Shown here: piece after piece, positions 1-64,000 of the stretch | Position numbering within the stretch: position 1 is the stretch's first letter | How the letters are laid out: the number at the start of each line of letters is the position of its first letter | Source of the DNA: Abditibacterium sp. | Lineage (GTDB): Bacteria; Armatimonadota; Abditibacteriia; Abditibacteriales; Abditibacteriaceae | Length of the DNA stretch: 64,000 bases | Assembly (NCBI GenBank): GCA_965246885.1 | Contig: OZ251992.1 | Coordinates: forward strand, 864,001-928,000 | Reading direction: 5' to 3' | The notes under the pieces: model-generated | What the model was told of the DNA's origin: nothing | The model's database searches: none | The model's input: the letters and a program-made list of their open reading frames with translations, nothing else | Made by a program: the position numbers and the translations under genes

Positions 1-1767
1 GGCAAAAAGCCGATGACCCGCTACGAGTTCGCGGTCGCCATCGCCCGCATCCTCGACCGCATCCCGCCTGCCAATGCCGCTGTTGCGTTCGACCCGTCCG
101 GCTTGCAAAGCCAGATTGACGCCCTCAACAAGCGTCCCATCCCCGACATCACCCGCGCCCAAACGCAGGACTTGATCGACGCTCTGCGCCGCGAGTTCGC
201 CGACGAATTGGCCCGCCTCGATGGCCGCGTTACTGTGATCGAGAACCGCGTTGACAAGTTGGAGAACCGCGTTGCCGCGCCGCCCCGCATGACGGTCGCC
301 GCCTCGTTCCTCCACCGTCGCGGCTTCGCCAACTACATCGACGACAGCGGTAGCGCTGCTGCCATCGGCGCTAATGGGAACGTTACCTCTATTGGTCGCA
401 CCTTCTTGCGCCCGGAAGTCTCTACCGGCGAAGGTTTCACTTTGGCTAACCCGATCGACGGCACCAACTTCGTCTCGCAAAACGGCAAGGGCGTTTCGTT
501 CGACCGACGCGTGGTCAACCGCACCTTCTCCTACACGGACTTTGAAGTCCGCTTGTCGGATCGTGTTTCTGACCGCCTGAGCGTCAACGCCGCTCTCCGC
601 TCCCTCGGCTCCACTCAGGAAGATCCCTGGGTGGGCAACACCGATGGCGGCTTGTACGTCCGTGAAGCGTTCGTGTCGGCCAACTTGGGCAACACGCGCG
701 GTTTGAGCTTCGTCAAGAACTTGAGCGCCACCTTGGGCCGCCAGCGCACCAAAATCGGTTTGGGCTTGTTGTATGACAACGATTTGTCGCCTACAGATCA
801 GTTGCGCTACGACGCCAACATCGGCCCCGTCGCCCTGACTGGCTTCTTCGGCACCCAAAACAACGTTGGCCTCGGCAACGGCTTTGGCGCCAACGGCAGC
901 GACCCTTACGGCAGCCAAGGCTCCAACTTCTATCTTGACCCGGCGAAAGACGGTACCATCAACGATGTCGCCCGTCAGCGTTTAATCGGCTTCGGCACCA
1001 CTGGTGTCGCTGGCGGCGCCACTCAGTTCACGCCCATCGACGACAACGAAACCTTGGGCCGCGCTTCGCTCAACGTATTTCGCATCGCGGGCCAACCCGT
1101 TTCGGTCGGTTACTCCCGACTGCTCGACGGCTACCGCCGTCAGGCGGCGGAAAGCGGCGACTTGACCATCCCGCTCTTCAACCGAACCATTGGTTTTGAG
1201 GCCGTGCGTTCGCTTCGCACTGCCGACGGCACGAGCACCAACAACTTGGATGGCGTCGGTCGCACCCACCGCCCTGTCGCTGGTATCGTGACGGCCAACG
1301 TTCTCCGCACCAGCTACCTTGACCTGAACGCGGCTTACGGCAAAGCGGACGACAACTTCGAGTATCTCGCAGCGTCGGTCGCCAACCCCTACGCGCGCTC
1401 CTACGGCGAAGCCATCTTCGACCGCCCCGTGTTCCTCGGCGCTCCGCTTATCAACGGTTCGGGCGTCGCGGGCGAACCCGGCTTCCTCACGGCCAAAGAA
1501 GGCTACGATGTGAGCGGCACGCTCCGCATCCCGGTTTCTTTTCTGCGCCGCTTACCGCTCGACTTCCGCTACTACACCGCCCGTTCCGGTCGCTTTGTAA
1601 GCGGTGGCGTGTTGACCCGTCGCAAGTTGGGAGAGGTTTACTCCATCGGCACGACGCTCAACTTGACTCCCGGCCTCGACCTCGAAGTCAAGGGCGGCTT
1701 CTATAACCCGTCCGGTAACGCTTCCACTGTGCGCTACGTCCGCATCGGCGCCAACGTCGGCTTCTAA
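1..1767 (+). CDS. SLH-domain outer-membrane protein (OmpM/SlpA-like), 5'-truncated by the window edge
   Basis: Frame is open from base 1 (GKKPMTRYEFAVAIAR, an SLH-like motif), followed by a coiled coil (LARLDGRVTVIENRVDKLENR), a beta-rich region and a C-terminal Phe (GANVGF). Confidence 0.75.
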   Translation, partial: GKKPMTRYEFAVAIARILDRIPPANAAVAFDPSGLQSQIDALNKRPIPDITRAQTQDLIDALRREFADELARLDGRVTVIENRVDKLENRVAAPPRMTVAASFLHRRGFANYIDDSGSAAAIGANGNVTSIGRTFLRPEVSTGEGFTLANPIDGTNFVSQNGKGVSFDRRVVNRTFSYTDFEVRLSDRVSDRLSVNAALRSLGSTQEDPWVGNTDGGLYVREAFVSANLGNTRGLSFVKNLSATLGRQRTKIGLGLLYDNDLSPTDQLRYDANIGPVALTGFFGTQNNVGLGNGFGANGSDPYGSQGSNFYLDPAKDGTINDVARQRLIGFGTTGVAGGATQFTPIDDNETLGRASLNVFRIAGQPVSVGYSRLLDGYRRQAAESGDLTIPLFNRTIGFEAVRSLRTADGTSTNNLDGVGRTHRPVAGIVTANVLRTSYLDLNAAYGKADDNFEYLAASVANPYARSYGEAIFDRPVFLGAPLINGSGVAGEPGFLTAKEGYDVSGTLRIPVSFLRRLPLDFRYYTARSGRFVSGGVLTRRKLGEVYSIGTTLNLTPGLDLEVKGGFYNPSGNASTVRYVRIGANVGF

Positions 1768-1784
1768 ACGGAGCCAAGCAAGAT

Positions 1785-1822
1785 AAAGCCCCGCGACCTT
1801 TGGGTCGCGGGGCTTTGTTTTT
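1785..1822 (+). terminator. Intrinsic terminator
   Basis: AAAGCCCCGCGACC-TTTG-GGTCGCGGGGCTTT followed by GTTTTT, just after the stop at 1767. Confidence 0.85.
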
Positions 1823-1855
1823 AACCCCACCCATCCCGATAAACTGCCCGCCATT

Positions 1856-2899
1856 ATGGACGCCCAAACACCTGCTTCTTCCCCCGCCCCCGTCGCTCCG
1901 GCGCCCGCCTATCTTCCTGCGCCTAAACCGCCGCGCCGCGTCTCGCTGTTTGGGGTCTTCTTGATTCTCTGCGTGTTGGGCGTGTTGTCGCTGTTTTTGA
2001 TGGGAGCCATCGCGTCCTCTGTCGCGGCGGGACAGCCGAAAATAGGACTCATCGAAGTGTCCGGCGCCATTTCGGACGAGGGCGCGCGCGGCTTGTTCGG
2101 CGCCGGAAGCGCGGGTGGCGCGCGCGAATTCATGGCCCAGACCGCCAAAGCCGAGCGTGACGACGCCGTCAAAGCCGTCGTCATTCGCATCAACTCCCCC
2201 GGCGGTTCGGCTTCGGCCTCGCAGGAAATGTTCGAGGCCGTGCAACGGTTGCGCGCCAAAAAGCCGGTCATTTGCTCGATGGGCGACCTCGCGGCGTCGG
2301 GTGGGTATTACATCGCGGCGGGCTGCGACAAAATCTACGCTAACCCCGCGACCCTCACCGGGTCTATCGGTGTCATTTCCGAGTTTCCCAACTACGGCGA
2401 TCTCGCCCGCAAGCTGGGTGTCGGCCAAACTATCATCAAGTCCGGCAAGTTCAAGGACGCGGGCAACCCCGCCCGCCCGCTCACAGCCGAAGAGCAGCAA
2501 CTGTTTCAGGGGATGGTCAACTCCATCTTCGCCGGTTTCAAAGCCGATGTCGTGCGCGGACGGAGCAAAGCGACCGGCGGCAAACTGACCGCCGCGAAGC
2601 TGGCCGCTCTCGCAACGGGCCGGGTCTTCACCGGGCGTCAAGCCAAAGATGTCCTGCTCGTGGACGAAATCGGCGGCCTGTATGACGCCGTGCAATACGC
2701 CGCCCAAATCGGCAAAATTTCTGGCGAGCCGGAAATCAAGCCGATGGCCAGCAGTGGCGGCTTGGGCGCCCTCTTTGGCGCCTCGTCGTCATCGGGCGCC
2801 TTGGGCACGCTGTCGAACACCTTCGGCGAAAGCGTGGGACGCGGCGCCGTTAAGCAGTTCGAGGAATCGGCTCAAACAAGCGCGCCCGTGTTGAGGTGA
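1856..2899 (+). CDS. sppA: Signal peptide peptidase SppA (S49)
   Basis: N-terminal TM segment; RINSPGGS, MGDLAASGGYYIA, TLTGSIGV, KSGKFKD and TGRVFTG motifs. Confidence 0.92.
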   Translation: MDAQTPASSPAPVAPAPAYLPAPKPPRRVSLFGVFLILCVLGVLSLFLMGAIASSVAAGQPKIGLIEVSGAISDEGARGLFGAGSAGGAREFMAQTAKAERDDAVKAVVIRINSPGGSASASQEMFEAVQRLRAKKPVICSMGDLAASGGYYIAAGCDKIYANPATLTGSIGVISEFPNYGDLARKLGVGQTIIKSGKFKDAGNPARPLTAEEQQLFQGMVNSIFAGFKADVVRGRSKATGGKLTAAKLAALATGRVFTGRQAKDVLLVDEIGGLYDAVQYAAQIGKISGEPEIKPMASSGGLGALFGASSSSGALGTLSNTFGESVGRGAVKQFEESAQTSAPVLR

Positions 2900-2902
2900 A
2901 GC

Positions 2903-3760
2903 ATGCGCTCCTCTCGCTTCCCCCGTTCCAAGGCGTTGTGGACGATTCCCGTTTGGATTGCGGGCGCCACCTTGGGGGGTTACTGCCTCTCGATTGCGCG
3001 CACTCCAAGTGATAAAGTGACGGCTTGGCTGTGCATCGGGCTGAGCAGCATGATGGGGCTAACGATGATGGCGTGGGAAGTGGGGCAGAATTTTCAGGGC
3101 GAAGGCGCCGGGTGGAAAAGCGGAAGAATTGGTGGCCAAACGCGCACTGTCTGGTTATGGCCCGCTTCCAAGCTCAACATCCTGTTGGTTGTCTTCATCA
3201 TGGTTGGTGTGGGAGTCGGCTCGGTTTTGTATTTCTTCTACGGCCCTGTGGGAGCAGGTTTGCATCACTGGGAAATGGGCTTTGCGGCGCTTTTCGCGCC
3301 TGTTGCTGCCGTTGGATTGGGGTTCACTACCTTCACTAAAATAAAGGGCATCGCCCTCGTTCCCGAAGGCATTTAGTGGCTCAAGGACGCCCAAGAGGTG
3401 TTCATCCCTTGGGAAGCGATTGATTCCGCCGCCCAAGCCAGCGCGTTCATGGAAGTGGGGCATGGCATCCGAACCCGCGCGCCAGCTTTGGGCGTGCGGG
3501 TGGGGAATGTTGAAAAGGTTGTGTGCTTACGCAGTAGCGCGCCGCCGAAACCGGCCCTGCGCGCTTCGTGGAGCCAGTCACGCCGCGAAACGGGCTACGA
3601 ATTGACGTATCTCGAAGAGGCGCTCATCCTGCCGTCCAAGCAAGCCGAGTTTCTTTTGCGCTATTTCATAGAGAACCCGCGCGCGCGGCGCGAACTGAGT
3701 GCAGGCGAAACCTCGCTCGGCTTCTTGGAAACGCTGCTCCATGACGCCCGCCGGGAGTAG
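2903..3760 (+). pseudogene. Membrane protein apparently interrupted by an in-frame TAG at 3374-3376
   Basis: ORFs 2903-3376 and 3398-3760 share a frame; reading through gives ALVPEGI*WLKDAQEVFIPWEAI, which looks like one continuous domain. Confidence 0.55.
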
Positions 3761-3801
3761 GCAGAAAGGGGGGCGGCGCGGCTTAAACTGCTGCTCAGTT
3801 C

Positions 3802-6543
3802 ATGTCCAAATTGCTCCTCATTGACGGGTACTCTCTCCTTTACCGCGCCTTCTTTTCGTCGCCGCCGTTTTCGACTTCGCGCGGCGAGCCGACCGGCGCG
3901 CTGTATGGCTTCATTCGGATGGTCACGCGCCTCTTGGATGAGAACGCGCCGGATTATGTCGTCGTGGCGTTCGATCCGCCCGGCGGCACGTTCCGGCACG
4001 AGGCTGACGCGACTTATAAGGCGCAGCGCTCCGATGCGCCAGACGACCTCAAAATCCAGCAGCGTTTAGTGCGCGATTTGCTCGATGGCCTGTCCATTCC
4101 GCGCTACGAGCACAAAGGGTTTGAGGCCGACGACGTCATCGGCACGCTCGCCAAGATGGGCGAAGCGCGCGGGCAGGACGTGCTCATCGTCACCGGCGAC
4201 GGCGACCAACTGCAACTGGCGACCGACCGCGTGCAAGTCCTCCTCACGCGCAAAGGCGTGTCCGAATTGGAAGCTTACCGCCCCGCGCAAGTCGTCGAAC
4301 GGTACGGATTCGAGCCGCAGTATGTGCCCGACTTCAAGGGCTTAAAGGGCGACGCGAGCGACAACATTCCCGGCATCCCCGGCATCGGCGACAAGACCGC
4401 GTCCGCCCTGCTCCAAAAGTTCGGCTCGTTAGACGGCATCTACGAACACTTGGACGAAGTGGCGCCGCCGCGCATCCAAGGGCTGCTCCGCGAGCATCAA
4501 GCGCAGGCCTTCCACTCGCGCACGATGGCGACCATCGTGACCGATTTGCCCGTCGAAGCCGCGCCGGAAGACTTCAAATACGACCCGTTCGACCCGGAAA
4601 AGCGCCGCAAAGCCGCCGAAACCGCGCGCCATTTCGAGTTCAAGTCGCTCGCCGCCCGGTATCAAACGCCCGTCGAAGCCGCGAACCGACCCGCGCCCGT
4701 CGCGGCGCAAGAATTCGACTTCGCGCTCGAAGAAACCGACGCTCCCGACGCGGCGCGCGCGTGGATTAGGAAACAGAAGAACGCCCCCATCGCTTTCGCC
4801 CTTTTTGTGGATGGCCCGATGCTCGCCCGCGACGGGAAGGTGCTGCGCTTCGCGGGGCCAGTCGCCGAACTGGGCGCGTTTCTCGCCGACCCAAAGGCGC
4901 CGAAGATTGTGCATGACGAGAAATCGCTCCTGCGCGCGCTCTCGCAACTGCCCGCCGCCAATACATCCGAACCGTCGCTATTCGACGAGCCGGAAGTGGA
5001 CGGGCAGGGCGTCGAACTGCGCGGCGTCGTGGCCGACACCATGCTGATGGCGTGGCTGTTGGAACCGACCAAACAAGCGCCCCCCATCGAACACGTCGCG
5101 CAAAAGTTCCTGCGCTACTCGCTCCCGCCGCTCCCCGAAGCCCCGAAAAAGCGCGGTAAAAACGCGAGCCTGTTCGAGGATGGGCCAGACGAGGCCGCCA
5201 TCCATGCGCGGCGCAAACACGAAGCGGCGAGCGTCGCCGTCACCGCCGAACTCGAACCCGTCCTGCGGCAAGAGTTGGACGACATCGGCGCGACCGTGTT
5301 GCTCGAAGAGTTGGAATTACCGCTCGTGCCGGTGCTTTCGGGCATGGAGCGCGTCGGGATGCAACTCGACCCGCAGCCTCTGCGCGAGTTGGGGAAGAAG
5401 TTGGAAGTGGACATCGCGCGCTTGCAAGGTGAAGTGTGGACGCTGGCGGGCCGCGAGTTCGCCATCGGCTCGCCCAAGCAATTGCAGGAAGTCCTCTTCC
5501 AAGAACTCAAGCTCGACACGGGCCGCAAGAACAAGTCCGGCGGCTTCACCACCGACGCCTTCGCGCTCGAAAAGCTGGCCGAAGACCACGAAATCGCGCG
5601 CAAAGTCATCGAGTGGCGCCAAGCGAGCAAGCTGCAAACCACCTACGTCGAGGCGCTCTTGAAACTAATGGAGCCGAAGTCGCACCGCATCCATTCGACG
5701 CTCAACCAAACTGGCGCCGTGACGGGGCGCCTTTCTTCCAGCGAGCCGAACCTGCAAAACGTGCCGATTCGCACCGAACAGGGCCGCCTCATCCGCAAAG
5801 CGTTCGTCGCGCCCGAAGGCAAGGTGATTCTCTCCGCCGACTACTCGCAGATCGAACTGCGCATCCTCGCGCACATCACGGCTGATGCGCCGCTTGTGGA
5901 CGCTTTCCAGAACGGTGAGGACGTTCACGCCCGCACCGCGTCTGCTCTGTTTGGCGTGGACATCAAAACCGTTGACCGCGAACAGCGCCGCCTCGCCAAG
6001 ATGACCAACTACGCCATCGCCTACGGCGTGTCGGGGTTTGGCCTCGCCAAGCAATTAGGCGGCGGCATGAACGCGGGCGACGCGGCGGGCTTTATCAAGA
6101 CTTACTTCGAGACTCTGCCGGGCGTCAAAAAATATATAGACGACACCCTCGAAGAGGGCCGCAAGCGCGGCTACGTCGAAACCCTGATGGGACGCCGCCG
6201 CCCGATGCCCGACCTCAATGCCAACGCCTTTCAAGTCCGCTCCGCCGCCGAGCGCACTGCCATCAACCACCCCATCCAAGGGACAAGCGCCGACATCATG
6301 AAAATGGCGATGATCGGCATCGCTGCCGAACTGCGCGCGCGCGGCTTGGCGTCGCAACTCACGATGCAAGTCCACGACGAACTCGTTTTTGAAGTGCCCG
6401 AAGCGGAGATCGAAGAAGTCACGGCTCTGGTCAAAGACATCATGGCCCGCACACCCGTCGAACGCCTCCAACTGCGCGTGCCGTTGCTGGCAGAAGTGGG
6501 AACAGGGCCGAATTGGGAGGACACGAAGGAGGGGAAGGAGTAG
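3802..6543 (+). CDS. polA: DNA polymerase I
   Basis: LLLIDGYSLLYRAF and FEADDVIGTLA (5'-3' exonuclease); TGRLSSSEPNLQN, SADYSQIELRILAH and QVHDELVFE (polymerase). Confidence 0.98.
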   Translation: MSKLLLIDGYSLLYRAFFSSPPFSTSRGEPTGALYGFIRMVTRLLDENAPDYVVVAFDPPGGTFRHEADATYKAQRSDAPDDLKIQQRLVRDLLDGLSIPRYEHKGFEADDVIGTLAKMGEARGQDVLIVTGDGDQLQLATDRVQVLLTRKGVSELEAYRPAQVVERYGFEPQYVPDFKGLKGDASDNIPGIPGIGDKTASALLQKFGSLDGIYEHLDEVAPPRIQGLLREHQAQAFHSRTMATIVTDLPVEAAPEDFKYDPFDPEKRRKAAETARHFEFKSLAARYQTPVEAANRPAPVAAQEFDFALEETDAPDAARAWIRKQKNAPIAFALFVDGPMLARDGKVLRFAGPVAELGAFLADPKAPKIVHDEKSLLRALSQLPAANTSEPSLFDEPEVDGQGVELRGVVADTMLMAWLLEPTKQAPPIEHVAQKFLRYSLPPLPEAPKKRGKNASLFEDGPDEAAIHARRKHEAASVAVTAELEPVLRQELDDIGATVLLEELELPLVPVLSGMERVGMQLDPQPLRELGKKLEVDIARLQGEVWTLAGREFAIGSPKQLQEVLFQELKLDTGRKNKSGGFTTDAFALEKLAEDHEIARKVIEWRQASKLQTTYVEALLKLMEPKSHRIHSTLNQTGAVTGRLSSSEPNLQNVPIRTEQGRLIRKAFVAPEGKVILSADYSQIELRILAHITADAPLVDAFQNGEDVHARTASALFGVDIKTVDREQRRLAKMTNYAIAYGVSGFGLAKQLGGGMNAGDAAGFIKTYFETLPGVKKYIDDTLEEGRKRGYVETLMGRRRPMPDLNANAFQVRSAAERTAINHPIQGTSADIMKMAMIGIAAELRARGLASQLTMQVHDELVFEVPEAEIEEVTALVKDIMARTPVERLQLRVPLLAEVGTGPNWEDTKEGKE

Positions 6544-6578
6544 GGGTGGGGAATCTCAAAGCCGTTGTGTGATGAGAG

Positions 6579-7220
6579 TCACCACATCCACGCTTTGCGC
6601 TCCATCAGCATCTCGATAACCTCTTGCGAGGCCCGATGTCCCGGCGACAAAGTTGCCGCCATGCTCGCCTCGTGAAAGATGGTGTAGCCGTCACGGTCGT
6701 AAGCGTTCACGTCGGCGCCCGCTGCGATGAAAAACTTTGCCAGACGGGGCGAAACCAGATGGTAAGTCCCCGATGTTTCGACGGCTAACCGAAGCGGAGT
6801 TTGCCCCTGTGCGTCTCGCGCGTTGATGTCCGCGCCCAAGCGAACCAACTCTTGAGCGGCTTCGAGGGCATCCCACTCAATCGTGAAGTGAAGCGGAGTG
6901 AATAGCTCAGAAATGTGAATGGGCGGGCGCACAAATCTACTGCCATCCTTTAAAGGCGGCGCGTATACGAAAACGGTTCCCGGACAATGGGCATCCAAAT
7001 CGCCGCCCGCTTCCGCAAGCAGACGAATGAGGTTTGGCCGATTGAAAGAGGCGGCGCTATGGAGTGGTTTGAAGCCGTGCGCGTCGTCCACGTTTGGCGA
7101 AACACCTTCCGTCAACAAGCGCAATACGTCGCTTTCATCGTTCGCTTTGATAGCAGCGAAAAGCGCCAGAACATCGGGCGGCAAATCGGGAGCGGGCGGA
7201 TGGCGCGGCTTGCGGCTCAT
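6579..7220 (-). CDS. Ankyrin repeat protein
   Basis: Ankyrin-like repeats GFKPLHSAA, TPLHF, GADINARDAQGQTPL and GADVNAYD. Confidence 0.85.
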   Translation of the reverse strand: MSRKPRHPPAPDLPPDVLALFAAIKANDESDVLRLLTEGVSPNVDDAHGFKPLHSAASFNRPNLIRLLAEAGGDLDAHCPGTVFVYAPPLKDGSRFVRPPIHISELFTPLHFTIEWDALEAAQELVRLGADINARDAQGQTPLRLAVETSGTYHLVSPRLAKFFIAAGADVNAYDRDGYTIFHEASMAATLSPGHRASQEVIEMLMERKAWMW

Positions 7221-7249
7221 GTGGAAAGTGAACCAGAAACTGACGACGG

Positions 7250-7337
7250 GAGGAATCTGTCGCGCCCGTCGCTCGGTGGCAAATGGGCCGGAGCTACGAG
7301 GTTCCCTGTCGCCAAGGCTCCCCTCGGAATGACAGCG
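7250..7337. repeat. Truncated copy of the 46021-46143 palindromic element
   Basis: 7308-7337 GTCGCCAAGGCTCCCCTCGGAATGACAGCG is identical to 46114-46143; only GAGGAATCT remains of the left arm. Confidence 0.8.
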
Positions 7338-7424
7338 CGCGGCTCGGTTGGCAACGCCCTCCTCCCGACGCGACTGCCGCTTTCATCCGCGCGGCAAACC
7401 GGATAATTCGAGAGACTAACCGCC

Positions 7425-7607
7425 ATGCGCGAACTCCTTGGCAAAGCCATCTTAATCGGCATCTCGGCGGTGCTGGGCTTTTTCGTCGGCAACGAATTTT
7501 ATATGGTCGCCGGGTTTCCCTTTGCCTGCGCGCACCTCATTTCCCTGCTGACGACGGTTGGCATCGCGTGGTTTTTGCTGAGCGAAAGCAAGCCGCGTCG
7601 CCGTTGA
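7425..7607 (+). CDS. Small two-TM membrane protein
   Basis: 60 aa with two hydrophobic segments. Confidence 0.55.
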   Translation: MRELLGKAILIGISAVLGFFVGNEFYMVAGFPFACAHLISLLTTVGIAWFLLSESKPRRR

Positions 7608-7695
7608 GCGCCTAAGCCGCAATTGCTGCCATCCATCAAGAGAGGGCAACAACGTTATATTTGAATGGCGGGCCGACTTCCGCGCGGTTACTCCT

Positions 7696-9297
7696 TTGAT
7701 GAAGCACTCTTTTCTGCCCTTCGTGTTGTTGCTGGCGTCGTCCGCGTGGGCGAAGCCGGTTCTCGTGGAAGTGGCTCCCGCCGAGGGGGGCGCGTATGTG
7801 GCGCCGGACAGCGTGTTCGCGCGGGAAATCGTGAAGTTGAACGCGGCGGTGGCGGCCAATCCCCAAGACGGTTTTTCGCTTGCGTGGCGCGCGGTGCAGT
7901 GGGCCAAGTGCAACGAGATATTTCGGCGCAGTGGCCCGCAAGACGCGCCGGTCTACACGCCAGACGCCGCGTTTTGGGAGGCCCACATGAACGCGGATAT
8001 TGAACAGGCGGCGGCGGTCGCGCCCACTAATCCGCTCTCGTTTTCGGTGGCGGCGATGGCGTATCAAATTGCGGCGGCGCGCGAGATACGCGCAAGCGTC
8101 GAAGACCCGCACCCGGCACCCGAAGCGGCGCGGTTGCGGCAAAAACTGGCACTTTACGACCGGAAACTGGAAGCGGTGTGGGCTACGGACACCAAATTGG
8201 GCGACCGCAACGTGGCGGGCGTGCGGTGTTGGTGGTTGTTGAAATACGTCGAGCAGACCGCGCAAGAAGCGTCGCAAGAGCAGACTTTCGCGCTACTGGG
8301 CGCCATAAACGCGGCGCAAAAGAGCGCGCCGGATGACCCGATGGCAGCGCTGTGTCGCGGCATCGGACTCGTGACGTGGGGCACTACGCCCGCCATTCGC
8401 GCCGCCGCCGCGCCCGAAATTGAGACCACCATCGCGGCTTTCGCCGCCAAAGACCCGCAGCAGACCTTCGACAACCTGTGCCGCATTGGGCGGCTGTTGA
8501 GCCTGCACAACCACGAGGCCGCCATGCGTTGGCTGATTCGGGCCAACGGCATCGCGGGCGCCAAGCCAACCGCCGACAGCCTGTTGCTCGCTTACGAACT
8601 CGGCCCGACGCCAGAGGAGTTAACCGCCAAAAAAGCCTCGGCTATCGAGAAGTTCGTGTTCGGGCTGTCGCCGTATTTCGAGCCGTCGCCCCTGCGTTCG
8701 CAGAGATTGAATTTGCTCGAACGGTTGGCGAGTTGGAAGGCGGGCAAAGGTGACTTCAAGGGCGCGTTCGAGGCGCGGCAAGCGGCGTGTTTGGGGGGCG
8801 GCAAACTCGGAAACTGGGCCGAAGCGGGCGACATGCAATACCACTTGCACGACTATCGCGCCGCCGCCAACTACTACGAGACCTTCGCGCTCGACAGCCC
8901 GAAGTGCGTCGCGGGGCGCGGCATCGAACTGGACATCGGCTTCGTGTTGGCGATGGGCGACGGCACTAAAGCCGAAACAGACGCCTATCTCGCCGCCATT
9001 GGCAACTACGAGGGGAGTGTCCTCAAGAATCACGGGGATCTCGTGGCATGGCAAGAAGCGCAACTCGAAGAGGGAGACTGGGGCTACAAGAACCCGACTT
9101 TGCAAAGTGTGGCGGCGGCCATTGACGCCCATTTAAAGGAAGCGCCTTACGCTGCGCTTTATCCCGACACGCCGCTTCGCGCGCGCGTGTCGGATGAGCG
9201 CGACCACTTCCGCCAATACGCGCCGCGCATCCCGGCGGACGCCGGAATGGGCGTTTTCATCGTGCGCCGGACGCCCCAAACGCCGGGGCGGGCGTGA
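7696..9297 (+). CDS. Secreted helical (TPR-like) hypothetical protein
   Basis: Signal peptide MKHSFLPFVLLLASSAWA; 533-aa Ala-rich helical ORF. Confidence 0.7.
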   Translation: MMKHSFLPFVLLLASSAWAKPVLVEVAPAEGGAYVAPDSVFAREIVKLNAAVAANPQDGFSLAWRAVQWAKCNEIFRRSGPQDAPVYTPDAAFWEAHMNADIEQAAAVAPTNPLSFSVAAMAYQIAAAREIRASVEDPHPAPEAARLRQKLALYDRKLEAVWATDTKLGDRNVAGVRCWWLLKYVEQTAQEASQEQTFALLGAINAAQKSAPDDPMAALCRGIGLVTWGTTPAIRAAAAPEIETTIAAFAAKDPQQTFDNLCRIGRLLSLHNHEAAMRWLIRANGIAGAKPTADSLLLAYELGPTPEELTAKKASAIEKFVFGLSPYFEPSPLRSQRLNLLERLASWKAGKGDFKGAFEARQAACLGGGKLGNWAEAGDMQYHLHDYRAAANYYETFALDSPKCVAGRGIELDIGFVLAMGDGTKAETDAYLAAIGNYEGSVLKNHGDLVAWQEAQLEEGDWGYKNPTLQSVAAAIDAHLKEAPYAALYPDTPLRARVSDERDHFRQYAPRIPADAGMGVFIVRRTPQTPGRA

Positions 9298-9324
9298 GGC
9301 GCGGCGGCGCAAATAGAACAACCG

Positions 9325-9744
9325 ATGAAAATTTTAGCCGAGCGCGAGGACGTTTTGGGGTTTGTGCGCGAGTGGATTAACCTGCTGGCGGAGCAGAAAT
9401 TCGAGGAGGCGTTCGAGGCGTTGATGCCTTCCAATTGGGGCTTCTCGCCGCAAATTCTCCAACAACTGACGGCGAATTATGGGCAGTTGGAGCCGAGACC
9501 CGATGGTTTGACTTTTCGGGTCACGCCTCCAGAGTCGGCCATTTGTCCCGAAGGCCGCGCGAAGCCTCATCAAGATGTCAAATGGGATGAGAGAACCTTT
9601 GTGCGCGAAAAGAGTGTGGTTGTGGGCGATGTTCACTTCGACTTGCCGCTTAATGGCGAGTGGAGCGACCTGCCGGCGGTGTTTTTCATTCATGCCGTCG
9701 AGGGCGGATACGCGTTGGAATTGGAGCGAATCGAAGTTTTGTGA
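9325..9744 (+). CDS. Hypothetical protein
   Basis: 139-aa ORF with ordinary globular composition (VHFDLPLNGEWSDL). Confidence 0.65.
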   Translation: MKILAEREDVLGFVREWINLLAEQKFEEAFEALMPSNWGFSPQILQQLTANYGQLEPRPDGLTFRVTPPESAICPEGRAKPHQDVKWDERTFVREKSVVVGDVHFDLPLNGEWSDLPAVFFIHAVEGGYALELERIEVL

Positions 9745-9964
9745 GTGGGCATGAACAGAGAGTTCGGCAGAAAATGCCAAAATGCGGCCCGTTTAGGCGT
9801 TTTTCGGTTGCGCCGCGCGGGTGTGGGTGCTAAAATTCCAGAGGTTTTCCCCGTTTTTGCCCCCAAGGTCGTCGTTTGTCTTCTTTTAGAAGGGTTGCGT
9901 GCGGGCGGAGGAAATCGAAGTCCCACAAAGTCGCGCTCTTTCGGGGCGCGCAACCCAAGGAGCT

Positions 9965-11806
9965 ATGGCGGTGGACAACACCCAGACCAACGACACGACC
10001 GTGCAGACCACGGAACAACCGACCGAAAACGGCGCGCAACTCAATGCGCCCATTCTCGAAAACACCGGCTCGCCTATGGTAGCCGAAATGACCCACGACC
10101 AAACCGGCATCGAAGAGGCCTCGCTCGCGCCCGCAACGGACGACACTCAAGCCGTTTCGACTTCCCTCGACGAAGCGCCGACTGAGCCGTCCGAAATGCC
10201 GACCGCGTCCACCGAATCCGCAACGGGCGACATCGCGCCGCAAGGCCTGAGCGCGCCCGCGCCCGAAATGGCCCAAAGCGCGCCCGCGATGGAAGCCGAG
10301 TCGGAAGCGGCGTCGGCCATTGTGCCGCCGTCCGAGCCGACCCCGGCGCCCGCCCAACCGTCCGCGCCCGCTCCTCAACAGGGCGGCAACACGCGCGGTC
10401 GCCAGCCTTCGATGGCGCAGGTGATGAACTCCGACTCCGACGAGTTCGCGGCCTACATGAGCGGCGCCGACCAGTTGCAGCGCAACGCGCCCATCAAGGG
10501 CACGGTCGTCCGTTTGGAAGATAACGGCTCGGTTCTGGTGGACATCGGCTCGAAATCTGAGGGCGTCATCCCGCGCTCCGAACTGGGCGACGACGAAATC
10601 AACGTCGGCGACGAGATCGAGTGCGTGGTTCTTAAAAGCGAAGACGACGAGGGCCACCCGGTGCTGTCCAAGCGCCGCGCCGATTTCGAGCGCCAAAAGC
10701 GCGACATCGTGGCGGCCAAAGAGTCGGGGCAGATCATCGAAGCGACCGTTAAAGAAGCCGTCAAAGGCGGACTTATCGTGGACTTGGGCGTGTCGGCGTT
10801 TATTCCGGCCTCGCACGTTGACCAGCGCGTGCGCGGTCAAATGGAGCGGCTCATCGGCCAAGTTCTGCCGGTCAAGGTCATCGAAGTTGACTTCAAAAAG
10901 AACCGCGACAAAGTCATCGCTTCGCACCGCTTGGCCGCCGAAGAAGACCGCGCCGCCCGCGAAAACGAGGCGTGGGCCAACATCGAGAAGGACAAGATCG
11001 TCGAGGGCATCGTGCGCCGCATCACCGATTTCGGCGCCTTCATTGACCTTGGCGGCGTGGACGGCTTGCTCCATGTGCGCGAGATGGCGTGGGGCCGCGT
11101 CGAGCATCCCTCGAACGTCGTGAAGAAAGGCCAGAAGCTACAGGTCTTGGTTCTCGATGTCAACGAGGAAACGCAGCGCATCGCGCTTGGCCTCAAGCAA
11201 CTGTTGCCCGATCCTTGGAAGAAGGCGGCGAAGAACTACCGCGTCGGCCAGACCGTGACCGGAAAAGTCATGCGCCTCGCGCCAACGGTGGCCTTTGTCG
11301 AAATCGAGCCGGGCATCGAAGCGATTCTGCCGGTTTCGGAAATCGCCGAAGAGCGCATCCGCGAACCGGGCGACGTGCTGACGGTTGGGCAGGAAGTCGA
11401 GGGCCGTTTGAAGAGCATTCAAACGAATCAGCGCCGCATCACGATGAGCCTGCGCGCCGCCGTGCAAGAGCGCGAGCGCCGCGAAGAGCGCACCGTCATG
11501 CGCGAAGTCAACACCCGCGCCGACTCGGATGGCCCGCTCCGCTTGGGCGACCTGTTCGGCAAGGAACTGCGCGCTATGCGAAACCGCCAACGCGACGTCA
11601 TCGGCGCCGCCCCCGGCACCGACGAAGCCCCCGCCCAACCCGACGAAGAGGAAACCACCCTCAACGCCGCCGGACAGGAGGCCCCCGTCGCCGAAGTCGA
11701 GGCAGAAACTGCCGCGCCGATGGAAGCGGAAGCTGCGCCAACGGGAATCGAAGCCGCGCCAACGGAACCGGAAGCCGCTCCCGCCCATGCGGAAGCGAGC
11801 GAGTGA
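9965..11806 (+). CDS. rpsA: 30S ribosomal protein S1 with long acidic N- and C-terminal extensions
   Basis: Four S1 domains (VLVDIGSKSEGVIP, AFIPASHV, FGAFIDLGGVDGLLHVREMAW, AFVEIEPGIEAILPVSEI); SD-like AAGGAG just before ATG 9965. Confidence 0.93.
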   Translation: MAVDNTQTNDTTVQTTEQPTENGAQLNAPILENTGSPMVAEMTHDQTGIEEASLAPATDDTQAVSTSLDEAPTEPSEMPTASTESATGDIAPQGLSAPAPEMAQSAPAMEAESEAASAIVPPSEPTPAPAQPSAPAPQQGGNTRGRQPSMAQVMNSDSDEFAAYMSGADQLQRNAPIKGTVVRLEDNGSVLVDIGSKSEGVIPRSELGDDEINVGDEIECVVLKSEDDEGHPVLSKRRADFERQKRDIVAAKESGQIIEATVKEAVKGGLIVDLGVSAFIPASHVDQRVRGQMERLIGQVLPVKVIEVDFKKNRDKVIASHRLAAEEDRAARENEAWANIEKDKIVEGIVRRITDFGAFIDLGGVDGLLHVREMAWGRVEHPSNVVKKGQKLQVLVLDVNEETQRIALGLKQLLPDPWKKAAKNYRVGQTVTGKVMRLAPTVAFVEIEPGIEAILPVSEIAEERIREPGDVLTVGQEVEGRLKSIQTNQRRITMSLRAAVQERERREERTVMREVNTRADSDGPLRLGDLFGKELRAMRNRQRDVIGAAPGTDEAPAQPDEEETTLNAAGQEAPVAEVEAETAAPMEAEAAPTGIEAAPTEPEAAPAHAEASE

Positions 11807-11812
11807 GAATGA

Positions 11813-11842
11813 GGACGGACGCCCGCAAGGGCGTCCGTTTTT
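11813..11842 (+). terminator. Intrinsic terminator of rpsA
   Basis: ACGGACGCCC-GCAA-GGGCGTCCGT followed by TTTT. Confidence 0.88.
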
Positions 11843-11877
11843 GGTTCCGCCTCGATTGGGAGGTTTGCCCGCTCCAC

Positions 11878-12192
11878 ATGAACAGCAAAGATGCTCTCTA
11901 TCAGAGCGCCATTGATGAAGAGAAGCTGCGTTTGATGGCTCTTCCCACAGAGGAACTCCTCGCTCTGGAATCTCTCAGTTGGGACACAGTTCAGCGAGGC
12001 AATGTGTCTATCCACTACGGCCTATGGCATGAATCACCGGGCTATCGGGGAGAGGATGTCCATTCGTTCATCCTTCAGGCGTCACGCAAAGTGTTCTTGA
12101 TTTTCTATAGAAACTATCTCGCCGGGTTTTCCATTAACGAGGGCGGCGAAGTTATCCCCATCTCCGATTCGACGCTGTTTTCCTACGATTAA
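11878..12192 (+). CDS. Hypothetical protein (lower GC)
   Basis: MNSKDALYQSAIDEEK..., the protein-like 3' part of track ORF 11089-12192. Confidence 0.6.
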   Translation: MNSKDALYQSAIDEEKLRLMALPTEELLALESLSWDTVQRGNVSIHYGLWHESPGYRGEDVHSFILQASRKVFLIFYRNYLAGFSINEGGEVIPISDSTLFSYD

Positions 12193-12213
12193 CTTTGCTT
12201 TGAACTATCCGCC

Positions 12214-12429
12214 ATGACACCCGAACTCAAAGCCATCGTAGAGGCGCAAGACGCGAAATTGGCAGCTTACAGTGCGAAGCGAAGAGCTGAAACGGCTGAA
12301 ATAGAAGCCAAAGCCAAGCGGTTGGAGGCGTTGGCTGCCGAGGCTCAGAAGGTCGCCGAGCAGATGATGCAATTGCGCGAGCAGGTGCGGCGCATTGAGG
12401 CGGAAAGAGATCTTTTGTTGGCGGCATGA
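12214..12429 (+). CDS. Small coiled-coil protein
   Basis: 71 aa, Ala/Glu/Lys-rich; its stop overlaps the next ATG (ATGA). Confidence 0.65.
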   Translation: MTPELKAIVEAQDAKLAAYSAKRRAETAEIEAKAKRLEALAAEAQKVAEQMMQLREQVRRIEAERDLLLAA

Positions 12430-12878
12430 CGCGCGAACAACACGCCGCCTTGCGGCAACGCTTCGGCTTTGCGTGTGCCTACTGCGGCACGACGGAAACG
12501 GGTGTTGGCGCTCCATTGACGGTTGACCACTTCCAGCCAACCTCGCGCGGCGGTTTGGATGACGAGAGCAACTGGATTTACTGTTGTTCCGCTTGCAATG
12601 GCTACAAAGCCGCGTTTTGGGATGCGGTATCCGATGAGGGTTTGTTGAATCCATTGCGCGACGATATTTCGCAGCATATTGAGGAGAGGGACGGGCTTCT
12701 CCATAGCATCACTGTGCGTGGCGAGCGACACATTGAGCGGCTGCACCTCAACCGCGAACAGCTTGTTGGTCAGCGTCAAGACAACGTGGCGCGGGCGCGG
12801 GCCGACGAACGCTTGCGTCTCGCTGAAGCAGACTTGCAACGTGCGCTGGAACTTCAAGAGGAAGTTAAGAGAGAATAG
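12426..12878 (+). CDS. HNH endonuclease
   Basis: CAYC...[30 protein letters not shown], an McrA-type HNH with Zn ligands. Confidence 0.9.
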
Positions 12879-12900
12879 AGCGACGCGCGACCTCCCCGCA

Positions 12901-12929
12901 TTGCGCGGCTCCTTCCCGCGTGTTATAAT
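12901..12929 (+). promoter_or_regulatory. Sigma70-type promoter of rpsL-rpsG
   Basis: TTGCGC (12901) - 17 nt - TATAAT (12924), with an extended TG at 12921. Confidence 0.75.
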
Positions 12930-13029
12930 TCCCAAGGTTTTCCGAATGGCCCGCGTTGGCCCGACGGGAAAGAACTGCGCCTCTGTCGGGCGCTTTTTCA
13001 TTCTTCCACCCACTCGCAAGAGTTTTCGT

Positions 13030-13476
13030 ATGCCTACCATTTCGCAACTGATCCGCAAAGGCCGCAAGCCCGCGCCGAAAAAATCGACCACTGCGGCGTT
13101 CAAAGAAGCCTATAACGGCGTTCAGGGCGCGCCGACGCAAAACGTGGCGGCGCCGCTTATGCGCGGCGTGTGCCTCCAAGTCAAGACCGACAAGCCGAAG
13201 AAACCCAACTCGGCCCTGCGCGCCAAAGCCCGCATCCGCTTGTCGAACAAGAAAGAAATCACCGCCTACATCCCCGGCGAAAAGCACAACTTGCAGGAAC
13301 ACTCGGTTGTCCTCGTGCGCGGCGGGCGCGTCAAGGATATGCCCGGTATCAAATACAAGATCGTGCGCGGCGCCCTCGACTGCGCGGGTGTCGCCAACCG
13401 CAAACGCTCCCGCTCGAAATACGGCGCCAAGCGCCCCAAAGCGGGCGCGGCGGCTCCGACGGGAAAGAAAAAGTAG
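13030..13476 (+). CDS. rpsL: 30S ribosomal protein S12
   Basis: [46 protein letters not shown] and [10 protein letters not shown]. Confidence 0.98.
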
Positions 13477-13481
13477 TCGTC

Positions 13482-14031
<550 letters not shown>

Positions 14032-14051
14032 ATCCGGGCCTGCCCCAACAC

Positions 14052-14086
14052 AAAGCGCGCCGATTAAGAAAGTCGGCGCGCTTTTT
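14052..14086 (+). terminator. Intrinsic terminator after rpsG
   Basis: AAAGCGCGCCGATT-loop-AGTCGGCGCGCTTT followed by TT. Confidence 0.85.
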
Positions 14087-14115
14087 CGTGCGTCTACTCC
14101 TCTGCCCACGTCGCA

Positions 14116-14631
14116 ATGAACGCCACGTTTTACGAAGCCCTCGAACTTTTGCCCGACGCCTCGCCCGAACAGATAAAAGTTTCCTACCGCGCGTTGGCGA
14201 AGCAGTGGCACCCCGACTGCCATCCCGCAGAAGCCGACAAGCTCGCGGCCCACGAAAAGATGCAGGTGATGAACCTCGCTTATGAAACCCTCAAAGACCC
14301 CGCGAGGCGCCGCGATTACGATGCGCAGTTGCGCGCCAAGGGCATCCGCCCTCGCCGCGCGCGCACCGCGACCCCCGGCAAGCGCGCCGCGCCCGAAGTG
14401 CGCCAAGCCGTCCTCAGTCTGGCGCGCTCCTACTTCGAGAACCTCGTCGCCAAGCACCCCAACTGCACGGTCGCCGTCGAAGGCGCGCTGCGAATGGAGC
14501 TTGGCCGCCGCAAAACTTTCGTCGCCCGCCTCGTCGGGGAAGGCCATGACGAAGAGCAGGCGTTGTGGGAGTGGGCCTACCAAATGAAGCGCGTCGCCGA
14601 CAAAATGGATCCCGACATCCCGCGTCGGTAG
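14116..14631 (+). CDS. J-domain (DnaJ-like) protein
   Basis: FYEALEL...IKVSYRALAKQWHPD...AYETLKDPARRRDYD; HPD motif intact. Confidence 0.9.
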   Translation: MNATFYEALELLPDASPEQIKVSYRALAKQWHPDCHPAEADKLAAHEKMQVMNLAYETLKDPARRRDYDAQLRAKGIRPRRARTATPGKRAAPEVRQAVLSLARSYFENLVAKHPNCTVAVEGALRMELGRRKTFVARLVGEGHDEEQALWEWAYQMKRVADKMDPDIPRR

Positions 14632-14655
14632 AGGGTCGCGCGTCAAACTAAGAGC

Positions 14656-15231
14656 ATGAGCGCCCAACGACAGCACGCTCTCTTCACCGAAGCGGAGTAT
14701 TACTACGAGGAAGACCACTTTCTAATCAAACGCGAGTTCTATCGCGGGGAAGTAATCGCGATGGCTGGCACGACCGGCAAACACAACGACATTGCAGTCA
14801 ACATCGTCGGCTCTTTTTCGTCCCAACTACGCGGCAAGCCGTGCCGCGCCCGAATGAGCGACCAGCGCATCCGTGTCGAAGCGAATAGCCTCATCACCTA
14901 CCCCGATGTGGCTGTCGTGTGCCCGCCCTTCCGCTTCGACCCGCAGAACAAAATCACGCTCTTGGGTGCGACGGTGATTGTCGAGGTGCTGTCCGATTCC
15001 ACGCGCGCTTACGACCAAGGCAAGAAGTTCGAGTTAGTGCGCGAGTTGCCGTCGCTGCGCCACTACCTGTTGGTTGAGCCGGATGAAATCCACATCGAGC
15101 ACCGCTTTCGCGCGGAAGAAGGGGACTGGCAAACGGAAGTGTTCACGTCGTTGGATGGCGTCGTTAGTCTTGGGGCCATCGCCGCGATGCTTCGCGTCGC
15201 GGGAGTTTACGAGGAAATCAAGGGGCTTTAA
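14656..15231 (+). CDS. Uma2 family (PD-(D/E)xK) endonuclease
   Basis: GEVIAMAG, TYPDVAVVC and IVEVLSDSTRAYDQGKKF. Confidence 0.9.
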   Translation: MSAQRQHALFTEAEYYYEEDHFLIKREFYRGEVIAMAGTTGKHNDIAVNIVGSFSSQLRGKPCRARMSDQRIRVEANSLITYPDVAVVCPPFRFDPQNKITLLGATVIVEVLSDSTRAYDQGKKFELVRELPSLRHYLLVEPDEIHIEHRFRAEEGDWQTEVFTSLDGVVSLGAIAAMLRVAGVYEEIKGL

Positions 15232-15245
15232 AGGGGCGGCGCGTC

Positions 15246-16181
15246 CTATTTCGCCGAAAGAATCGTAATCCCCGACACGAGCAAGACCCACAACAGCGCG
15301 TTAATGAGCATCGGCTTGTCGCGCAGCATCTGCTCCGGCTCGCCGCCGACGGGCGACGAATGGGCCAACACTAAAAAGCGGAAGACGCCATACAGCACGA
15401 AGGGGATGGACAGCATCAGGCTCGGCGTTTGGCCGAACTGCGGCCCCAGCGCCTTGGCTTGCGGCGCGTTGAAGGTGTAGAGCGAGTAGGAGATAATGGT
15501 CAGCCCCGCCGTCACCGCGATGAAGGTGTCGAGCATCGGCACGGAGTAGCCCTTGAGCACCTTGCGCGTTGTGCCCGACTCTCCCACTTCCAATAGTTCC
15601 GCGCGCCGCTTGTTGAGCGCCACGAACAGCGCGAGGTTGAAGGTGCAGAACAAAATCCAAGGCGAAATCGCCACCGGCACGGCCAAACACCCCGCCACCA
15701 CGCGCACCAAGAAACCTGCCGCCACGCATAGCACGTCTATGATGACCTCGTGCTTGAGCCGCAGCGAATACGCGAGCGTTTGCACGAAGTAGAATGCCGC
15801 CGCGCCGCTAAAGCCCCACGTCCACACCCCCATCTCCCTTCCCGAAAAGCCCACCGCCGCCGCCAGAATCACCGCCGACACCAGTAGTGCAACGAGCAGC
15901 ACCGCCGCGCCGCTTTTCGAGATGCGCCCCGACGCGAGTGGGCGGTTGCGCTTGGTCGGATGGGCGCGGTCGCGCTCGATGTCTACCCAATCGTTAATCA
16001 GATAGGCCGCGCCCGACAGCGCGCAAAAACACGCGAACGCCATCAAAACGCGCAATGCATCCGGCACCAAAAGCGCGGGGGGTTCATGCAACCGTCCGGC
16101 GAAAATAAAGCCGCCAAACAGCAGCCCATTTTTGGCCCATTGGCGCGTCCGCACGGCGCGCAAAATATCTTTGAAAGTCAC
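15246..16181 (-). CDS. UbiA-family prenyltransferase (decaprenyl-phosphate phosphoribosyltransferase-like)
   Basis: RTRQWAKN, YLINDWVDIERDRAHPTKRNRPLASG, multiple TM segments; GTG start at 16181 is inferred. Confidence 0.88.
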   Translation of the reverse strand: MTFKDILRAVRTRQWAKNGLLFGGFIFAGRLHEPPALLVPDALRVLMAFACFCALSGAAYLINDWVDIERDRAHPTKRNRPLASGRISKSGAAVLLVALLVSAVILAAAVGFSGREMGVWTWGFSGAAAFYFVQTLAYSLRLKHEVIIDVLCVAAGFLVRVVAGCLAVPVAISPWILFCTFNLALFVALNKRRAELLEVGESGTTRKVLKGYSVPMLDTFIAVTAGLTIISYSLYTFNAPQAKALGPQFGQTPSLMLSIPFVLYGVFRFLVLAHSSPVGGEPEQMLRDKPMLINALLWVLLVSGITILSAK

Positions 16182-16273
16182 GAGGTGCCCGCAGTTTGGC
16201 AAAACCGTCCGAGGAAGAGGGAAACACGAAACTGCAAAGCCTACTCGCTCCGGCGCTTGCAACCCAAGACGCC

Positions 16274-16514
16274 GAATAATTAGGGGGCGCGGCAACGCGA
16301 CGGGCTAATTCTCCGGCTGACACACCTAATTGCTCGAAAGAATTAGCTAAATAAAAGGGAAATTAGGTGACCCAATCAAAGAACCAAGCGCCGGAGTCGA
16401 AGAATTAGATGTGTCAGTCGTCCAGAGAGGTGTGTCAGTCGTCGAAAGAGGTGTGTCAGCCGTCGAAAGAGGTGTGTCAGTCGTCGAAAGAGGTGTGTCA
16501 TCTGGAGAATTAGC
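16274..16514. repeat. 21-bp-period array, family A (GAAGAATTAG / GTGTGTCAG)
   Basis: GTGTCA(G) at 16411, 16432, 16453, 16474, 16495; (G/A)A(A/G)GAATTAG-like cores at 16274, 16337, 16358, 16399, 16504. Confidence 0.9.
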
Positions 16515-17622
16515 TGGGTGAGCCTTCCAGTTGGCTCAGTCCCCGCACCATCTGTGCGTCTGCTTCGATGCGCACGACTTCTCCCAACCGCGCGGGTACG
16601 ACGAAGAAGACACTTGTGCCGCGATTCTTTTTGTCGAGCGTCATCGCGCGCCACGCGGCCTCGAAATCGAGGTTGGGAGCGCGGGTGGGCAATCCGGCGC
16701 GCTCGAAAAGGCGGGTCTGGCGGCCTATGAGTTCCTCGCCGTCCGCGCGGGATATGGTGCCGAGCGCGATGCCTAAGCGGGCTTCGACGGTCATGCCGAC
16801 GGCGATGGCTTCGCCGTGCAGCCATGTGCCGCGCCCATCCCCCGCGTGGAGGGCCTCAAGCGCGTGGCCGAAGGTGTGACCGTAATTGAGCGTGGCGCGG
16901 CGCCCGACAGCATCGGACTCGCGCTCGTCTTGGCCAACGACTTCCGCTTTGATTTCGCACGAGCGTTGGATGGCGTAACTGACTGCGTCGGCGTCGAGGG
17001 CGAGCAGGGCGTCGAGGTTATTTTCCAGCCACGCGAAGAAAGCGGCATCGGCGATGACGCCGTATTTGATGACCTCAGCTAGCCCCGCTCCCAATTCGCG
17101 CCGGGGCAAGGTGCGGAGGCAGAGGGGGTCAACGAGGACGCCGACCGGTTGCCAGAAGGCGCCTAAGAGGTTCTTGGCGCGCGGGTGGTTGACGCCGGTT
17201 TTGCCGCCCACACTGGAATCCACCATCGCCAACAGCGTTGTCGGGACTTGCACCCACGACACGCCGCGCATCCACGTCGCCGCCACGAACCCCGCCAAAT
17301 CGCCCGTGACCCCGCCGCCCACCGCCCAGACCGCGCCGCGCCGCCCAAAGCCTGCTTCGGCGAGCGCATCGAACGCGCGCGCGGCGGTGTCGAGCGTTTT
17401 GGCCGATTCGCCCTCGCCCATGTCGAAGCGCACCACCCGTTGCCCGCGCGCCTCCAATCGGGCCGCGAGCGCGTCGGTTATAAGCGGCCCCAGCGTCGCG
17501 TTAGAGATGAGCGCGATTTCTCCGGGGAAAGCCGCGTCGGGCAAACCGTCGAGCGTGCCAAGCGCGCCCGCTTGGATGGTGATGGAATAAGAGCGTTCGC
17601 CCAAAGCAACGGGAATCTTCAT
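16510..17622 (-). CDS. aroB: 3-dehydroquinate synthase
   Basis: GGGVTGDLAGFVAATWMRG, VPTTLLAMVDSSVGGKTGVN and LNYGHTFGHALE. Confidence 0.96.
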   Translation of the reverse strand: MKIPVALGERSYSITIQAGALGTLDGLPDAAFPGEIALISNATLGPLITDALAARLEARGQRVVRFDMGEGESAKTLDTAARAFDALAEAGFGRRGAVWAVGGGVTGDLAGFVAATWMRGVSWVQVPTTLLAMVDSSVGGKTGVNHPRAKNLLGAFWQPVGVLVDPLCLRTLPRRELGAGLAEVIKYGVIADAAFFAWLENNLDALLALDADAVSYAIQRSCEIKAEVVGQDERESDAVGRRATLNYGHTFGHALEALHAGDGRGTWLHGEAIAVGMTVEARLGIALGTISRADGEELIGRQTRLFERAGLPTRAPNLDFEAAWRAMTLDKKNRGTSVFFVVPARLGEVVRIEADAQMVRGLSQLEGSPS

Positions 17623-17664
17623 GCCTTGCAGTGTGCGCGCATCCGCCACACTGTTCGCCACGTT

Positions 17665-20346
17665 ATGCCGCAAACGGAATTAGTCGCCCAGCTACGCGCC
17701 CGCCTCGATGAGGGGCGCGCGCGTTTATGGAAGAAGCACGCGTGGAACAGCCCGATTCGTCCTTGGTTGCAGGAATACTCGGCCTTGGTGGACGAGGTGC
17801 TCACGCGCATCTACCACGAAGCGTGGGCCAAAGCGCGGACGGCGCTGCCTGCTGAAGATCACGAAGCCTCCGCGAACGAGCCGACGCTTGTGCTCCTCGC
17901 CGTCGGCGGCTATGGGCGCTCGGAATTGTGCCCGCACTCCGATATAGACATCGCTTTCGTGCCATCGGAGGAAGAAAACCCCCTGCTGGACTTGGTCATC
18001 AAAGAGGCGTTCCGCCTCATCGTCGAAGTGCTCATTGACGGCGCGAAGATGGAGGTGAGTTCCCCGTATCGGCCCATCTCCGACATCGAGCGCTTAGATC
18101 ACCCCTCCAAAGCGGCGCTTCTCGAAGCGCGGCGCATCGCGGGTAGCGAGAAGTTGGTGCAGGCGGTGCGCGACGAGGTGGCGCGCACGTGGGACGCGGT
18201 TGAGTTCGCCTTGGAAAAAAGCGCCGAGCGGCGGCGGCGTTTCGAGCGCATCGGCCTGTCGCAATATGCCGTCGAGCCGCAGCTAAAAGAGGGCGCCGGG
18301 GGGTTGCGCGACGTTCACTTCGCCCTCTGGAGCGCGGCGGCGCTCCTCAAGACCGACGCGCCGATGAAGGAACTCGTCTCGCGGGGGGTGGTGCTCCAAG
18401 ACGACGCCGCGCGCGTCGAAAGCGCGACCGACTTCTTGCTCAAGTTGCGCGTGTGGCTCCACCTGCGCACTGGGCGCCGCACCGATGTGCTGCGGCTCGA
18501 ATTTCAAGACCGCATGGCGCGCGATCTCTCCTACGTCGGCGCGGGCGGTTTGGCCTCACAAAGCCTGCTGGCCGACTTCTACGCGCACGCCGAAGCCGTC
18601 GCCCGCTTTTGCGACCGCGTGCTCGCGCGCCTGTTGGAAGGGCCATTGCCCTTCGACTCGCACTTCGTCGCCAATCACGGCCAACTGCGCACCGAGCACC
18701 CCTACACCCTTGTCAACCACCCCGAACTCTTACTGACGCCCTTCGCCCTCGCGCGCAAGTATGGCTTCACTTTCGCGCCCTCGCTCGACCGCGCCCTCGA
18801 CGACCTCGTGCCCCACATAGATAGCGACTCGCGGCGCCACCCGCACATGCGGAGCGCCTTCTTCCAGCTTATCGGCGACATCGGCAACTCCGCCGCCGTC
18901 CTCACGGAACTGCGCGCGCGCGGCGCCTTGCAAGCCCTCATTCCCGAAATGACCGCCATGCTGCGCCTCGCGCCCCCCGACCCCTCGCACGAACTGTCGG
19001 TCGGGGAGCACTCCATTTATGCCGTGCGCCAACTGGACGAACTGTGGCGCAAGCGATTAAGCGACGACGAGGTGTATTCCCTCTGGAACGGCGTCGAGGA
19101 CGTGGAACTGCTGGTGCTGGCCACCCTCCTCCACGACGTCGGGAAGATCGAACCGAACACCGACCACGCCGTGTCCGGTGAGCGCTTGGGCACCCGCATC
19201 GCCGAACGGCTGGGGTTGTCGCCGCCACGCACCGCGACTCTGAAGCTCCTCATCCTGCGCCACTTGCTTTTGCCCCGCATCGCACGCCTGCGCGACTTGG
19301 GTGCGGGTGCCACCATCCGCCGCGTTGTCAGTTACGTCCGCGACGTGCCCACGCTCAAGATGCTGTATCTGCTTTCCCTCGCGGACACGTGCGCAGTTGG
19401 CGAGAAGTCGTACTCGCACCTCGATTTAGGAGCCATGCGCGAACTGTACGAGAAGTGCCTGCTCGCCATGACGCGCGCCGAAAACGCCGAAGTGCTCAGC
19501 GACGAAGAGAAGCGCGAGCAACAAGTCCAGCAAGAGCGCGAGCGCATGCGCCGTGACCTGCGCCACCTCGAACTCGACGACGCCACCCTCCAGCGCCTGT
19601 CCAATACCCTCCCCGCCGCCTACGTCCTCAACACGCCGATGCCAACGATGGCCACGCACCTCAAGTTCCTCGACCAGTTGCCCGACGATAAGCTCATCGT
19701 GGACTTTTACCCCCTCCAAAGCCGTAACTTCGCCGAAATGACCGTTGTCGCCTACGACCACGAGAAGCCCGGCCTACTCTCGAAAATCTGCGGCGTCGTT
19801 TACGCGGGCGGCGCGGAAATCGTGTCGGCGCAGGTCTACACCCTGCGCGGCCACGACCTCAACTCCAAGTGGGCGACCGGCGCCCCCGATTATGGGCGCG
19901 ATGTCGTGCTCGACCGCTTGCACCTCATCTCCGGCGGCAAGTCCCTCACGGGTGCGCAAACCGCGAAGATGGCCGCCATGATGCGCGAAGCCCTCATAGA
20001 CGAAAAGCCCATCGCCGATATTCTGCGCGGCGCCGGAAAGAAGGCCGCCCAGTCGGTCGTCACCAGCAAAATCTCCGCGCGCAACGACCTGAGCGACGAA
20101 CACACCGTCCTCACCCTCGTGTGCGACAACGTCCCCGGCCTCTTGTATCACATCGCCCGCGCCTTCGCCGCCCTCGACCTCGACATTCACACCGCCAAAG
20201 TCACCACGTGGGGCGGCCAAGCCGAAGACGCCTTTTACCTCACCCACCGCACCGCCGACGGCCAGAGCCTCAAACTGAGCGACGACGACATCAAAGGCAC
20301 CATCGAAGCCCTCAAAAAGAAACTGCTCAAGCCGGGGAAGGAGTGA
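17665..20346 (+). CDS. glnD: PII uridylyltransferase / uridylyl-removing enzyme
   Basis: AVGGYGRSELCPHSDID, EPQLKEGAGGLRD, HD motif LLHDVGK, two C-terminal ACT domains (PGLL...TAKVTTWG). Confidence 0.9.
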   Translation: MPQTELVAQLRARLDEGRARLWKKHAWNSPIRPWLQEYSALVDEVLTRIYHEAWAKARTALPAEDHEASANEPTLVLLAVGGYGRSELCPHSDIDIAFVPSEEENPLLDLVIKEAFRLIVEVLIDGAKMEVSSPYRPISDIERLDHPSKAALLEARRIAGSEKLVQAVRDEVARTWDAVEFALEKSAERRRRFERIGLSQYAVEPQLKEGAGGLRDVHFALWSAAALLKTDAPMKELVSRGVVLQDDAARVESATDFLLKLRVWLHLRTGRRTDVLRLEFQDRMARDLSYVGAGGLASQSLLADFYAHAEAVARFCDRVLARLLEGPLPFDSHFVANHGQLRTEHPYTLVNHPELLLTPFALARKYGFTFAPSLDRALDDLVPHIDSDSRRHPHMRSAFFQLIGDIGNSAAVLTELRARGALQALIPEMTAMLRLAPPDPSHELSVGEHSIYAVRQLDELWRKRLSDDEVYSLWNGVEDVELLVLATLLHDVGKIEPNTDHAVSGERLGTRIAERLGLSPPRTATLKLLILRHLLLPRIARLRDLGAGATIRRVVSYVRDVPTLKMLYLLSLADTCAVGEKSYSHLDLGAMRELYEKCLLAMTRAENAEVLSDEEKREQQVQQERERMRRDLRHLELDDATLQRLSNTLPAAYVLNTPMPTMATHLKFLDQLPDDKLIVDFYPLQSRNFAEMTVVAYDHEKPGLLSKICGVVYAGGAEIVSAQVYTLRGHDLNSKWATGAPDYGRDVVLDRLHLISGGKSLTGAQTAKMAAMMREALIDEKPIADILRGAGKKAAQSVVTSKISARNDLSDEHTVLTLVCDNVPGLLYHIARAFAALDLDIHTAKVTTWGGQAEDAFYLTHRTADGQSLKLSDDDIKGTIEALKKKLLKPGKE

Positions 20347-20379
20347 GATGACAACCTGACACGCCAAGATCAAGCGGAG

Positions 20380-20454
20380 AGATACCTATCTCCCCGCGCG
20401 GAATCCGTATTTCTTTGGAAGAAACCGGTATTTTGCGCGGGGAGATCCGTATTC
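20380..20454. repeat. 21-bp-period array, family B (AAATCCGTATTT-like core)
   Basis: Cores AGATACCTATCT (20380), GAATCCGTATTT (20401), AAACCGGTATTT (20422) and AGATCCGTATTC (20443). Confidence 0.75.
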
Positions 20455-20585
20455 CAAGCGATGCTTTGTGTAGTTGCGCGCAGGCAGGAGGTCTTTCCCT
20501 CGAAGAGGGAGGAAGAAACTTAATCCTGCTTTAAAGTTGCTGTGGCAAAGTGGAGGGGCGCCGCAACGCCCGGCACACCATCTCC

Positions 20586-22589
20586 ATGAAAAACAACCGA
20601 AGCCAAAGGCGCAGCCACTTTCATGCCTTGCGTTGGCCGCTTTGTGCGGCGATGTCTGTGGGGAGCTTGATGCTAACGCCGCGCATGGGCCACGCGGGTA
20701 GTTGGTCTGTGTCGCTGGATCACAATGGGCAGTCGGATAGTAGCGCGGGCCAAGGCCAGACCAAGGGCCATGTCTGGGTGTGGCAGAACCCCGCCGGTGG
20801 AGAAGATGACAGCTATGAGGGGCATGGCTCTGGGAGTGGCCCACTGGATATGGGCCAAACGCAAACGGGGAGCGTCGCTGGGAACTTCACCCTCGTGCTG
20901 CGCTGGACGCCCTCGGCCAAAGGCGAGAAGATTCCGCCGTTTGTGGGCGTGTGGTTCTGGCAAGAGGCAACGGGCGAGGGTGGGCGGTCGGACTTGGGCG
21001 AGCCAAACGGCTACAATGGGCAGGGGTTGAGGGGCACGCCCGGCAGCGTCACCTTGACCACGCGCGCCGCCGCCCCCGATGGCAAGAGCTACTCGGACGC
21101 AACCCACGCGCAGAAAGCACCCAACGACCCCCACTACACACAGTTCTCCAGCTACTCGGTGACGCCCGTCAGCTTCCTCACCATCTCCACCCAAGGCGCC
21201 TCGCCCACCCACAACAGCGTCACCAAGACCGATGGCTCGTTGTATGTGACGTATGCCATGCCCCCGCTCAGCGCCACCTTACGCGTCACAATGGGCAGGT
21301 ATCCCGACCCAGCGTATGATGGGGGTGAGCAGGGGGACAATGTAACAGCCACAGTAGGCGTGCTTCCCCACTACGCCCTCGACCCGCACCAACTCTGGAT
21401 TAGCTCCGACATCGAACCCAGCTACAAGAAATTCACGGCGCCTTTGCCTCCGGCCCCTAATCCTCTTCCCGACTACTGCTACCGGAAGAACCCCGACGGT
21501 AGCTTCAAGACGGACGGTGCGGGCAGTCGCCAAATGGACATCGGAGCGGGGCGCCCCGTGTTGTGGGCTGACTCCAAGAACGGTCTTTACGCTATCCAGT
21601 GCCAGCGTAATCCCGATGGTTCGGTGGCCGTAGAAAGTGCGGCCAAAATGGATTCTTTCTCAAAGAACTGGTTCGCATGGAATTACTTCACGGCCAACAC
21701 AGTCGGGTTCCCGTCGCGTACTACCTACAAATGGAGTCTCGATGGCTCCTTCGTCGGCCCGGAGTTTCACGACTCTCAGGACAACTCTATTGTAGCCAAT
21801 GGTGGCGACGCTAAAAATATGCATCTCGCTAAAGGCATCAACAGTGGAGGCGTTCTTGTTGGCGGCGAATCACATGTCGAGTTGGGCGGTTCATCGGGAG
21901 CAATTGCTTCAAGCAGCTCTGCAAGAGTCAATGTGGCTGACCCCAACGGCGTCTCATTGGCAAGCTCCTATAACATCAATTGGCACTATCCCTTTGAGCC
22001 GTATCACAAACGGCCCAACATCCACCACTTCACATGGCGCACCGCTTTAAGTCAAGTGGATGACGGAGCCAACTTCAGCCTTGCCAACGGTGCCGCTAAG
22101 TCTCAGCAAAATCCTTATCAAAGGCAGGAAGAATCCTTCGTCCCAGTTGCAAAAGCAGGGATGGATGGTGTAGATCAGGTTTCTGGCTACCTTCCAGCCG
22201 GAAAGGACATTGCCGAAATTCTGACCAAACTGGGTGGCAAGGCTGTTGACTGGTATGTGGAAAAGAACTTCCCTACCAAATCACAGCACTTCACGAACGT
22301 CGCCGAAGCGTGGGCCTACTCGATACAGCATCAGCAGTCCGGCAATAGCGAAGGGGATGATCCCGCGCCCATCGTGGACTTAGTGCCTTCTGATCTTCTT
22401 TCCGATCCAGATGGGTGGATTTACTGTACCCATCAAGTTTTCGAGATCGTCCATACGCGCCGCGAAAGTTGGGACGCCGATGCGTATAACGGTCATGGAT
22501 ATGTCGCCCACAATGAGATCGTCAATGCAGATGAAGCTCTCGGTGTAACCGTCGAAATCCAATTCAAGGAGGTGAGGAAAAAACCATGA
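20586..22589 (+). CDS. Large secreted hypothetical protein
   Basis: Basic N-terminus plus hydrophobic signal-like segment; Gly/Ser/Thr/Asn-rich; no family recognised. Confidence 0.7.
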   Translation: MKNNRSQRRSHFHALRWPLCAAMSVGSLMLTPRMGHAGSWSVSLDHNGQSDSSAGQGQTKGHVWVWQNPAGGEDDSYEGHGSGSGPLDMGQTQTGSVAGNFTLVLRWTPSAKGEKIPPFVGVWFWQEATGEGGRSDLGEPNGYNGQGLRGTPGSVTLTTRAAAPDGKSYSDATHAQKAPNDPHYTQFSSYSVTPVSFLTISTQGASPTHNSVTKTDGSLYVTYAMPPLSATLRVTMGRYPDPAYDGGEQGDNVTATVGVLPHYALDPHQLWISSDIEPSYKKFTAPLPPAPNPLPDYCYRKNPDGSFKTDGAGSRQMDIGAGRPVLWADSKNGLYAIQCQRNPDGSVAVESAAKMDSFSKNWFAWNYFTANTVGFPSRTTYKWSLDGSFVGPEFHDSQDNSIVANGGDAKNMHLAKGINSGGVLVGGESHVELGGSSGAIASSSSARVNVADPNGVSLASSYNINWHYPFEPYHKRPNIHHFTWRTALSQVDDGANFSLANGAAKSQQNPYQRQEESFVPVAKAGMDGVDQVSGYLPAGKDIAEILTKLGGKAVDWYVEKNFPTKSQHFTNVAEAWAYSIQHQQSGNSEGDDPAPIVDLVPSDLLSDPDGWIYCTHQVFEIVHTRRESWDADAYNGHGYVAHNEIVNADEALGVTVEIQFKEVRKKP

Positions 22590-23392
22590 GCCGCTCACTA
22601 TCTGCTATTCTTGTGATCCCTCTTGTAGTCGGATGTTTTAATCCATGTCACGCCGAAAATCCGGCAGAACAAGCCTTCATGCACGCTGCTATGGAGGATT
22701 CCATCAATCCCAAGTGGCTGACTCAAGATTGGGATGAGAAGGCAAACAAGCCTTACGTCGCCAAGGCTCTTGATGTTGAGAGGCTGTTGCAAAAGAAGGC
22801 GACTCCTGCTGTCATCCTCAAAAGATACGAGGGAGTGGCGCGCAAACAACCGACCAACAGCCTCGCCATCTTCTCTTGGGTGTATGCGCGTTACCGTCTG
22901 GTGGAGGCAGAGCGGATAAAGAAGCCTTTGTCTCAAGTGTGCGAGGAACTCTACAAAGTTCTGGTCATGGCTCCCGCACCGCCTTCTGCCGAATACACTC
23001 GGTTGCGCTTCAAGGTCGAGGCTAACACCCACTTGGCCTCACACTTGTCACAAATCGGCCCACGCCTGATTGCCCGTTACAAGAATGACCGCTCTTTGCT
23101 GCTGTGCTATAGCGCCGTCGTAGGCGACAGCAACAGCGAGGCTGGCGTGCATAACGACTACGCGATGGTCAAAAAATTCCCCAAAGACCCGGCCTTCCGA
23201 TGGAACTTGGCGATGGATTTGTCTACTTTGGCATGGAAGAAACGAGATGCTAAGCTACTCGATGCCAGTGAACTTCAGTTCAAGGTGTTCGAGAAGTTGG
23301 CTCCGCCCAATTATTCTTTGCGGCGCTATCTACCGAACGCGAGAGAATACATTCGGCGCAAGCGGCTGAGATTTGCTGGAAAGACCCCTTGA
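22586..23392 (+). CDS. Exported helical hypothetical protein
   Basis: Signal-like MSRSLSAILVIPLVVGC; ATGA overlap with the previous gene. Confidence 0.7.
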   Translation: MSRSLSAILVIPLVVGCFNPCHAENPAEQAFMHAAMEDSINPKWLTQDWDEKANKPYVAKALDVERLLQKKATPAVILKRYEGVARKQPTNSLAIFSWVYARYRLVEAERIKKPLSQVCEELYKVLVMAPAPPSAEYTRLRFKVEANTHLASHLSQIGPRLIARYKNDRSLLLCYSAVVGDSNSEAGVHNDYAMVKKFPKDPAFRWNLAMDLSTLAWKKRDAKLLDASELQFKVFEKLAPPNYSLRRYLPNAREYIRRKRLRFAGKTP

Positions 23393-23422
23393 GTTAACAG
23401 CACATGACAGCCAACCCAGCAA

Positions 23423-23447
23423 CGCCCCGTTTCGATGAAACGGGGCG
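23423..23447. terminator. Hairpin between convergent genes
   Basis: CGCCCCGTTTC-GAT-GAAACGGGGCG. Confidence 0.6.
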
Positions 23448-23649
23448 CCTTCGTTTAAAATAGCATGAACCGTTTGCGGGGTTTGTCTTTGGCTTCGGCG
23501 GGGAGGGGAAAGCGGAAGAGGGTTTGGGCGAGTTGTTTGACGGCAAGGGAGAGTTCCGATTGGGCTTGGGTGAGGACGAAGGGGCTGCCCATGTTGATGC
23601 TTTGGGCAGTGACTTGGGGGCGTCGGGCGGGAGCGGAGCGTTCCTGCTC

Positions 23650-24435
23650 TTAACTACTCGCCGAGCCATAAAACCGCAGCGCGAAGCGGAAGAACCAACC
23701 CGAAAACGCGAGGAAGGTTGCGGCCAAAGCGAGGGCGGCGAGGAGGGTGGTGGGGTGGGCGCGGCCCAAGAGGGCTTGAGTCGGGAAGGTCGTCAGGAAA
23801 GCGACGGGAAGGATGAGAGTCAGAAAGGTAAGGGCGCGGGCGGGGTAGATTTGCAGGGGGAAGCGCGCCATCTGCATCATCGGGTCGAATACGACGGCGA
23901 TGCCGTCGAGTTTAACCGCCCACACCGCAAAGGTTACGCACACAAACCAAATGGCGTAGGCAAGCGTGAAGCCGCACGCGAGGAGCGACGCCCACAACAG
24001 CCAGTCGAGCAAAGAGGGGAGATGCGCCATGCGATGCAAGCCGACGCCAATCAAGGCGAAGCCGCCGAGCGAGTTTAAGCAGCCGTTGAGGTCGAGATAG
24101 CGCGCCGACACGAAAAACTGCGTCGAGACGGGCTTGGTCAGCGCCAAATCGAGGCTCCCGTCTCGCACACCACCCGCGAAACGCCACATGTTCGGCCCCA
24201 GCGCGCCGTAGCAAAACGACTCCAATACCACGAACGTGCCATACAGCACCCACATCTCGTCCCGGCTCCACCCGCGCACCGCCCCCACTTGCCCGAACAC
24301 GATGTCAATAAACAGTAGCGACACCGCCGTCCAGATGGCATACCCCACCACGCCCGCGAAAAACTGCGCGCGGAACTCCATCGCCCGCGCGATGCAGTTG
24401 AGCGCGAAGGCGCGGTAAAGGCGGAGGTAACGCAT
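23650..24435 (-). CDS. ABC-2 family (DUF990-like) permease
   Basis: MEFRAQF, VRGWS, VRDGSLDLALTKPVSTQF, ARFPLQIY, ALRFYGSASS. Confidence 0.85.
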   Translation of the reverse strand: MRYLRLYRAFALNCIARAMEFRAQFFAGVVGYAIWTAVSLLFIDIVFGQVGAVRGWSRDEMWVLYGTFVVLESFCYGALGPNMWRFAGGVRDGSLDLALTKPVSTQFFVSARYLDLNGCLNSLGGFALIGVGLHRMAHLPSLLDWLLWASLLACGFTLAYAIWFVCVTFAVWAVKLDGIAVVFDPMMQMARFPLQIYPARALTFLTLILPVAFLTTFPTQALLGRAHPTTLLAALALAATFLAFSGWFFRFALRFYGSASS

Positions 24436-24487
24436 GGGTTTTGTGAAAGAGGAAGGGGACGAGCGAACTCCTAAACGCCGCGCCGCC

Positions 24488-24565
24488 GTCATTCTGAGCC
24501 TGCGAAGGATTTTAGGTCACGCTATCCGCGCAGTCACTATAGATCCTTCGCAAGCTCAAGATGAC
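24488..24565. repeat. Palindromic REP/MITE-like element (same family as 56819-56900)
   Basis: GTCATTCTGAGCCTGCGAAGGATTT ... AGATCCTTCGCAAGCTCAAGATGAC imperfect inverted repeat. Confidence 0.8.
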
Positions 24566-24639
24566 CAAACCGGGGTTTGCGTGCGCTTAGGTGCGACCTG
24601 CTCCGGTCGGGACGCCGACATTGGCCCGCGCCCTAAAAC

Positions 24640-27600
24640 CTACCACGTCACCCCGCTTTGCAGCAGTTTAAGCGCGGCGTCGGGCGGCAGGGGACGCGAA
24701 AAGAAAAAGCCTTGGCCGCCTTTGCAATTGAGCGCGCGCAGGTCGCTCAGTTGTCTGGCGTCCTCGATGCCTTCGGCGACGACATCCATACCGAGGTTGA
24801 GGCCCAACGCCACGATGGTGCGCACGATTTCGCGGTTTTCGCCGCCGTCCTCCATGCGCATCACAAACGAGCGGTCTATCTTGAGCGTATCCAACGGGAA
24901 GCGGTGCAAGTAACTCAGTGACGAGTAGCCCGTGCCAAAGTCGTCGAGCGCCAACTGCACTCCCAACGCGCGCAGCGTATGGAGCCGCTCCGTTACCGCT
25001 TGGGCGTTCTCCATGATGGCCGATTCGGTGATTTCTAACTTCAGGTTCTGCGGCGCAATGTTCCACTTCGCCAGTTGCTCCGAAATGAACGGGATGAGGT
25101 TGGGCTGCGAGAACTGCTTGCCGCTCAGGTTGACGCTCATCGTGAGCGGCGGGTCAGGGCGCAGTTCCGCTTGCCAGAGCGCCAACTGCTCGCACGCGGT
25201 CTCCAACACCCACGCGCCGATGGGCACGATCCACCCCGTCTCTTCCGCGACGGGGATGAACTCGGCGGGCGACACGAGGCCGCGCTCCGGGTGACGCCAG
25301 CGCACAAGCGCTTCCATACCCGTAATGGCGCCGCTCTGGAGCGAGATGATCGGTTGATAGTGCAACTCGAACTCGCGCCGCTCGATGGCCCAGCGCAGAT
25401 CGGTTTCCAGTTGCAAGAGAGCGACGGCGCGGGTGTGCATCCCCGAATCGAAGACCTCGTGCCGCGCTTTGCCCAGCGATTTCGCGCGGTACATCGCCAT
25501 ATCCGCATCCCGCAGCAAGTCGTCCGGGTTGTCGTAGCCCGCGTGCGCGAGGGCGATGCCAATCGAAGCCGACGAGAAGACCTCCTGACCGACCAAGGTG
25601 AACGGCGCCGCCATCGCGCTTTGCACGCGCTCGGCGACGACGGTCGCATCGGTTTGGTCGCGCACATCCTCCAACAGGATGGCGAACTCATCCCCGCCCA
25701 AGCGGGACACGGTATCGCCGGGGCGCAGGCACTCTTCCAAGCGCCGCGCCAGCGCCACTAATAGCTCGTCGCCCGCCATGTGGCCGAGCGAGTCGTTAAT
25801 GTTCTTGAAGCGGTCGAAATCGAGGAACAAGACCGCGAAAATCGCCGTCGGGTGGCGCTTCAAGCGCGCGAAGGCTTGCGCCAAACGGTCGGAAAACAGC
25901 GCGCGGTTGGCCAGCCCCGTCAGCTTGTCGTGGAGGGCGTTGTGCAGCAGTTGGTCTTGCGCGTTCTTGCGGTCGGTGATGTCCTCGACCGTGCCCTCGT
26001 AATAACGCAGTTCCCCATCGCCGCGCACCTCGCGGGCGTTTTCCGAGATCCAAATGACCTGCCCATCCTTGCGGCGGATTTGCGCCTCGAAGTTGGAAAC
26101 TTTGCCCTGCTTGCGCATCTCCTCGATGAACTCCGCGCGCTTGCGGTCGTTGACGTAAAGTTCGCGCGAAATATCCGAATAGGAACCGATGAGTTGAGCG
26201 GGCGAGTCGAAGCCGTAGATGCGGGCGAGCGACGGGTTCGCGGCGAGGTAGCGGCCATCGGGCGAGGTTTGGAAGATGCCCTCGACGGCGTTCTCGAAGA
26301 TGGAGCGGTAGCGCAGTTCGGCTTCGCGCAGTTGTTCTTCGGCGCGCTTGCGGGCCGAGATGTCGCGGGTGACGATCTGAATCTCCTCGACTTCGCCCGA
26401 AGGCCCGATGACGGCGCGCCCCGCCGACTCGCACCACACGTAATGCCCTTCGCGGTGCAAGCGGCGATACACTACCGTCGCTACGCGCGACGGGTCGCGT
26501 AGCGACTGGCCATACGCTTCGATGAGCGCTCCCACGTCGTCGGGGTGCACTGTTTCTAAGGGGTGGCGCCCTATCAACTCTTCGGGCGCGTAGCCAATGA
26601 TGTTCTCAATCGCGGGCGATACATAGAGGGTTTGAAACTGCGGCGAGATGCGCGAAATCGCGTCCGAGGAGTTCTCCGCGAGCAAGCGGAAGAGTTGCTC
26701 GCTGTCGCGGAGCGCCTGCGCGTCGCGGTGTGAGGCCGACACGTCGCGCGCTACCCACACCACCTCGTCGTCATTGAGCGGCGTCACCGTCGCCTCGAAC
26801 CACTTGTCGCCTCCGTCGAGATGCAGCGAATACTCCAACCGGGCCGGAGCGCGCGTGTCGAGCGCGCACGCGATGGCACCCTCGAACTTCCAAGCTGTCG
26901 CCGCGTCGAAAAACTCGCGCAACGCGCGCCCCGGTATATTGGCGGGCGGCTGAATCAGGATGTCCGGGTTGCTCGTAATGACCTTGCGATACACCCCCGC
27001 CCGGTCAATGATAAACAGCGCGTCGCTCATTAGCCCCAACAGGGCAAGCAATTCCGCTTCGGACTCCCGGAGCGCCAACTCGCTTTGCCCGCGCGCCACG
27101 CCCGCGCCCAGCAGATCGGCGCACAAGCGCAGCGTTTCCCTTTCGGCTTCGCTCCAAATCCGCTCGCGGACGCAGTCGTCCACTCCCACATAGCCCCACC
27201 ACTTCCCTTCGAGGAAAATCGGCACATTGATGACCGATACAATATTGCTGTGTTCAAGCGCGGCGCGTTGCTGTGGCGCCAAATCTTTCACCAAAGCTTC
27301 GACCGCCTCGCCCCCTTCCATCAAGCGCGCCCACGCGCCAAAACCGATGTCATTTAAGTCGTAGTCGTTGTAACAGCTTTCAGGCGTCGGCTCAATGCCC
27401 GGCGCACACCACGTATAACGTAGCGAGAAACGCGGTGTGTCGGGCGCAATTTTCTCGATGATGTCCAGCCGCGATGCGCCCAGCGCCCGCCCCAACTCAT
27501 CCAAGGCTTCGGCGACTTTGGCTTCCCAGCTGTCAGACAAGAAACAGCGCGCTACAAACGCCGCCGCGTGCAACATGGCTTCGCGTCCGATGGGGGGCGC

Positions 27601-27678
27601 CGCGCCCACCGCGCCATTGGTCGTCGCCGGGGGCGAAACCCACACATCGGGCCTGCTCGAAGTGGAAGAAGAACTCAT
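24640..27678 (-). CDS. GAF-PAS-GGDEF-EAL c-di-GMP signalling protein
   Basis: HDKLTGLANR, SRLGGDEF, MEALVRW, ALDDFGTGYSSL; several PAS-like segments. Confidence 0.93.
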   Translation of the reverse strand: MSSSSTSSRPDVWVSPPATTNGAVGAAPPIGREAMLHAAAFVARCFLSDSWEAKVAEALDELGRALGASRLDIIEKIAPDTPRFSLRYTWCAPGIEPTPESCYNDYDLNDIGFGAWARLMEGGEAVEALVKDLAPQQRAALEHSNIVSVINVPIFLEGKWWGYVGVDDCVRERIWSEAERETLRLCADLLGAGVARGQSELALRESEAELLALLGLMSDALFIIDRAGVYRKVITSNPDILIQPPANIPGRALREFFDAATAWKFEGAIACALDTRAPARLEYSLHLDGGDKWFEATVTPLNDDEVVWVARDVSASHRDAQALRDSEQLFRLLAENSSDAISRISPQFQTLYVSPAIENIIGYAPEELIGRHPLETVHPDDVGALIEAYGQSLRDPSRVATVVYRRLHREGHYVWCESAGRAVIGPSGEVEEIQIVTRDISARKRAEEQLREAELRYRSIFENAVEGIFQTSPDGRYLAANPSLARIYGFDSPAQLIGSYSDISRELYVNDRKRAEFIEEMRKQGKVSNFEAQIRRKDGQVIWISENAREVRGDGELRYYEGTVEDITDRKNAQDQLLHNALHDKLTGLANRALFSDRLAQAFARLKRHPTAIFAVLFLDFDRFKNINDSLGHMAGDELLVALARRLEECLRPGDTVSRLGGDEFAILLEDVRDQTDATVVAERVQSAMAAPFTLVGQEVFSSASIGIALAHAGYDNPDDLLRDADMAMYRAKSLGKARHEVFDSGMHTRAVALLQLETDLRWAIERREFELHYQPIISLQSGAITGMEALVRWRHPERGLVSPAEFIPVAEETGWIVPIGAWVLETACEQLALWQAELRPDPPLTMSVNLSGKQFSQPNLIPFISEQLAKWNIAPQNLKLEITESAIMENAQAVTERLHTLRALGVQLALDDFGTGYSSLSYLHRFPLDTLKIDRSFVMRMEDGGENREIVRTIVALGLNLGMDVVAEGIEDARQLSDLRALNCKGGQGFFFSRPLPPDAALKLLQSGVTW

Positions 27679-27848
27679 GGAAGTGACCCACACCCGGAGC
27701 AAATGTGGCCCCGCCAGCGTGACCAGTTTCCCACAAATGCGAAGGGAACTCTCGCGTTTTTTTTCGGTTAATTCCCGTTCTTTTCGGGGAGCAGTGCAGG
27801 AGACAATAGAGGTGGGCGGTTCGTCGCAGGGTGTCGGCGCGCTTTTGC

Positions 27849-27970
27849 CAGACGTCCGCCGAGCGGTGACAGACGTCCGCCGAGCGGTAACAGACGTCCG
27901 CCGAAGAGGGACAGACGTCTGGGATTGTTCCGCCGCCCTCTGTCACCGAATCCCGCGCCTCTGTCACCGA
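27849..27970. repeat. 21-bp-period array, family C (CAGACGTCCGC)
   Basis: CAGACGTC at 27849, 27870, 27891, 27912; inverted CCTCTGTCACCGA at 27937 and 27958. Confidence 0.88.
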
Positions 27971-28000
27971 GTGGCGCGGGTCTCTTTCCATGCGAGCGAT

Positions 28001-28501
28001 CTACAAGCGCGCAACAGCGTTGTCGCCGACTTGGGCGGGATGGCCGGTCACTTTCGACTTGATAAAACCCGCGAGGTGCGCGACGGGCGACGAGGGAGAA
28101 TCCCAGTACTGCGCCGATTCAACGCTGATTTTCAGCAGCGACAGTTCGGGGTCGTCCAATCCCTTGGGGAACCACGCTTCAAAGGCTTTGCTCCAGTATC
28201 TCTCAAACAGGGCGCGGTCAATAATAAGTTCCGCGCGCCCGGCGAGAGAGACGTAGTTCTGGTGTTCGGGGTCGGAGATGGCGACGTTGACGAACGGCTT
28301 GGACTCGATGTCGTGAACTTTGGGCGAGGACTTGGCGGTAAAGAACCACACATCGCCGTCGAACTCCGATTCAATCTGCGCCATCGGACGGGCGTGCAAG
28401 TGCCCCGCCTCGTCAATGGTGGTCAGCATAGCGATGCGCGCGTTTTTCGTCATCTTGGCGATTTTGGCAATCGCTTCTTCGCGGGTCTTGGTTTCTGGCA
28501 T
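28001..28501 (-). CDS. Pyridoxamine 5'-phosphate oxidase-like / general stress protein 26 family
   Basis: IAMLTT..LHARPM..VWFFT..SPKVHDI..WFPKGLDDPEL..AQYWDS. Confidence 0.88.
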   Translation of the reverse strand: MPETKTREEAIAKIAKMTKNARIAMLTTIDEAGHLHARPMAQIESEFDGDVWFFTAKSSPKVHDIESKPFVNVAISDPEHQNYVSLAGRAELIIDRALFERYWSKAFEAWFPKGLDDPELSLLKISVESAQYWDSPSSPVAHLAGFIKSKVTGHPAQVGDNAVARL

Positions 28502-28561
28502 AACGTGGGCGACTGGGGCGAATCGCGCGCCAAAGGAGAGAGTTGAGGGGGCGATGGCCAC

Positions 28562-29749
28562 TTACTTCAACCGAATCGGAAGTGCGTCGGCGACTTTAAC
28601 GCGGAAAAGGGAATACGGCTTTTGGCGGAGGTCTTTGCCAAAGTTGTAGCCCTTTTGCCGCTGCAATTGATTGCTGGTCACATACAAATAGCCGTCGCCC
28701 GCGAGGGACAGCGTGTCGGGCCAAAGCAGTTTGGGGCTTTGCACGACGGTCTCGAACAGGCCGTTGGGCAGGCGGCGGGCGATGGCGTTCGTTTCGACTT
28801 CGGTGCAGTACACGCGGTTTGCGGTGTCGGATTCCAAGCCGTCGCTCATGCCTTTTTCGCCCAAATCCACCACCGTCGCGGCGACGGTTGCATCGGACGC
28901 GCGGAAGTTACGCAGCGCCGCCGTTGAAACGCTATACAAGCGGCGCGAAGCGAGCGGACAATAATACAAGCGGTTGCCGTCGGGCGAAATGGCGATGCCG
29001 TCGGACTGGAATTTGACGTAGCTGGGGAACTTGTTGGGCGGCGTTTGGAACATGGCGCGGCCTTCGGGAAAGGGCAGGAAGCGCGGCACGACGACGGTGC
29101 TGGGGTGGCCCGTCAAGCTCCGGCGCGCAGCGCCGGTGGCCAAGTCTACCGTGATGATTCCCGACGCGCCCGAATCGGTGATGTAAGCGAATCCCTCGCG
29201 CCCCTTGGACAAATCGAAGCGGATGTCGTTGAGGTAAGTGGTGGGCAGGGCCACGCTGGAGGGCAGCAGGATGGTCTTTTCGACGCGGTTGGTTTGAAGG
29301 TTGACGCACACGAGCTTAGGGCCGCCATATGCGACCGGCCCGAACAAGACCGAGCCGGTATCGAGCATCCATAAACGGTCGCGGGCGTCCACCACGACGC
29401 TTTGGACGGAAACCAGATGCGAAGCGCGGATGTTTTGGGCGCGCTCGGCTTTGTCCTGCGACAGCAAGGCGCGCGAGCCGTCGCTTCCGAAGTTGTTCAG
29501 GGCACGCGAAGGGAAAGCGACTTCGCGGCCACCAACAATCTCGCCAACAGTGAAGCGCACCTTGTCGCCCCAGCGCGGGTAGTTGACGAAAATGCGGCCT
29601 TTCTGGGAGACGGTGACTCCGGTCGGCATGGCGCCGAAGAACTGGTGGACGGTTTCGAGGGTGCCCAAAGGCCGCTCGCGCGGCTGGGCCAAAGCTGGAA
29701 CGCACGCCGCGCCAAGCAAGACAAAGGAGAGAAACGAGTGTTTGTTCAT
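28562..29749 (-). CDS. Major royal jelly / L-dopachrome tautomerase-related beta-propeller protein
   Basis: Signal peptide; PTGVTVS..GRIFVNYPRWG, SVQSVVVDARDRLWMLDTG, WPDTLS. Confidence 0.88.
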   Translation of the reverse strand: MNKHSFLSFVLLGAACVPALAQPRERPLGTLETVHQFFGAMPTGVTVSQKGRIFVNYPRWGDKVRFTVGEIVGGREVAFPSRALNNFGSDGSRALLSQDKAERAQNIRASHLVSVQSVVVDARDRLWMLDTGSVLFGPVAYGGPKLVCVNLQTNRVEKTILLPSSVALPTTYLNDIRFDLSKGREGFAYITDSGASGIITVDLATGAARRSLTGHPSTVVVPRFLPFPEGRAMFQTPPNKFPSYVKFQSDGIAISPDGNRLYYCPLASRRLYSVSTAALRNFRASDATVAATVVDLGEKGMSDGLESDTANRVYCTEVETNAIARRLPNGLFETVVQSPKLLWPDTLSLAGDGYLYVTSNQLQRQKGYNFGKDLRQKPYSLFRVKVADALPIRLK

Positions 29750-29872
29750 CGGGCACCGCCGTTTCGCAAGCGCGGTGCCATTAAAAACGGCGCCGTCCCA
29801 CTTCGGTTAAACCCAAGGCGTGCCGATTTCTCCAATGTACGCTTGCGTGCTGCCGTTCGAGGGGTGCCCTGG

Positions 29873-31330
29873 ATGAGCGCGCTCGTGGAACTACGCGCGG
29901 CGAGCGCGGCTTTGAATGGGGTGACGGTGTTCGAGGCGCTCGATTTCCGCTTGGAAGCCGGAGAAAGCGGGGCGATTGTCGGCGCCAATGGCTCCGGGAA
30001 AACGACGCTACTGCGCTTGCTCGCGGGCGAGTTGTGGCCGACGCCAGTTGAGGCGCGCACGTTCGATATGGGCGACGGCCCGACGTGGTCGCCGCTTCGC
30101 GCGCGCCAGAAGATCGCCTTCGTGTCGCCTTTGGCGCAGGAGCGGGCGGTTAGGTTGGCCCAAGGAGGCGCCGAGGATGAGCGTGGCGCGCGTTTATCGG
30201 TGCGCGAGTGCATTGCGACGGGGTTCTTCGACTCTTTTCTGCTCCATCAAGCGCCTGATACAGTGCAAGAAGAACAGATGACGGCCATGATAGCGCGTTT
30301 TGGCCTCTTGGAACTGGCGGAGCGGGAGCTACAAACGCTGTCGCAGGGCCAACTGCGCCGGGTGCTATTGGCGCGGGCGCTCGTGAAAGCGCCGCGCCTG
30401 GTGCTGCTGGACGAAGCCGCATCGGGGTTGGACGCCCTTGCGCGGGCGGAACTCTTCGCGGCGCTGGGGCAGTTGGCGCAGTCGGGAACGAGCTTCGTGT
30501 TCGCGTCGCACCGGGCGCAGGAGTTACCGGAATGGGCGGAAGGGTGGACGCTGCGCGAGGGGCGGCTAACGCGCGCTATGACAAACGTAGGAACGGTGCT
30601 TGCTCCGTCTTTTGTGCAACTGACGGAGCGGACAAAGCAAACACCGTTCCTACGGAAGGCGCCAATCGCGCCCCTTTTCACGCTCCAAAACGTTTCCGTC
30701 TTCCTCGACGGCGCCCCGGTGCTCCTCGACCTCAACTGGCAGTGGCCGCGTGGGGTGCATCTGCGCGTCGGGGGCGACAATGGCGCGGGCAAGTCCACGT
30801 TTTTGCGTTTGCTTGGCGGAGAACTGGTGCCCGCGCATGGCGGGGCAATCGTCCGTTTGGGCGAGGAGCGGCTGCGCCCGGTGTGGGAGTGGCGGCGCCG
30901 CATTGCCCTCGTGTCGCCGCACTTGCAAGCGCGCTTTCACGAGCCGTTGACGGTGCGCGAAGCGGTGGCGTCGGGGTTTATGGGCGGCTTTGTGGCGCCG
31001 ACTGTGTTGGAGACGACGCAGACCGAGGCGCTGGAAGAGGCGCTCGATGAGTGGGAGTTGCGCCCCTTGGCGGCGCGGCGCTTCGACCGTTTAAGTTTCG
31101 GCCAGACGCGGCGGGTTCTGCTGGCGCGGGCGTTAGTGACGCGGCCCGAAGTGGTGCTTCTCGACGAAGCGCACGACGGGCTGGACGCCGGGACGCGCGA
31201 CTTTTGTCTCGGGAAGTGGGCGGAGTTGGCTCGCGCGGGGGTGCATTTCGCCTTCGCGTCGCATCACCCGGAAGACTTCCCCGCGTGGGCGACGGGCGAG
31301 GTGACGCTCCGGGGCGGGCGGCTGGTTTAA
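29873..31330 (+). CDS. Dual-domain ABC ATPase (ModF-like)
   Basis: Two Walker A motifs (GANGSGKT, GDNGAGKS), LSQGQ/LSFGQ signatures and LLDE. Confidence 0.85.
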   Translation: MSALVELRAASAALNGVTVFEALDFRLEAGESGAIVGANGSGKTTLLRLLAGELWPTPVEARTFDMGDGPTWSPLRARQKIAFVSPLAQERAVRLAQGGAEDERGARLSVRECIATGFFDSFLLHQAPDTVQEEQMTAMIARFGLLELAERELQTLSQGQLRRVLLARALVKAPRLVLLDEAASGLDALARAELFAALGQLAQSGTSFVFASHRAQELPEWAEGWTLREGRLTRAMTNVGTVLAPSFVQLTERTKQTPFLRKAPIAPLFTLQNVSVFLDGAPVLLDLNWQWPRGVHLRVGGDNGAGKSTFLRLLGGELVPAHGGAIVRLGEERLRPVWEWRRRIALVSPHLQARFHEPLTVREAVASGFMGGFVAPTVLETTQTEALEEALDEWELRPLAARRFDRLSFGQTRRVLLARALVTRPEVVLLDEAHDGLDAGTRDFCLGKWAELARAGVHFAFASHHPEDFPAWATGEVTLRGGRLV

Positions 31331-31758
31331 CGCGGTGTGCCGCCGCCCGTCAGGTTGCGTTGGAGAAGCGCGATGATCTTGGCGTTTTGCTGCAATATCT
31401 GCTGGTTCTGTTGGATAAGCACTTCGTTCTGTGCGGCGGCCAAGACTTGAAAGCGCAGACTGGCCTCGTTGACGGCTTGGCTGGCCTGTTCGGGGGTTTG
31501 GGCTTGGTTGCGCAGGGTGTAAAAGTTGTTCAGCAGTTGCCCGATGGCCAAACGTGCGAGGGTGGGGTCGGTGACGGCTTGGCCGTAGCCCAGAAGCAGG
31601 GCGTCGGCGTTCTGGTCGCGCTCGGCTTGCGCGAGCGTAGAGTTTAACCCCGTCGGCGCGGGGGAAGCAGGACGAGTGGTGGTTTGAGCGTTCGCGGGTA
31701 GGGCGGCGCAAGCGGCGAACAGTACGACGCCAAGGGGCGCGAGAAGTGTGGGTTTCAT
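31327..31758 (-). CDS. Secreted Gln/Asn-rich hypothetical protein
   Basis: Signal peptide ending ALPANA; helical QQNQQ tail. Confidence 0.65.
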   Translation of the reverse strand: MKPTLLAPLGVVLFAACAALPANAQTTTRPASPAPTGLNSTLAQAERDQNADALLLGYGQAVTDPTLARLAIGQLLNNFYTLRNQAQTPEQASQAVNEASLRFQVLAAAQNEVLIQQNQQILQQNAKIIALLQRNLTGGGTPR

Positions 31759-31822
31759 CTGGGTGTTGGACGCTTCGCACTCGCAAACGGGGCGCCGGAC
31801 GCCGATTATTGCGCCGCCGACT

Positions 31823-31840
31823 TTTAGCCGGGGCTAAACT
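31823..31840 (+). promoter_or_regulatory. Candidate DtxR/MntR operator overlapping a -10 box
   Basis: TTTAGCC-GG-GGCTAAA inverted repeat (31823-31838) overlaps TAAACT (31835-31840), 9 nt before the mntH ATG. Confidence 0.72.
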
Positions 31841-31849
31841 CATTCAAAG

Positions 31850-33232
31850 ATGAACGACAATTTGGTGTTGGACGGCGAGGCGGGTGAGCGGGAGAGCGGC
31901 CAAAACGCGCGCGAGGTGGCGGTTCCCGACGCTGCGCCAAGGGGTGAACGGCCCGGCAAGCGGGTGGGTTGGCGCACGTTTGTGGCGTTCGCGGGGCCGG
32001 GGTTGCTGGTGTCGGTGGGGTATATGGATCCGGGCAACTGGGCGACGGACATCGCGGGCGGCGCGCGCTTTGGCTACGCCTTGATGTGGGTGATTTTGGC
32101 GTCGAACCTCATCGCCATCTTCTTGCAAACGCTGTGCGCGCGCTTGGGGGTAGCGACCGGGCACGATCTGGCGCAGGCGTGCCGCGCCTATTATCCGCGC
32201 CCCGTCTCGTTCGCGCTGTGGGTGCTGGCGGAGATTGCCATCGTCGCGTGTGATTTGGCCGAGGTCATCGGGAGCGCCATCGCCATCAACCTGCTTTCGG
32301 GCGGGCGGGTGCCCTTGACGGTAGGCGTGCTCCTTACTGGCTTGGACGTGCTAATTCTGCTGGGCGCGCTGCATTTTGGCTTTCGCAAGTTGGAAGCGAT
32401 TATCCTCGCGCTCGTAGCGACCATTGCCGCCTGTTTCGCGCTGCAAATCTTCTACGCCCACCCCGATTGGCTCGGCGTCGCGCGCGGGTTGTTGCCGACG
32501 CTGCCGTCGTCGCCACAAGGAACTGCCACGTCGGATGGCTCCTTATACCTCGCCCTTGGCATCTTGGGCGCGACGGTAATGCCGCACAACCTGTATCTCC
32601 ATTCCTCGGTCGTCAACACGCGCCGCTTTGAACACACGAGCGCGGGCAAGGCCGACGCCATCAAGTGGAACACGCTCGACACCGCGCTTAGCTTGGGCGC
32701 GGCGTTCTTCGTGAACGCGGCGATTCTGGTGGTGGCGGGCGCCCTCTTCCACGCGGCGGGGCGCACCGAAGTGAAGGAGTTGGCCGACGCGCACTTGCTC
32801 CTGACGAAGATGCTGCCCGCTTCGCTCGCCGCGACCGCGTTCGCCGTCGCGCTGTTGGCGAGCGGGCAAAGCTCGACCATTACCGGCACGCTCGCGGGGC
32901 AGATCGTGATGGAGGGCTTCTTGAACATCCGCATCAAGCCTTGGCTGCGCCGCATGATTTCGCGCGGGCTGGCCATCATCCCGGCGCTGCTGCTCATTCA
33001 CGCGAGTGGCGGCAAGAACACCACCGGTTTGCTGGTGTTGTCGCAGGTGGTCTTGGCGATGCAACTGCCGTTCGCGGTCTTTCCGCTCATTATGTTCACG
33101 AGCGACCGGGCGAAGATGGGCCAGTTCGCTTCGACGCCGCTCGTGAAGTGGGTGGGCTACGCGCTCGCGTCGGGCATGACGGCGCTGAACGTGTATCTGC
33201 TCATCCAAACGCTGCGCGAGGTGGCGAAATGA
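31850..33232 (+). CDS. mntH: Nramp-family Mn2+/Fe2+ transporter
   Basis: GPGLLVSVGYMDPGNW, GATVMPHNLYLHS, QSSTITGTLAGQIVMEGF. Confidence 0.95.
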   Translation: MNDNLVLDGEAGERESGQNAREVAVPDAAPRGERPGKRVGWRTFVAFAGPGLLVSVGYMDPGNWATDIAGGARFGYALMWVILASNLIAIFLQTLCARLGVATGHDLAQACRAYYPRPVSFALWVLAEIAIVACDLAEVIGSAIAINLLSGGRVPLTVGVLLTGLDVLILLGALHFGFRKLEAIILALVATIAACFALQIFYAHPDWLGVARGLLPTLPSSPQGTATSDGSLYLALGILGATVMPHNLYLHSSVVNTRRFEHTSAGKADAIKWNTLDTALSLGAAFFVNAAILVVAGALFHAAGRTEVKELADAHLLLTKMLPASLAATAFAVALLASGQSSTITGTLAGQIVMEGFLNIRIKPWLRRMISRGLAIIPALLLIHASGGKNTTGLLVLSQVVLAMQLPFAVFPLIMFTSDRAKMGQFASTPLVKWVGYALASGMTALNVYLLIQTLREVAK

Positions 33233-33687
33233 TGCCCGAAACCGTCTCTCCGCTCGGTCGCGCCGCGTTGTCGCGCTCGGTTGAAGATTACCTGAAAGCC
33301 CTGCACGCCCTTGCCGAAGGCGGCGCGTCCGTTTCGACGCAATCGCTCGCCGACCTCCTCGGCGTCGCCCCCGCCAGCGCCACCAACATGGCCAAGCGCT
33401 TGGCCGGAATGGGCCTCGCCCACCACACCCCCTATCGCGGCATCGAACTCAGCGAAGCGGGCACGCGCGCCGCCCTCGAAATCGTGCGCCACCACCGCAT
33501 CATCGAAACCTTCCTCCTCGAAATCCTCGGCCTCGACGCCCACAAAGTCCACGCCGAAGCCGAACGCTGGGAACACGTCGTCAGCGAAGAAGTCGAACAA
33601 CTGATGATGGATAAACTCGGCCACCCCCAGTTCGACCCACACGGCAGGCCGATACCGGTGGTGGAACCGATTAAACTGGGCGCGTGA
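33229..33687 (+). CDS. mntR: DtxR/MntR-family metal-dependent repressor
   Basis: SVEDYLKA, HTH, HRIIETFL, HAEAERWEH, DPHGRPIP; ATGA overlap with mntH. Confidence 0.88.
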   Translation: MMPETVSPLGRAALSRSVEDYLKALHALAEGGASVSTQSLADLLGVAPASATNMAKRLAGMGLAHHTPYRGIELSEAGTRAALEIVRHHRIIETFLLEILGLDAHKVHAEAERWEHVVSEEVEQLMMDKLGHPQFDPHGRPIPVVEPIKLGA

Positions 33688-33717
33688 CAATTCCGGATTC
33701 ACTTTGAGAGAAATGAT

Positions 33718-34446
33718 ATGCCCAACTCTTTTCTTGATGTTGCCAAGAAGTATCGAAGCAAGCCTGTTAGTTGGTGGCTAAGGGTGCCTTTATACGCCAG
33801 CCGTTATAGCCGCCACTTGTTGCGGTCGCAAATGCGCGTTCTGGCCTACCGCAGCAAAACTGTCAGGCGTATCACGGGGCTTCAGGTGCCCGCGCCGCCA
33901 TCAGTTAAGCGCGCTATTGTGCGTGTCTTCGCTACCAATTATCGGCTTGGAGTCTTCGTGGAAACCGGCACTTACCTTGGCGACACAACGGCGGAGTTGG
34001 CGGAGGTCGTGCGGCGCGTTTATTCCATCGAGTTGTCTCCCACATTGTTCGCTCAAGCGCAGGCGCGATTTGCCGGACACGACAATGTCGTGCTAAAGTG
34101 CGGCGATAGCGGCGAAGTATTGCCTGCGCTACTTCAAGAGTTGACCGAGCCGTGTCTGTTCTGGCTCGACGGCCACTTTTCGGGCGGCGAGACGGCGCGC
34201 GGGGCATCGGATACGCCTATCGGCATCGAGTTAGAAGCCATCATCCGCCGCGCCCAAGCAGACCCCGACGGCGTCGGACGCAGCGTGATTTTAATAGACG
34301 ACGCCCGCGATTTCGGTCGCGGCGCCTACCCTCCAATTGCATCTTTACGTGCTCTTATCGACAAAGCCATTCCCGACGCATCCTTTACCGTAGACGCCGA
34401 CATCATCCGCATAGTGCTTGCGCCGCGCCCGCTTGAAGTCCAATGA
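33718..34446 (+). CDS. SAM-dependent methyltransferase-like protein (glycan cluster)
   Basis: FVETGTYLGDT, SIELS, FWLDGHFSG, ILIDDAR. Confidence 0.75.
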   Translation: MPNSFLDVAKKYRSKPVSWWLRVPLYASRYSRHLLRSQMRVLAYRSKTVRRITGLQVPAPPSVKRAIVRVFATNYRLGVFVETGTYLGDTTAELAEVVRRVYSIELSPTLFAQAQARFAGHDNVVLKCGDSGEVLPALLQELTEPCLFWLDGHFSGGETARGASDTPIGIELEAIIRRAQADPDGVGRSVILIDDARDFGRGAYPPIASLRALIDKAIPDASFTVDADIIRIVLAPRPLEVQ

Positions 34447-35129
34447 ATCAGCAATTCTTAAGTCGTGTGAGTCGAAAGATAAAGCGGGTGATCTATGGCG
34501 CGAAGATTGAGAAGTTCGCTTACCAGTCGGAGGTAGATCGCTGGTTTGCTGATCCTCACAGCAACACCAAGCGCTTTGATTACCCGCTCTCATCAGAATC
34601 TTTGGTTTTAGATGTGGGTGGTTTCGATGGTGTTTGGGCGATGAGAGTCTTCGCTCGCTTCCAGTGTCGTATTTTTGTTTTCGAGCCGAGCCGGGCCAGA
34701 ATCGAGACATTAAACGAGATTTTTAAGGGTAATGCCGTAGTTCGCGTGTTTCCTTTTGGTTTAGGATCCAGCAGCCGCAAAGAAGCTCTCTCCTTGGCAG
34801 GTGACGGCTCTTCGTTTTATTCTTCGGCCATAACTGACACAGAAGAAGCTGAAATCGTGGACGTCTCTCAATTCCTCCAAGATGAGTCGCTCAAGAGGAT
34901 TGATTTGCTCAAAGTGAACATTGAGGGCGGAGAATACGAGTTGCTTGCCCGCATGATAGAAACCGGACTCATTAAACACGTGGCGAACTTGCAAGTCCAG
35001 TTTCACTTTCTGTCTGAGCAGTCGAAGGCCGATAGAGCGCGCATCCGCGAAGATTTAGCTAAGACGCACACCTGCACTTATTGCTATGAGTTCGTTTGGG
35101 AGAACTGGACTCTCAAGTCCGATGGGTAG
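34443..35129 (+). CDS. FkbM family methyltransferase
   Basis: VLDVGG, FVFEP, IDLLKVNIEGGEY. Confidence 0.88.
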   Translation: MNQQFLSRVSRKIKRVIYGAKIEKFAYQSEVDRWFADPHSNTKRFDYPLSSESLVLDVGGFDGVWAMRVFARFQCRIFVFEPSRARIETLNEIFKGNAVVRVFPFGLGSSSRKEALSLAGDGSSFYSSAITDTEEAEIVDVSQFLQDESLKRIDLLKVNIEGGEYELLARMIETGLIKHVANLQVQFHFLSEQSKADRARIREDLAKTHTCTYCYEFVWENWTLKSDG

Positions 35130-35201
35130 TCTGCACACTGACCGCTACCCGTTTCCGTTTCCGCAAACTCGCTGAATTAGGGGTGAGGCGCTGGTTCAAA
35201 T

Positions 35202-35981
35202 ATGGGAGCAGTGGGGGCAATCTACACTTCAAACGCGATGCCCCAGATTTTCCCTTTGTCTACCCTGCCTCGGCGCGTTGTTGGAAGGGTGAAACTTTTC
35301 CTTGCCCTTCGGAACGCCGTTGATGATTCGATACCACTTAAGGAAATTGCCAAGTATCTTCCCCACAACCCCGTGATTGTAGAAGCGGGCGCTCATAATG
35401 GCTCGGAGACGGTGTCAATGGTGCGGTTTTGGCCACAAGCGCAAATTCACGCCTTTGAGCCGGTGCCGTCCATATTCGCTCAGTTGGAAAACAAGACGCG
35501 CGCGTTTCCTCAGGTGGTTCGCCATAACACGGCTTTGGGGAAGGAGACGGGGCAATCAACCCTGTATGTTAGCAGTGGCGGCTCCGATGCCTCCAGTTCT
35601 CTGCTGCCCCCCAAGGAGCACTTAATCACGAATCCCCACGTCAAGTTTGAGGAGGAGATCATCGTCCAAACGATTACGCTCGACGATTGGAAGCGGCGTG
35701 ATGGTATCAAGAAAATAGACTTTCTGTGGCTGGATATGCAGGGGTATGAACTGGCCGCGCTCAAAGCGGGGTTGAGCGTTCTGGAGGATGTTCAGGCGAT
35801 TTACATGGAGGTTAACACCCTCGAAACGTATGCCGGAGCGCCGCTTTTGCCCGAAGCTGAGGCTTGGCTGAAAGGGCGCGGGTTTCGCATGGCCGCCGTG
35901 AAGATTCCTTACAGCGATGGTGGCAATGCCTTGTTTATTCGGGAGGACGGACGCCCAACATCAGTTTCGCGCGGTTTTTGA
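35202..35981 (+). CDS. FkbM family methyltransferase
   Basis: IVEAGAHNG, IHAFEP, IDFLWLDMQGYE; exact start uncertain. Confidence 0.88.
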   Translation: MGAVGAIYTSNAMPQIFPLSTLPRRVVGRVKLFLALRNAVDDSIPLKEIAKYLPHNPVIVEAGAHNGSETVSMVRFWPQAQIHAFEPVPSIFAQLENKTRAFPQVVRHNTALGKETGQSTLYVSSGGSDASSSLLPPKEHLITNPHVKFEEEIIVQTITLDDWKRRDGIKKIDFLWLDMQGYELAALKAGLSVLEDVQAIYMEVNTLETYAGAPLLPEAEAWLKGRGFRMAAVKIPYSDGGNALFIREDGRPTSVSRGF

Positions 35982-36909
35982 CCCGCGAAAGTAGCGTGGC
36001 GCGCGGCAAAGGTTCCGGCTGAAAAACTTGGTGCTGGCACAGTGTGGTGGTTCGTGAAAGGGTTTGGGAGGCCAGTTCGAGGGCGTTGTATGCGTTCAGA
36101 ACCAAGTCGCGCGCCCTCTTTCTCGCGGCCTTTGATTGCTCGGCCACGTTGTTCTCGATGGCTTCGCGGATGATATCGGCGGCTTCAACCGGCGAGCCGG
36201 ACGGCAACAGGCAAAGGCTGGACGGCTCGAAGTAGGCGTGTATATTGGGTGCACCGATATAAAAAGGAAAGGCCCCTCCCAAAAAACTGTCGGCGAGTTT
36301 CTCCGTCCAATAGTGTTCAACTTCGCTATTTTCTATGGCGATGTGATAGCGATAGGGAACAATGGCTTCCCACTTGTCTTGGATGTCCCGTATGCCGCGC
36401 CCATAAAAATCAAGTTGGTCGCCTAAAATCTCTTTCAAGGCACGCACCATCGCCAGACGTTTTCGGTGTCCCGGAGTAAAGGCTTTGTCTGAGCAAATCA
36501 CCGAGAGATGGTGTGGCTTATTGTCCCCATCGAGCGTTTGAAAATCTTCGTAGAGGGGAAAGTGCCCAAGCGGTGAGCCATGAAGTCCCAAGTGCCAAGG
36601 CAGGCCCGGTGCCATCAACCGCACGCGGGGATGAGACATGGACGGCTGGCAACTGATGACTTGGTGGAATTGAGCGAGGAACCGGGGATTGTACGAACGA
36701 ACTGCGGGCGGTTCGGCGGCGAAAAAGAGGGTGTTTTCGGCTGGGCACGACACTTCAAACGCATCGCTAAAACCTTCGAAAACCACACAGGCATCGCAGA
36801 CGGTTGCGTCGAGCGAGAAGCGGCAGTCTTTCCATACACCTTCGCCATTGGGAGATTGACGCAAGAGAAGCCGCAAATCGGATTCGGCTCCGACCAATCG
36901 AATGAGCAT
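35935..36909 (-). CDS. Glycosyltransferase family 10-like (fucosyltransferase fold)
   Basis: PYRYHIAIENS..HYWTEKLADSFLG..PFYIG. Confidence 0.8.
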   Translation of the reverse strand: MLIRLVGAESDLRLLLRQSPNGEGVWKDCRFSLDATVCDACVVFEGFSDAFEVSCPAENTLFFAAEPPAVRSYNPRFLAQFHQVISCQPSMSHPRVRLMAPGLPWHLGLHGSPLGHFPLYEDFQTLDGDNKPHHLSVICSDKAFTPGHRKRLAMVRALKEILGDQLDFYGRGIRDIQDKWEAIVPYRYHIAIENSEVEHYWTEKLADSFLGGAFPFYIGAPNIHAYFEPSSLCLLPSGSPVEAADIIREAIENNVAEQSKAARKRARDLVLNAYNALELASQTLSRTTTLCQHQVFQPEPLPRATLLSRVKNRAKLMLGVRPPE

Positions 36910-36961
36910 GAAGCGCAAGTATCAACTCTTCGTCGTTGGTAGAGGCAAACTTGCTTCTCTC

Positions 36962-38086
36962 GTGCACATCTTCTACGCTTCCGACACGCGGCCCAACGCG
37001 GCGATTCAATCGAGCATCTGGCGGCGCAACCTGTATGAAACGCTCGTGAGCATGGGGCACCACGTCACCGAGTTGCAAGGCGACTTGGGCGAAACCTTTC
37101 GCAATCTCGACCCGGCGATTCCCGCACAAAAGGCCTTCATCGAGAAAAACCGTCCGGTCTTGAGCGCCCTCGTGTGGAAGCAGGTGCAAGAAGCCCACGC
37201 GCGCCAGCCGCTCGACCTCTTCTTCTCCTACTTCTACGATGCGTGCATCACGCCAGAGATTGTGGAGGCGATAAACGGTCTGGGGGTGCCGACAGTTAAC
37301 TGGTATTGCAACGGCTCGTTTCAACTCCATCTGGTGCGCGCCATTTCGCCGCACTACCGCTACTGTTTAGTGCCGGAAAAGTTCCGCTTGAAGGATTACG
37401 AGGCGATGGGTGCCCATCCCATCTACTGCCAAGAGGCGGCGAACCCCGATTTCTACAAGCCCTACGATGTGCCGCGCGAGTTCGACGTCGCCTTTGTTGG
37501 GCAAGCCTACGGTGAACGGCCTCAAGCGGTTGCCGACCTTATCGAAGCCGGAATAGACGTGCGCGTTTGGGGGCCGGGATGGACTGATTTAACCAAGCAA
37601 GGCCAACGCGACCGACAAACGATTCGTATGAGGTTGGGAAAACTCAAGCGCATGGTCTTGGGGCAACCGTTGCCCGGAGTCGTCACGCTGCCCGCGCACA
37701 ACGTGGGCGGAGTCCTCAGCGACGACGAGATGGTGAAAACATTCTCGCGCGCCAAAATCAACCTCGGCTTTTCGAGTTGCGGCGATACGCACAGGGGCGA
37801 AGAGCGCATCGTGCAAGTGCGCCTGCGCGATTTTGAAGTGCCGATGAGCGGCGGCTTCTATTTGGTCGAACACATGGACGAACTGGGCGAGTTCTTTGAG
37901 TTGGGGCGGGAAATTGAAACCTACCGCGATTTCTCCGAACTGCGCGACAAAGTCCGTTTCTATCTCCAGCACGACGACGCCAGAGAAACCATCCGCCGCG
38001 CCGGATTCGCGCGCGCGCGCCGCGATCATACATGGCAAAAACGCTTTGAGATGGCCTTCGAGAGGATAGGGTTGGAAGCCGGATGA
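36962..38086 (+). CDS. CgeB-like glycosyltransferase
   Basis: DVAFVG, AKINLGF, RLRDFEVPMSGGF, RARRDHTW; GTG 36962 preferred because it avoids overlap with the divergent gene and follows CAAACT. Confidence 0.82.
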   Translation: MHIFYASDTRPNAAIQSSIWRRNLYETLVSMGHHVTELQGDLGETFRNLDPAIPAQKAFIEKNRPVLSALVWKQVQEAHARQPLDLFFSYFYDACITPEIVEAINGLGVPTVNWYCNGSFQLHLVRAISPHYRYCLVPEKFRLKDYEAMGAHPIYCQEAANPDFYKPYDVPREFDVAFVGQAYGERPQAVADLIEAGIDVRVWGPGWTDLTKQGQRDRQTIRMRLGKLKRMVLGQPLPGVVTLPAHNVGGVLSDDEMVKTFSRAKINLGFSSCGDTHRGEERIVQVRLRDFEVPMSGGFYLVEHMDELGEFFELGREIETYRDFSELRDKVRFYLQHDDARETIRRAGFARARRDHTWQKRFEMAFERIGLEAG

Positions 38087-39042
38087 GTCAGTTCGACATC
38101 CTCATGCCCGCGTTCAATGCGGCCCAAACCATCGCCGAAAGCATCGAAAGCGTGCAACGGCAAACTTTCTCCGCTTGGGAGTTGTGGATAGTGAACGATG
38201 GCTCTACCGACGAGACATCCGAAGCGGTGCGCCCGTTCCTCCGCGACCCGCGCATCCATTTGATAGAGCAGGAAAATCAAAGATTAGGCGCCGCGCGCAA
38301 CGCGGGGTTGAGAGAAGGAACGGCCCCACTGGTTTGCTTCTTGGACTCGGATGATTTGTGGGAGGCGCCCAAGTTGGAGCGCCAGTTCCAAGCGCACGAG
38401 GAACACGACGCGTCGGTGTCTTTCAGTGATGGAGAGATATTCTGGGATGCTGAACCGACGCGAAGAGAGACGTTTGGAACCGCTCGTGGCTTCTTTGAAC
38501 CCCATGCGATGTTGCGAAGGCTTTTGCTCCGAAACCAGTTGCCCGTTCTTTCGGTCGCCGTGCGGCGCGAGGCCATCGAGAGGGCTGGAGGTTTTGATGA
38601 GACGGCGGCTTTTCACGGCGTCGAGGACTACGACTTATGGCTTCGCTTGGCGGAGCAAGGCGCGAGCTTCTATGGCATAAACGCTTCCTTGGTGCGCTAC
38701 CGGCGCCATGCTCAGGCGATGACCCTTGACCTATCACCCCACGTGATGTTGCGCGAGATTAACGTCTGGGAGCGCCACTTTCCAACCGCCCAAGCGTTGG
38801 GCTTGGGTGATGCGCTCGCCGCCAAACTGCGGGTTTACTATCATGGTGCCGCTCTCAAGCTAGTCAAGCAAGGCGATGTCCAAGCGGCAGTGGCGCTGCT
38901 TTGCGGGCCGGACACTCGGCGATGGGACAATGCGCCTTCTAAAATAAAGCGGGCGGTATTTCAAAGAGCGCCGCGTTTGTATGTCGCCTTTTACGACACC
39001 CTCGCTGCTGCCAAGCGGCAAGCCAAACGAGTTCCAAAATGA
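38083..39042 (+). CDS. GT2 glycosyltransferase
   Basis: MPAFNA, VNDGSTD, ARNAG, FLDSDD, EDYDLW. Confidence 0.9.
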   Translation: MSQFDILMPAFNAAQTIAESIESVQRQTFSAWELWIVNDGSTDETSEAVRPFLRDPRIHLIEQENQRLGAARNAGLREGTAPLVCFLDSDDLWEAPKLERQFQAHEEHDASVSFSDGEIFWDAEPTRRETFGTARGFFEPHAMLRRLLLRNQLPVLSVAVRREAIERAGGFDETAAFHGVEDYDLWLRLAEQGASFYGINASLVRYRRHAQAMTLDLSPHVMLREINVWERHFPTAQALGLGDALAAKLRVYYHGAALKLVKQGDVQAAVALLCGPDTRRWDNAPSKIKRAVFQRAPRLYVAFYDTLAAAKRQAKRVPK

Positions 39043-40007
39043 CGCCCATTGTTTCCGTCATCATTCCCTGCCACAACTACGCGCATTTGCTGGGCGAGAC
39101 GTTGGAAAGCGTCAGGGCGCAGACGCTGCCCGAGTGGGAGTGCCTTGTGGTGGATGATGGGTCGAGCGACGGGACGGCGGAACTGGTGGCGTCGTTTCGG
39201 GCGCGCGACGAGCGGTTTGTGCTCGTGGAGCGGGAAAACGCGGGCGTTTCGGCGGCGCGCAATGCGGGAATCGCGCGGGCGCGCGGCGAGTTTTTGCAAT
39301 TCTTGGATGCCGACGACCTCATTGAGGCCGACAAACTGCGCGTCCATAGCGACTTGTTGCGGGGAAATCCCGAATGGGCGCTGGTTTATGGCGACGCGCG
39401 GTTTTTCGATTCTTCTGACGCGCCTTGGCCCCCCGAATCGCGCTTGCGGCTGGGGATGTTGCCCGATTCGCCCGAACGGATGCCGCGCGTTTCGTCGGAG
39501 CAAACTGATGTGATGGCACCCCTGCTGCGGCAAAATATCATGGTGGTCAGCGCGCCGCTTGTGCGCCGCGATTGGGTGCGCCGCGCGGGTGGTTTCGTCG
39601 CCGGGTTTAATCACAACGAAGACTGGGATTTGTGGCTGCGGCTGGCCGTTCTGGGCGCTCAGTTTCAGTACAGCGATGCGCCGCAAACACGCACTTTGAT
39701 TCGCGTTCACGGCCACAGTGCCAGTCAGAACCGGGCCGAGATGTTTCGCGGGGAATGGGAAATGCGCGCGCGGTGGCGTGAAATCCTGTTGCACCCGTCT
39801 CACCGCGCGTTCAACGAAGAGCGCATCCTGCGAGCGAAAGGGTTGTGGCTCCAGATTCAATCGAAAGGGCGCCATTTTGGGCGCGGTCGCGCGTTGTTGC
39901 GGGCCGAGCCGAAGGCGAATCGGGCACCCATCCTTAAGTATTGTCTGGCCGCCCAGTTGTTCGAGTGGCCCTTGTTCGGCAGGCTTTGGCGCAAACTCAA
40001 GAAATGA
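39039..40007 (+). CDS. GT2 glycosyltransferase
   Basis: VSVIIPCHN, VDDGSSD, GVSAARN, FLDADD, EDWDLW. Confidence 0.9.
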   Translation: MTPIVSVIIPCHNYAHLLGETLESVRAQTLPEWECLVVDDGSSDGTAELVASFRARDERFVLVERENAGVSAARNAGIARARGEFLQFLDADDLIEADKLRVHSDLLRGNPEWALVYGDARFFDSSDAPWPPESRLRLGMLPDSPERMPRVSSEQTDVMAPLLRQNIMVVSAPLVRRDWVRRAGGFVAGFNHNEDWDLWLRLAVLGAQFQYSDAPQTRTLIRVHGHSASQNRAEMFRGEWEMRARWREILLHPSHRAFNEERILRAKGLWLQIQSKGRHFGRGRALLRAEPKANRAPILKYCLAAQLFEWPLFGRLWRKLKK

Positions 40008-40029
40008 TCCCCTTGAAAGGATGCTCAGC

Positions 40030-40890
40030 ATGAAATGGATCTTCGCGCTTAACGCGGAATCGGTGGACTCTTATGGCGACTTCGCGCGGGTGGCGGTGTG
40101 GTCGGCGCGGCGCCATTCGTCGTTGGAGGCGGTGTGTTTGTTCGATGGCGAGCCGTGCGACTTCACCGATTGGCTCGAAGGGCGGGGCGTCGAGGTGGTG
40201 CAGGCGCGCTCGCGGTTTTATGAGGCCATCGGCGAGGTGGCGCGGCGGCGAAACAATCCGGGCCTTTTCCGAACGGGCGCGGGCGCGTTTTTGCGCTTGG
40301 AGATTCCGCGCGTGGCGCAGGAGTTGGGCTGGAGCGACGAGTTCGTGTTTTACACCGACTGCGACGTGATTTTTCAGTCCGACCCGCGCCCGCTTTTGGA
40401 GGGGCTGACGCCGCGCGTGTTCGCGGCGGCGCCGGAAACGTTCCGGGAGAAGCCGCTTCACATGAACACGGGCGCGATGTGGCTACGCGTGGCGGCGCTC
40501 GCCGACCCACAGTTGGAAGTGTGGACGCGGGCGAATCTGGAAAGATGCCTCGCGGCGTCGTTCGACCAAGGCGCGCTCCGCGTGTTTTATAACTTGTTGC
40601 ACCGCCGCGCGTGGCGCCTCGGTGTTCCCGATAAGCTCTTTTATGCCGTGATGTCGCGTGTGCCGCTCCGAACGTGGCAGTGGGACGACTTGCCGCTCGA
40701 ACTTAATTGGAAGCCGTATTGGGGCGAGAACCCTGCCGCGTCCGTCATCCACTTTCACGGCCTCAAGCCCACGTATCGCGCCGTTACTGCACAAGCCAAG
40801 TTGCCTCCTTATATGGCCGTGATGCACACCCCGTTTTGGGAGGAGTGCGCCGCGCGGTGGGACGCGCTTCTCTTGGAGGCCAAGACATGA
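40030..40890 (+). CDS. GT8-like glycosyltransferase
   Basis: FLRLEIP, YTDCDV, MNTG, FDQG, NWKPYWG, IHFHG. Confidence 0.72.
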   Translation: MKWIFALNAESVDSYGDFARVAVWSARRHSSLEAVCLFDGEPCDFTDWLEGRGVEVVQARSRFYEAIGEVARRRNNPGLFRTGAGAFLRLEIPRVAQELGWSDEFVFYTDCDVIFQSDPRPLLEGLTPRVFAAAPETFREKPLHMNTGAMWLRVAALADPQLEVWTRANLERCLAASFDQGALRVFYNLLHRRAWRLGVPDKLFYAVMSRVPLRTWQWDDLPLELNWKPYWGENPAASVIHFHGLKPTYRAVTAQAKLPPYMAVMHTPFWEECAARWDALLLEAKT

Positions 40891-41759
40891 CCGTTTCCGT
40901 TGTGGTTCCCGTTTACAATCGCGGCGCGGCGGTGGCTTTGACGCTTGATTCCGTGCTGGCGCAGACGCTCGCGCCGATGGAGGTTATCGCCGTAGACGAC
41001 GGCTCGACCGACGGAAGTGCCGATTTCATCGCGGCGCGTTATGGCGGCGCGGTGCGCGTGATTCGCCAGCTTAATGGCGGCGTGGCGCGCGCGCGCAATC
41101 GCGGTTGGCGCGAAGCGCGGGGCGAATGGATCGCTTTCCTCGACCACGACGACGCTTTCCGTCCGCACAAGTTGGCGACGCTACGGCCCTTTTTGGCGGG
41201 CGAAGCGAGCGTTCTGGTGTCGCGGTGGCGCGAGGTGGAGGGTGGCGAAGTCGTGCGCATCAGCCCCGTCGTGCAGGGCAACCGCGCTTTTGGTTGGCTG
41301 TTTGGCTGGGACAATCCACTCGTGTCGGCGAGTGTGCCGCTCGTGCGCCGCGCCGTGTTGGAGAGCGTCGGCGGCTTCGATGCGCGTTGCGTGCCCGCCG
41401 ACGACTGGGATTTGTGGTTGCGCTTGGCCGCGCGCGGTGAAAAGTTCGCATGGAGCGATGAAGTCCTCACCGACTACATTCTTCACCCCGGCCAGCAACG
41501 CCGCGCCGAGGCCGCGATGTTCCGCGCCGTCCGCCGCACGCTGGGGCGCCACCCCGCCGCGCTCGCCGCGCGCCCGGTTTTGCTGTGGTGGCTCGTGTGG
41601 AGCGGCGCGTTCGTTCCGTCTTCTCCGGCCTATGCGCGCTTCAAAGCTGGCGACCCCACCGCCCTGCGCGATGCCGTGCGCGCCCATCCGCTCGCGTTGC
41701 TTAGCCCGCAGTGGCTAATCGCCCTCGCGCGCCGCGCGATGAAAGAACGGGCTACGTGA
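40887..41759 (+). CDS. GT2 glycosyltransferase
   Basis: VSVVVPVYN, VDDGSTD, ARNRG, FLDHDD, DDWDLW. Confidence 0.9.
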   Translation: MTVSVVVPVYNRGAAVALTLDSVLAQTLAPMEVIAVDDGSTDGSADFIAARYGGAVRVIRQLNGGVARARNRGWREARGEWIAFLDHDDAFRPHKLATLRPFLAGEASVLVSRWREVEGGEVVRISPVVQGNRAFGWLFGWDNPLVSASVPLVRRAVLESVGGFDARCVPADDWDLWLRLAARGEKFAWSDEVLTDYILHPGQQRRAEAAMFRAVRRTLGRHPAALAARPVLLWWLVWSGAFVPSSPAYARFKAGDPTALRDAVRAHPLALLSPQWLIALARRAMKERAT

Positions 41760-41762
41760 CCG

Positions 41763-41940
41763 GAAGAATTAACTAACTCCCCGGAGAGTTAGCTAATTCT
41801 TCGACTGACAGACCTCTGTCTGCCGAAGAATTATATGCGCCAGTCAAAGAGGAAGGTGATTCTTCCGCCGACACACGTAATTCTTCGGAAGAATTACGTA
41901 GTTCCCTCGAAGAATTAGCCGTCTCTTCGGAAGAATTACC
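41763..41940. repeat. 21-bp-period array, family A
   Basis: GAAGAATTA at 41763, 41825, 41888, 41909, 41930; GGAGAGTTA at 41783; inverted TAATTCTTC; CTGACAGAC/GACACAC half-units. Confidence 0.82.
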
Positions 41941-41951
41941 TCGTTTTTTCC

Positions 41952-42416
41952 ATGCCGCAACGACCTCTGCAATTTGGCGCCATCGCTGGCGTTCTGGAAG
42001 GCCAGACTTTTGCCAATCGCCGCGAAGTTTTCGAGGCGCGCTTGCACCGCTCTCTGCTCGCGGGCATCTCCGGCACCGCGCGCGACGGGAGTGACGCGGT
42101 TATCGTGTCCGGCGGCTACGAAGATGACGACGACCGAGGCGACACGCTCATTTATACCGGCGAGGGCGGGCGCAACCCCCAAACCGGCGAACAAATCGCG
42201 GGGCAAATCCTCGTTAAAGGCAACCTCGCCTTGGAAAGGAGCCGCATCAACGGCCTCCCCGTCCGCGTCATTCGCGGCGCCGCCGCCAAGTCCCGCTTCG
42301 CCCCCCAAGAAGGCTACCGCTACGACGGCCTCTACCGCGTGAGGCGCTCATGGCCCGAAAAGGGCAAGTCGGGCCACATCGTGTGGCGCTTTGAACTGCG
42401 TAAGGAGGACGGGTAG
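41952..42416 (+). CDS. Stand-alone SRA/YDG domain protein
   Basis: AGISG, VIVSGGYEDDDDRGDTLIYTGEGG, GNLAL, PVRVIRG, YRYDGLYRV. Confidence 0.9.
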   Translation: MPQRPLQFGAIAGVLEGQTFANRREVFEARLHRSLLAGISGTARDGSDAVIVSGGYEDDDDRGDTLIYTGEGGRNPQTGEQIAGQILVKGNLALERSRINGLPVRVIRGAAAKSRFAPQEGYRYDGLYRVRRSWPEKGKSGHIVWRFELRKEDG

Positions 42417-42462
42417 AACACAGGCGGCACTCTTATCTTCCGGCTGTGATACTTCATTCGCC

Positions 42463-42657
42463 ATGAAAGAAGCGACATACCCAACGTCAACAACAGACGA
42501 ACAATATCGAGCCGAAGCCGAGCATTGGATGGCCCAAATCCATCTGCTCAACGAGCAGTCGAACCGCGAGTGGACGCGCATCGAACAACTGCGCGCCGAA
42601 TCGCAAGCCAACCTCGCGCGCATTGAAGCCATCGTCGCGCGTTTGGAGAATCGCTGA
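42463..42657 (+). CDS. Small helical protein
   Basis: 64 aa; TGT-GATACT 9 nt before the ATG; TGATG overlap with the next gene. Confidence 0.6.
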   Translation: MKEATYPTSTTDEQYRAEAEHWMAQIHLLNEQSNREWTRIEQLRAESQANLARIEAIVARLENR

Positions 42658-42920
42658 TGTGGAAGCAAATCACAGACATCGGCAAGCAACTCTTCAACTT
42701 CGGCCAACGCATGAACAAAGTGGAGGCAGAGCAAACCCAACTGCGCGAAGACGTGAACCGCATCGAGCGTTCGCTTGAACGCCTATTGCTCGCCGAAGAC
42801 AACAACCGCGAAGTCCGCGACCGGGAACGCCAAATCTGGGAGCGCGACCAGAAGATTCTGATGCTCGAACTGCAACGCGAACTCGACAAGTTCGAGCGCC
42901 GCCTCCCGCCCGCCAGCTAA
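42657..42920 (+). CDS. Small coiled-coil protein
   Basis: 87 aa, MWKQITDIGKQLF...LDKFERRLPPAS, with a heptad pattern. Confidence 0.68.
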   Translation: MWKQITDIGKQLFNFGQRMNKVEAEQTQLREDVNRIERSLERLLLAEDNNREVRDRERQIWERDQKILMLELQRELDKFERRLPPAS

Positions 42921-43115
42921 GACAACAGGCCGCACCCAAAATAGTCGTGCCCCCGCGCCATCGGCTCCGGGAGTGGCCAACGGGCGCGGGTGTTTCGTCG
43001 CCCGATGCCCTCGAAAACGGCGCCGACACTGCGCCGCCTTACCCTCGCCGGGTTACGGTCAAGGGTGGCGGCGTTCTCTGGGCCGTTGCGACGCGGCTTT
43101 AAACTGTGCGCTATT

Positions 43116-43448
43116 ATGAAGCGTTTTCTCACCCGCCCGTTTCTCCCCGGCAAGCGCCAGTTCTGGCTGTCAGTTCCTCTCTTCGTCATTGGCGCAACTC
43201 CTTACTTCAGCTTGCCCCGGATGCCCCAAGACGAGTTCTTCGCCGTCGTTTGCTTCCTCTTCGCGTTCGTCTTCGCCTTGAATGCTGTCCTCGACTTGCG
43301 CCGCATCCCCGCCGTCGCGCACGGCTTCGTCGTGCTGTGGTTCGCGTTGCTTCTTGTGCTGCTTCCTTTTACGCTGTGGAACACATTCAACAACGCACTT
43401 TGGTATCGCTCGCACCCAATGCCAAACGGCGGGATTGGCGCGCGGTAA
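43116..43448 (+). CDS. Small membrane protein
   Basis: Three hydrophobic segments; TAAACT 10 nt before ATG 43116. Confidence 0.6.
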   Translation: MKRFLTRPFLPGKRQFWLSVPLFVIGATPYFSLPRMPQDEFFAVVCFLFAFVFALNAVLDLRRIPAVAHGFVVLWFALLLVLLPFTLWNTFNNALWYRSHPMPNGGIGAR

Positions 43449-43469
43449 AGTCACAACGTTCAACTTCTC

Positions 43470-43766
43470 ATGTCGTCTCGCCCTTCCTCCGAACGTCTGT
43501 CAAAATTCGCGCCTTTGTTCTTTACCGTTGTTGGTTTGTTTTGGGGAGGTTGGATTGGTTTTGCCGTCGCTGTCAATTACGCGACGGTAGAAATCGCCAA
43601 GTATCAAGCGCAACACAACGGGGATGATGGCGGCGCGAGTGAAGGCGCGTTCGCGCTCCTTGTCGGTTTGCCTGTGGGCGCAGTGCTGGGCGCGTTGTCG
43701 GGGTGGCTTTTAGGACTCGTTGTCAGGCATTTCGCTGACAAAAAGCGCCCGCTACTCAACGAGTAG
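43470..43766 (+). CDS. Small membrane protein
   Basis: Two Gly-rich TM segments. Confidence 0.6.
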   Translation: MSSRPSSERLSKFAPLFFTVVGLFWGGWIGFAVAVNYATVEIAKYQAQHNGDDGGASEGAFALLVGLPVGAVLGALSGWLLGLVVRHFADKKRPLLNE

Positions 43767-43775
43767 CGGGCGCTT
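43740..43775 (-). terminator. Intrinsic terminator of fusA (possibly bidirectional)
   Basis: AAGCGCCCGCTACTC-AAC-GAGTAGCGGGCGCTT with an A-run on the left (U-tract on the minus strand). Confidence 0.82.
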
Positions 43776-43790
43776 CCATTCAATCAAACA

Positions 43791-45911
43791 CTACCGGCGA
43801 CCAGTCGCCGTCGCCAGAATTTCCTCTTGGATATTGCTCGGCACTGGTTCGTAGTGGCTTGGCTCCATTGTGTAGGTGGCGCGGCCTTGGGTGAGCGAGC
43901 GCATGGTCGTCGCGTAGCCGAAGAGTTCGGAGAGCGGGACTTGCGCGCGCACGATTTGGGTGCCGCCTTTGTCGGGGCGCATTTCGTTGATGCGTCCTCT
44001 GCGGCTCGACAGGTCGCCGATGATGTCGCCCATGTTGGCGTCAGGGGTGACGACTTCCATTGACATGATCGGTTCGAGAATCACCGGTTTGGCTTTGCGG
44101 GCCGCTTCGCGCAGTCCTTCGGCTCCGGCGATTTCAAAGGTCATCGCGTTCGAGTCCACTTCGTGATACGATCCGTGAACCAGTTCCACGCGCACGTTCA
44201 CGAGCGGATAGCCCGCCAACACGCCGCGTTCGAGAGCGGACTTGGCGCCCTTTTCGACGCTCGGCCAGAACTCGCGGGGGACGACGCCGCCCACGACTTT
44301 CGACTCGAACTCGAAGTTGTTCTGCTTGCCGTTCTCGTCCGCGACCGTCGGCATCACGTTGATGACGATGTGCGCGAACTGGCCCGAACCGCCCGACTGC
44401 TTGACGTGCTTGTAGGTCAACTCCTTGACCGTGCCTTGGATGGTCTCGCGGTAGGCGACTTGCGGCTTGCCGATGTTGGCCTCGACCGCGTATTCGCGCT
44501 TCATGCGATCCACCATGATTTCCAAGTGCAACTCGCCCATGCCGCCGATGATGGTCTGGCCCGTTTCTTTGTCGTTGCGGACTTTGAAGGTCGGGTCTTC
44601 CTGCGTGAGCTTGATGAGAGCGTCGGTCATCTTGTCCGCGTCGTTGCGAGTTTTCGCTTCGATGGACTGGAAGATAACCGGCTCGGCGAAGTTGATGTTT
44701 TCGAGAACAATCGGGTTGTTCTCGTCGCACATCGTGTCACCCGTCACGGTGTCGGACAAGCCGATGGCGGCGCAGATGTCGCCCGCTTCGGCGTATTCCA
44801 CGTCTTCCTGCTTGTTGGCGTGCATCCGCAAAATGCGCGACACGCGCTCCTTTTTGTTCTTGCCCGAATTCAGGATGTAGCTGCCCTTGTTGACGCGGCC
44901 CGAATAGACGCGAAAATAGGTCAGGCGCCCGAACTTGTTGGACATGATTTTGAACGCGAGTGCCGAGAACGGGTCGTCCGGGTTCGGTTCGCGCGAGGTG
45001 CTTTCGCCGGTATCGGGGTTGGTGCCGATGATGGCGGGCGTGTCGAGCGGCGACGGCAAAAACTCGATAACCGCGTCGAGCATCGGCTGCACGCCCTTGT
45101 TCTTGTAGGACGAGCCGCAAATGACGGCGATAATGTCGTTTTGAAGCGTCGCTTTGCGGATGCCTTTGCGGACTTCCTCTTCGGTGAGTTCTTCGCCAGC
45201 GAAGAATTTCTCCATCAAGGTGTCGTCGGTTTCGGCGACGAATTCGAGCAGTTCGCGGCGATACTCCTGCGCCTTTTCCATGAGTTCGGCGGGAATCTCT
45301 TCCTCGTCGAACGTCGAGCCTAAGTCTTTGGCTTCGTTGTAGCGGATCGCCTTCATCTTGATGAGGTCAACCACGCCCGCGAAGTCGTCTTCGGCGCCGA
45401 TGGGGATTTGAAGCGGCACGGGCCGCGCGCCCAATCGCTCGCGCAGTTGGCCGACAACCTCGTAGAAGTTGGCGCCGGAGCGATCCATTTTGTTAATGTA
45501 GGCCACGCGCGGAACGCCGTAGCGGTTGGCTTGGCGCCACACGGTTTCCGATTGCGGTTGCACGCCGCCAACGGCGCAGAACACGGCGACGAGTCCATCC
45601 AAAACGCGCAAGGAGCGTTCGACTTCAACGGTGAAGTCCACGTGACCGGGCGTGTCGATGATGTTGATGGTGTGGCGCGGGTATTGGTGCGTCGAGCCGT
45701 CCCAAGTGCAGGTCGTCGCGGCACTGGTGATGGTGATGCCGCGTTCTTGCTCTTGTTCCATCCAGTCCATCGTCGCGCTGCCATTGTGGACTTCGCCGAT
45801 GCGGTGGTTGACGCCCGTGTAGAACAAGATGCGTTCGGTGGTGGTTGTCTTACCGGCATCGATGTGAGCCGCAATGCCGATGTTGCGTGTGAGCGATAGA
45901 TCTTTCGCCAT
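43791..45911 (-). CDS. fusA: Elongation factor G
   Basis: [65 protein letters not shown] before ATG 45911. Confidence 0.98.
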
Positions 45912-45983
45912 GATGTTTAAAGCCTCTCCTTTGAGGTGTGTGGGTTTCCCGTGCGCGTCCAGCAACGCTAATTTTCTCGCGTC

Positions 45984-46143
45984 GTCATTCCGACTCTCGC
46001 GCTGTCATTCGATTCTTCCGCGCTGTCATTCCGAGGGGAGCCTTGGCGACCAGAGGAATCTTATTTGAGCCGCTCGTCGGTTACAAACGAGCAGTTGCAA
46101 GTAGATTCCTCTGGTCGCCAAGGCTCCCCTCGGAATGACAGCG
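45984..46143. repeat. Palindromic REP/MITE-like element with 41-bp perfect arms and reiterated left-end units
   Basis: 46021-46061 is the exact reverse complement of 46103-46143; GTCATTC occurs at 45984, 46004 and 46025. Confidence 0.9.
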
Positions 46144-46387
46144 TCTGCTTGCTTGGTTCAAGGGCGAACGCCCCCAAATCCGGGCAAACAAAAACCGCAG
46201 CCAGATTTTCCCTTCGGGCGAGCCAAAGAAGAAAACGCGAAACGGTAGAAGCAGAATGTCTGCTTCTACGCGAGTTCGTCGTCGTCTTCGTCGTCGTCCA
46301 TGAGAAAATCCGCCTGCGGTTGGATACTTTTAATTGCGCGTGCGGGGAAACCGGGCTACAAACGCTTCGCGCAAGAGTGGGGTTGCG

Positions 46388-47050
46388 CTATTTTCGAGCG
46401 GACAGGCGCTTTAACTCTTCTCGTGTCCAAGGGTTCTTATTAGCGACCATTACACGTTCGGGACGCCGCAAGGTTTCTACTGATCCATAGAACAAAAACA
46501 AGCCAACAAGGGAGAAAAACAAGGAAGCATCTCCCCATCCCCAAACCAGAACAGATTGTTCTGGTTGTTGAGGATTGACAAGGCACTGCGCCTTTGAGCC
46601 GTCAGGATAGTTCTTGAGCCAGTCCCCCTGCTTAAACGTCATAGAAAAAGACGTTAATCGTTCACCGGCATACCGGCGACCATTGACGATGTAGGAGTAG
46701 GATATCCGGTTTTCCGGTGTATAGGTGGGGCTTGTCCATGAGACAACACAAGGAACTTGCTGCCAGTCCTTCGACCGAAGAGTAAATGCGAGGGGTTCAA
46801 ACACGAGGCTTCGTCCAAAGATAAGGATAATGAACAGGAACAACAAGCCACAAAGACGAGCTTTGGTGTTGTGCCTCATCCGTTCTGAGAACGCTCGACG
46901 CTCATCGTTCGAGAGAGCAGCTTCTCGCTGTTGGATTTCGGCTACGAGTTCGTGATAACGCTCTGGCGCACGACGTTCACTCATGCGACTTCGCATAACC
47001 ACAAGTTCGGCCAAAGAACACTCAGCATAATCGGGCGCCTCGTCAATCAT
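46388..47050 (-). CDS. Membrane protein with a DUF3592-like domain
   Basis: TM - WQQVPCVV..YSYIVNGRRY..CLVNPQQPEQSVL - TM; TACAAT 6 nt before ATG 47050. Confidence 0.7.
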   Translation of the reverse strand: MIDEAPDYAECSLAELVVMRSRMSERRAPERYHELVAEIQQREAALSNDERRAFSERMRHNTKARLCGLLFLFIILIFGRSLVFEPLAFTLRSKDWQQVPCVVSWTSPTYTPENRISYSYIVNGRRYAGERLTSFSMTFKQGDWLKNYPDGSKAQCLVNPQQPEQSVLVWGWGDASLFFSLVGLFLFYGSVETLRRPERVMVANKNPWTREELKRLSARK

Positions 47051-47133
47051 ATCCTCATTGTAACGCAAACGCCCGCGCGTGCCGAGGGGCAACTCAGCGC
47101 GCTTTTCACGCTCACGGCGCCGCACACTCCCCG

Positions 47134-47312
47134 CGTTCAACGTCCAACGCGGCGCGTTCAACATTCAATGCGGCGCGTTGAACATCCAACGGCCCGCGCT
47201 GTGCGTCTCCTACGGCTCGTTGAACGTCAAGCGGGCCGCGTTGAACTGCAAATACGGCCCATTTGCAGTTCAACGGGCCGCATTTGCAGAACAGCTTGCA
47301 CCATTTGCAGAA
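47134..47312. repeat. 21-bp-period array, family D (CGTT(C/G)AAC / CATTTGCAG)
   Basis: Nine units starting at 47134, 47155, 47176, 47197, 47218, 47239, 47260, 47281, 47302. Confidence 0.85.
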
Positions 47313-47451
47313 GCTGGCAAACTCCCGCGCGAGGTATTTCAATCAATGGCCGACAGCATCCCACAAAATCCTGAACCGGGAGTCAAGCGCGTGGACGACT
47401 TCTTAGAGACGGTCTGAAAAGGCTCTGACCGATGGCGTAATTCTTCGTTTC

Positions 47452-47610
47452 CTCTCCGTATTTTGGGCGAAGAAATACCTCCTTTCCCCGGCCAAATACG
47501 GATTTCCCCCGGAGGAATCCGTACTTGGCGGCGTCAAATCCGTATTTGGCCAGAAGAAATACGGATTTAACTCGGTCAAATCCGTATTTGACGCGGCTAA
47601 ATATGGATTC
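47452..47610. repeat. 21-bp-period array, family B (12-bp core in either orientation plus 9-bp unique spacer)
   Basis: AAATCCGTATTT- or AAATACGGATTT-like cores at 47452, 47473, 47494, 47515, 47536, 47557, 47578, 47599 (first two degenerate). Confidence 0.9.
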
Positions 47611-47657
47611 CTTTGGGTGCCACGCCCTTATTTGCCGAACTGACGGGCGGGCGGGCC

Positions 47658-47696
47658 ACAAGCGCGCCGCTTTCGAGAGAAGTCGGCGCGCTTTGT
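47658..47696 (-). terminator. Hairpin just downstream of the RelE-like gene
   Basis: AAGCGCGCCG...AAGTCGGCGCGCTTT, closely similar to the rpsG terminator. Confidence 0.65.
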
Positions 47697-47966
47697 TCAG
47701 TCGTAAACATCCTTGCGGTCGCCGACTTCCACGACGACAACGACTAATATGCCGTCTTGAACGTCGTAGATGATGCGGTAGTCGCCGACGCGAAGGCGAT
47801 AGAATTGCGTTTTGCCCCGGAGTTTCTTGCCGCCCGATGGACGCGGTTCGAGTTCGAGGGTGTAGATTTTGTCGAAGAGCTTGTTTTGCACTTCTTCCGA
47901 CAAGCGGTTAATCTGGCGCCACGCGGGTGACTCAATTAGCACGCGGTAGGAGTGTGGTTCGTTCAT
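47697..47966 (-). CDS. RelE/ParE family toxin
   Basis: YRVLI..A.RQI..PRPSGGKKLRG..YRLRVGDYRIIY..VGDRKDVY. Confidence 0.9.
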   Translation of the reverse strand: MNEPHSYRVLIESPAWRQINRLSEEVQNKLFDKIYTLELEPRPSGGKKLRGKTQFYRLRVGDYRIIYDVQDGILVVVVVEVGDRKDVYD

Positions 47967-48196
47967 CGCCCCAAAGCCTTGCGCCAATCGTCCAAAGTTT
48001 TGCGTTGCGACGGGTCGCTATTCGCCAAGATGCGCTCGGCTTCGGCGGCGTCCACTTCGTCCTCCAACTCTTCGAGCAACTCCTCGGTCGGCTCTGGGTA
48101 AAGCGCGACGACTTCCTCAAACGGGATACCACGCTCTTTGGCGACATCTGCAAAAACGTTCTGGGCGTAGCGGGAGAGGGTGGCGGTAGGTGTCAT
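47963..48196 (-). CDS. Putative antitoxin, toxin-proximal copy
   Basis: Acidic EELLEELEDEVD..TLDDWRK; ATGA overlap with the toxin. Confidence 0.75.
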   Translation of the reverse strand: MTPTATLSRYAQNVFADVAKERGIPFEEVVALYPEPTEELLEELEDEVDAAEAERILANSDPSQRKTLDDWRKALGR

Positions 48197-48205
48197 CTGT
48201 TGAGT

Positions 48206-48472
48206 TTACTGAGCGAGAAGATGATGGGGTTTCGCGCTCCGGTTGGCGATGTAGGCGCGCAAATCATCGAGCGTGTAGCGTTCGTTCGGGTCATCTTCCA
48301 ACCGCGCGCGGCGTGCGGCGGCGACATCCAATTCGTCTTCCAATTCTTCCAGCGCCTCTTCGGAGAAATCGAGGCAACTCGCCACGACTTCTTCGAGCGA
48401 CACGCCGCGTTCTTTGGCGACGGCGCGGAGCAGACTTTCCACTTCGGGCTTGAGTTCGAGGGGCAAGGTCAT
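48206..48472 (-). CDS. Putative antitoxin, second paralogous copy
   Basis: Shares VAKERG..EEVVA..LEELEDE.D..DP..R.TLDD.R with 47963-48196. Confidence 0.72.
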   Translation of the reverse strand: MTLPLELKPEVESLLRAVAKERGVSLEEVVASCLDFSEEALEELEDELDVAAARRARLEDDPNERYTLDDLRAYIANRSAKPHHLLAQ

Positions 48473-48533
48473 GGCCCCAATTTGCCACGAACTGGCGGCG
48501 ACTCAACGCGCGGCGTCCCTTAAACTCCCACCC

Positions 48534-48650
48534 ATGAAAACGATTCGTCTTCGCTTCGATGGGCGCACTTTTGTTCCGCAGGAGGAGGTGCATCTGCCCG
48601 CCGGGTTTGAAACGACGGTGGAAGTAGAGCCGATAAACTTTGGGCTATGA
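48534..48650 (+). CDS. Short AF2212/DUF104-like antitoxin-domain peptide
   Basis: MKTIRLRFDGRTFVPQEEVHLPAGFETTVEV (38 aa); TAAACT 7 nt before the ATG. Confidence 0.55.
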   Translation: MKTIRLRFDGRTFVPQEEVHLPAGFETTVEVEPINFGL

Positions 48651-48907
48651 AAACGACTTCGGCGATTTGGGATGGGGCGGGGCTTCGGTTCGAGAACATC
48701 ACGCCGCCTGCAGGGGTGCGCGTGAGCGTCAGTTGGGCCGATGAAGACGAGGGCGAAGTGGAAGGGCCGGGGGTGGCGTTGTTGCGGTTAGTCGAAGAGT
48801 TGAACGAGCAGTTCCCGCCCGACCCGGACACACCGTCCGACTTGGCGGCGCAGCACGATCACTATTTGCATGGCCAACCCAAACGAGCGGACAATGATTT
48901 TCGTTGA
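48647..48907 (+). CDS. Putative antitoxin (VapB-like)
   Basis: MKTTSAIWDGAGLRF..PAGVRVSV N-domain and DLAAQHDHYLHG tail; overlaps the PIN gene. Confidence 0.72.
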   Translation: MKTTSAIWDGAGLRFENITPPAGVRVSVSWADEDEGEVEGPGVALLRLVEELNEQFPPDPDTPSDLAAQHDHYLHGQPKRADNDFR

Positions 48908-49298
48908 TACGGGCTACTTCCTCGCTTTGCTGCAACCACGCGATGGGTTGAACGCACGCGTAGGGCGTTGGGCCACAGCCGTTGCAGAGCCGCTCGTGAC
49001 CCACGAGTTTGTGTTGGTTGAAGTGGCCGACGCGCTTTCGAGTCCTCGTGACCGCCGCCGCATCGCGCCTTTTTTCGCGGGGCTGTACGCTCAGTCCTCG
49101 TTGAACATTATTCCCGCTTCGACGGCTCTGCTCATTGCCGGTCTCAATCTCCATTCGCAGCGTCCCGACAAGGAGTGGTCGCTCACCGATTGCATTTCGT
49201 TCGCCCTGATGCAAAAGCGCGGCCTCACGCGGGCGTTGGCGTTCGACCATCATTTCGAGCAGGCGGAGTTCGAGGCGTTGCTGCGCCACAAGCCGTGA
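48894..49298 (+). CDS. PIN-domain (VapC-like) toxin
   Basis: MIFVDTG, LVE, SLTDCISF, AFDHHF. Confidence 0.9.
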   Translation: MIFVDTGYFLALLQPRDGLNARVGRWATAVAEPLVTHEFVLVEVADALSSPRDRRRIAPFFAGLYAQSSLNIIPASTALLIAGLNLHSQRPDKEWSLTDCISFALMQKRGLTRALAFDHHFEQAEFEALLRHKP

Positions 49299-49456
49299 AC
49301 TTCCCCTTTCTCCCGTCGGTGCGCATAATTTGGTCGCCGCCCGGGGTCGGTGAAAGAAAGCGCGGGGTCATTGGACGACCCGTTTATGCCGGTCAACGTT
49401 TGATGTGTACCGGCGAATGAGTCGCCCATGCCGGTGAACGGTTGCGCGGGGCCGTT

Positions 49457-50911
49457 TTATTCCTCGCAGAACTGCGTGACGCGGTTGCGGCCCCCTTCTT
49501 TAGCGGCGTAGAGGGCTTGGTCGGCTTGGTCGAGGAGGCGCAGGCCGGTTTGGGAGTTGGCGGTGTGGGTGGCGATGCCGATGGAAATGGTGATGGGGCG
49601 CAACCGCCAAGGCGCGGTTTCGATGGTGCGGCGCATGCGCTCGGCGAGTATGAAAGCACCCTCGGCGCCGGTGTTGGGCAGCAAGATGGCGAACTCTTCG
49701 CCGCCCAAGCGCGCCACAAAGTCGCTGGTGCGCGCTTTTTCGGATAGGAGGCGCGCAACGGTTTGCAGCACTTCGTCGCCGCAACCGTGCCCGAAGGAGT
49801 CGTTGAAGAGCTTGAACTTGTCCACGTCGAGCATCAGCACCGACAAGGGCACGCCATAGCGGTGGGCGCGGTCGAACTCGTCCTCTAAGCGCGGATCGAA
49901 GGCGCGGCGGTTGTGCAACCCGGTGAGCGCGTCGCTGCGGCTTTCGGCCTCGACGCGAATCAGCGCGTTTTCTAATTCCAGTTGGTAGCGCTCCAACTGC
50001 TGCTCGTAGTGCTTGGTTTGAGTGACATCGAGCGCCACGCCCGCCAAAGAGCGCGCGTTTCCACCGCCGCGCGGCAGGGGGAACTTGAAGACTTGCCAGA
50101 ACCGCTCGCCGTCGGGCGTGGGGACGCGCTCCAAGATTTCGACGATGCTCTCGCCCTCGACGATTTGGGTGTCGTGCGCGCGCAGATCGGCGGCGACTTC
50201 AACGGGCCACAGGTCGAAGTCGTCGTGGCCGATGACCTTTTCTTTGGTGAGGTTGAAGCGCTCCAAGAACGGCTTGTTGACATACGAGAAGCGCCAGTTG
50301 GCGTCTTTAACGAATGCCACCAAGGGCGAGGCATCCATGAACGCTTCAAAGCGGGTTTGGCTGTCCCGCAGTCGGGCCTCGTTTTGAACATGGAGGGCGA
50401 GGGCGTTGCTCAAACGGACGAGGTTGCGGCGCAGTTCGAGTTGGGCCACAGCCTGACGCGCAAGCGCGCGGAGCGCTTTTTGTTGGGCGGGCGACAGTTC
50501 GCGCGGTTGGTGGTCGAGGACGCACAGCGTTCCCAGCGCGTCGCCTTCGGGCGTGACGAGCGGGGCGCCCGCGTAGAATTGGATGTTTTCTTCGCCCGTC
50601 ACGAGCGCGTTGTCGCGGAAGCGCGGGTCGTTGCGGGCATCGGGAACAATAAGCAGTTCGTCGGCTTGGAGCAGGGCGTGCGCGCAAAAGGAGAGATCGC
50701 GCGGCGTTTCGGACACGGTGATGCCCAAACGCGACTTGAACCACTGCCGGTCGTTGTCAACGAGGGACACGAGCGCCATCGGCGTCCCGCAAATCTGCGA
50801 CGCCAGCACCACGATGTCGTCAAACCCCTCCTCTGGAGGGGTGTCCAGAATGTTATAGGATTCCAGCGCCAACAAGCGTCGGGCTTCATCGGGCGGCAGG
50901 GGAGCTTTCAT
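49457..50911 (-). CDS. GAF-PAS diguanylate cyclase
   Basis: ILDTPPE..FYAGAPL..GTLCVLD (GAF), a PAS segment, DALTGLHNRR and ARLGGEEF. Confidence 0.92.
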   Translation of the reverse strand: MKAPLPPDEARRLLALESYNILDTPPEEGFDDIVVLASQICGTPMALVSLVDNDRQWFKSRLGITVSETPRDLSFCAHALLQADELLIVPDARNDPRFRDNALVTGEENIQFYAGAPLVTPEGDALGTLCVLDHQPRELSPAQQKALRALARQAVAQLELRRNLVRLSNALALHVQNEARLRDSQTRFEAFMDASPLVAFVKDANWRFSYVNKPFLERFNLTKEKVIGHDDFDLWPVEVAADLRAHDTQIVEGESIVEILERVPTPDGERFWQVFKFPLPRGGGNARSLAGVALDVTQTKHYEQQLERYQLELENALIRVEAESRSDALTGLHNRRAFDPRLEDEFDRAHRYGVPLSVLMLDVDKFKLFNDSFGHGCGDEVLQTVARLLSEKARTSDFVARLGGEEFAILLPNTGAEGAFILAERMRRTIETAPWRLRPITISIGIATHTANSQTGLRLLDQADQALYAAKEGGRNRVTQFCEE

Positions 50912-50989
50912 GGGACGGTAAAAGATAAAGACTACACCGACAAGTTTAAGAACCAAAACTGCCACTCGCAGCCAACGCCCAGCCGAAGT

Positions 50990-51601
50990 TCACTCTTCTC
51001 TAATGGAAGCTGGACGCAGGGGGAGCACGTCGGGTACATCCAATTCGTCGTAGATGTCGGCGAGGGAGAGTTCGATGCCCACGCTGTCCAACTCTATCAC
51101 CTCGCCGCGCCCGTCGTAAGACCGGTGCACCCAGTTTGCCCCCTGCCGCGAGAAGTGCTCGACCCACACGCGGTCTTGCTCTATAAGGATGTACTCCTCG
51201 AAGGTGGGAATGGTTTTGTAGAGCGCGAACTTGCCCGTGCGGTCGTAGTTTTGGGTGGAATCCGACAGCACCTCGAAGATGACCTTGGGAGTCAGCAGGG
51301 CGGAGTCGCCCTTGCCAACGAACCGCGACGGCGGGCAGAAGATAACCGCATCGGGATAAACCTCCTTCCCGTTCGACTCGGCTTTGACGCGCATCTCCGA
51401 ACTGCGCGCCTTGCACGGCTTGCCCCGCAAAGCCTCCTTCGCAGCAGCCGCGACGTTGGTGCAGATGGTGGCGTGATTGAAAGTCCCACCCGCCATAGCG
51501 AACACTTCGCCATCGAGCCACTCGTGTTTGACCGTCGAAATCTCCTCGCCCTCGCGGTACTCTTCCTCGGTGATGTAGTCGAACTGGCGCTGCGCGTTCA
51601 T
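50990..51601 (-). CDS. Uma2 family endonuclease
   Basis: GEVFAMAGG, YPDAVIFC, IFEVLSDSTQNYDRTGKF; paralog of 14656-15231. Confidence 0.9.
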   Translation of the reverse strand: MNAQRQFDYITEEEYREGEEISTVKHEWLDGEVFAMAGGTFNHATICTNVAAAAKEALRGKPCKARSSEMRVKAESNGKEVYPDAVIFCPPSRFVGKGDSALLTPKVIFEVLSDSTQNYDRTGKFALYKTIPTFEEYILIEQDRVWVEHFSRQGANWVHRSYDGRGEVIELDSVGIELSLADIYDELDVPDVLPLRPASIREE

Positions 51602-51658
51602 GGGAGGAAGTTTGACGCTTTGGGCGCACCCCTCACAACCGGGAATTGCGCTTTGGGT

Positions 51659-52192
51659 TCATTGGCGTGTCCAAATGTTTGTGGTCGTTCGAGGCACTCC
51701 GCCTAAGTTATCAGTCGAAGTGGCCACTATTCTATTTGACCCCCATGCCATCCAGCGAAGGCGAATGACAATGCCCTTGTGGGACTTGCTCTTGTCATAC
51801 GCATCAATCGAGTACTTCTCGGCATCGTCAATCGTGTTACCATTGGGAACAAAAGGAATGTCGGCTCCGTTTGTTCGCACGTATCGTTTGAAGTTGAACA
51901 GCCTAACTGAGTTGGCGCTCACGGAGTAGCTGCCCTTGAACACAGATGGAGCGCCGGGGCCAGAGCCATCTTCCCCACCTATCTTTGATGTTGGGGAGAA
52001 GGTCGTAACGTCTTCGTATTGCCCATTGGCTTTGAATGTGGTTATTGTTGTGCGGTCTTTATCGCTGTGCACTTGCCATGTGCCCACAAGACGAGAAGTT
52101 ACGGGGCTACGAAGCAGGGCCTGAGCGACAATCACGACAAGCGGCATCAAAGGGCAGGTCAGCAAAATCAACTTTCTACGGTTAAAGTGCAT
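51659..52192 (-). CDS. Exported beta-rich hypothetical protein (lower GC)
   Basis: N-terminal TM/signal; LVGTW..TFKANGQY..GSY pattern. Confidence 0.62.
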   Translation of the reverse strand: MHFNRRKLILLTCPLMPLVVIVAQALLRSPVTSRLVGTWQVHSDKDRTTITTFKANGQYEDVTTFSPTSKIGGEDGSGPGAPSVFKGSYSVSANSVRLFNFKRYVRTNGADIPFVPNGNTIDDAEKYSIDAYDKSKSHKGIVIRLRWMAWGSNRIVATSTDNLGGVPRTTTNIWTRQ

Positions 52193-52248
52193 GACGAATT
52201 CTCCATTAACTTAATACCTTTATTCTACTCGCTCCCGCCGCCGCGCGT

Positions 52249-52277
52249 TTGACGCCCTGCCCCAATCCCCTCACAAT
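52249..52277 (+). promoter_or_regulatory. Sigma70-type promoter
   Basis: TTGACG - 17 nt - CACAAT upstream of the DHS-like gene. Confidence 0.6.
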
Positions 52278-52366
52278 ATAAGCCCGTGTCGTCGCGCCCT
52301 GAGGCGCGGCTGAGGGCCACCCTTGGCACCCGCACGGAAAGCAGACACACGTTTCCGCCCGTTGCC

Positions 52367-53356
52367 ATGCAAAACCAAAACACCTCGAACTCGCCCGTTT
52401 CCGATTTCCTGCGCCACCATTACCGCCACTTCAACGCGGCCACGCTCGTTGACGCCGCCGATGCTTATCGCGCGCACCTTGACGGGGGCGGGCAGATGAT
52501 GATCACGCTCGCGGGCGCCATGTCCACCGCCGAATTGGGATTGTCGCTCGCCGAGATGATTCGCCAAGGCAAAGTGCATTGCATCACTTGCACCGGCGCC
52601 AACCTCGAAGAGGACATCTTCAACCTCGTCGCGCACGACTTCTATGTGCGCGTGCCGCACTACCGCGAACTGTCGGCGCAGGACGAAGTTGACCTGCGCG
52701 CGCGCGACCTCTACCGCGTCACCGACACCTGCATCCCCGAAGACGAGGCGATGAAGCGCATCGAAAACCGCATGATTGACCTGTGGAACGCCGCGAACGC
52801 ATCGGGCGAGCGCCTGTTTCCGCACGAGTTCTTCTACCGCCTGCTCGACCAACCGGGCTTTGCCGACCTGTTCCAGATTGACCCGAAAAACTCGTGGATG
52901 CTCGCCGCCAAGGAAAAGAACCTGCCCATCTTCGTGCCCGGTTGGGAGGATTCGACGCTCGGCAATATGTTCGCGGCGCACTGCATTCGGGGCGAAGCCA
53001 AGCCCTCGGTCGTCAAAGGCGGCATCGAATACATGATCGAACTCGCCGACTACTACACCCGCACCACGACCGACAAACAGTTGGGCTTCTTCCAAATCGG
53101 CGGCGGCATCGCGGGCGACTTCCCCATCTGCGTCGTCCCGATGCTCCACCTCGACCTCAAAAGGATGGAAGCGCCCGTGTGGGGCTACTTCTGCCAGATT
53201 TCCGACTCGACCACGAGCTACGGCTCCTACTCCGGCGCCGTGCCCAACGAGAAGATAACATGGGACAAACTCAAGCCCGAAACCCCCAAATTCGTCATCG
53301 AATCCGACGCCACGATAGTGGCACCGCTGGTGTTCGCGTTGGTGTTGGGGATGTAA
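52367..53356 (+). CDS. Deoxyhypusine synthase-like protein (probable homospermidine synthase)
   Basis: TLAGAMSTAELG, CTGANLEED, FVPGWEDS, QIGGG, SYGSYSGAVPNEKITWDK, SDATIVAP. Confidence 0.9.
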   Translation: MQNQNTSNSPVSDFLRHHYRHFNAATLVDAADAYRAHLDGGGQMMITLAGAMSTAELGLSLAEMIRQGKVHCITCTGANLEEDIFNLVAHDFYVRVPHYRELSAQDEVDLRARDLYRVTDTCIPEDEAMKRIENRMIDLWNAANASGERLFPHEFFYRLLDQPGFADLFQIDPKNSWMLAAKEKNLPIFVPGWEDSTLGNMFAAHCIRGEAKPSVVKGGIEYMIELADYYTRTTTDKQLGFFQIGGGIAGDFPICVVPMLHLDLKRMEAPVWGYFCQISDSTTSYGSYSGAVPNEKITWDKLKPETPKFVIESDATIVAPLVFALVLGM

Positions 53357-53371
53357 TTTAGTTACGTAACT

Positions 53372-53404
53372 AAAAAGCGCGCCGTTTTGATGAATGGCGC
53401 GCTT
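53372..53404. terminator. Hairpin between convergent genes
   Basis: AAAAAGCGCGCCGTT-loop-AATGGCGCGCTT. Confidence 0.72.
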
Positions 53405-53588
53405 ACTGTTTCTGCGCCCAACGAATATAAAGGCGGGCAGAAGCTGCGCCACAGATGAGCATGGAGGGCAGGAGCGCGATTAGAAAAACGAGCTTAGAAT
53501 GGTGGACATACAAAAAAGCCAACTGGTTGAGGCCTGCCCCGATCAGCATTCCTACGATTAAAGCTGGAAGTTCATGTATATAGCCCAT
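53403..53588 (-). CDS. Small membrane protein
   Basis: 61 aa with two hydrophobic segments. Confidence 0.5.
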   Translation of the reverse strand: MGYIHELPALIVGMLIGAGLNQLAFLYVHHSKLVFLIALLPSMLICGAASARLYIRWAQKQ

Positions 53589-53598
53589 GAGAATTGAT

Positions 53599-53847
53599 TT
53601 ACGGCATATAATGCCATTTCGTTTCGAGCCGTCCAATCAGTCCGCCCAGTTCGTCCGTGTCGTCGCCCTGCGCCCATGCGTTTACTTCGCGGTTCGGGTC
53701 GAAGAACTCGATGACTTCGCCGCGTTGCCGCTCGTTCAACTCGTCGCAGCTGAACTTCTCCTTGAGAACATCGCGCGCGGCTTCGACCGAATCCATGCTC
53801 AGGATTTCGTAGGCCATTCCATCGGACAAATAGGTGGTGAGTCGCAT
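53599..53847 (-). CDS. Small acidic hypothetical protein
   Basis: 82-aa ORF with protein-like composition. Confidence 0.55.
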   Translation of the reverse strand: MRLTTYLSDGMAYEILSMDSVEAARDVLKEKFSCDELNERQRGEVIEFFDPNREVNAWAQGDDTDELGGLIGRLETKWHYMP

Positions 53848-54172
53848 GATGTGTCAGAGGAAATAACCCGGCGAGTGTAAGCGCACAGACCCGTTCGGGC
53901 GCGAAATCCCAAATGGGCGCCGCCGATGGGGAACTAAAGGCGCCCTTCGACACGCCAGTGGCGCGGCTTCCCAAGTAGGGGACTTCCTCGCGGCGGGGAG
54001 GGCATCGGGGCTACGCGTTTAGCGGGCACCCCTCCGCGTCTTAGCGTCTTGGCGGGAAATCTCCGCCGTGCCCAAACGCGCGAAAACCCTCAAGAGGGGC
54101 ATTGGCGGCCCCAGTTATTTTCTTATTTTGTAGGTTTAGGATTTAAAGCTATGCAACTCAGTGAAAACGTGA

Positions 54173-54248
54173 GTGGCAAGCGCCCGGAAATTTCGTAAAA
54201 TGGACGGCACAGGACGCGAAGTGACGGCAAATGACGCGAAGTGGCGGA
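54173..54248 (+). promoter_or_regulatory. dcw promoter and candidate MraZ operator
   Basis: GTGGCA - 17 nt - TAAAAT (54196), then G(A/G)CG boxes at 54203, 54213, 54223, 54233, 54243 (10-bp period). Confidence 0.62.
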
Positions 54249-54342
54249 TTTCGGAATTCCTTCCGGAGACGCCATCAGAACCGAGTTTTTCGTTGCCAAC
54301 GCCCCCTCGCAGGTGGAACGTTTTCCTGCTTCGTATGCGACC

Positions 54343-55029
54343 ATGCCCCGCGCCATCGCCATCAAAGGCGAAGACAAACCGGACGCCCCGTCCGTGATCG
54401 TTCCCGTTCCGGTCATGACCGGGACGCACTTTCACGGGTTGGACGACAAAGGCCGCATTATCATCCCCGCCAAATTACGGGCGGGGCTGACGGAGCGATT
54501 CTGGATGATGCTCGACGAAAACGATAACGTGGCCATGTATGATTTCCAAACAGGGCTGGACGTTCTCGCTTACTGCGAGCGCCAGATGGCGGACAATCCA
54601 AACGACGAGTTTATCGCGGCGGCGGTGGAGCGTATCACCGGCGCAGCGGAACAAACCCAAGTAGAGAACGATTCGTGGCGCGTCCCCGTTTCCGACATTC
54701 TGCGCTTATACGCGGGCATCGAAAAAGAGGTCGTGTCAGTGGGTGTGTTGAACAAAGCGGTGATGTGGTCGCGGGAACGCTGGGAGGAAGCGCAACAAAA
54801 GCGCGAATCGCCCGAAGTTCGCCGCGCTCAAGCCGGGATGTTGCGCGCTGCGGCCAGTCAGGTCAAAAAACCGGGCGTGCCGCAAGCGCCAGAAGTGGAA
54901 GTCGTGGAGGAAGTGGCCGCCAATGCAACCGGAACAGAAGGCAATGGAACAAGGGGAGCGGCGGTTGCATCCACCGGCAATGGTGGCAGAGGTTCTCGCG
55001 TTCTTACGCTGTCAACAATTGGCAGATAA
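54343..55029 (+). CDS. mraZ: Division/cell-wall cluster repressor MraZ
   Basis: GTHFHGLDDKGRIIIPAKLR, second repeat RVPVSDILRLYAGI..VGV..WSRERW; precedes rsmH; start could instead be 54415. Confidence 0.88.
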   Translation: MPRAIAIKGEDKPDAPSVIVPVPVMTGTHFHGLDDKGRIIIPAKLRAGLTERFWMMLDENDNVAMYDFQTGLDVLAYCERQMADNPNDEFIAAAVERITGAAEQTQVENDSWRVPVSDILRLYAGIEKEVVSVGVLNKAVMWSRERWEEAQQKRESPEVRRAQAGMLRAAASQVKKPGVPQAPEVEVVEEVAANATGTEGNGTRGAAVASTGNGGRGSRVLTLSTIGR

Positions 55030-56173
55030 GGACTCGCCCCTTTACCAACCGGACGCCGTGTTTTTGGACGGGACGCTGGGAAGTGGCGGGCACACACTCG
55101 CACTCTTGAAAGCTCATCCGACCTGCCGCGTGGTCGCTTTTGACCGCGACGGCGAATCGCAGAAAATCGCGCTCGAACGCCTTCAATCGGAAGGGGTCGC
55201 CGAGCGCGTGACGGCGGTGCAGGGCGATTTTCGCCAAGCGCCGTCGCTTTTGGAACCGTTCTTTGAAAACCAGAAGGTCGGAAGTGATGGCAGGCCAATC
55301 AAGGGGATTGATGGCGCATTAGTGGACGCGGGAATGAGTCTGATGCAGGTGTTCTGGCCCGAACGGGGCTTGAGCTTCCGCGAAGACGGCCCGCTCGATA
55401 TGCGCTACAATCGGACGAGTGGCCCCACCGCTGCCGATCTCGTGAACCGGCTTTCGCAGACCGAGTTGGAAGACATGTTCTTCCAACTCACCGACGAGAG
55501 ATGGGCGCGCCGCATCGCATTATTCATCGCAGAACAACGCCGCAGTCAACCCATTCGCACCACGTTGGAACTCGCCCGAATTGTCGAAAAGGCCATCCCT
55601 GCTTCTGTGCGCCGTTCGTCGCGCGTTCACCCCGCGACCAAAACTTTCGCCGCTTTACGCATTGTCGTAAACGACGAGTTTTGGGCACTCGACGACGGAG
55701 CACAATCACTCAGCAGTGTGTTGTCACCTTCAGCAAGACTGGTCGTTCTCACTTACAGCAGCAACGAAGACCGCACTTTAAAACGCACCTTTCGCCGCCT
55801 TGCGGGGCGCGAGGAGGAGGAATCCGATGGGTTCTTTCTTCACGCAACCAAGCCTCGCCGTTCTGCCGGGTTCTCCAGACCCCGACAAGACGAACAAGCG
55901 GCGCGCTCATCTCTCGCCCAACTTTTCCCCCATAGGGATAACTTTACCCGAAATCCACTTGAATTGCCATTCAAAACGGAACTTTCGGCCCAAAAATTAG
56001 AAAATCCGGTTCACATCGGCTCGGATGGCTTGGGTGTGACGTGGAAAATGACCACGCTCACGCGCAAACCGGTCGAGCCAACCGAAGCCGAAATCGCAGC
56101 AAATCCGCTCGCCCGCTCCTGTAAGTTGCGTGCCGCAGAAAAAGTCTCTCTCGAAGCGCCACAAACGCCCTAA
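54923..56173 (+). CDS. rsmH: 16S rRNA m4C1402 methyltransferase
   Basis: LHPPAMVAEVL, DGTLGSGGH, DAGMS, SFREDGPLDMR, HPATKTFAALRIVVNDE, NPLARSCKLR; start 54923 or 54944. Confidence 0.92.
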   Translation: MQPEQKAMEQGERRLHPPAMVAEVLAFLRCQQLADKDSPLYQPDAVFLDGTLGSGGHTLALLKAHPTCRVVAFDRDGESQKIALERLQSEGVAERVTAVQGDFRQAPSLLEPFFENQKVGSDGRPIKGIDGALVDAGMSLMQVFWPERGLSFREDGPLDMRYNRTSGPTAADLVNRLSQTELEDMFFQLTDERWARRIALFIAEQRRSQPIRTTLELARIVEKAIPASVRRSSRVHPATKTFAALRIVVNDEFWALDDGAQSLSSVLSPSARLVVLTYSSNEDRTLKRTFRRLAGREEEESDGFFLHATKPRRSAGFSRPRQDEQAARSSLAQLFPHRDNFTRNPLELPFKTELSAQKLENPVHIGSDGLGVTWKMTTLTRKPVEPTEAEIAANPLARSCKLRAAEKVSLEAPQTP

Positions 56174-56211
56174 GACAAACACCCAAAGCATACCAAACAC
56201 GGCAGCCAGCG

Positions 56212-56763
56212 ATGCAAACCCAGAGTGTGAGCGACGGGGTTGTAACCCACACTTGGCCCGTCGCTCACGCTCTGGGTTCACAATCCCGACGCCATCACAC
56301 CATGCCCGCCGCCGCCCGCCGTCACCCTCAACCCGAAGAACTCCTCCCCTCTCCCGTCGCATCTGACTGGGAGCAATTGGCGCCGCTTGTAGACCGCTTC
56401 ACTGACCAGCGCGACGACGAGCAACGCGCCAAGCGCAAGCAGAAACTCCGCCGCCACAAGCGTTTCTTTGTCTCGTCCCTCTTCGTGGTTTCGACGCTTC
56501 TCACGCTCGAACTCGTCGCGCTCGTCGGCCTCTACGCCCTCGACTTGCGAACAATTCGCCAATCAGATCAACTCGACCGCGATATTCGGCAGGCTAATCT
56601 ACAAAAAGCTCTGATAGCCGATAAAGAAGCGGAGATGAAGGCCGCGCCCTTGCTGAACCAATGGGCGCAGGAACTCGGCTTCCAAAAGATGGATAGCTTC
56701 ACTCCATCCGATAAAGTGAACAGCGACGCGCCCATGCCGCTGCCAAAGGAAAAGAGCCGCTAA
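56212..56763 (+). CDS. FtsL-like bitopic coiled-coil protein
   Basis: Basic stretch, one TM, coiled coil, WAQELGF; lies between rsmH and the PBP gene; start uncertain. Confidence 0.65.
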   Translation: MQTQSVSDGVVTHTWPVAHALGSQSRRHHTMPAAARRHPQPEELLPSPVASDWEQLAPLVDRFTDQRDDEQRAKRKQKLRRHKRFFVSSLFVVSTLLTLELVALVGLYALDLRTIRQSDQLDRDIRQANLQKALIADKEAEMKAAPLLNQWAQELGFQKMDSFTPSDKVNSDAPMPLPKEKSR

Positions 56764-56818
56764 CTATTAGCCGCGAGGCACGCCGCCAAGTCGCAAGCTA
56801 TGATTCCAAGGCAGAACT

Positions 56819-56900
56819 CCGTCATCCTGAGCTTGCGAAGGATCTCGCGTTACTCCGACGAGAGCGTGACTTGAGATCCTTCGCAAGCTCAGGATGACGG
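56819..56900. repeat. Palindromic REP/MITE-like element with 28-bp perfect arms
   Basis: CCGTCATCCTGAGCTTGCGAAGGATCTC ... GAGATCCTTCGCAAGCTCAGGATGACGG. Confidence 0.9.
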
Positions 56901-56967
56901 GGCGCTGCTTCTGGCGAGACCGTCCTCACACCCACCACCGCCCACATCACACCCATTCATCGCCGCC

Positions 56968-58824
56968 ATGACCCATCCCCGCACCATCGCCAAAACTTCT
57001 CAGCACCGCATTGAGCGTGTCTTTTATGTCTTCGCCGCAGCGTTTCTGGTGTGCGGCGGGCGCGTGGCTTGGTTGCAAATGGCCTCGCACGCGGCGACGG
57101 CCAAGGGGCCGGACGCGGCTTTTGAAAAGGCGCTGCTGCTTCCGGCGCGGCGCGGGCAACTGCTCGCGCGCGACGGGACGGCGATGGCCGTGACCATTGA
57201 CGAATACACCGTTGCCGCCAACCCGCGCGGCTGGTCGCGCGAGGAAAAAGACCGCGCCTCGGCAATTTTGGCCGCGACTTTGGGCGCCCCCCAAGCGGCT
57301 ATGCGCGCCAAGTTGGATGAAGTCAACAAACTGGGCGGCGCGAAGAACTACTACGTCAAACTCGCGCAGCACGTGGATGAGACGCACGCCGACGCCTTGC
57401 GGAAAGTAATGGGGCCGCAGCCCAAAGAAACGCGCAAGGACAGGTCGGCGCGCAAGAAGTTCTGGGAAACGCTTTCCCTCGAAGCGTCGCCGCGTCGCCA
57501 TTATCCGCTCGGTCAATTCGCGCCGCAATTGATCGGTTTCACCACCAATTCGGGACTTGGCGCCGATGGCATGGAAGCGGCGTGGCAAAAAACACTCGGC
57601 GGCACGAACGGCGAGCGCGAGGCTTTGGTGGACGCGCAGGGCCGCGCGGTTCCCGGAACGGTGCGCGTATGGCGCGAGCCGTCCGACGGGCTGTCGGTGC
57701 AAACCACCATCGACCCGAAAATCCAACAGGCCGCCGACGACACGCTGCGGGCGACCTACGAGAAATATCACCCGAACTTCTGCGTCGCCGTCGTTCTCAA
57801 ACCCGACACCGGCGAGATCGTGGCGATTTCGACCGCGCCCGGATATGACCCGAACGCGCGCCCGAAAAACATCGTGGACATCACGACCAATCGCGCGTTT
57901 TCCTACGCCTACGAACCCGGCTCGACGTGGAAAATCATCACGGCTTCGGCGGCGGTCGAAACCATCCCGAACTGGCAATCGAAGAGCTTCTACATAGACG
58001 GCCAAGCGCAAGCGGGCAACCACACCATCCACGATTGGCAGTTCTGGGGCGGGCACGTCCAACCCGGAATGAAGGGCCTGTCCGAGGGCATCCGCGACAG
58101 TTCCAACGTGTGTATGTGGCATTTCGCGCAGCTTATGCCGCGCGATACTTTGCCCAACTACGCCCGCAAATTTGGCGTCGGAACCAAGCCCAGTCTGCCC
58201 GGTTTCAACGTTTCCAAAGGCTACTTGCCGCGCTCGGACGCCAAAACGTGGTCAATGGCGCAGTGGGCGAACTTCTCGTTCGGGCAGGGCATGATGATTA
58301 CCCCGCTCCAACTCGCCCAAATCGGGTCGGTGATTGCCAACGATGGCGTAATGATGAAGCCAATGCTGGTCAAGTCCATCCGCGACGCGCGCGGCCAAAC
58401 GGTCAAGGCGTTCAAGCCACAAGTAGACCACCGCGTCATTCAAGCGGCAACGGCGCGCACCGTCAAGACCATGTTGCGCCGCGTTGTCGCCGAAGGGACG
58501 GCGCGCAAATACATCTTCATCCCCGGCTACGCGGCGGCGGGCAAAACCGGCTCGGCCCAAAAAGCGGTCGGCAAAAAGGGCTATGCGGCGGGCAAATTCA
58601 TCTCCTCGTTTGTGGGCATGATTCCCCTCGACCGCCCCAAATACGTCATCGCAGTCATGGCCGACGAGCCGCACGGCAGTCACTGGGGGTCGGAAGTCTG
58701 CGGCCCCGCGTTTACCAATATCGCCCAAGAAGCCGTCACCTCGATGCGCTTGGAAGACGGCCCCCGCGCTCCGGCGCCCGACGCCAATTTAATGGAGCGC
58801 CCTGCCGCGCCAGAGAAGCATTAG
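56968..58824 (+). CDS. ftsI: Class B penicillin-binding protein (FtsI/SpoVD-like)
   Basis: PARRGQLLARDG, RHYPLG, EPGSTWK (SxxK), SSN, GKTGS; dcw context. Confidence 0.85.
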   Translation: MTHPRTIAKTSQHRIERVFYVFAAAFLVCGGRVAWLQMASHAATAKGPDAAFEKALLLPARRGQLLARDGTAMAVTIDEYTVAANPRGWSREEKDRASAILAATLGAPQAAMRAKLDEVNKLGGAKNYYVKLAQHVDETHADALRKVMGPQPKETRKDRSARKKFWETLSLEASPRRHYPLGQFAPQLIGFTTNSGLGADGMEAAWQKTLGGTNGEREALVDAQGRAVPGTVRVWREPSDGLSVQTTIDPKIQQAADDTLRATYEKYHPNFCVAVVLKPDTGEIVAISTAPGYDPNARPKNIVDITTNRAFSYAYEPGSTWKIITASAAVETIPNWQSKSFYIDGQAQAGNHTIHDWQFWGGHVQPGMKGLSEGIRDSSNVCMWHFAQLMPRDTLPNYARKFGVGTKPSLPGFNVSKGYLPRSDAKTWSMAQWANFSFGQGMMITPLQLAQIGSVIANDGVMMKPMLVKSIRDARGQTVKAFKPQVDHRVIQAATARTVKTMLRRVVAEGTARKYIFIPGYAAAGKTGSAQKAVGKKGYAAGKFISSFVGMIPLDRPKYVIAVMADEPHGSHWGSEVCGPAFTNIAQEAVTSMRLEDGPRAPAPDANLMERPAAPEKH

Positions 58825-58842
58825 GTCATTCGTCGCGTGGTG

Positions 58843-58957
58843 GATGTCCGCGACGCCGCTACAGACGTCCGCGACGCCGCTACAGACGTCCGCGACGCCG
58901 CTACAGACGTCCGCGACGCCGCTACAGACGTTCACAGCGCGGTGCGGGACGTCCCTG
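58843..58957. repeat. 21-bp tandem array, family C
   Basis: GACGTCCGCGACGCCGCTACA-type units at 58843, 58864, 58885, 58906, with degenerate units at 58927 and 58948. Confidence 0.92.
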
Positions 58958-58971
58958 CTCGTGTCGTTGCC

Positions 58972-61900
58972 CTACGGTAGCAGTTCCGCGTCCACGACGA
59001 CGCGGAAGTTGCCCTCGGCTTGGATGCCAAAGAGGAACTCGACGTTGACGGTTGCGCCGGGGGCGAGGGCGCCGCCGGGCAGCGGCGCCGTCCAGCCGGA
59101 GTTGAGGCCGCCGCCGTTGCCACTCGAACCGGACGTGGGCACAAGCGGCGCTTCGCCGGGCTTGGTGGGGGCGTCAATGGTCATGCCGGTGGCGGCGCGT
59201 TGGATGGTGTGGGCGCTGTCGTAGTAGCGCACGCCGCCCGACGAGATGGCGCGCAGGTCAGCCACACCCGTCGTGGTGCTGGTGCCCGCCGTGATGCCCA
59301 CGATGCGAAAGCGCAGGGCACTCACGGCGGCGCCGGTGTTGTTGGTGATGGTGCGCCGGATGGTCAAGCGGCCTTTGGAATCTACCGTGCTGCCCTTGCT
59401 CACGTAGCGCGCGACGGCCGCGACGCCGGGGATGCTCAGGGCCGCGTTGCTGATGCCGTCGTTGCGCTGGATGGTGCTGCTCAGGTTGTGCGGGTTGGGG
59501 CTGCCCAAGCGCGCGGCGGTGAGCGGGCCAACGCCGGTGCGGTCAACGGTGCTGTTCGTCACGGCGGTGTCCACAAGGTTGAAGTCTTGGGCGTCGCTGT
59601 TCGACTTGGCGGGCATACCCGATTCGAGGCGCCGGATGTAGGCATATTCGTGGGTCGGACTGGTGGGCGCAGCGATAGAGGACAAATCACTCACGCTGTC
59701 AATAACTACGCCCGACGTGTTCGTGAGAGTGAAGGGAGTGTTGGCCGGGATGTCGCCTGTATACGTCATGTCGGCAGTGGCCACGTTGTTGAGAGAGTAG
59801 CCATCGGAGTTGGCAATGAGCAGGTGCCCGCCCACCGGGATGGTGCCAAAGAGAGGAACGGTTGTCGCACCGGCCACGACCTGCCAGCCGTCCACGACGA
59901 GAGGCCGACTCCTTAGGTTCGCCACTTCGATGAACTCATCGCTCGCGCCGCTCGGCCCGCTCAGGCGGAACTGAGAAATCACGGCGGGGCGAGGGTTGTT
60001 ATTCATAATGGTGCCCACGCCTACGCTTGGGTCTCCCAAACTGGCGTTGATAGGAGCCGAAAGCGTGACGGTGAAGGTCTTGCTCGGCCCGAATCCGGTG
60101 TTACCACCGACTGGCACGCTGATGATGCCAGTCGTGCTTCCCAGAGGGATGGAAAGCGTGCCAGAGGTGGCGCTATAGTCTTTCCCGGCGACGGCGGTGC
60201 CGTCGCTCGTGGCATAGTTCACGGTCACCGGCGCACTTGCAAAGGCCGAGAGGGTCACGATGAAGTCGAAACTCTTCGTGCCACTGGTGCCCGCCAACTG
60301 GGAGACGCTCCCGATGCTGAGAGAGGGGGTATTGAACTCAAAGGCGCCAATATCGGGTTTGCCGTCGCGCGAAACACCGCGCTCGTCGGTTGCAAGAGTC
60401 GTGCTTCCGGCGTCCACTGCCGGGCTGCCTTTGGGCAAGGCGAGAGTGAATGTCGGGCCACCATTGTCTTGAAGCGGGCCGAGGTTGGCGTTGGCGTTGA
60501 GTTTGTCGGTGGACGTGGAAAAGGCGCCACCCCCCGTGTCGTCGCACAGGTTGTAGCCGAGGTCGTTGATGGTGCCGGAAACGTTGGTGCCTCCATTAGC
60601 CGCGACGATGGAGTTGCCCACGCTCACGGTGCCGCCGGTGATCTTGAGGTTGGTGCTGTTGCCCGCGACGGTACAGCTTTGCAGCGTCGTGGTGCCGCCG
60701 GACGTGGAAACGCCGACTCCGCAACCTGTAATGGTAGAGTTCTCAATGGTGAGGGTGGCGCCGGTGTTTTGAACGCCGCGAGTGACACCAAAGAAGGAGT
60801 AGGTATTGCCAATGATGGTGCAAGCACGGAGGGTGACGTTGCCTCCTGTCGCGCCGACGCCAACTGGCCCGCCTCGAACCGTAAGGCCCACAAATGTAAC
60901 TGTGCCACTGGAAACCGCGAAAAGGTTGGTGCTCATCGTGTCTGCCACTCGCACCGTGACGCCCGCAGGGGGTGCCGTGATGGTGAGGTCGCTCGTGATG
61001 GCTGGGAGGCCCCCGTAAGAGGCGTCGATGATTTTGCTTGGCGCGGCGAAGGCTGTCCCGTCGAAGGTGATGACGCTGGGCTTGCTTCCCGCGTTGGCGG
61101 CATTGATAGCCTCGCGCAGGGTGCAGTCGAGCGGGCCGCAGACGCTGTCGTCATGGTCGCTGACGTTGTTGACGACGAAGTTTGGGCCGCTTTGCGGCGC
61201 TTCGTTTAGCTCGAAGGCGCCAATATCCGCGCCGTTGCCGCCGCTTGTGTTGGGAACTTGGGAGAAGTCAACGGGGCGGGCGAGTCCACGCGCGTCGGTG
61301 GGAAGAGTCGAGTTGCCCGCGTCTATGGCGGCGCTCCCCGTGACGAGGGCGATGGTGGCAACCGGCCCGCCGTTGTCGCGCAGTCCGGCGGGGTCGAGGC
61401 CGGGGCTGGTGTTGAGCTTGTCGGTCGCGGCGGTGAGAAGACCTTGGCCGTTATCGTCGCAGAGGTTGTAGCCGTAGTCGGTAAGCGGCGCGCTCAAGTT
61501 GCCGCCGGGGTTCGCGGCTACGATGGAGTTGTCAAGGCTCACACTGGGGGCGGGAGTGCCCGCTTGTAAGGTAGTCACGACGCCCTTGGCATTGCCCGCA
61601 ACGGTGCAGTTTTCGATGTTCAAATTCCCGCCCAAAGAGTGAAGGGCGGAGTTCGTGTTGCCCGTGAACGTGCAGTTGACAGCATGGACGCCACCGCTGG
61701 GAGCCGTGACGACGCCGTCGCCATTGCCGCTGAAAGTGCAGCGTTCCACATCAGTACCACCGTTGCGGGTGCTAAGGCCAACAGCGCCGCCGGTTATGGT
61801 CAAAGAGGAGAGCGTCAGGTTGTAAACGCGCGTGGTGAAGATGGTATCGGAAGCGCCTCCCTTGATGGTGACACCCGTACCGGGGTCTTCGGGGCCGAGG

Positions 61901-63090
61901 ATGGTGACAGAGTAGTTGGAGTTGGTGCCAGCACTGATGGTGGGCAAAGAGCCGTTGGTTAAAGCGATGGTTTGCTTGACCGCGAACACCGGCGAGTTGA
62001 ACGTGATGGAAGTTGCGAAAGATGTGGTACTGGCGGCGTTGGCAGCGCCAATGGCCTCGCGTAGGGTGCAGTTGGCGACGCCGCACACGCCGTCGTCGTG
62101 GTCACTCGTGCTGTTGACGACGAAATACGAGCCGGTTTGCGCGGAATCTTGCTCCTCGAACGCACCGATATCGGCGTCATCCCCAAAGACCGCGTTGGCG
62201 ACTGCGGGGAAATCGAAATGGCGGGGTTTGCCGAGCGCGTCGGTGGCAAGGCTGGAACGGCCTTGGTCTACGGCCTTGCCCAACGTCACGAGCGCGACGG
62301 TGAAAACGGGGCCGCCGTTGTCGGCCAAAATGGGGTTGCCGTTAGAATCTGTTTGCAGCCCCGCATCCATCGCGCTCCCGCCGATAAGGTTGAAGCCGTT
62401 GTCCGTGATGGGGCCGGAGACGTCGGCGCTGTTACCCAAAACCAAAGTGTTGCTGAGGCTCGTGCTGCTACCGGCAGAGATACCTTGAGCATTTTGGATG
62501 ACGGTGCAGCTTTGGATTGCGGCGGTGCCGTTCGTGTTAGAAAGGCCAGAGTTGATGTTGCCAAAGAGAGTGCAACCTTGCGCGGTGACGTTGGCAGTGC
62601 CGACGCTTATTCCTGTGCCGTTGTTGTTGAGGGTGCAGCGTTGAACGGTGACGTTGCCCGCGCGGGCGCTGATGCCGACGGTGCCGCCCGTTGCGGTCAA
62701 ATCGGAGATGGTGACGGTGCCGCCGGTGATACGGAAGACCGGGGTTCCGCCGGGGCCATTAGAGCCGTTGTTGTTGCCCACAACCGAGACGCCCGCGCCA
62801 GTGGCTGTTGGGCCTTGGATGGTTAGATCGCCGTTAATAGAGGGCAGCACACCGTTGACATAAATAGGTTGCTTGGCGGCAAAAGCCGAGGAGTCAAAGG
62901 TGATGCTGTTAGCGCCCGCCGCGCCGTTGGCAGCGTTGATGGCTTGACGCAGGGTGCAGTCGGTCGGGCCGCAAGTGGCGCCATCTGTATCGGCGGTAGC
63001 GCGGACGACAAAAGTGGCGGCGTGCGCAGGAATCACGCTGGCCACAACGAGGCCGAGGGTCGCGGCCCAGCGGGGGAAGTGAAGTTTCAT
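58972..63090 (-). CDS. Large secreted CSLREA / beta-helix / Calx-beta / lamin-tail surface protein
   Basis: Signal peptide; three D..C...CTLR(E/Q)AI.AAN modules each ending DNGGP..T.AL..AxD.G..DIGAFE; Calx-beta VTVNYATSDGTA; LTD VISQFRLSGP..DEFIE. Confidence 0.88.
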   Translation of the reverse strand: MKLHFPRWAATLGLVVASVIPAHAATFVVRATADTDGATCGPTDCTLRQAINAANGAAGANSITFDSSAFAAKQPIYVNGVLPSINGDLTIQGPTATGAGVSVVGNNNGSNGPGGTPVFRITGGTVTISDLTATGGTVGISARAGNVTVQRCTLNNNGTGISVGTANVTAQGCTLFGNINSGLSNTNGTAAIQSCTVIQNAQGISAGSSTSLSNTLVLGNSADVSGPITDNGFNLIGGSAMDAGLQTDSNGNPILADNGGPVFTVALVTLGKAVDQGRSSLATDALGKPRHFDFPAVANAVFGDDADIGAFEEQDSAQTGSYFVVNSTSDHDDGVCGVANCTLREAIGAANAASTTSFATSITFNSPVFAVKQTIALTNGSLPTISAGTNSNYSVTILGPEDPGTGVTIKGGASDTIFTTRVYNLTLSSLTITGGAVGLSTRNGGTDVERCTFSGNGDGVVTAPSGGVHAVNCTFTGNTNSALHSLGGNLNIENCTVAGNAKGVVTTLQAGTPAPSVSLDNSIVAANPGGNLSAPLTDYGYNLCDDNGQGLLTAATDKLNTSPGLDPAGLRDNGGPVATIALVTGSAAIDAGNSTLPTDARGLARPVDFSQVPNTSGGNGADIGAFELNEAPQSGPNFVVNNVSDHDDSVCGPLDCTLREAINAANAGSKPSVITFDGTAFAAPSKIIDASYGGLPAITSDLTITAPPAGVTVRVADTMSTNLFAVSSGTVTFVGLTVRGGPVGVGATGGNVTLRACTIIGNTYSFFGVTRGVQNTGATLTIENSTITGCGVGVSTSGGTTTLQSCTVAGNSTNLKITGGTVSVGNSIVAANGGTNVSGTINDLGYNLCDDTGGGAFSTSTDKLNANANLGPLQDNGGPTFTLALPKGSPAVDAGSTTLATDERGVSRDGKPDIGAFEFNTPSLSIGSVSQLAGTSGTKSFDFIVTLSAFASAPVTVNYATSDGTAVAGKDYSATSGTLSIPLGSTTGIISVPVGGNTGFGPSKTFTVTLSAPINASLGDPSVGVGTIMNNNPRPAVISQFRLSGPSGASDEFIEVANLRSRPLVVDGWQVVAGATTVPLFGTIPVGGHLLIANSDGYSLNNVATADMTYTGDIPANTPFTLTNTSGVVIDSVSDLSSIAAPTSPTHEYAYIRRLESGMPAKSNSDAQDFNLVDTAVTNSTVDRTGVGPLTAARLGSPNPHNLSSTIQRNDGISNAALSIPGVAAVARYVSKGSTVDSKGRLTIRRTITNNTGAAVSALRFRIVGITAGTSTTTGVADLRAISSGGVRYYDSAHTIQRAATGMTIDAPTKPGEAPLVPTSGSSGNGGGLNSGWTAPLPGGALAPGATVNVEFLFGIQAEGNFRVVVDAELLP

Positions 63091-63294
63091 AAGGAAAGCG
63101 CCACCCCTTTCAATTTGGCACAGGGCCATTTTAGCACCGCGTGTTTAAGTGCTGATTAAGACGCCGTGCGCTCCGCTCTAACTTCGGGCGGCGGTGACGG
63201 CGGCGCGTGCTGGAACCGGCTCGGCGGCCCCACAGCTAAACGCGCCCGACACGGTGGGATGTCGGGCGCGCGGCGTGGGCGGGGCGGACGCAGG

Positions 63295-63999
63295 CTACTT
63301 GTTTGCGCGCACCCAGTTGTGCGTTGTATTCACGTTGACGCACATACCGTCGGAAGTGTCGCTTGGCTCTTCGGGCCACATGAAGTGCTTGTGGCACTTG
63401 GTGCAACGCCACGCGACCGGGCCATGACCGGCGCGCTTGGCGGATGCGGCCATGTTGCGCTTGTTTTGGGCGTAGTAGTCGGCTATGCCCTTGTTGTAGG
63501 ACTTTTGTTCCTTTTGCGTGCTGGCGACGGTCTTTCTGTAGGTGGCGAGCAACTGAGGCGCAGTGAAGACGCTGTAGTGGGCAACGTCATCTTTCTCTAA
63601 CATACCCTTCTCGGCAGGGGCGTGGTAAAAGTATTGGAAGGCTCCTTCGGTGTTATCTATGGTGTGCATGTCTATGCCGAAAGTCATGACGACTTTGCAG
63701 GCCTCGAAGGTGAAGTTGTTGGCGTGCTCTCTCTTATCGGCGGCGCGCATATTCCTGAACCCGGCGCGGATGGTCTCCGGGATTGTCTTGACTTCGCCTG
63801 ATGAAGCGCCACGCGCGCCCTGTTGGAGATAGGTGACCCGGAACTCTGGGGTCGCACCGGGCCGGTATCCTGCGATTATGATGTTGGCGTTTTGAGGCGC
63901 GATTTTGCGGAGCGCCGCGCGCGTCTGTTTTTCGAGGACGTAAAGAGACGGGCCGTCAGGCGAATCCGAGTCGCTTTGGCGCCGCGCGTTCGGCCCGCC
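63295..63999 (-). CDS. Hypothetical protein, 5'-truncated by the window edge
   Basis: The frame of track ORF 63295-63750 stays open to the window end; C-terminal CTKC..C..H cluster. Confidence 0.6.
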   Translation of the reverse strand, partial: GGPNARRQSDSDSPDGPSLYVLEKQTRAALRKIAPQNANIIIAGYRPGATPEFRVTYLQQGARGASSGEVKTIPETIRAGFRNMRAADKREHANNFTFEACKVVMTFGIDMHTIDNTEGAFQYFYHAPAEKGMLEKDDVAHYSVFTAPQLLATYRKTVASTQKEQKSYNKGIADYYAQNKRNMAASAKRAGHGPVAWRCTKCHKHFMWPEEPSDTSDGMCVNVNTTHNWVRANK

Positions 64000-64000
64000 G

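What the first reader, a model, noticed from the sequence alone, without database searches (positions are those of the whole stretch)
16274..58957. A shared 21-bp-period architecture across at least seven intergenic arrays in four sequence families
Seen: arrays at 16274-16514 and 41763-41940 (family A), 20380-20454 and 47452-47610 (B), 27849-27970 and 58843-58957 (C) and 47134-47312 (D). All keep a 21-bp period, apart from single 1-nt slips in family A. Families A, B and C each recur at loci 25-31 kb apart. In each family, at least one array has cores in both orientations. Most arrays begin close to a gene 3' end (aroB, glnD, 28001, 41759, relE, ftsI). A family A core (TAATTCTTC, 47438) abuts a family B array. 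Established: 21 bp is about two helical turns, and simple slippage gives same-orientation copies. Inference: unrelated sequences sharing one period point to a common generating mechanism or constraint, such as phased protein binding on one DNA face, a dedicated unit-adding enzyme, or structured 3' UTRs. I recognise no named repeat class with this layout.
Basis: partly seen in the sequence, partly recalled or inferred. Interest (0 to 1): 0.85.

Follow-up and report, generated by a model that had tools for sequence, protein, structure and literature searches.

The report
Self-spacing 21-base arrays with partner genes
The seven repeats are real and belong to about 250 DNA arrays with a strict 21-base beat that keep several kilobases apart across this bacterium's genome; they are likely the overflow of a gene-plus-array module whose unnamed protein would set the beat and block new arrays nearby.

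Summary
Confirmed, and genome-wide. This Abditibacteriaceae-like genome has 243 intergenic 21-bp arrays plus about 20 inside genes; no neighbouring period comes close. Units lie in both orientations on one register. Families A and C are one superfamily; D is a singleton. Arrays hug upstream stop codons and avoid each other whatever their sequence: depleted to 6-9 kb, then random, so an exclusion zone rather than a fixed lattice. In 5 of 6 aligned genes the array replaced native sequence with little length gain. Sampled congeners lack the dense state; a genome of another genus has the same density with unrelated sequences. Two unnamed helix-plus-Fn3 gene families carry such arrays upstream in 33 of 45 loci across two phyla; three have a 22-bp period, which argues against heptad coding. 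RT and HUH genes do not track arrays. Best reading (0.45): protein-ruled arrays spreading with cis-immunity-like exclusion; rival: selected nucleoid anchors. Binding is untested. The repeat class is in print but unexplained (PMC8161180); partner genes and exclusion were not found in my searches. The scan noted this system before, four times in this genome and once in another.

The parts
16274..16514 (.). 21-bp array, main superfamily (family A words), overlapping the aroB stop; one 1-nt slip
   Evidence: absent at the syntenic aroB-ubiA gap of relatives, which hold other repeats
20380..20454 (.). short 21-bp array, minor family B, 34 nt after the glnD stop; hairpin-forming
27849..27970 (.). 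21-bp array, main superfamily (family C words, palindromic AC|GT axis)
41763..41940 (.). 21-bp array, main superfamily (family A words), direct and inverted cores 10 nt apart
47132..47312 (.). 21-bp array, family D, found at this locus only
47438..47610 (.). 21-bp array, family B, starting with an in-register inverted A core
58843..58957 (.). 21-bp array, main superfamily (family C words), four identical units, 19 nt after the ftsI stop
11711..11778 (+). candidate in-gene 21-bp tract in the C-terminal tail of ribosomal protein S1; membership uncertain
   Evidence: not followed up

Best explanation
The arrays are non-coding DNA with a two-helical-turn period that likely spread through this genome from a gene-plus-array module, whose helix-plus-Fn3 protein would recognise the period rather than the sequence and would block new arrays within about 6-9 kb of an existing one. 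Shown: the period, the two-orientation register, the exclusion zone, the link between upstream arrays and the two gene families, the patchy dense state, and near length-neutral arrays in gene linkers. Inferred: the protein assembles on the array with one unit per two turns; host slippage or gene conversion shifted by one register copies units over neighbouring DNA, which gives mosaics, inverted half-units and replacement instead of plain insertion; arrays persist where tolerated (just after stops, in flexible linkers); a bound array inhibits nucleation in cis over a DNA-loop distance, as in Mu cis-immunity. The two candidate genes lie outside the window (G000:C1:525622-526317 and 1335829-1336473, minus strand).
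For: Exclusion: 4 gaps under 4 kb among 235 array-bearing regions against a null mean of 50, minimum 32 in 2000 draws; pair density 0.10, 0.36, 0.77 in the first three 3-kb bins, then about 1 with no long-range period and no correlation of adjacent gaps. Mu insertions rise near 5 kb and reach bulk near 7 kb (PMC7350765, passages). Sequence-independent: 7% of 81 non-main arrays lie within 5 kb of a main array against 43% of random positions; 1 of 20 for three distinct minor families; 3 of 24 in-gene arrays against 61%. Other repeats show no such avoidance. Partner link: 33 of 45 homologous loci in 9 of 12 other genomes have an upstream array, 3 of 44 downstream, 5 of 1141 random windows; 0 of 18 Fn3-only control loci. 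Three divergent family-B loci have period 22. The array before gene B has two free relatives (16.0 and 16.7 of 21; control arrays reach at most 15.7 against the main set). Replacement: linker change +5 to +8 (uvrA), +10 to +15 (ftsK), -8 to +17, -20 to -29 (cheA-like), +17 to +20 aa against the closest congeners, for arrays of about 35-70 aa. Not conserved: pattern found 88 times in G000 and in 0 of 30 other class genomes; 80 arrays per Mb against 0-20 in samples of six relatives, 71 in G036. Both proteins fold as long helix plus Fn3; 4 of 128 family-A rows have a signal-like N-terminus; R187 and R191 positions are basic in about 90%.
Against: No binding, polymerisation or writing activity was shown. 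The proteins are not basic overall (median pI 5.95 and 5.66) and carry no catalytic domain. The main superfamily does not match either partner gene's own array above control level, so its source gene is missing or unidentified. Partner genes do not suffice: G256 has about nine full-length copies but 2 arrays in 200 kb, G306 1 in 200 kb, G003 and G008 no free arrays in 69 and 39 kb. 12 of 45 partner loci lack a detectable array; 29 of the 45 come from two genomes, so they are not independent. Exclusion in G036 is not significant (3 of 18 gaps under 5 kb against about 5.3 expected). The window itself breaks the rule (D and B 140 bp apart; 49345 within 2 kb of them; B at 20380 3.9 kb from A). Linkers evolve fast, so insertion plus compensating deletion is not excluded; a radical-SAM gene gained about 98 aa at its end. 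The G008 22-bp protein dropped out of the tree through a frame error of mine; the other two are sisters at 93/91 only.
Confidence: 0.45

Rival explanations
1. Selected nucleoid anchors: arrays are docking sites that organise the chromosome into roughly 12-kb domains, and selection favours a new array only far from existing ones.
For: Even density (variance/mean 0.25 per 200 kb); arrays accepted inside uvrA, ftsK and a cheA-like gene where no intergenic array is near; similar density in G036 with unrelated sequences; the nucleoid idea is proposed in PMC8161180 (section 4.1); HIP1 precedent (PMC5861425, abstract).
Against: Absent from sampled congeners; gaps of 25-40 kb tolerated; no long-range periodicity; array length does not rise with isolation (rho -0.12).
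Confidence: 0.25
2. RNA-level elements: structured 3' UTRs that stabilise or terminate transcripts.
For: In tandem regions 110 of 145 arrays are nearer the upstream stop (median 5 nt against 73 nt); all seven window arrays fold below shuffles (z -2.2 to -7.5, doublet shuffle).
Against: 18% of divergent regions also hold arrays; in-gene arrays exist in several frames; kilobase-scale exclusion is not explained; stop-proximity is also where insertions are least harmful.
Confidence: 0.1
3. REP- or MITE-like non-autonomous elements mobilised whole by an HUH (Y1) or DDE transposase.
For: Same niche: the aroB-ubiA gap of relatives holds other palindromic repeats; a Y1 transposase gene lies directly downstream of partner gene A; BrickBuilt is a MITE with a 23-nt minisatellite (PMC4596501, abstract).
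Against: No shared termini, inverted ends or duplications in 147 flank pairs; 888 distinct units among 936; Y1 genes in 25 of 27 family genomes, most numerous in array-poor ones; partner loci share no conserved neighbour gene.
Confidence: 0.08
4. Neutral slippage minisatellites with no partner.
For: Some arrays are perfect tandem copies; unit mosaics are typical of minisatellite turnover (own knowledge).
Against: One period only, inverted units in one phase (median 0.92 of pairs in 126 arrays against 0.42 in random windows), exclusion and partner-gene link.
Confidence: 0.04
5. Remnants of heptad-repeat protein genes.
For: 21 nt is 7 codons; several arrays are open in some frames and read like heptads.
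Against: Both family A arrays have stops in all six frames; the superfamily profile matches its own reverse complement (r 0.90); in-gene copies use different frames; 22-bp arrays exist.
Confidence: 0.03

Closest known systems
Constant-size, variable-sequence 20-21-nt bacterial tandem repeats (Subirana and Messeguer, PMC8161180; first part, sections 3.3 and 4.1 and passages read; the 2020 J Bacteriol paper was not held)
   Same: Fixed unit length, several species-specific families, non-coding, short shared words, unknown function; a DNA-polymerising protein was proposed.
   Different: Strictly 21 here (22 in one subfamily). The words 'orientation', 'palindrom' and 'evenly' do not occur in that paper's main text; in the parts read I saw no partner gene, exclusion zone or in-gene replacement.
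Geobacter multicopy sequences (PMC2996986, PMC2700814; passages and one supplement read)
   Same: [quoted passage not shown]
   Different: There the repeats cluster (31% of occupied regions hold several); no fixed 21-bp period or partner gene in the passages seen.
BrickBuilt MITE of Porphyromonas gingivalis (PMC4596501, abstract and outline)
   Same: Intergenic, species-specific tandem unit near two helical turns (23 nt).
   Different: One sequence, leader and tail with inverted ends, 19 copies, always intergenic; none of that here.
Mu cis-immunity (PMC7350765, passages)
   Same: Depletion that fades over about 5-7 kb and then reaches bulk level.
   Different: No transposase, AAA+ ATPase or element ends are linked to these arrays; a 'works like' analogy only.
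HIP1 of cyanobacteria (PMC5861425, abstract)
   Same: Abundant motif inside and between genes, proposed nucleoid role.
   Different: A single conserved octamer with 10-90 kb periodicity; here variable arrays, lineage-patchy, no long-range period.

Membership tests
Constant-size 20-21-nt bacterial tandem repeats | Constant unit length with variable sequence, several families per genome | tested here: met
Constant-size 20-21-nt bacterial tandem repeats | Species-specific | tested here: met
   pattern in 1 of 31 class genomes
Constant-size 20-21-nt bacterial tandem repeats | Generally non-coding | tested here: met
   243 intergenic against 24 in-gene candidates; stops in all frames of A arrays
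REP/REPIN with RAYT | Conserved short palindromic unit repeated at many loci | tested here: not met
   888 distinct of 936 units
REP/REPIN with RAYT | Cognate Y1 transposase flanked by the repeat and tracking its abundance | tested here: inconclusive
   Y1 genes do not track abundance; one lies next to partner gene A; flanks of the other four not examined
MITE (BrickBuilt type) | Terminal inverted repeats, shared leader/tail, target-site duplication | tested here: not met
   147 flank pairs: direct 5.18, inverted 5.28, mismatched control 5.29 mean match; commonest flank 9-mer 12 of 147; array edges are fuzzy, so short duplications could be missed
CRISPR array | Identical repeats separated by unique spacers | tested here: not met
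   head-to-tail variable units without spacers; no Rfam match in the window
Heptad-repeat gene remnant | One open frame, one strand, period a multiple of 3 | tested here: not met
Transposition target immunity | Depletion of new copies in cis over kilobases | tested here: met
   (static pattern only)
Transposition target immunity | Transposase plus target-capture ATPase acting on element ends | tested here: not met
   no ends; no conserved neighbour gene; partner proteins match no NCBIfam or PADLOC family at cut-off
Nucleoid-organising site system | Protein bound at the sites in vivo and effect on chromosome contacts | not testable with these tools
   needs ChIP and Hi-C

The most novel reading that the evidence does not exclude
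A new kind of genetic system: a non-enzymatic helix-plus-Fn3 protein acts as a molecular ruler that makes host repair overwrite native DNA with a two-turn periodic pattern of any sequence, first in front of its own gene and then genome-wide, with each array immunising the next 6-9 kb. It would explain the unexplained constant-length 20-21-nt repeats of many bacteria and show period, not sequence, as the inherited signal.
Probability: 0.3. Interest if true: 0.93.

Novelty: new variant of a known kind. Interest (0 to 1): 0.76.

Why it matters
Constant-length, variable-sequence bacterial repeats are published as unexplained. This genome supplies candidate proteins, a natural 21-versus-22-bp comparison for a ruler test, a measurable exclusion distance, and cases where the pattern replaced coding sequence in uvrA and ftsK linkers. 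That makes the open question testable with binding assays, ChIP and Hi-C. If period rather than sequence is read, it is an unusual mode of DNA recognition and a new force on linker evolution.

Tried and rejected
Gene families next to arrays in G000: no enriched family by all-against-all BLAST; the partner genes are single copies and were picked up from earlier notes. Pfam fn3 scan of the genome misses them. RT: 1 in G000, 0 in G036, present in array-poor genomes. Y1 transposase: no tracking. Partner protein P0151: no match in the plasmid or phage collections; array pattern: no match in viral contigs. Rfam: none. Sequencing runs: no RNA holder listed; X1 and X2 show no differences in the long pieces listed; contigs of relatives do not bridge an array site, so no empty allele was seen. 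The dimer prediction could not be run because the queue was full, so the rod-dimer ruler of earlier notes stays unchecked here. The N-terminal helical region was not fold-searched alone. Profile comparison of families A and B: probability 3%, E 0.015, Fn3 part only, so common ancestry is not shown. A fixed 12-14 kb lattice was rejected in favour of an exclusion zone. Three CRISPR stretches at 2.53-2.54 Mb were false positives, present in the counts and dropped from then on. Paper searches for array plus Fn3 gene and for evenly spaced helical-turn repeats returned 0; searches returned nothing describing this system.
Full report
Observation. The window is G000:C1:864001-928000. S12 relatives are labelled Armatimonadota, and a same-family record is titled Abditibacteriaceae. 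Genome-wide, exact 10-mer matches peak at lags 21, 42, 63, 84 (428, 358, 265, 198 against roughly 40-75 at most other multiples of 3; a separate peak at 65-67 comes from CRISPR). With my own gene calls, intergenic 9-mer matches are 385 at lag 21 and at most 12 at other lags from 8 to 41. The strict set is 243 intergenic arrays after removing 3 CRISPR false positives, plus 24 in-gene candidates, some of which are probably spurious ORFs made of array or marginal tracts. Median detected span is 170 bp.

Anatomy. In the 126 of 243 arrays with six or more inverted 7-mer pairs, a median 0.92 of pairs share one phase, against 0.42 in random windows. B shares a near-identical core and register with A at 47438, but whole-unit similarity is not above controls. 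D is unique. Arrays occupy 18-26% of intergenic regions of every orientation and hug the upstream stop in 110 of 145 tandem cases. Flanks show no shared ends or duplications.

Spacing. Array-bearing regions have gap CV 0.56 against 0.96 for type-matched random regions, with 4 gaps under 4 kb against 50. For 266 loci (intergenic, in-gene and 9 added by hand; neighbours under 1 kb merged) the mean gap is 13.0 kb, pair density is 0.10, 0.36, 0.77 and then about 1, and adjacent gaps are uncorrelated. This is an exclusion zone, not a crystal. It holds for other sequence families and for in-gene arrays, not for three REP-like control families. Homology-driven deletion of close pairs therefore does not explain it. 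The window holds exceptions: D, B and the 49345 array cluster within 2.3 kb, and B at 20380 is 3.9 kb from A.

Distribution. A family-C pattern occurs 88 times in G000 and in none of 30 other class genomes. Period-21 arrays per Mb: G000 80; samples of G012, G009, G014, G010, G002, G013 give 5, 5, 5, 20, 0, 0 (40-400 kb each); G036, another genus, gives 71 in 184 kb of contigs not chosen for partner genes, each array a different sequence. The dense state is thus patchy and has probably arisen twice or been lost often (inference). At the aroB-ubiA gap, relatives carry other palindromic repeats or nothing.

In-gene arrays. Against the closest congeners the linker changes by +5 to +8 aa in uvrA, +10 to +15 in ftsK, -8 to +17 in an unnamed gene, -20 to -29 in a cheA-like gene and +17 to +20 in another, while the arrays span about 35-70 aa; against the more distant G009 the uvrA linker is 9 aa shorter and the ftsK linker 44 aa longer. 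A radical-SAM gene gained about 98 aa where the array replaced its last codons and stop. In ftsK the first unit aligns with native SEEFP codons of one ortholog that already resemble the A core. Edges fade into native sequence. This suggests overwriting, but insertion with compensating loss is not excluded. I aligned 6 of the 24 candidates.

Partner genes. Earlier notes pointed to small Fn3-type genes. Two single-copy genes in G000 have singleton arrays 24 and 64 nt upstream. Family A has 508 relatives at E up to 0.001 among 50%-cluster representatives. AlphaFold gives a 56-residue helix plus Fn3 for A (pLDDT 94) and a similar plan for B (pLDDT 88); fold matches cover only the Fn3 part. Of 45 homologous loci in 12 other genomes, 33 have an upstream array (30 at 21 bp, 3 at 22), against 3 of 44 downstream and 5 of 1141 random windows. 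They include G256, whose record is titled Chthoniobacteraceae (phylum Verrucomicrobiota from my own knowledge), and two genomes of its phylum. Array sequences differ between loci, even before near-identical paralogs. There is no conserved neighbour gene. Gene B's array has two free relatives in G000, but the main superfamily matches neither partner array. Conserved basic positions exist, yet overall pI is neutral to acidic. 21 bp is about 71 angstrom and a 56-residue helix about 84 angstrom (standard rises, own knowledge); that is suggestive only.

Mechanism. I commit, at 0.45, to protein-ruled arrays that spread by register-shifted copying and are inhibited in cis near an existing array; the range resembles Mu cis-immunity (PMC7350765, passages). 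The main rival is selection for nucleoid anchors (0.25). That arrays and helix-plus-Fn3 genes form one system is better supported than either mechanism (about 0.8, my estimate). RT and Y1 genes do not track the dense state.

Known work. The class is described in PMC8161180 (first part, sections 3.3, 4.1 and passages read; supplements not read and may list orientation or neighbours). Its 2020 companion was not held and may discuss spacing. Related but different: Geobacter multicopy sequences (passages; one supplement), BrickBuilt (abstract), HIP1 (abstract), PMC6749651 (passages). Searches found no description of the gene link or the exclusion zone; the library lacks most subscription papers. 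The scan noted the system four times in this genome and once upstream of Bacteroidota genes elsewhere; I retested spacing and gene link independently.

Verdict. Real, a new variant of a known but unexplained repeat class, with candidate proteins that make it testable. Interest 0.76.

Noticed in passing
window 46021-46143, 56811-56908, 24486-24565, 7308-7339: A separate family of long REP-like hairpins (GTCATTCCGAG / GTCATCCTGAGC words); 19 loci genome-wide, not spaced and not avoiding the arrays.
   Followed up: partly
window 20550-23392: Two lower-GC genes (about 640 and 268 aa) right after array B with no Pfam, NCBIfam or PADLOC match.
   Followed up: partly
window 47697-48472: ParE/RelE-family gene among several small genes, with a 103-nt duplicated stretch (48043 and 48319); looks like tandem toxin-antitoxin pairs.
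   Followed up: no
window 41952-42416: Stand-alone SRA-domain gene (modified-base binding family) starting 12 nt after array A2.
   Followed up: no
window 14656-15231 and 50990-51601: Two Uma2-family putative endonuclease genes.
   Followed up: no
window 43791-45965: EF-G gene lies about 30 kb away from the rpsL cluster at 13030-14631 and on the other strand.
   Followed up: no
L078 (G000:C1:520114-529394): Partner gene B with its array sits inside a type I restriction-modification locus, between an HsdS-like gene and an AAA ATPase pair (read from sequence).
   Followed up: partly
G000:C1:930527-930690: A perfect 7-nt tandem repeat just beyond the window, distinct from the 21-bp arrays.
   Followed up: no
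L009, L011, L012, L013, L014 (aroB-ubiA gap): Each congener carries a different palindromic repeat at this one intergenic site: an insertion hotspot.
   Followed up: partly
L139:3629-3895, L145:3489-3596, L150:5628-5743: G036 also has a few arrays with a 20-bp period.
   Followed up: no

Follow-up and report, generated by a model that had tools for sequence, protein, structure and literature searches.

At positions 47452..47619 of the window (the whole stretch of 64,000 nucleotides analysed here) eight copies of a 12-bp quasi-palindromic core are lined up between two genes. The locus raises the question of what such a row is: a miniature repeat-spacer array or a row of recombination or operator sites, as the initial annotation proposed, or a repeat of another kind. 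The genome analysed comprises 3.56 Mb with 62.5% GC and is 92.7% complete. The array and its best conserved part are as follows.

47452..47619, no strand assigned: array of eight 21-bp units (12-bp quasi-palindromic core plus 9 bp), non-coding; the last core ends at 47610
47494..47589, no strand assigned: best conserved stretch of the array, with exact cores at 47494 (R), 47536 (F), 47557 (R) and 47578 (F) and a core with 2 mismatches at 47515

The cores start at 47452, 47473, 47494, 47515, 47536, 47557, 47578 and 47599, which gives a step of exactly 21 bp, and the succession of the two core forms is F,R,R,F,F,R,F,R; both the spacing and the order had been given correctly in the initial annotation, as had the sequences of the seven spacers. 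A core within 2 mismatches occupies 6 of the 8 phased slots as compared with at most one in 200 shuffles, and the window as a whole contains 14 matches at this tolerance versus 2.77 expected (the largest number in 100 shuffles being 6). Four of the eight cores are exact; the others deviate from the consensus by 2 (cores 4 and 8), 3 (core 1) and 4 mismatches (core 2). The first two cores are indeed degenerate, as had been stated, but cores 4 and 8 are also imperfect. The difference between F and R, ascribed earlier to the central 4 bp, is in fact confined to positions 5 and 8. The dinucleotide CG is found in the centre of 6/8 cores, and spacers 4 and 7 are reverse complements of each other at 7/9 positions. 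On the minus strand core 2 (window 47473-47484) reads as AAGGAGGT, which we take to be Shine-Dalgarno-like, with a start codon missing at the usual distance; the other half of this core is common to an array family containing GGGGAG.

Contigs derived from the reads of two public runs carry the array unchanged, being identical to the assembly over 47128-47589 (run X1) and 47354-47545 (run X2), and it is therefore no assembly artefact; one of the runs may come from the source sample, and the stretch of the array to which run X2 contributes no contig counts neither for nor against. The main contigs exhibit a single arrangement of the array, although contigs alone cannot show the absence of others. 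Low-depth contigs display other unit orders as well as, near contig ends, an A>G change at 47552, and these may stem from other organisms or loci. The contigs of run X1 have one extra G after window position 47635 relative to the assembly.

The array is located in a 650-bp gap between a ParE-family gene and a DUF3592 gene, and its surroundings are formed by the following features.

47697..47987, minus strand: ParE-family toxin gene (PF05016), stop 87 bp from the array; a neighbour only, linkage to the array not implied
47963..48472, minus strand: two small antitoxin-like ORFs, 47963-48196 without a family and 48206-48472 with a weak DUF6290 match below the cut-off
46388..47047, minus strand: DUF3592 membrane protein gene, its start near 47047 inferred from an ortholog aligning from that residue
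47126..47312, no strand assigned: second array of period 21 bp within this gap, belonging to another sequence family

The position just downstream of a toxin-antitoxin locus, noted earlier, is accurate (87 bp past the ParE stop on the minus strand), but a link to this locus does not follow from it: none of the 4 sister arrays described below has a toxin-antitoxin-like neighbour according to the gene calls, and a second ParE-like gene has no array of this core. Searches with ParE and DUF3592 in 12 genomes of the genus, intended for a comparison of filled and empty sites, found distant matches only (best 54-58% and 35-38% identity). Further along, behind the EF-G gene, the window harbors a 57-bp inverted repeat (46021-46143, 89% complementary) with high summed contig depth, which is probably a dispersed REP- or MITE-like hairpin.

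Is the core peculiar to this locus? A search of the genome for the core and its 21-bp phasing, proposed with the initial annotation, shows that it is enriched elsewhere and strictly phased there: five arrays of it are present in this genome, all at 21-bp steps, and a sixth was found in one of the 40 relatives searched. A profile of 78 half-sites from these six arrays demonstrates that both halves of the core follow one and the same profile when read outward from the core centre, and hence the F and R forms are, as judged from this profile, two hybrids of two half-site variants and not flipped cores. The spacers had been called unique. In the six arrays, 27 of 33 spacers match another one at ≥7/9 positions, directly or as the reverse complement, versus 7.9 ± 3.0 in shuffles (largest 19, n=2000), a count somewhat inflated by two of the six arrays being near copies of each other. 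By these matches the spacers are drawn from a small common vocabulary, and to a large extent they behave as variants of one 21-mer, the very outcome that had been named as contrary to a repeat-spacer array. The columns are linked least in mid-spacer (0.017 vs 0.076 four bases from the centre), which fits a monomer centred on the core and equally a free middle between bound sites.

Two arrays of the window are close to the one under study.

20380..20454, no strand assigned: sister array, its core belonging to the same family; a large gene without a Pfam family lies downstream
41854..41938, no strand assigned: related 21-bp array whose core differs by one base per half; one unit matches the in-frame array of FtsK at 20/21

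Three sister arrays are located upstream of paralogous large genes which have diverged to 66-76% identity, and the alignment of one of these arrays with the other two opens a gap of exactly 21 bases, i.e. one whole unit. The genes themselves lie at 20586-22589 of the window and near 134,000 and 2,330,700 of contig C1, each with the array upstream of its start; the window copy matches no Pfam family. The 21-bp array at 41854 stands just ahead of a stand-alone gene with a SAD/SRA domain, and behind this gene stand two small coiled-coil-like ones that match no Pfam family (41952-42920).

Beyond this core, the period of 21 bp is a property of the whole genome. It contains 225 intergenic arrays of period exactly 21, belonging to many sequence families. 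Among the TRF rows scoring ≥50, 342 of 734 have the period 21, and 233 of these 342 are intergenic as compared with 5/47 at period 18 and 2/33 at period 24 (with our own gene caller). A lag scan gives 350 segments at lag 21 (223 of them intergenic) versus 2, 6, 3 and 2 segments at lags 19, 20, 22 and 23. The intergenic autocorrelation peaks at 21, 42, 63 and 84 and at the CRISPR period, and nowhere else; an origin of the arrays from heptamers is rejected by the lack of a peak at 7 or 14. The density amounts to 53 arrays of at least four units per Mb. The largest family (CAGAC) accounts for 142 arrays with 885 units. Three members of the genome-wide set, besides those listed above, fall within the window.

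16395..16519, no strand assigned: other intergenic 21-bp array of the set
27846..27983, no strand assigned: intergenic 21-bp array of the major CAGAC family
58843..58940, no strand assigned: intergenic 21-bp array of the major CAGAC family with four identical units

When arrays are joined by half-units shared in one register, 184 of the 225 intergenic arrays fall together (control 14/225), a figure which is approximate, one subfamily being joined one base off register. The five arrays of the 47452 core remain below the joining threshold; three of them have their maximum where the register predicts it and the half-site of the core is present in mixed arrays, and the link of the core to the superfamily would thus rest on half-sites common to a few mixed arrays. 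Within its own array a unit has a partner at ≥17/21 in direct orientation in 49% of 966 cases and in inverted orientation in 9.6% (control 3.5%). Dyad symmetry over all arrays is weak (best dyad fraction 0.48 vs 0.44). In 800 kb of sampled relatives there are 13 segments at lag 21, most of which look coding or heptamer-like by eye, as compared with 104 in the first Mb here, and none of 26 genomes from the same taxonomic family contains the CAGAC family. Two near-identical 21-bp arrays are situated 4.9 kb apart at C1:668018 and 672879. The genome also contains a CRISPR array of 214 repeats at C1:2529844, with two further repeats near 3124078.

Arrays of other families are also found in frame within long genes, namely those of UvrA, urea carboxylase, FtsK, TatC, CheA, RecG, GMC oxidoreductase and DnaX; an in-gene copy of the 47452 core was not found. 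The in-gene units match distant intergenic units at 21 of 21 positions in urea carboxylase, TatC and CheA, at 20 in FtsK and at 19 in UvrA. The units of RecG, GMC oxidoreductase and DnaX match at 18/21, which is within the background (16-18 in 40 random coding windows). Comparison with orthologs covered four of these proteins. In urea carboxylase 110 residues separate the anchors as against 57-58 in 4/4 orthologs, in RecG 98 as against 72-73 in the 4 of 12 orthologs that could be anchored, and in GMC oxidoreductase 98 as against 79 and 75 in the 2 of 11 anchored. The UvrA loop is replaced rather than lengthened: it has 129 residues versus 110-133 in the 13 of 20 orthologs that were anchored, and the array is present in none of these 13. 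Among the orthologs compared there is no clean empty site; the ancestral loop sequence is partly replaced, and the loops are too diverged to fix the boundaries. One of the 13 anchored orthologs, that of the relative G001 (L077:2760-2846), has in this loop a 21-bp array of its own, rich in A and unrelated.

Two exact cores spaced 21 bp apart form a doublet at 39 places of the genome collection. At least 12 of these are long arrays from four genomes (eight loci in one Spirochaetaceae and four in three Bacteroidota), which have no common neighbour gene; the other places have two or three cores and, among the matches listed, many are plain hairpins. Arrays of this core in another genome include steps of 22 bp. 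Metagenomes yielded one locus with a triple core and viral contigs no doublet, and neither viral contigs, plasmids nor phages gave a match to the array itself. In 400 random Bacteroidota genomes only 1-3 doublets were found in 16 and a long array in none. A control core written backwards has matches in 6 genomes, and the two that were inspected turned out to be heptamer repeats. The spacing controls N8 and N10 gave 0 and 5 matches against 158 for N9, a comparison biased by the choice of the genomes through N9. The recurrence of the core across phyla is thus rare; its similarity may be a result of convergence, and homology is not established by these matches. In the relative G010 (L001:1379-1819) an array of the same core is nested in two pairs of inverted repeats (37 and 27 nt), resembling a small MITE.

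Taken together, the array at 47452 is probably a non-coding, lineage-specific and mostly neutral satellite of quasi-palindromic 21-bp monomers, which are copied and exchanged in register. The period is fixed, arrays change in length by whole units, units are reused between loci and orientations, and the gain took place after the split from the relatives of the genus. The monomer would be a 21-bp quasi-palindrome centred on the core, with its ends near the middle of what had been taken for the spacer. Arrays would become longer or shorter through slippage or unequal exchange, acquire units of other arrays by short in-register copying and gain inverted copies through fold-back template switching. 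They would survive where the harm is small, that is at the 3' ends of genes and in variable protein loops, where 21 bases preserve the frame. The least supported step concerns the fixed length, which probably results from in-register exchange among arrays together with frame tolerance, and to which a protein reading two helical turns may add; slippage and conversion by themselves leave one length across unrelated families unaccounted for. Two further observations count against a neutral satellite: no enzyme or target duplication was found, and the retention of the sister arrays upstream of diverged paralogs would also fit a function.

The main rival to a neutral satellite is that the arrays are kept by selection as a lattice for a dimeric DNA-binding protein (a nucleoid organiser or repressor), which would meet one helix face every two turns and for which the core would be a degenerate operator. 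We consider this unlikely. The period equals two helical turns and is kept without indels, the unit is an AT-armed quasi-palindrome with a free middle, the arrays are spread evenly round the chromosome, three sister arrays stand just upstream of paralogous genes, and such a role was suggested for a constant-size repeat class (PMC8161180). Nevertheless, the period is common to many sequence families that are not related to each other, the major family is missing from 26 relatives, and the arrays are nearer to the 3' ends of genes (median 30 bp) than to their starts (109 bp). Nor is any family of neighbouring genes enriched: among paralog clusters compared all-against-all, none was convincingly overrepresented beside the arrays (best P 0.004, uncorrected, for a 3-member cluster). 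The row of operator sites considered in the initial annotation stands as regards core enrichment and phasing, while the binding of a protein along the row shares the low probability of the lattice. A scan for promoters and terminators gave results at chance level.

A dedicated trans-acting activity could instead copy single 21-nt quasi-palindromic monomers between loci and into arrays in either orientation, which seems to us quite improbable. If it existed, the monomers would be among the smallest self-stacking mobile units known, able to rewrite loops of proteins while keeping the frame; the occurrence of the core among Spirochaetota and Bacteroidota, likewise in arrays of 21 bp, would be a record of the spread of the element, and the missing palindromes (see below) would be spent substrate sites. 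Several candidates for a partner gene were rejected. Two of 18 Uma2 genes are within 500 bp of an array as compared with a 13% background, and the five Y1 transposases, the sole reverse transcriptase and the sole GxxExxY gene are all at least 1.0 kb from the nearest array. The reverse transcriptase in question, the only one found (RVT_1, C1:1313165-1314604), belongs to an operon with large genes and is 3.2 kb from the nearest 21-bp array. Two GIY-YIG matches are both in long frames. DUF559, Nop (PF01798), IS110 (PF02371) and resolvase (PF00239) gave no matches in this 92.7% complete genome, where the PF01798 and PF02371 models may miss Tas and the search for recombinases covered PF00239. The organism is apparently known from metagenomes only, which limits direct tests.

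The array might also work mainly at the RNA level, forming a hairpin at the 3' terminus of the toxin-antitoxin transcript and acting as a REP-like stabiliser or a terminator. Its inverted arms are as follows.

47508-47551 and 47574-47617, no strand assigned: inverted arms of 44 nt, 80% complementary, centred on core 6

Folding predictions give a long hairpin at 47508..47617 on both strands with z of -6.8 (about -7) versus shuffled bases, the ParE stop is only 87 bp away, and the bias of the arrays to 3' ends is genome-wide, with an array in 8 of 94 short convergent gaps versus 7 of 608 other gaps. Yet the fold is no better than that of shuffled or flipped units (P 0.14-0.20). Selection for hairpins at the level of arrays is likewise unsupported, 58% of 62 arrays folding better than their own shuffled mean, and most arrays are direct repeats. 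The Rfam scan gave no family at threshold, the hairpins having three sub-threshold matches of miRNA type. We therefore judge this role decidedly improbable.

Site-specific recombination, either as an exchange at the central dinucleotide of two palindromic sites or as the inversion of single cores, was suggested by the composition of F and R, which correspond exactly to hybrids between two perfect palindromes. In other phyla such palindromes, of the one half-site and of the other, are common core forms, while in this genome they make up 0 of 31 cores versus 7.7 expected (P about 1e-4), and 6/8 cores of the array have CG in the centre. The absence of perfect palindromes is probably due to the avoidance of their hexamers by this genome (observed/expected 0.10 for TCCGGA and 0.47 for TACGTA): once it is allowed for, by our estimate about 2.5 such cores remain expected, and the avoidance accounts for most, perhaps not all, of the deficit. 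Many hexamers are strongly avoided genome-wide, with 13 palindromes at an observed/expected ratio of ≤0.10 and the lowest at 0.005, which suggests exposure to many restriction systems. Several further features disagree with recombination at the core centre. CG is central in only 13/31 cores, column linkage is weakest in the middle of the spacer and not at the core centre, the major family, unlike that of the 47452 core, is rich in perfect palindromes, and no resolvase family was matched. The main contigs, with the reservation made above, have one arrangement. Such an origin is very unlikely, and the invertible cores supposed at first find no support, F and R being read as half-site hybrids.

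It is extremely improbable that the array is a miniature repeat-spacer guide array, TIGR-like or CRISPR-like, which would be cut into small guide RNAs. The 12-nt repeats and 9-nt spacers do match TIGR dimensions as given in the consulted part of PMC12045711, but the spacers are reused, the two repeat forms do not strictly alternate, no core contains both TG and CCA, the genome has no match to the Nop and IS110 families and no effector-like neighbour, and arrays occur in hundreds, some of them within genes. The repeat-spacer interpretation with which the analysis started is largely refuted by these facts.

A translated heptad-repeat peptide (in the KYGF or IRI frame) has scarcely any probability, even though each strand of the array has open frames running across it, one frame gives I-R-I from F as well as from R, and column conservation in the CAGAC family peaks every third base. 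That family has one frame free of stops in 75 of 122 arrays versus 58.5 under a null that ignores tandem copies, yet its intergenic arrays are full of stops, and over 179 intergenic arrays variability has no 3-periodicity (0.438 vs 0.440) and stop-free frames number 3.55 versus 3.47. The IRI frame contains 3 and 4 stops on the two strands of the 47452 array, no frame is open on both strands of all six core arrays, and the TTG start of the 92-residue ORF lies upstream of the G absent from the assembly and so depends on the assembly version. The best ESM Atlas score of this ORF is 0.78, with weak hypothetical look-alikes only, and the 22-bp steps of the core in another genome are at variance with a heptad.

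The closest known class is that of the non-coding tandem repeats of constant size (20-21 nt) described by Subirana and Messeguer (PMC8161180), and the array fits it. These repeats ("satellites") of Bacillus and other bacteria have no known function, are largely species-specific and were remarked to span two helical turns (PMC8161180); the class is also treated in PMC6749651 and PMC8625621, of which parts were consulted. As in that class, there are at least four repeats of one length (here eight units, each of exactly 21 bp), one genome harbors several families that agree in length and differ in sequence, and the arrays are short and non-coding with a conserved short motif per unit, here the half-site profile. 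As regards species specificity the data point both ways: the major family is in 0/26 relatives, but the 47452 core was found in 1/40 relatives and, as long arrays, in four genomes of two other phyla. This recurrence in other phyla is unlike PMC8161180. Other differences are the number of arrays, 184 of ≥84 bp here as compared with 22-29 in their 21-nt-rich Bacillus genomes (counted by a different program, SATFIND/MALIG there versus TRF and our own lag scans here), the structure of the units, which are half-site mosaics round one dyad in both orientations, and the presence of the same units in frame in housekeeping genes, which form a separate class in that paper.

REP/BIME/REPIN sequences with RAYT, as described in the consulted part of PMC3116915, are similar in being short palindromic extragenic repeats which are clustered, lie near 3' ends and are lineage-specific. 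In contrast to the REPIN of that part of the source, the units here do not form a doublet with a variable gap and abut at a fixed period. The REPIN unit is an inverted doublet; here the 9.6% of units given above (control 3.5%) have an inverted partner in their own array and 49% a direct one. The five Y1 transposase genes all lack a flanking 21-bp array (the nearest being 1.0 kb away), and such repeats as do flank them are different ones.

The SDR of Nostoc and the Rickettsia palindromic elements are palindromic elements of 21-27 nt or longer that enter coding regions in frame, mostly as single insertions with empty sites. Here, by comparison, mixed units are arranged in arrays, and the orthologs compared gave no clean empty site.

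TIGR arrays of TIGR-Tas are made of 8-12-nt repeats with 9-nt stretches between them in 5-15 units and give 36-nt guide RNAs, according to the consulted part of PMC12045711. Measured against this description, the array does not alternate between edge and loop repeats but uses a single core as F or R (F,R,R,F,F,R,F,R), 0/8 cores have box D (UG) together with box C (CCA) on one strand, its neighbours are ParE and DUF3592 without a Nop domain, and its spacers are not unique. The same source in part gives about 25-36 nt each for CRISPR repeats and unique spacers, as against 12 + 9 bp and reused spacers here, and the CRISPR array of this genome (214 repeats) is elsewhere. PARCELs, in the consulted part of PMC2996958, share tandem repeats with dyad symmetry, patchy distribution across phyla and shuffling within genomes; they are 25-residue coding repeats in membrane proteins, unlike the non-coding 21-bp array. 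VIPR arrays (5-nt GGYNN units), from the part of their description consulted, do not fit the 21-bp arrays.

The main texts searched contain no report of such arrays in this lineage; supplements, the original description of SDR and the article of Subirana and Messeguer in J Bacteriol (2020) may bear on novelty. The 47452 array is ordinary within the genome-wide set, and the weight of the finding lies with the set. Bacterial repeats of fixed length and free sequence have been published and are as yet unexplained, and this genome is an unusually dense case of them. It places two constraints on any mechanism: the units are half-site mosaics exchanged in register, and identical units have entered the loops of UvrA, urea carboxylase, FtsK, TatC and CheA, which means that the process makes new protein sequence.
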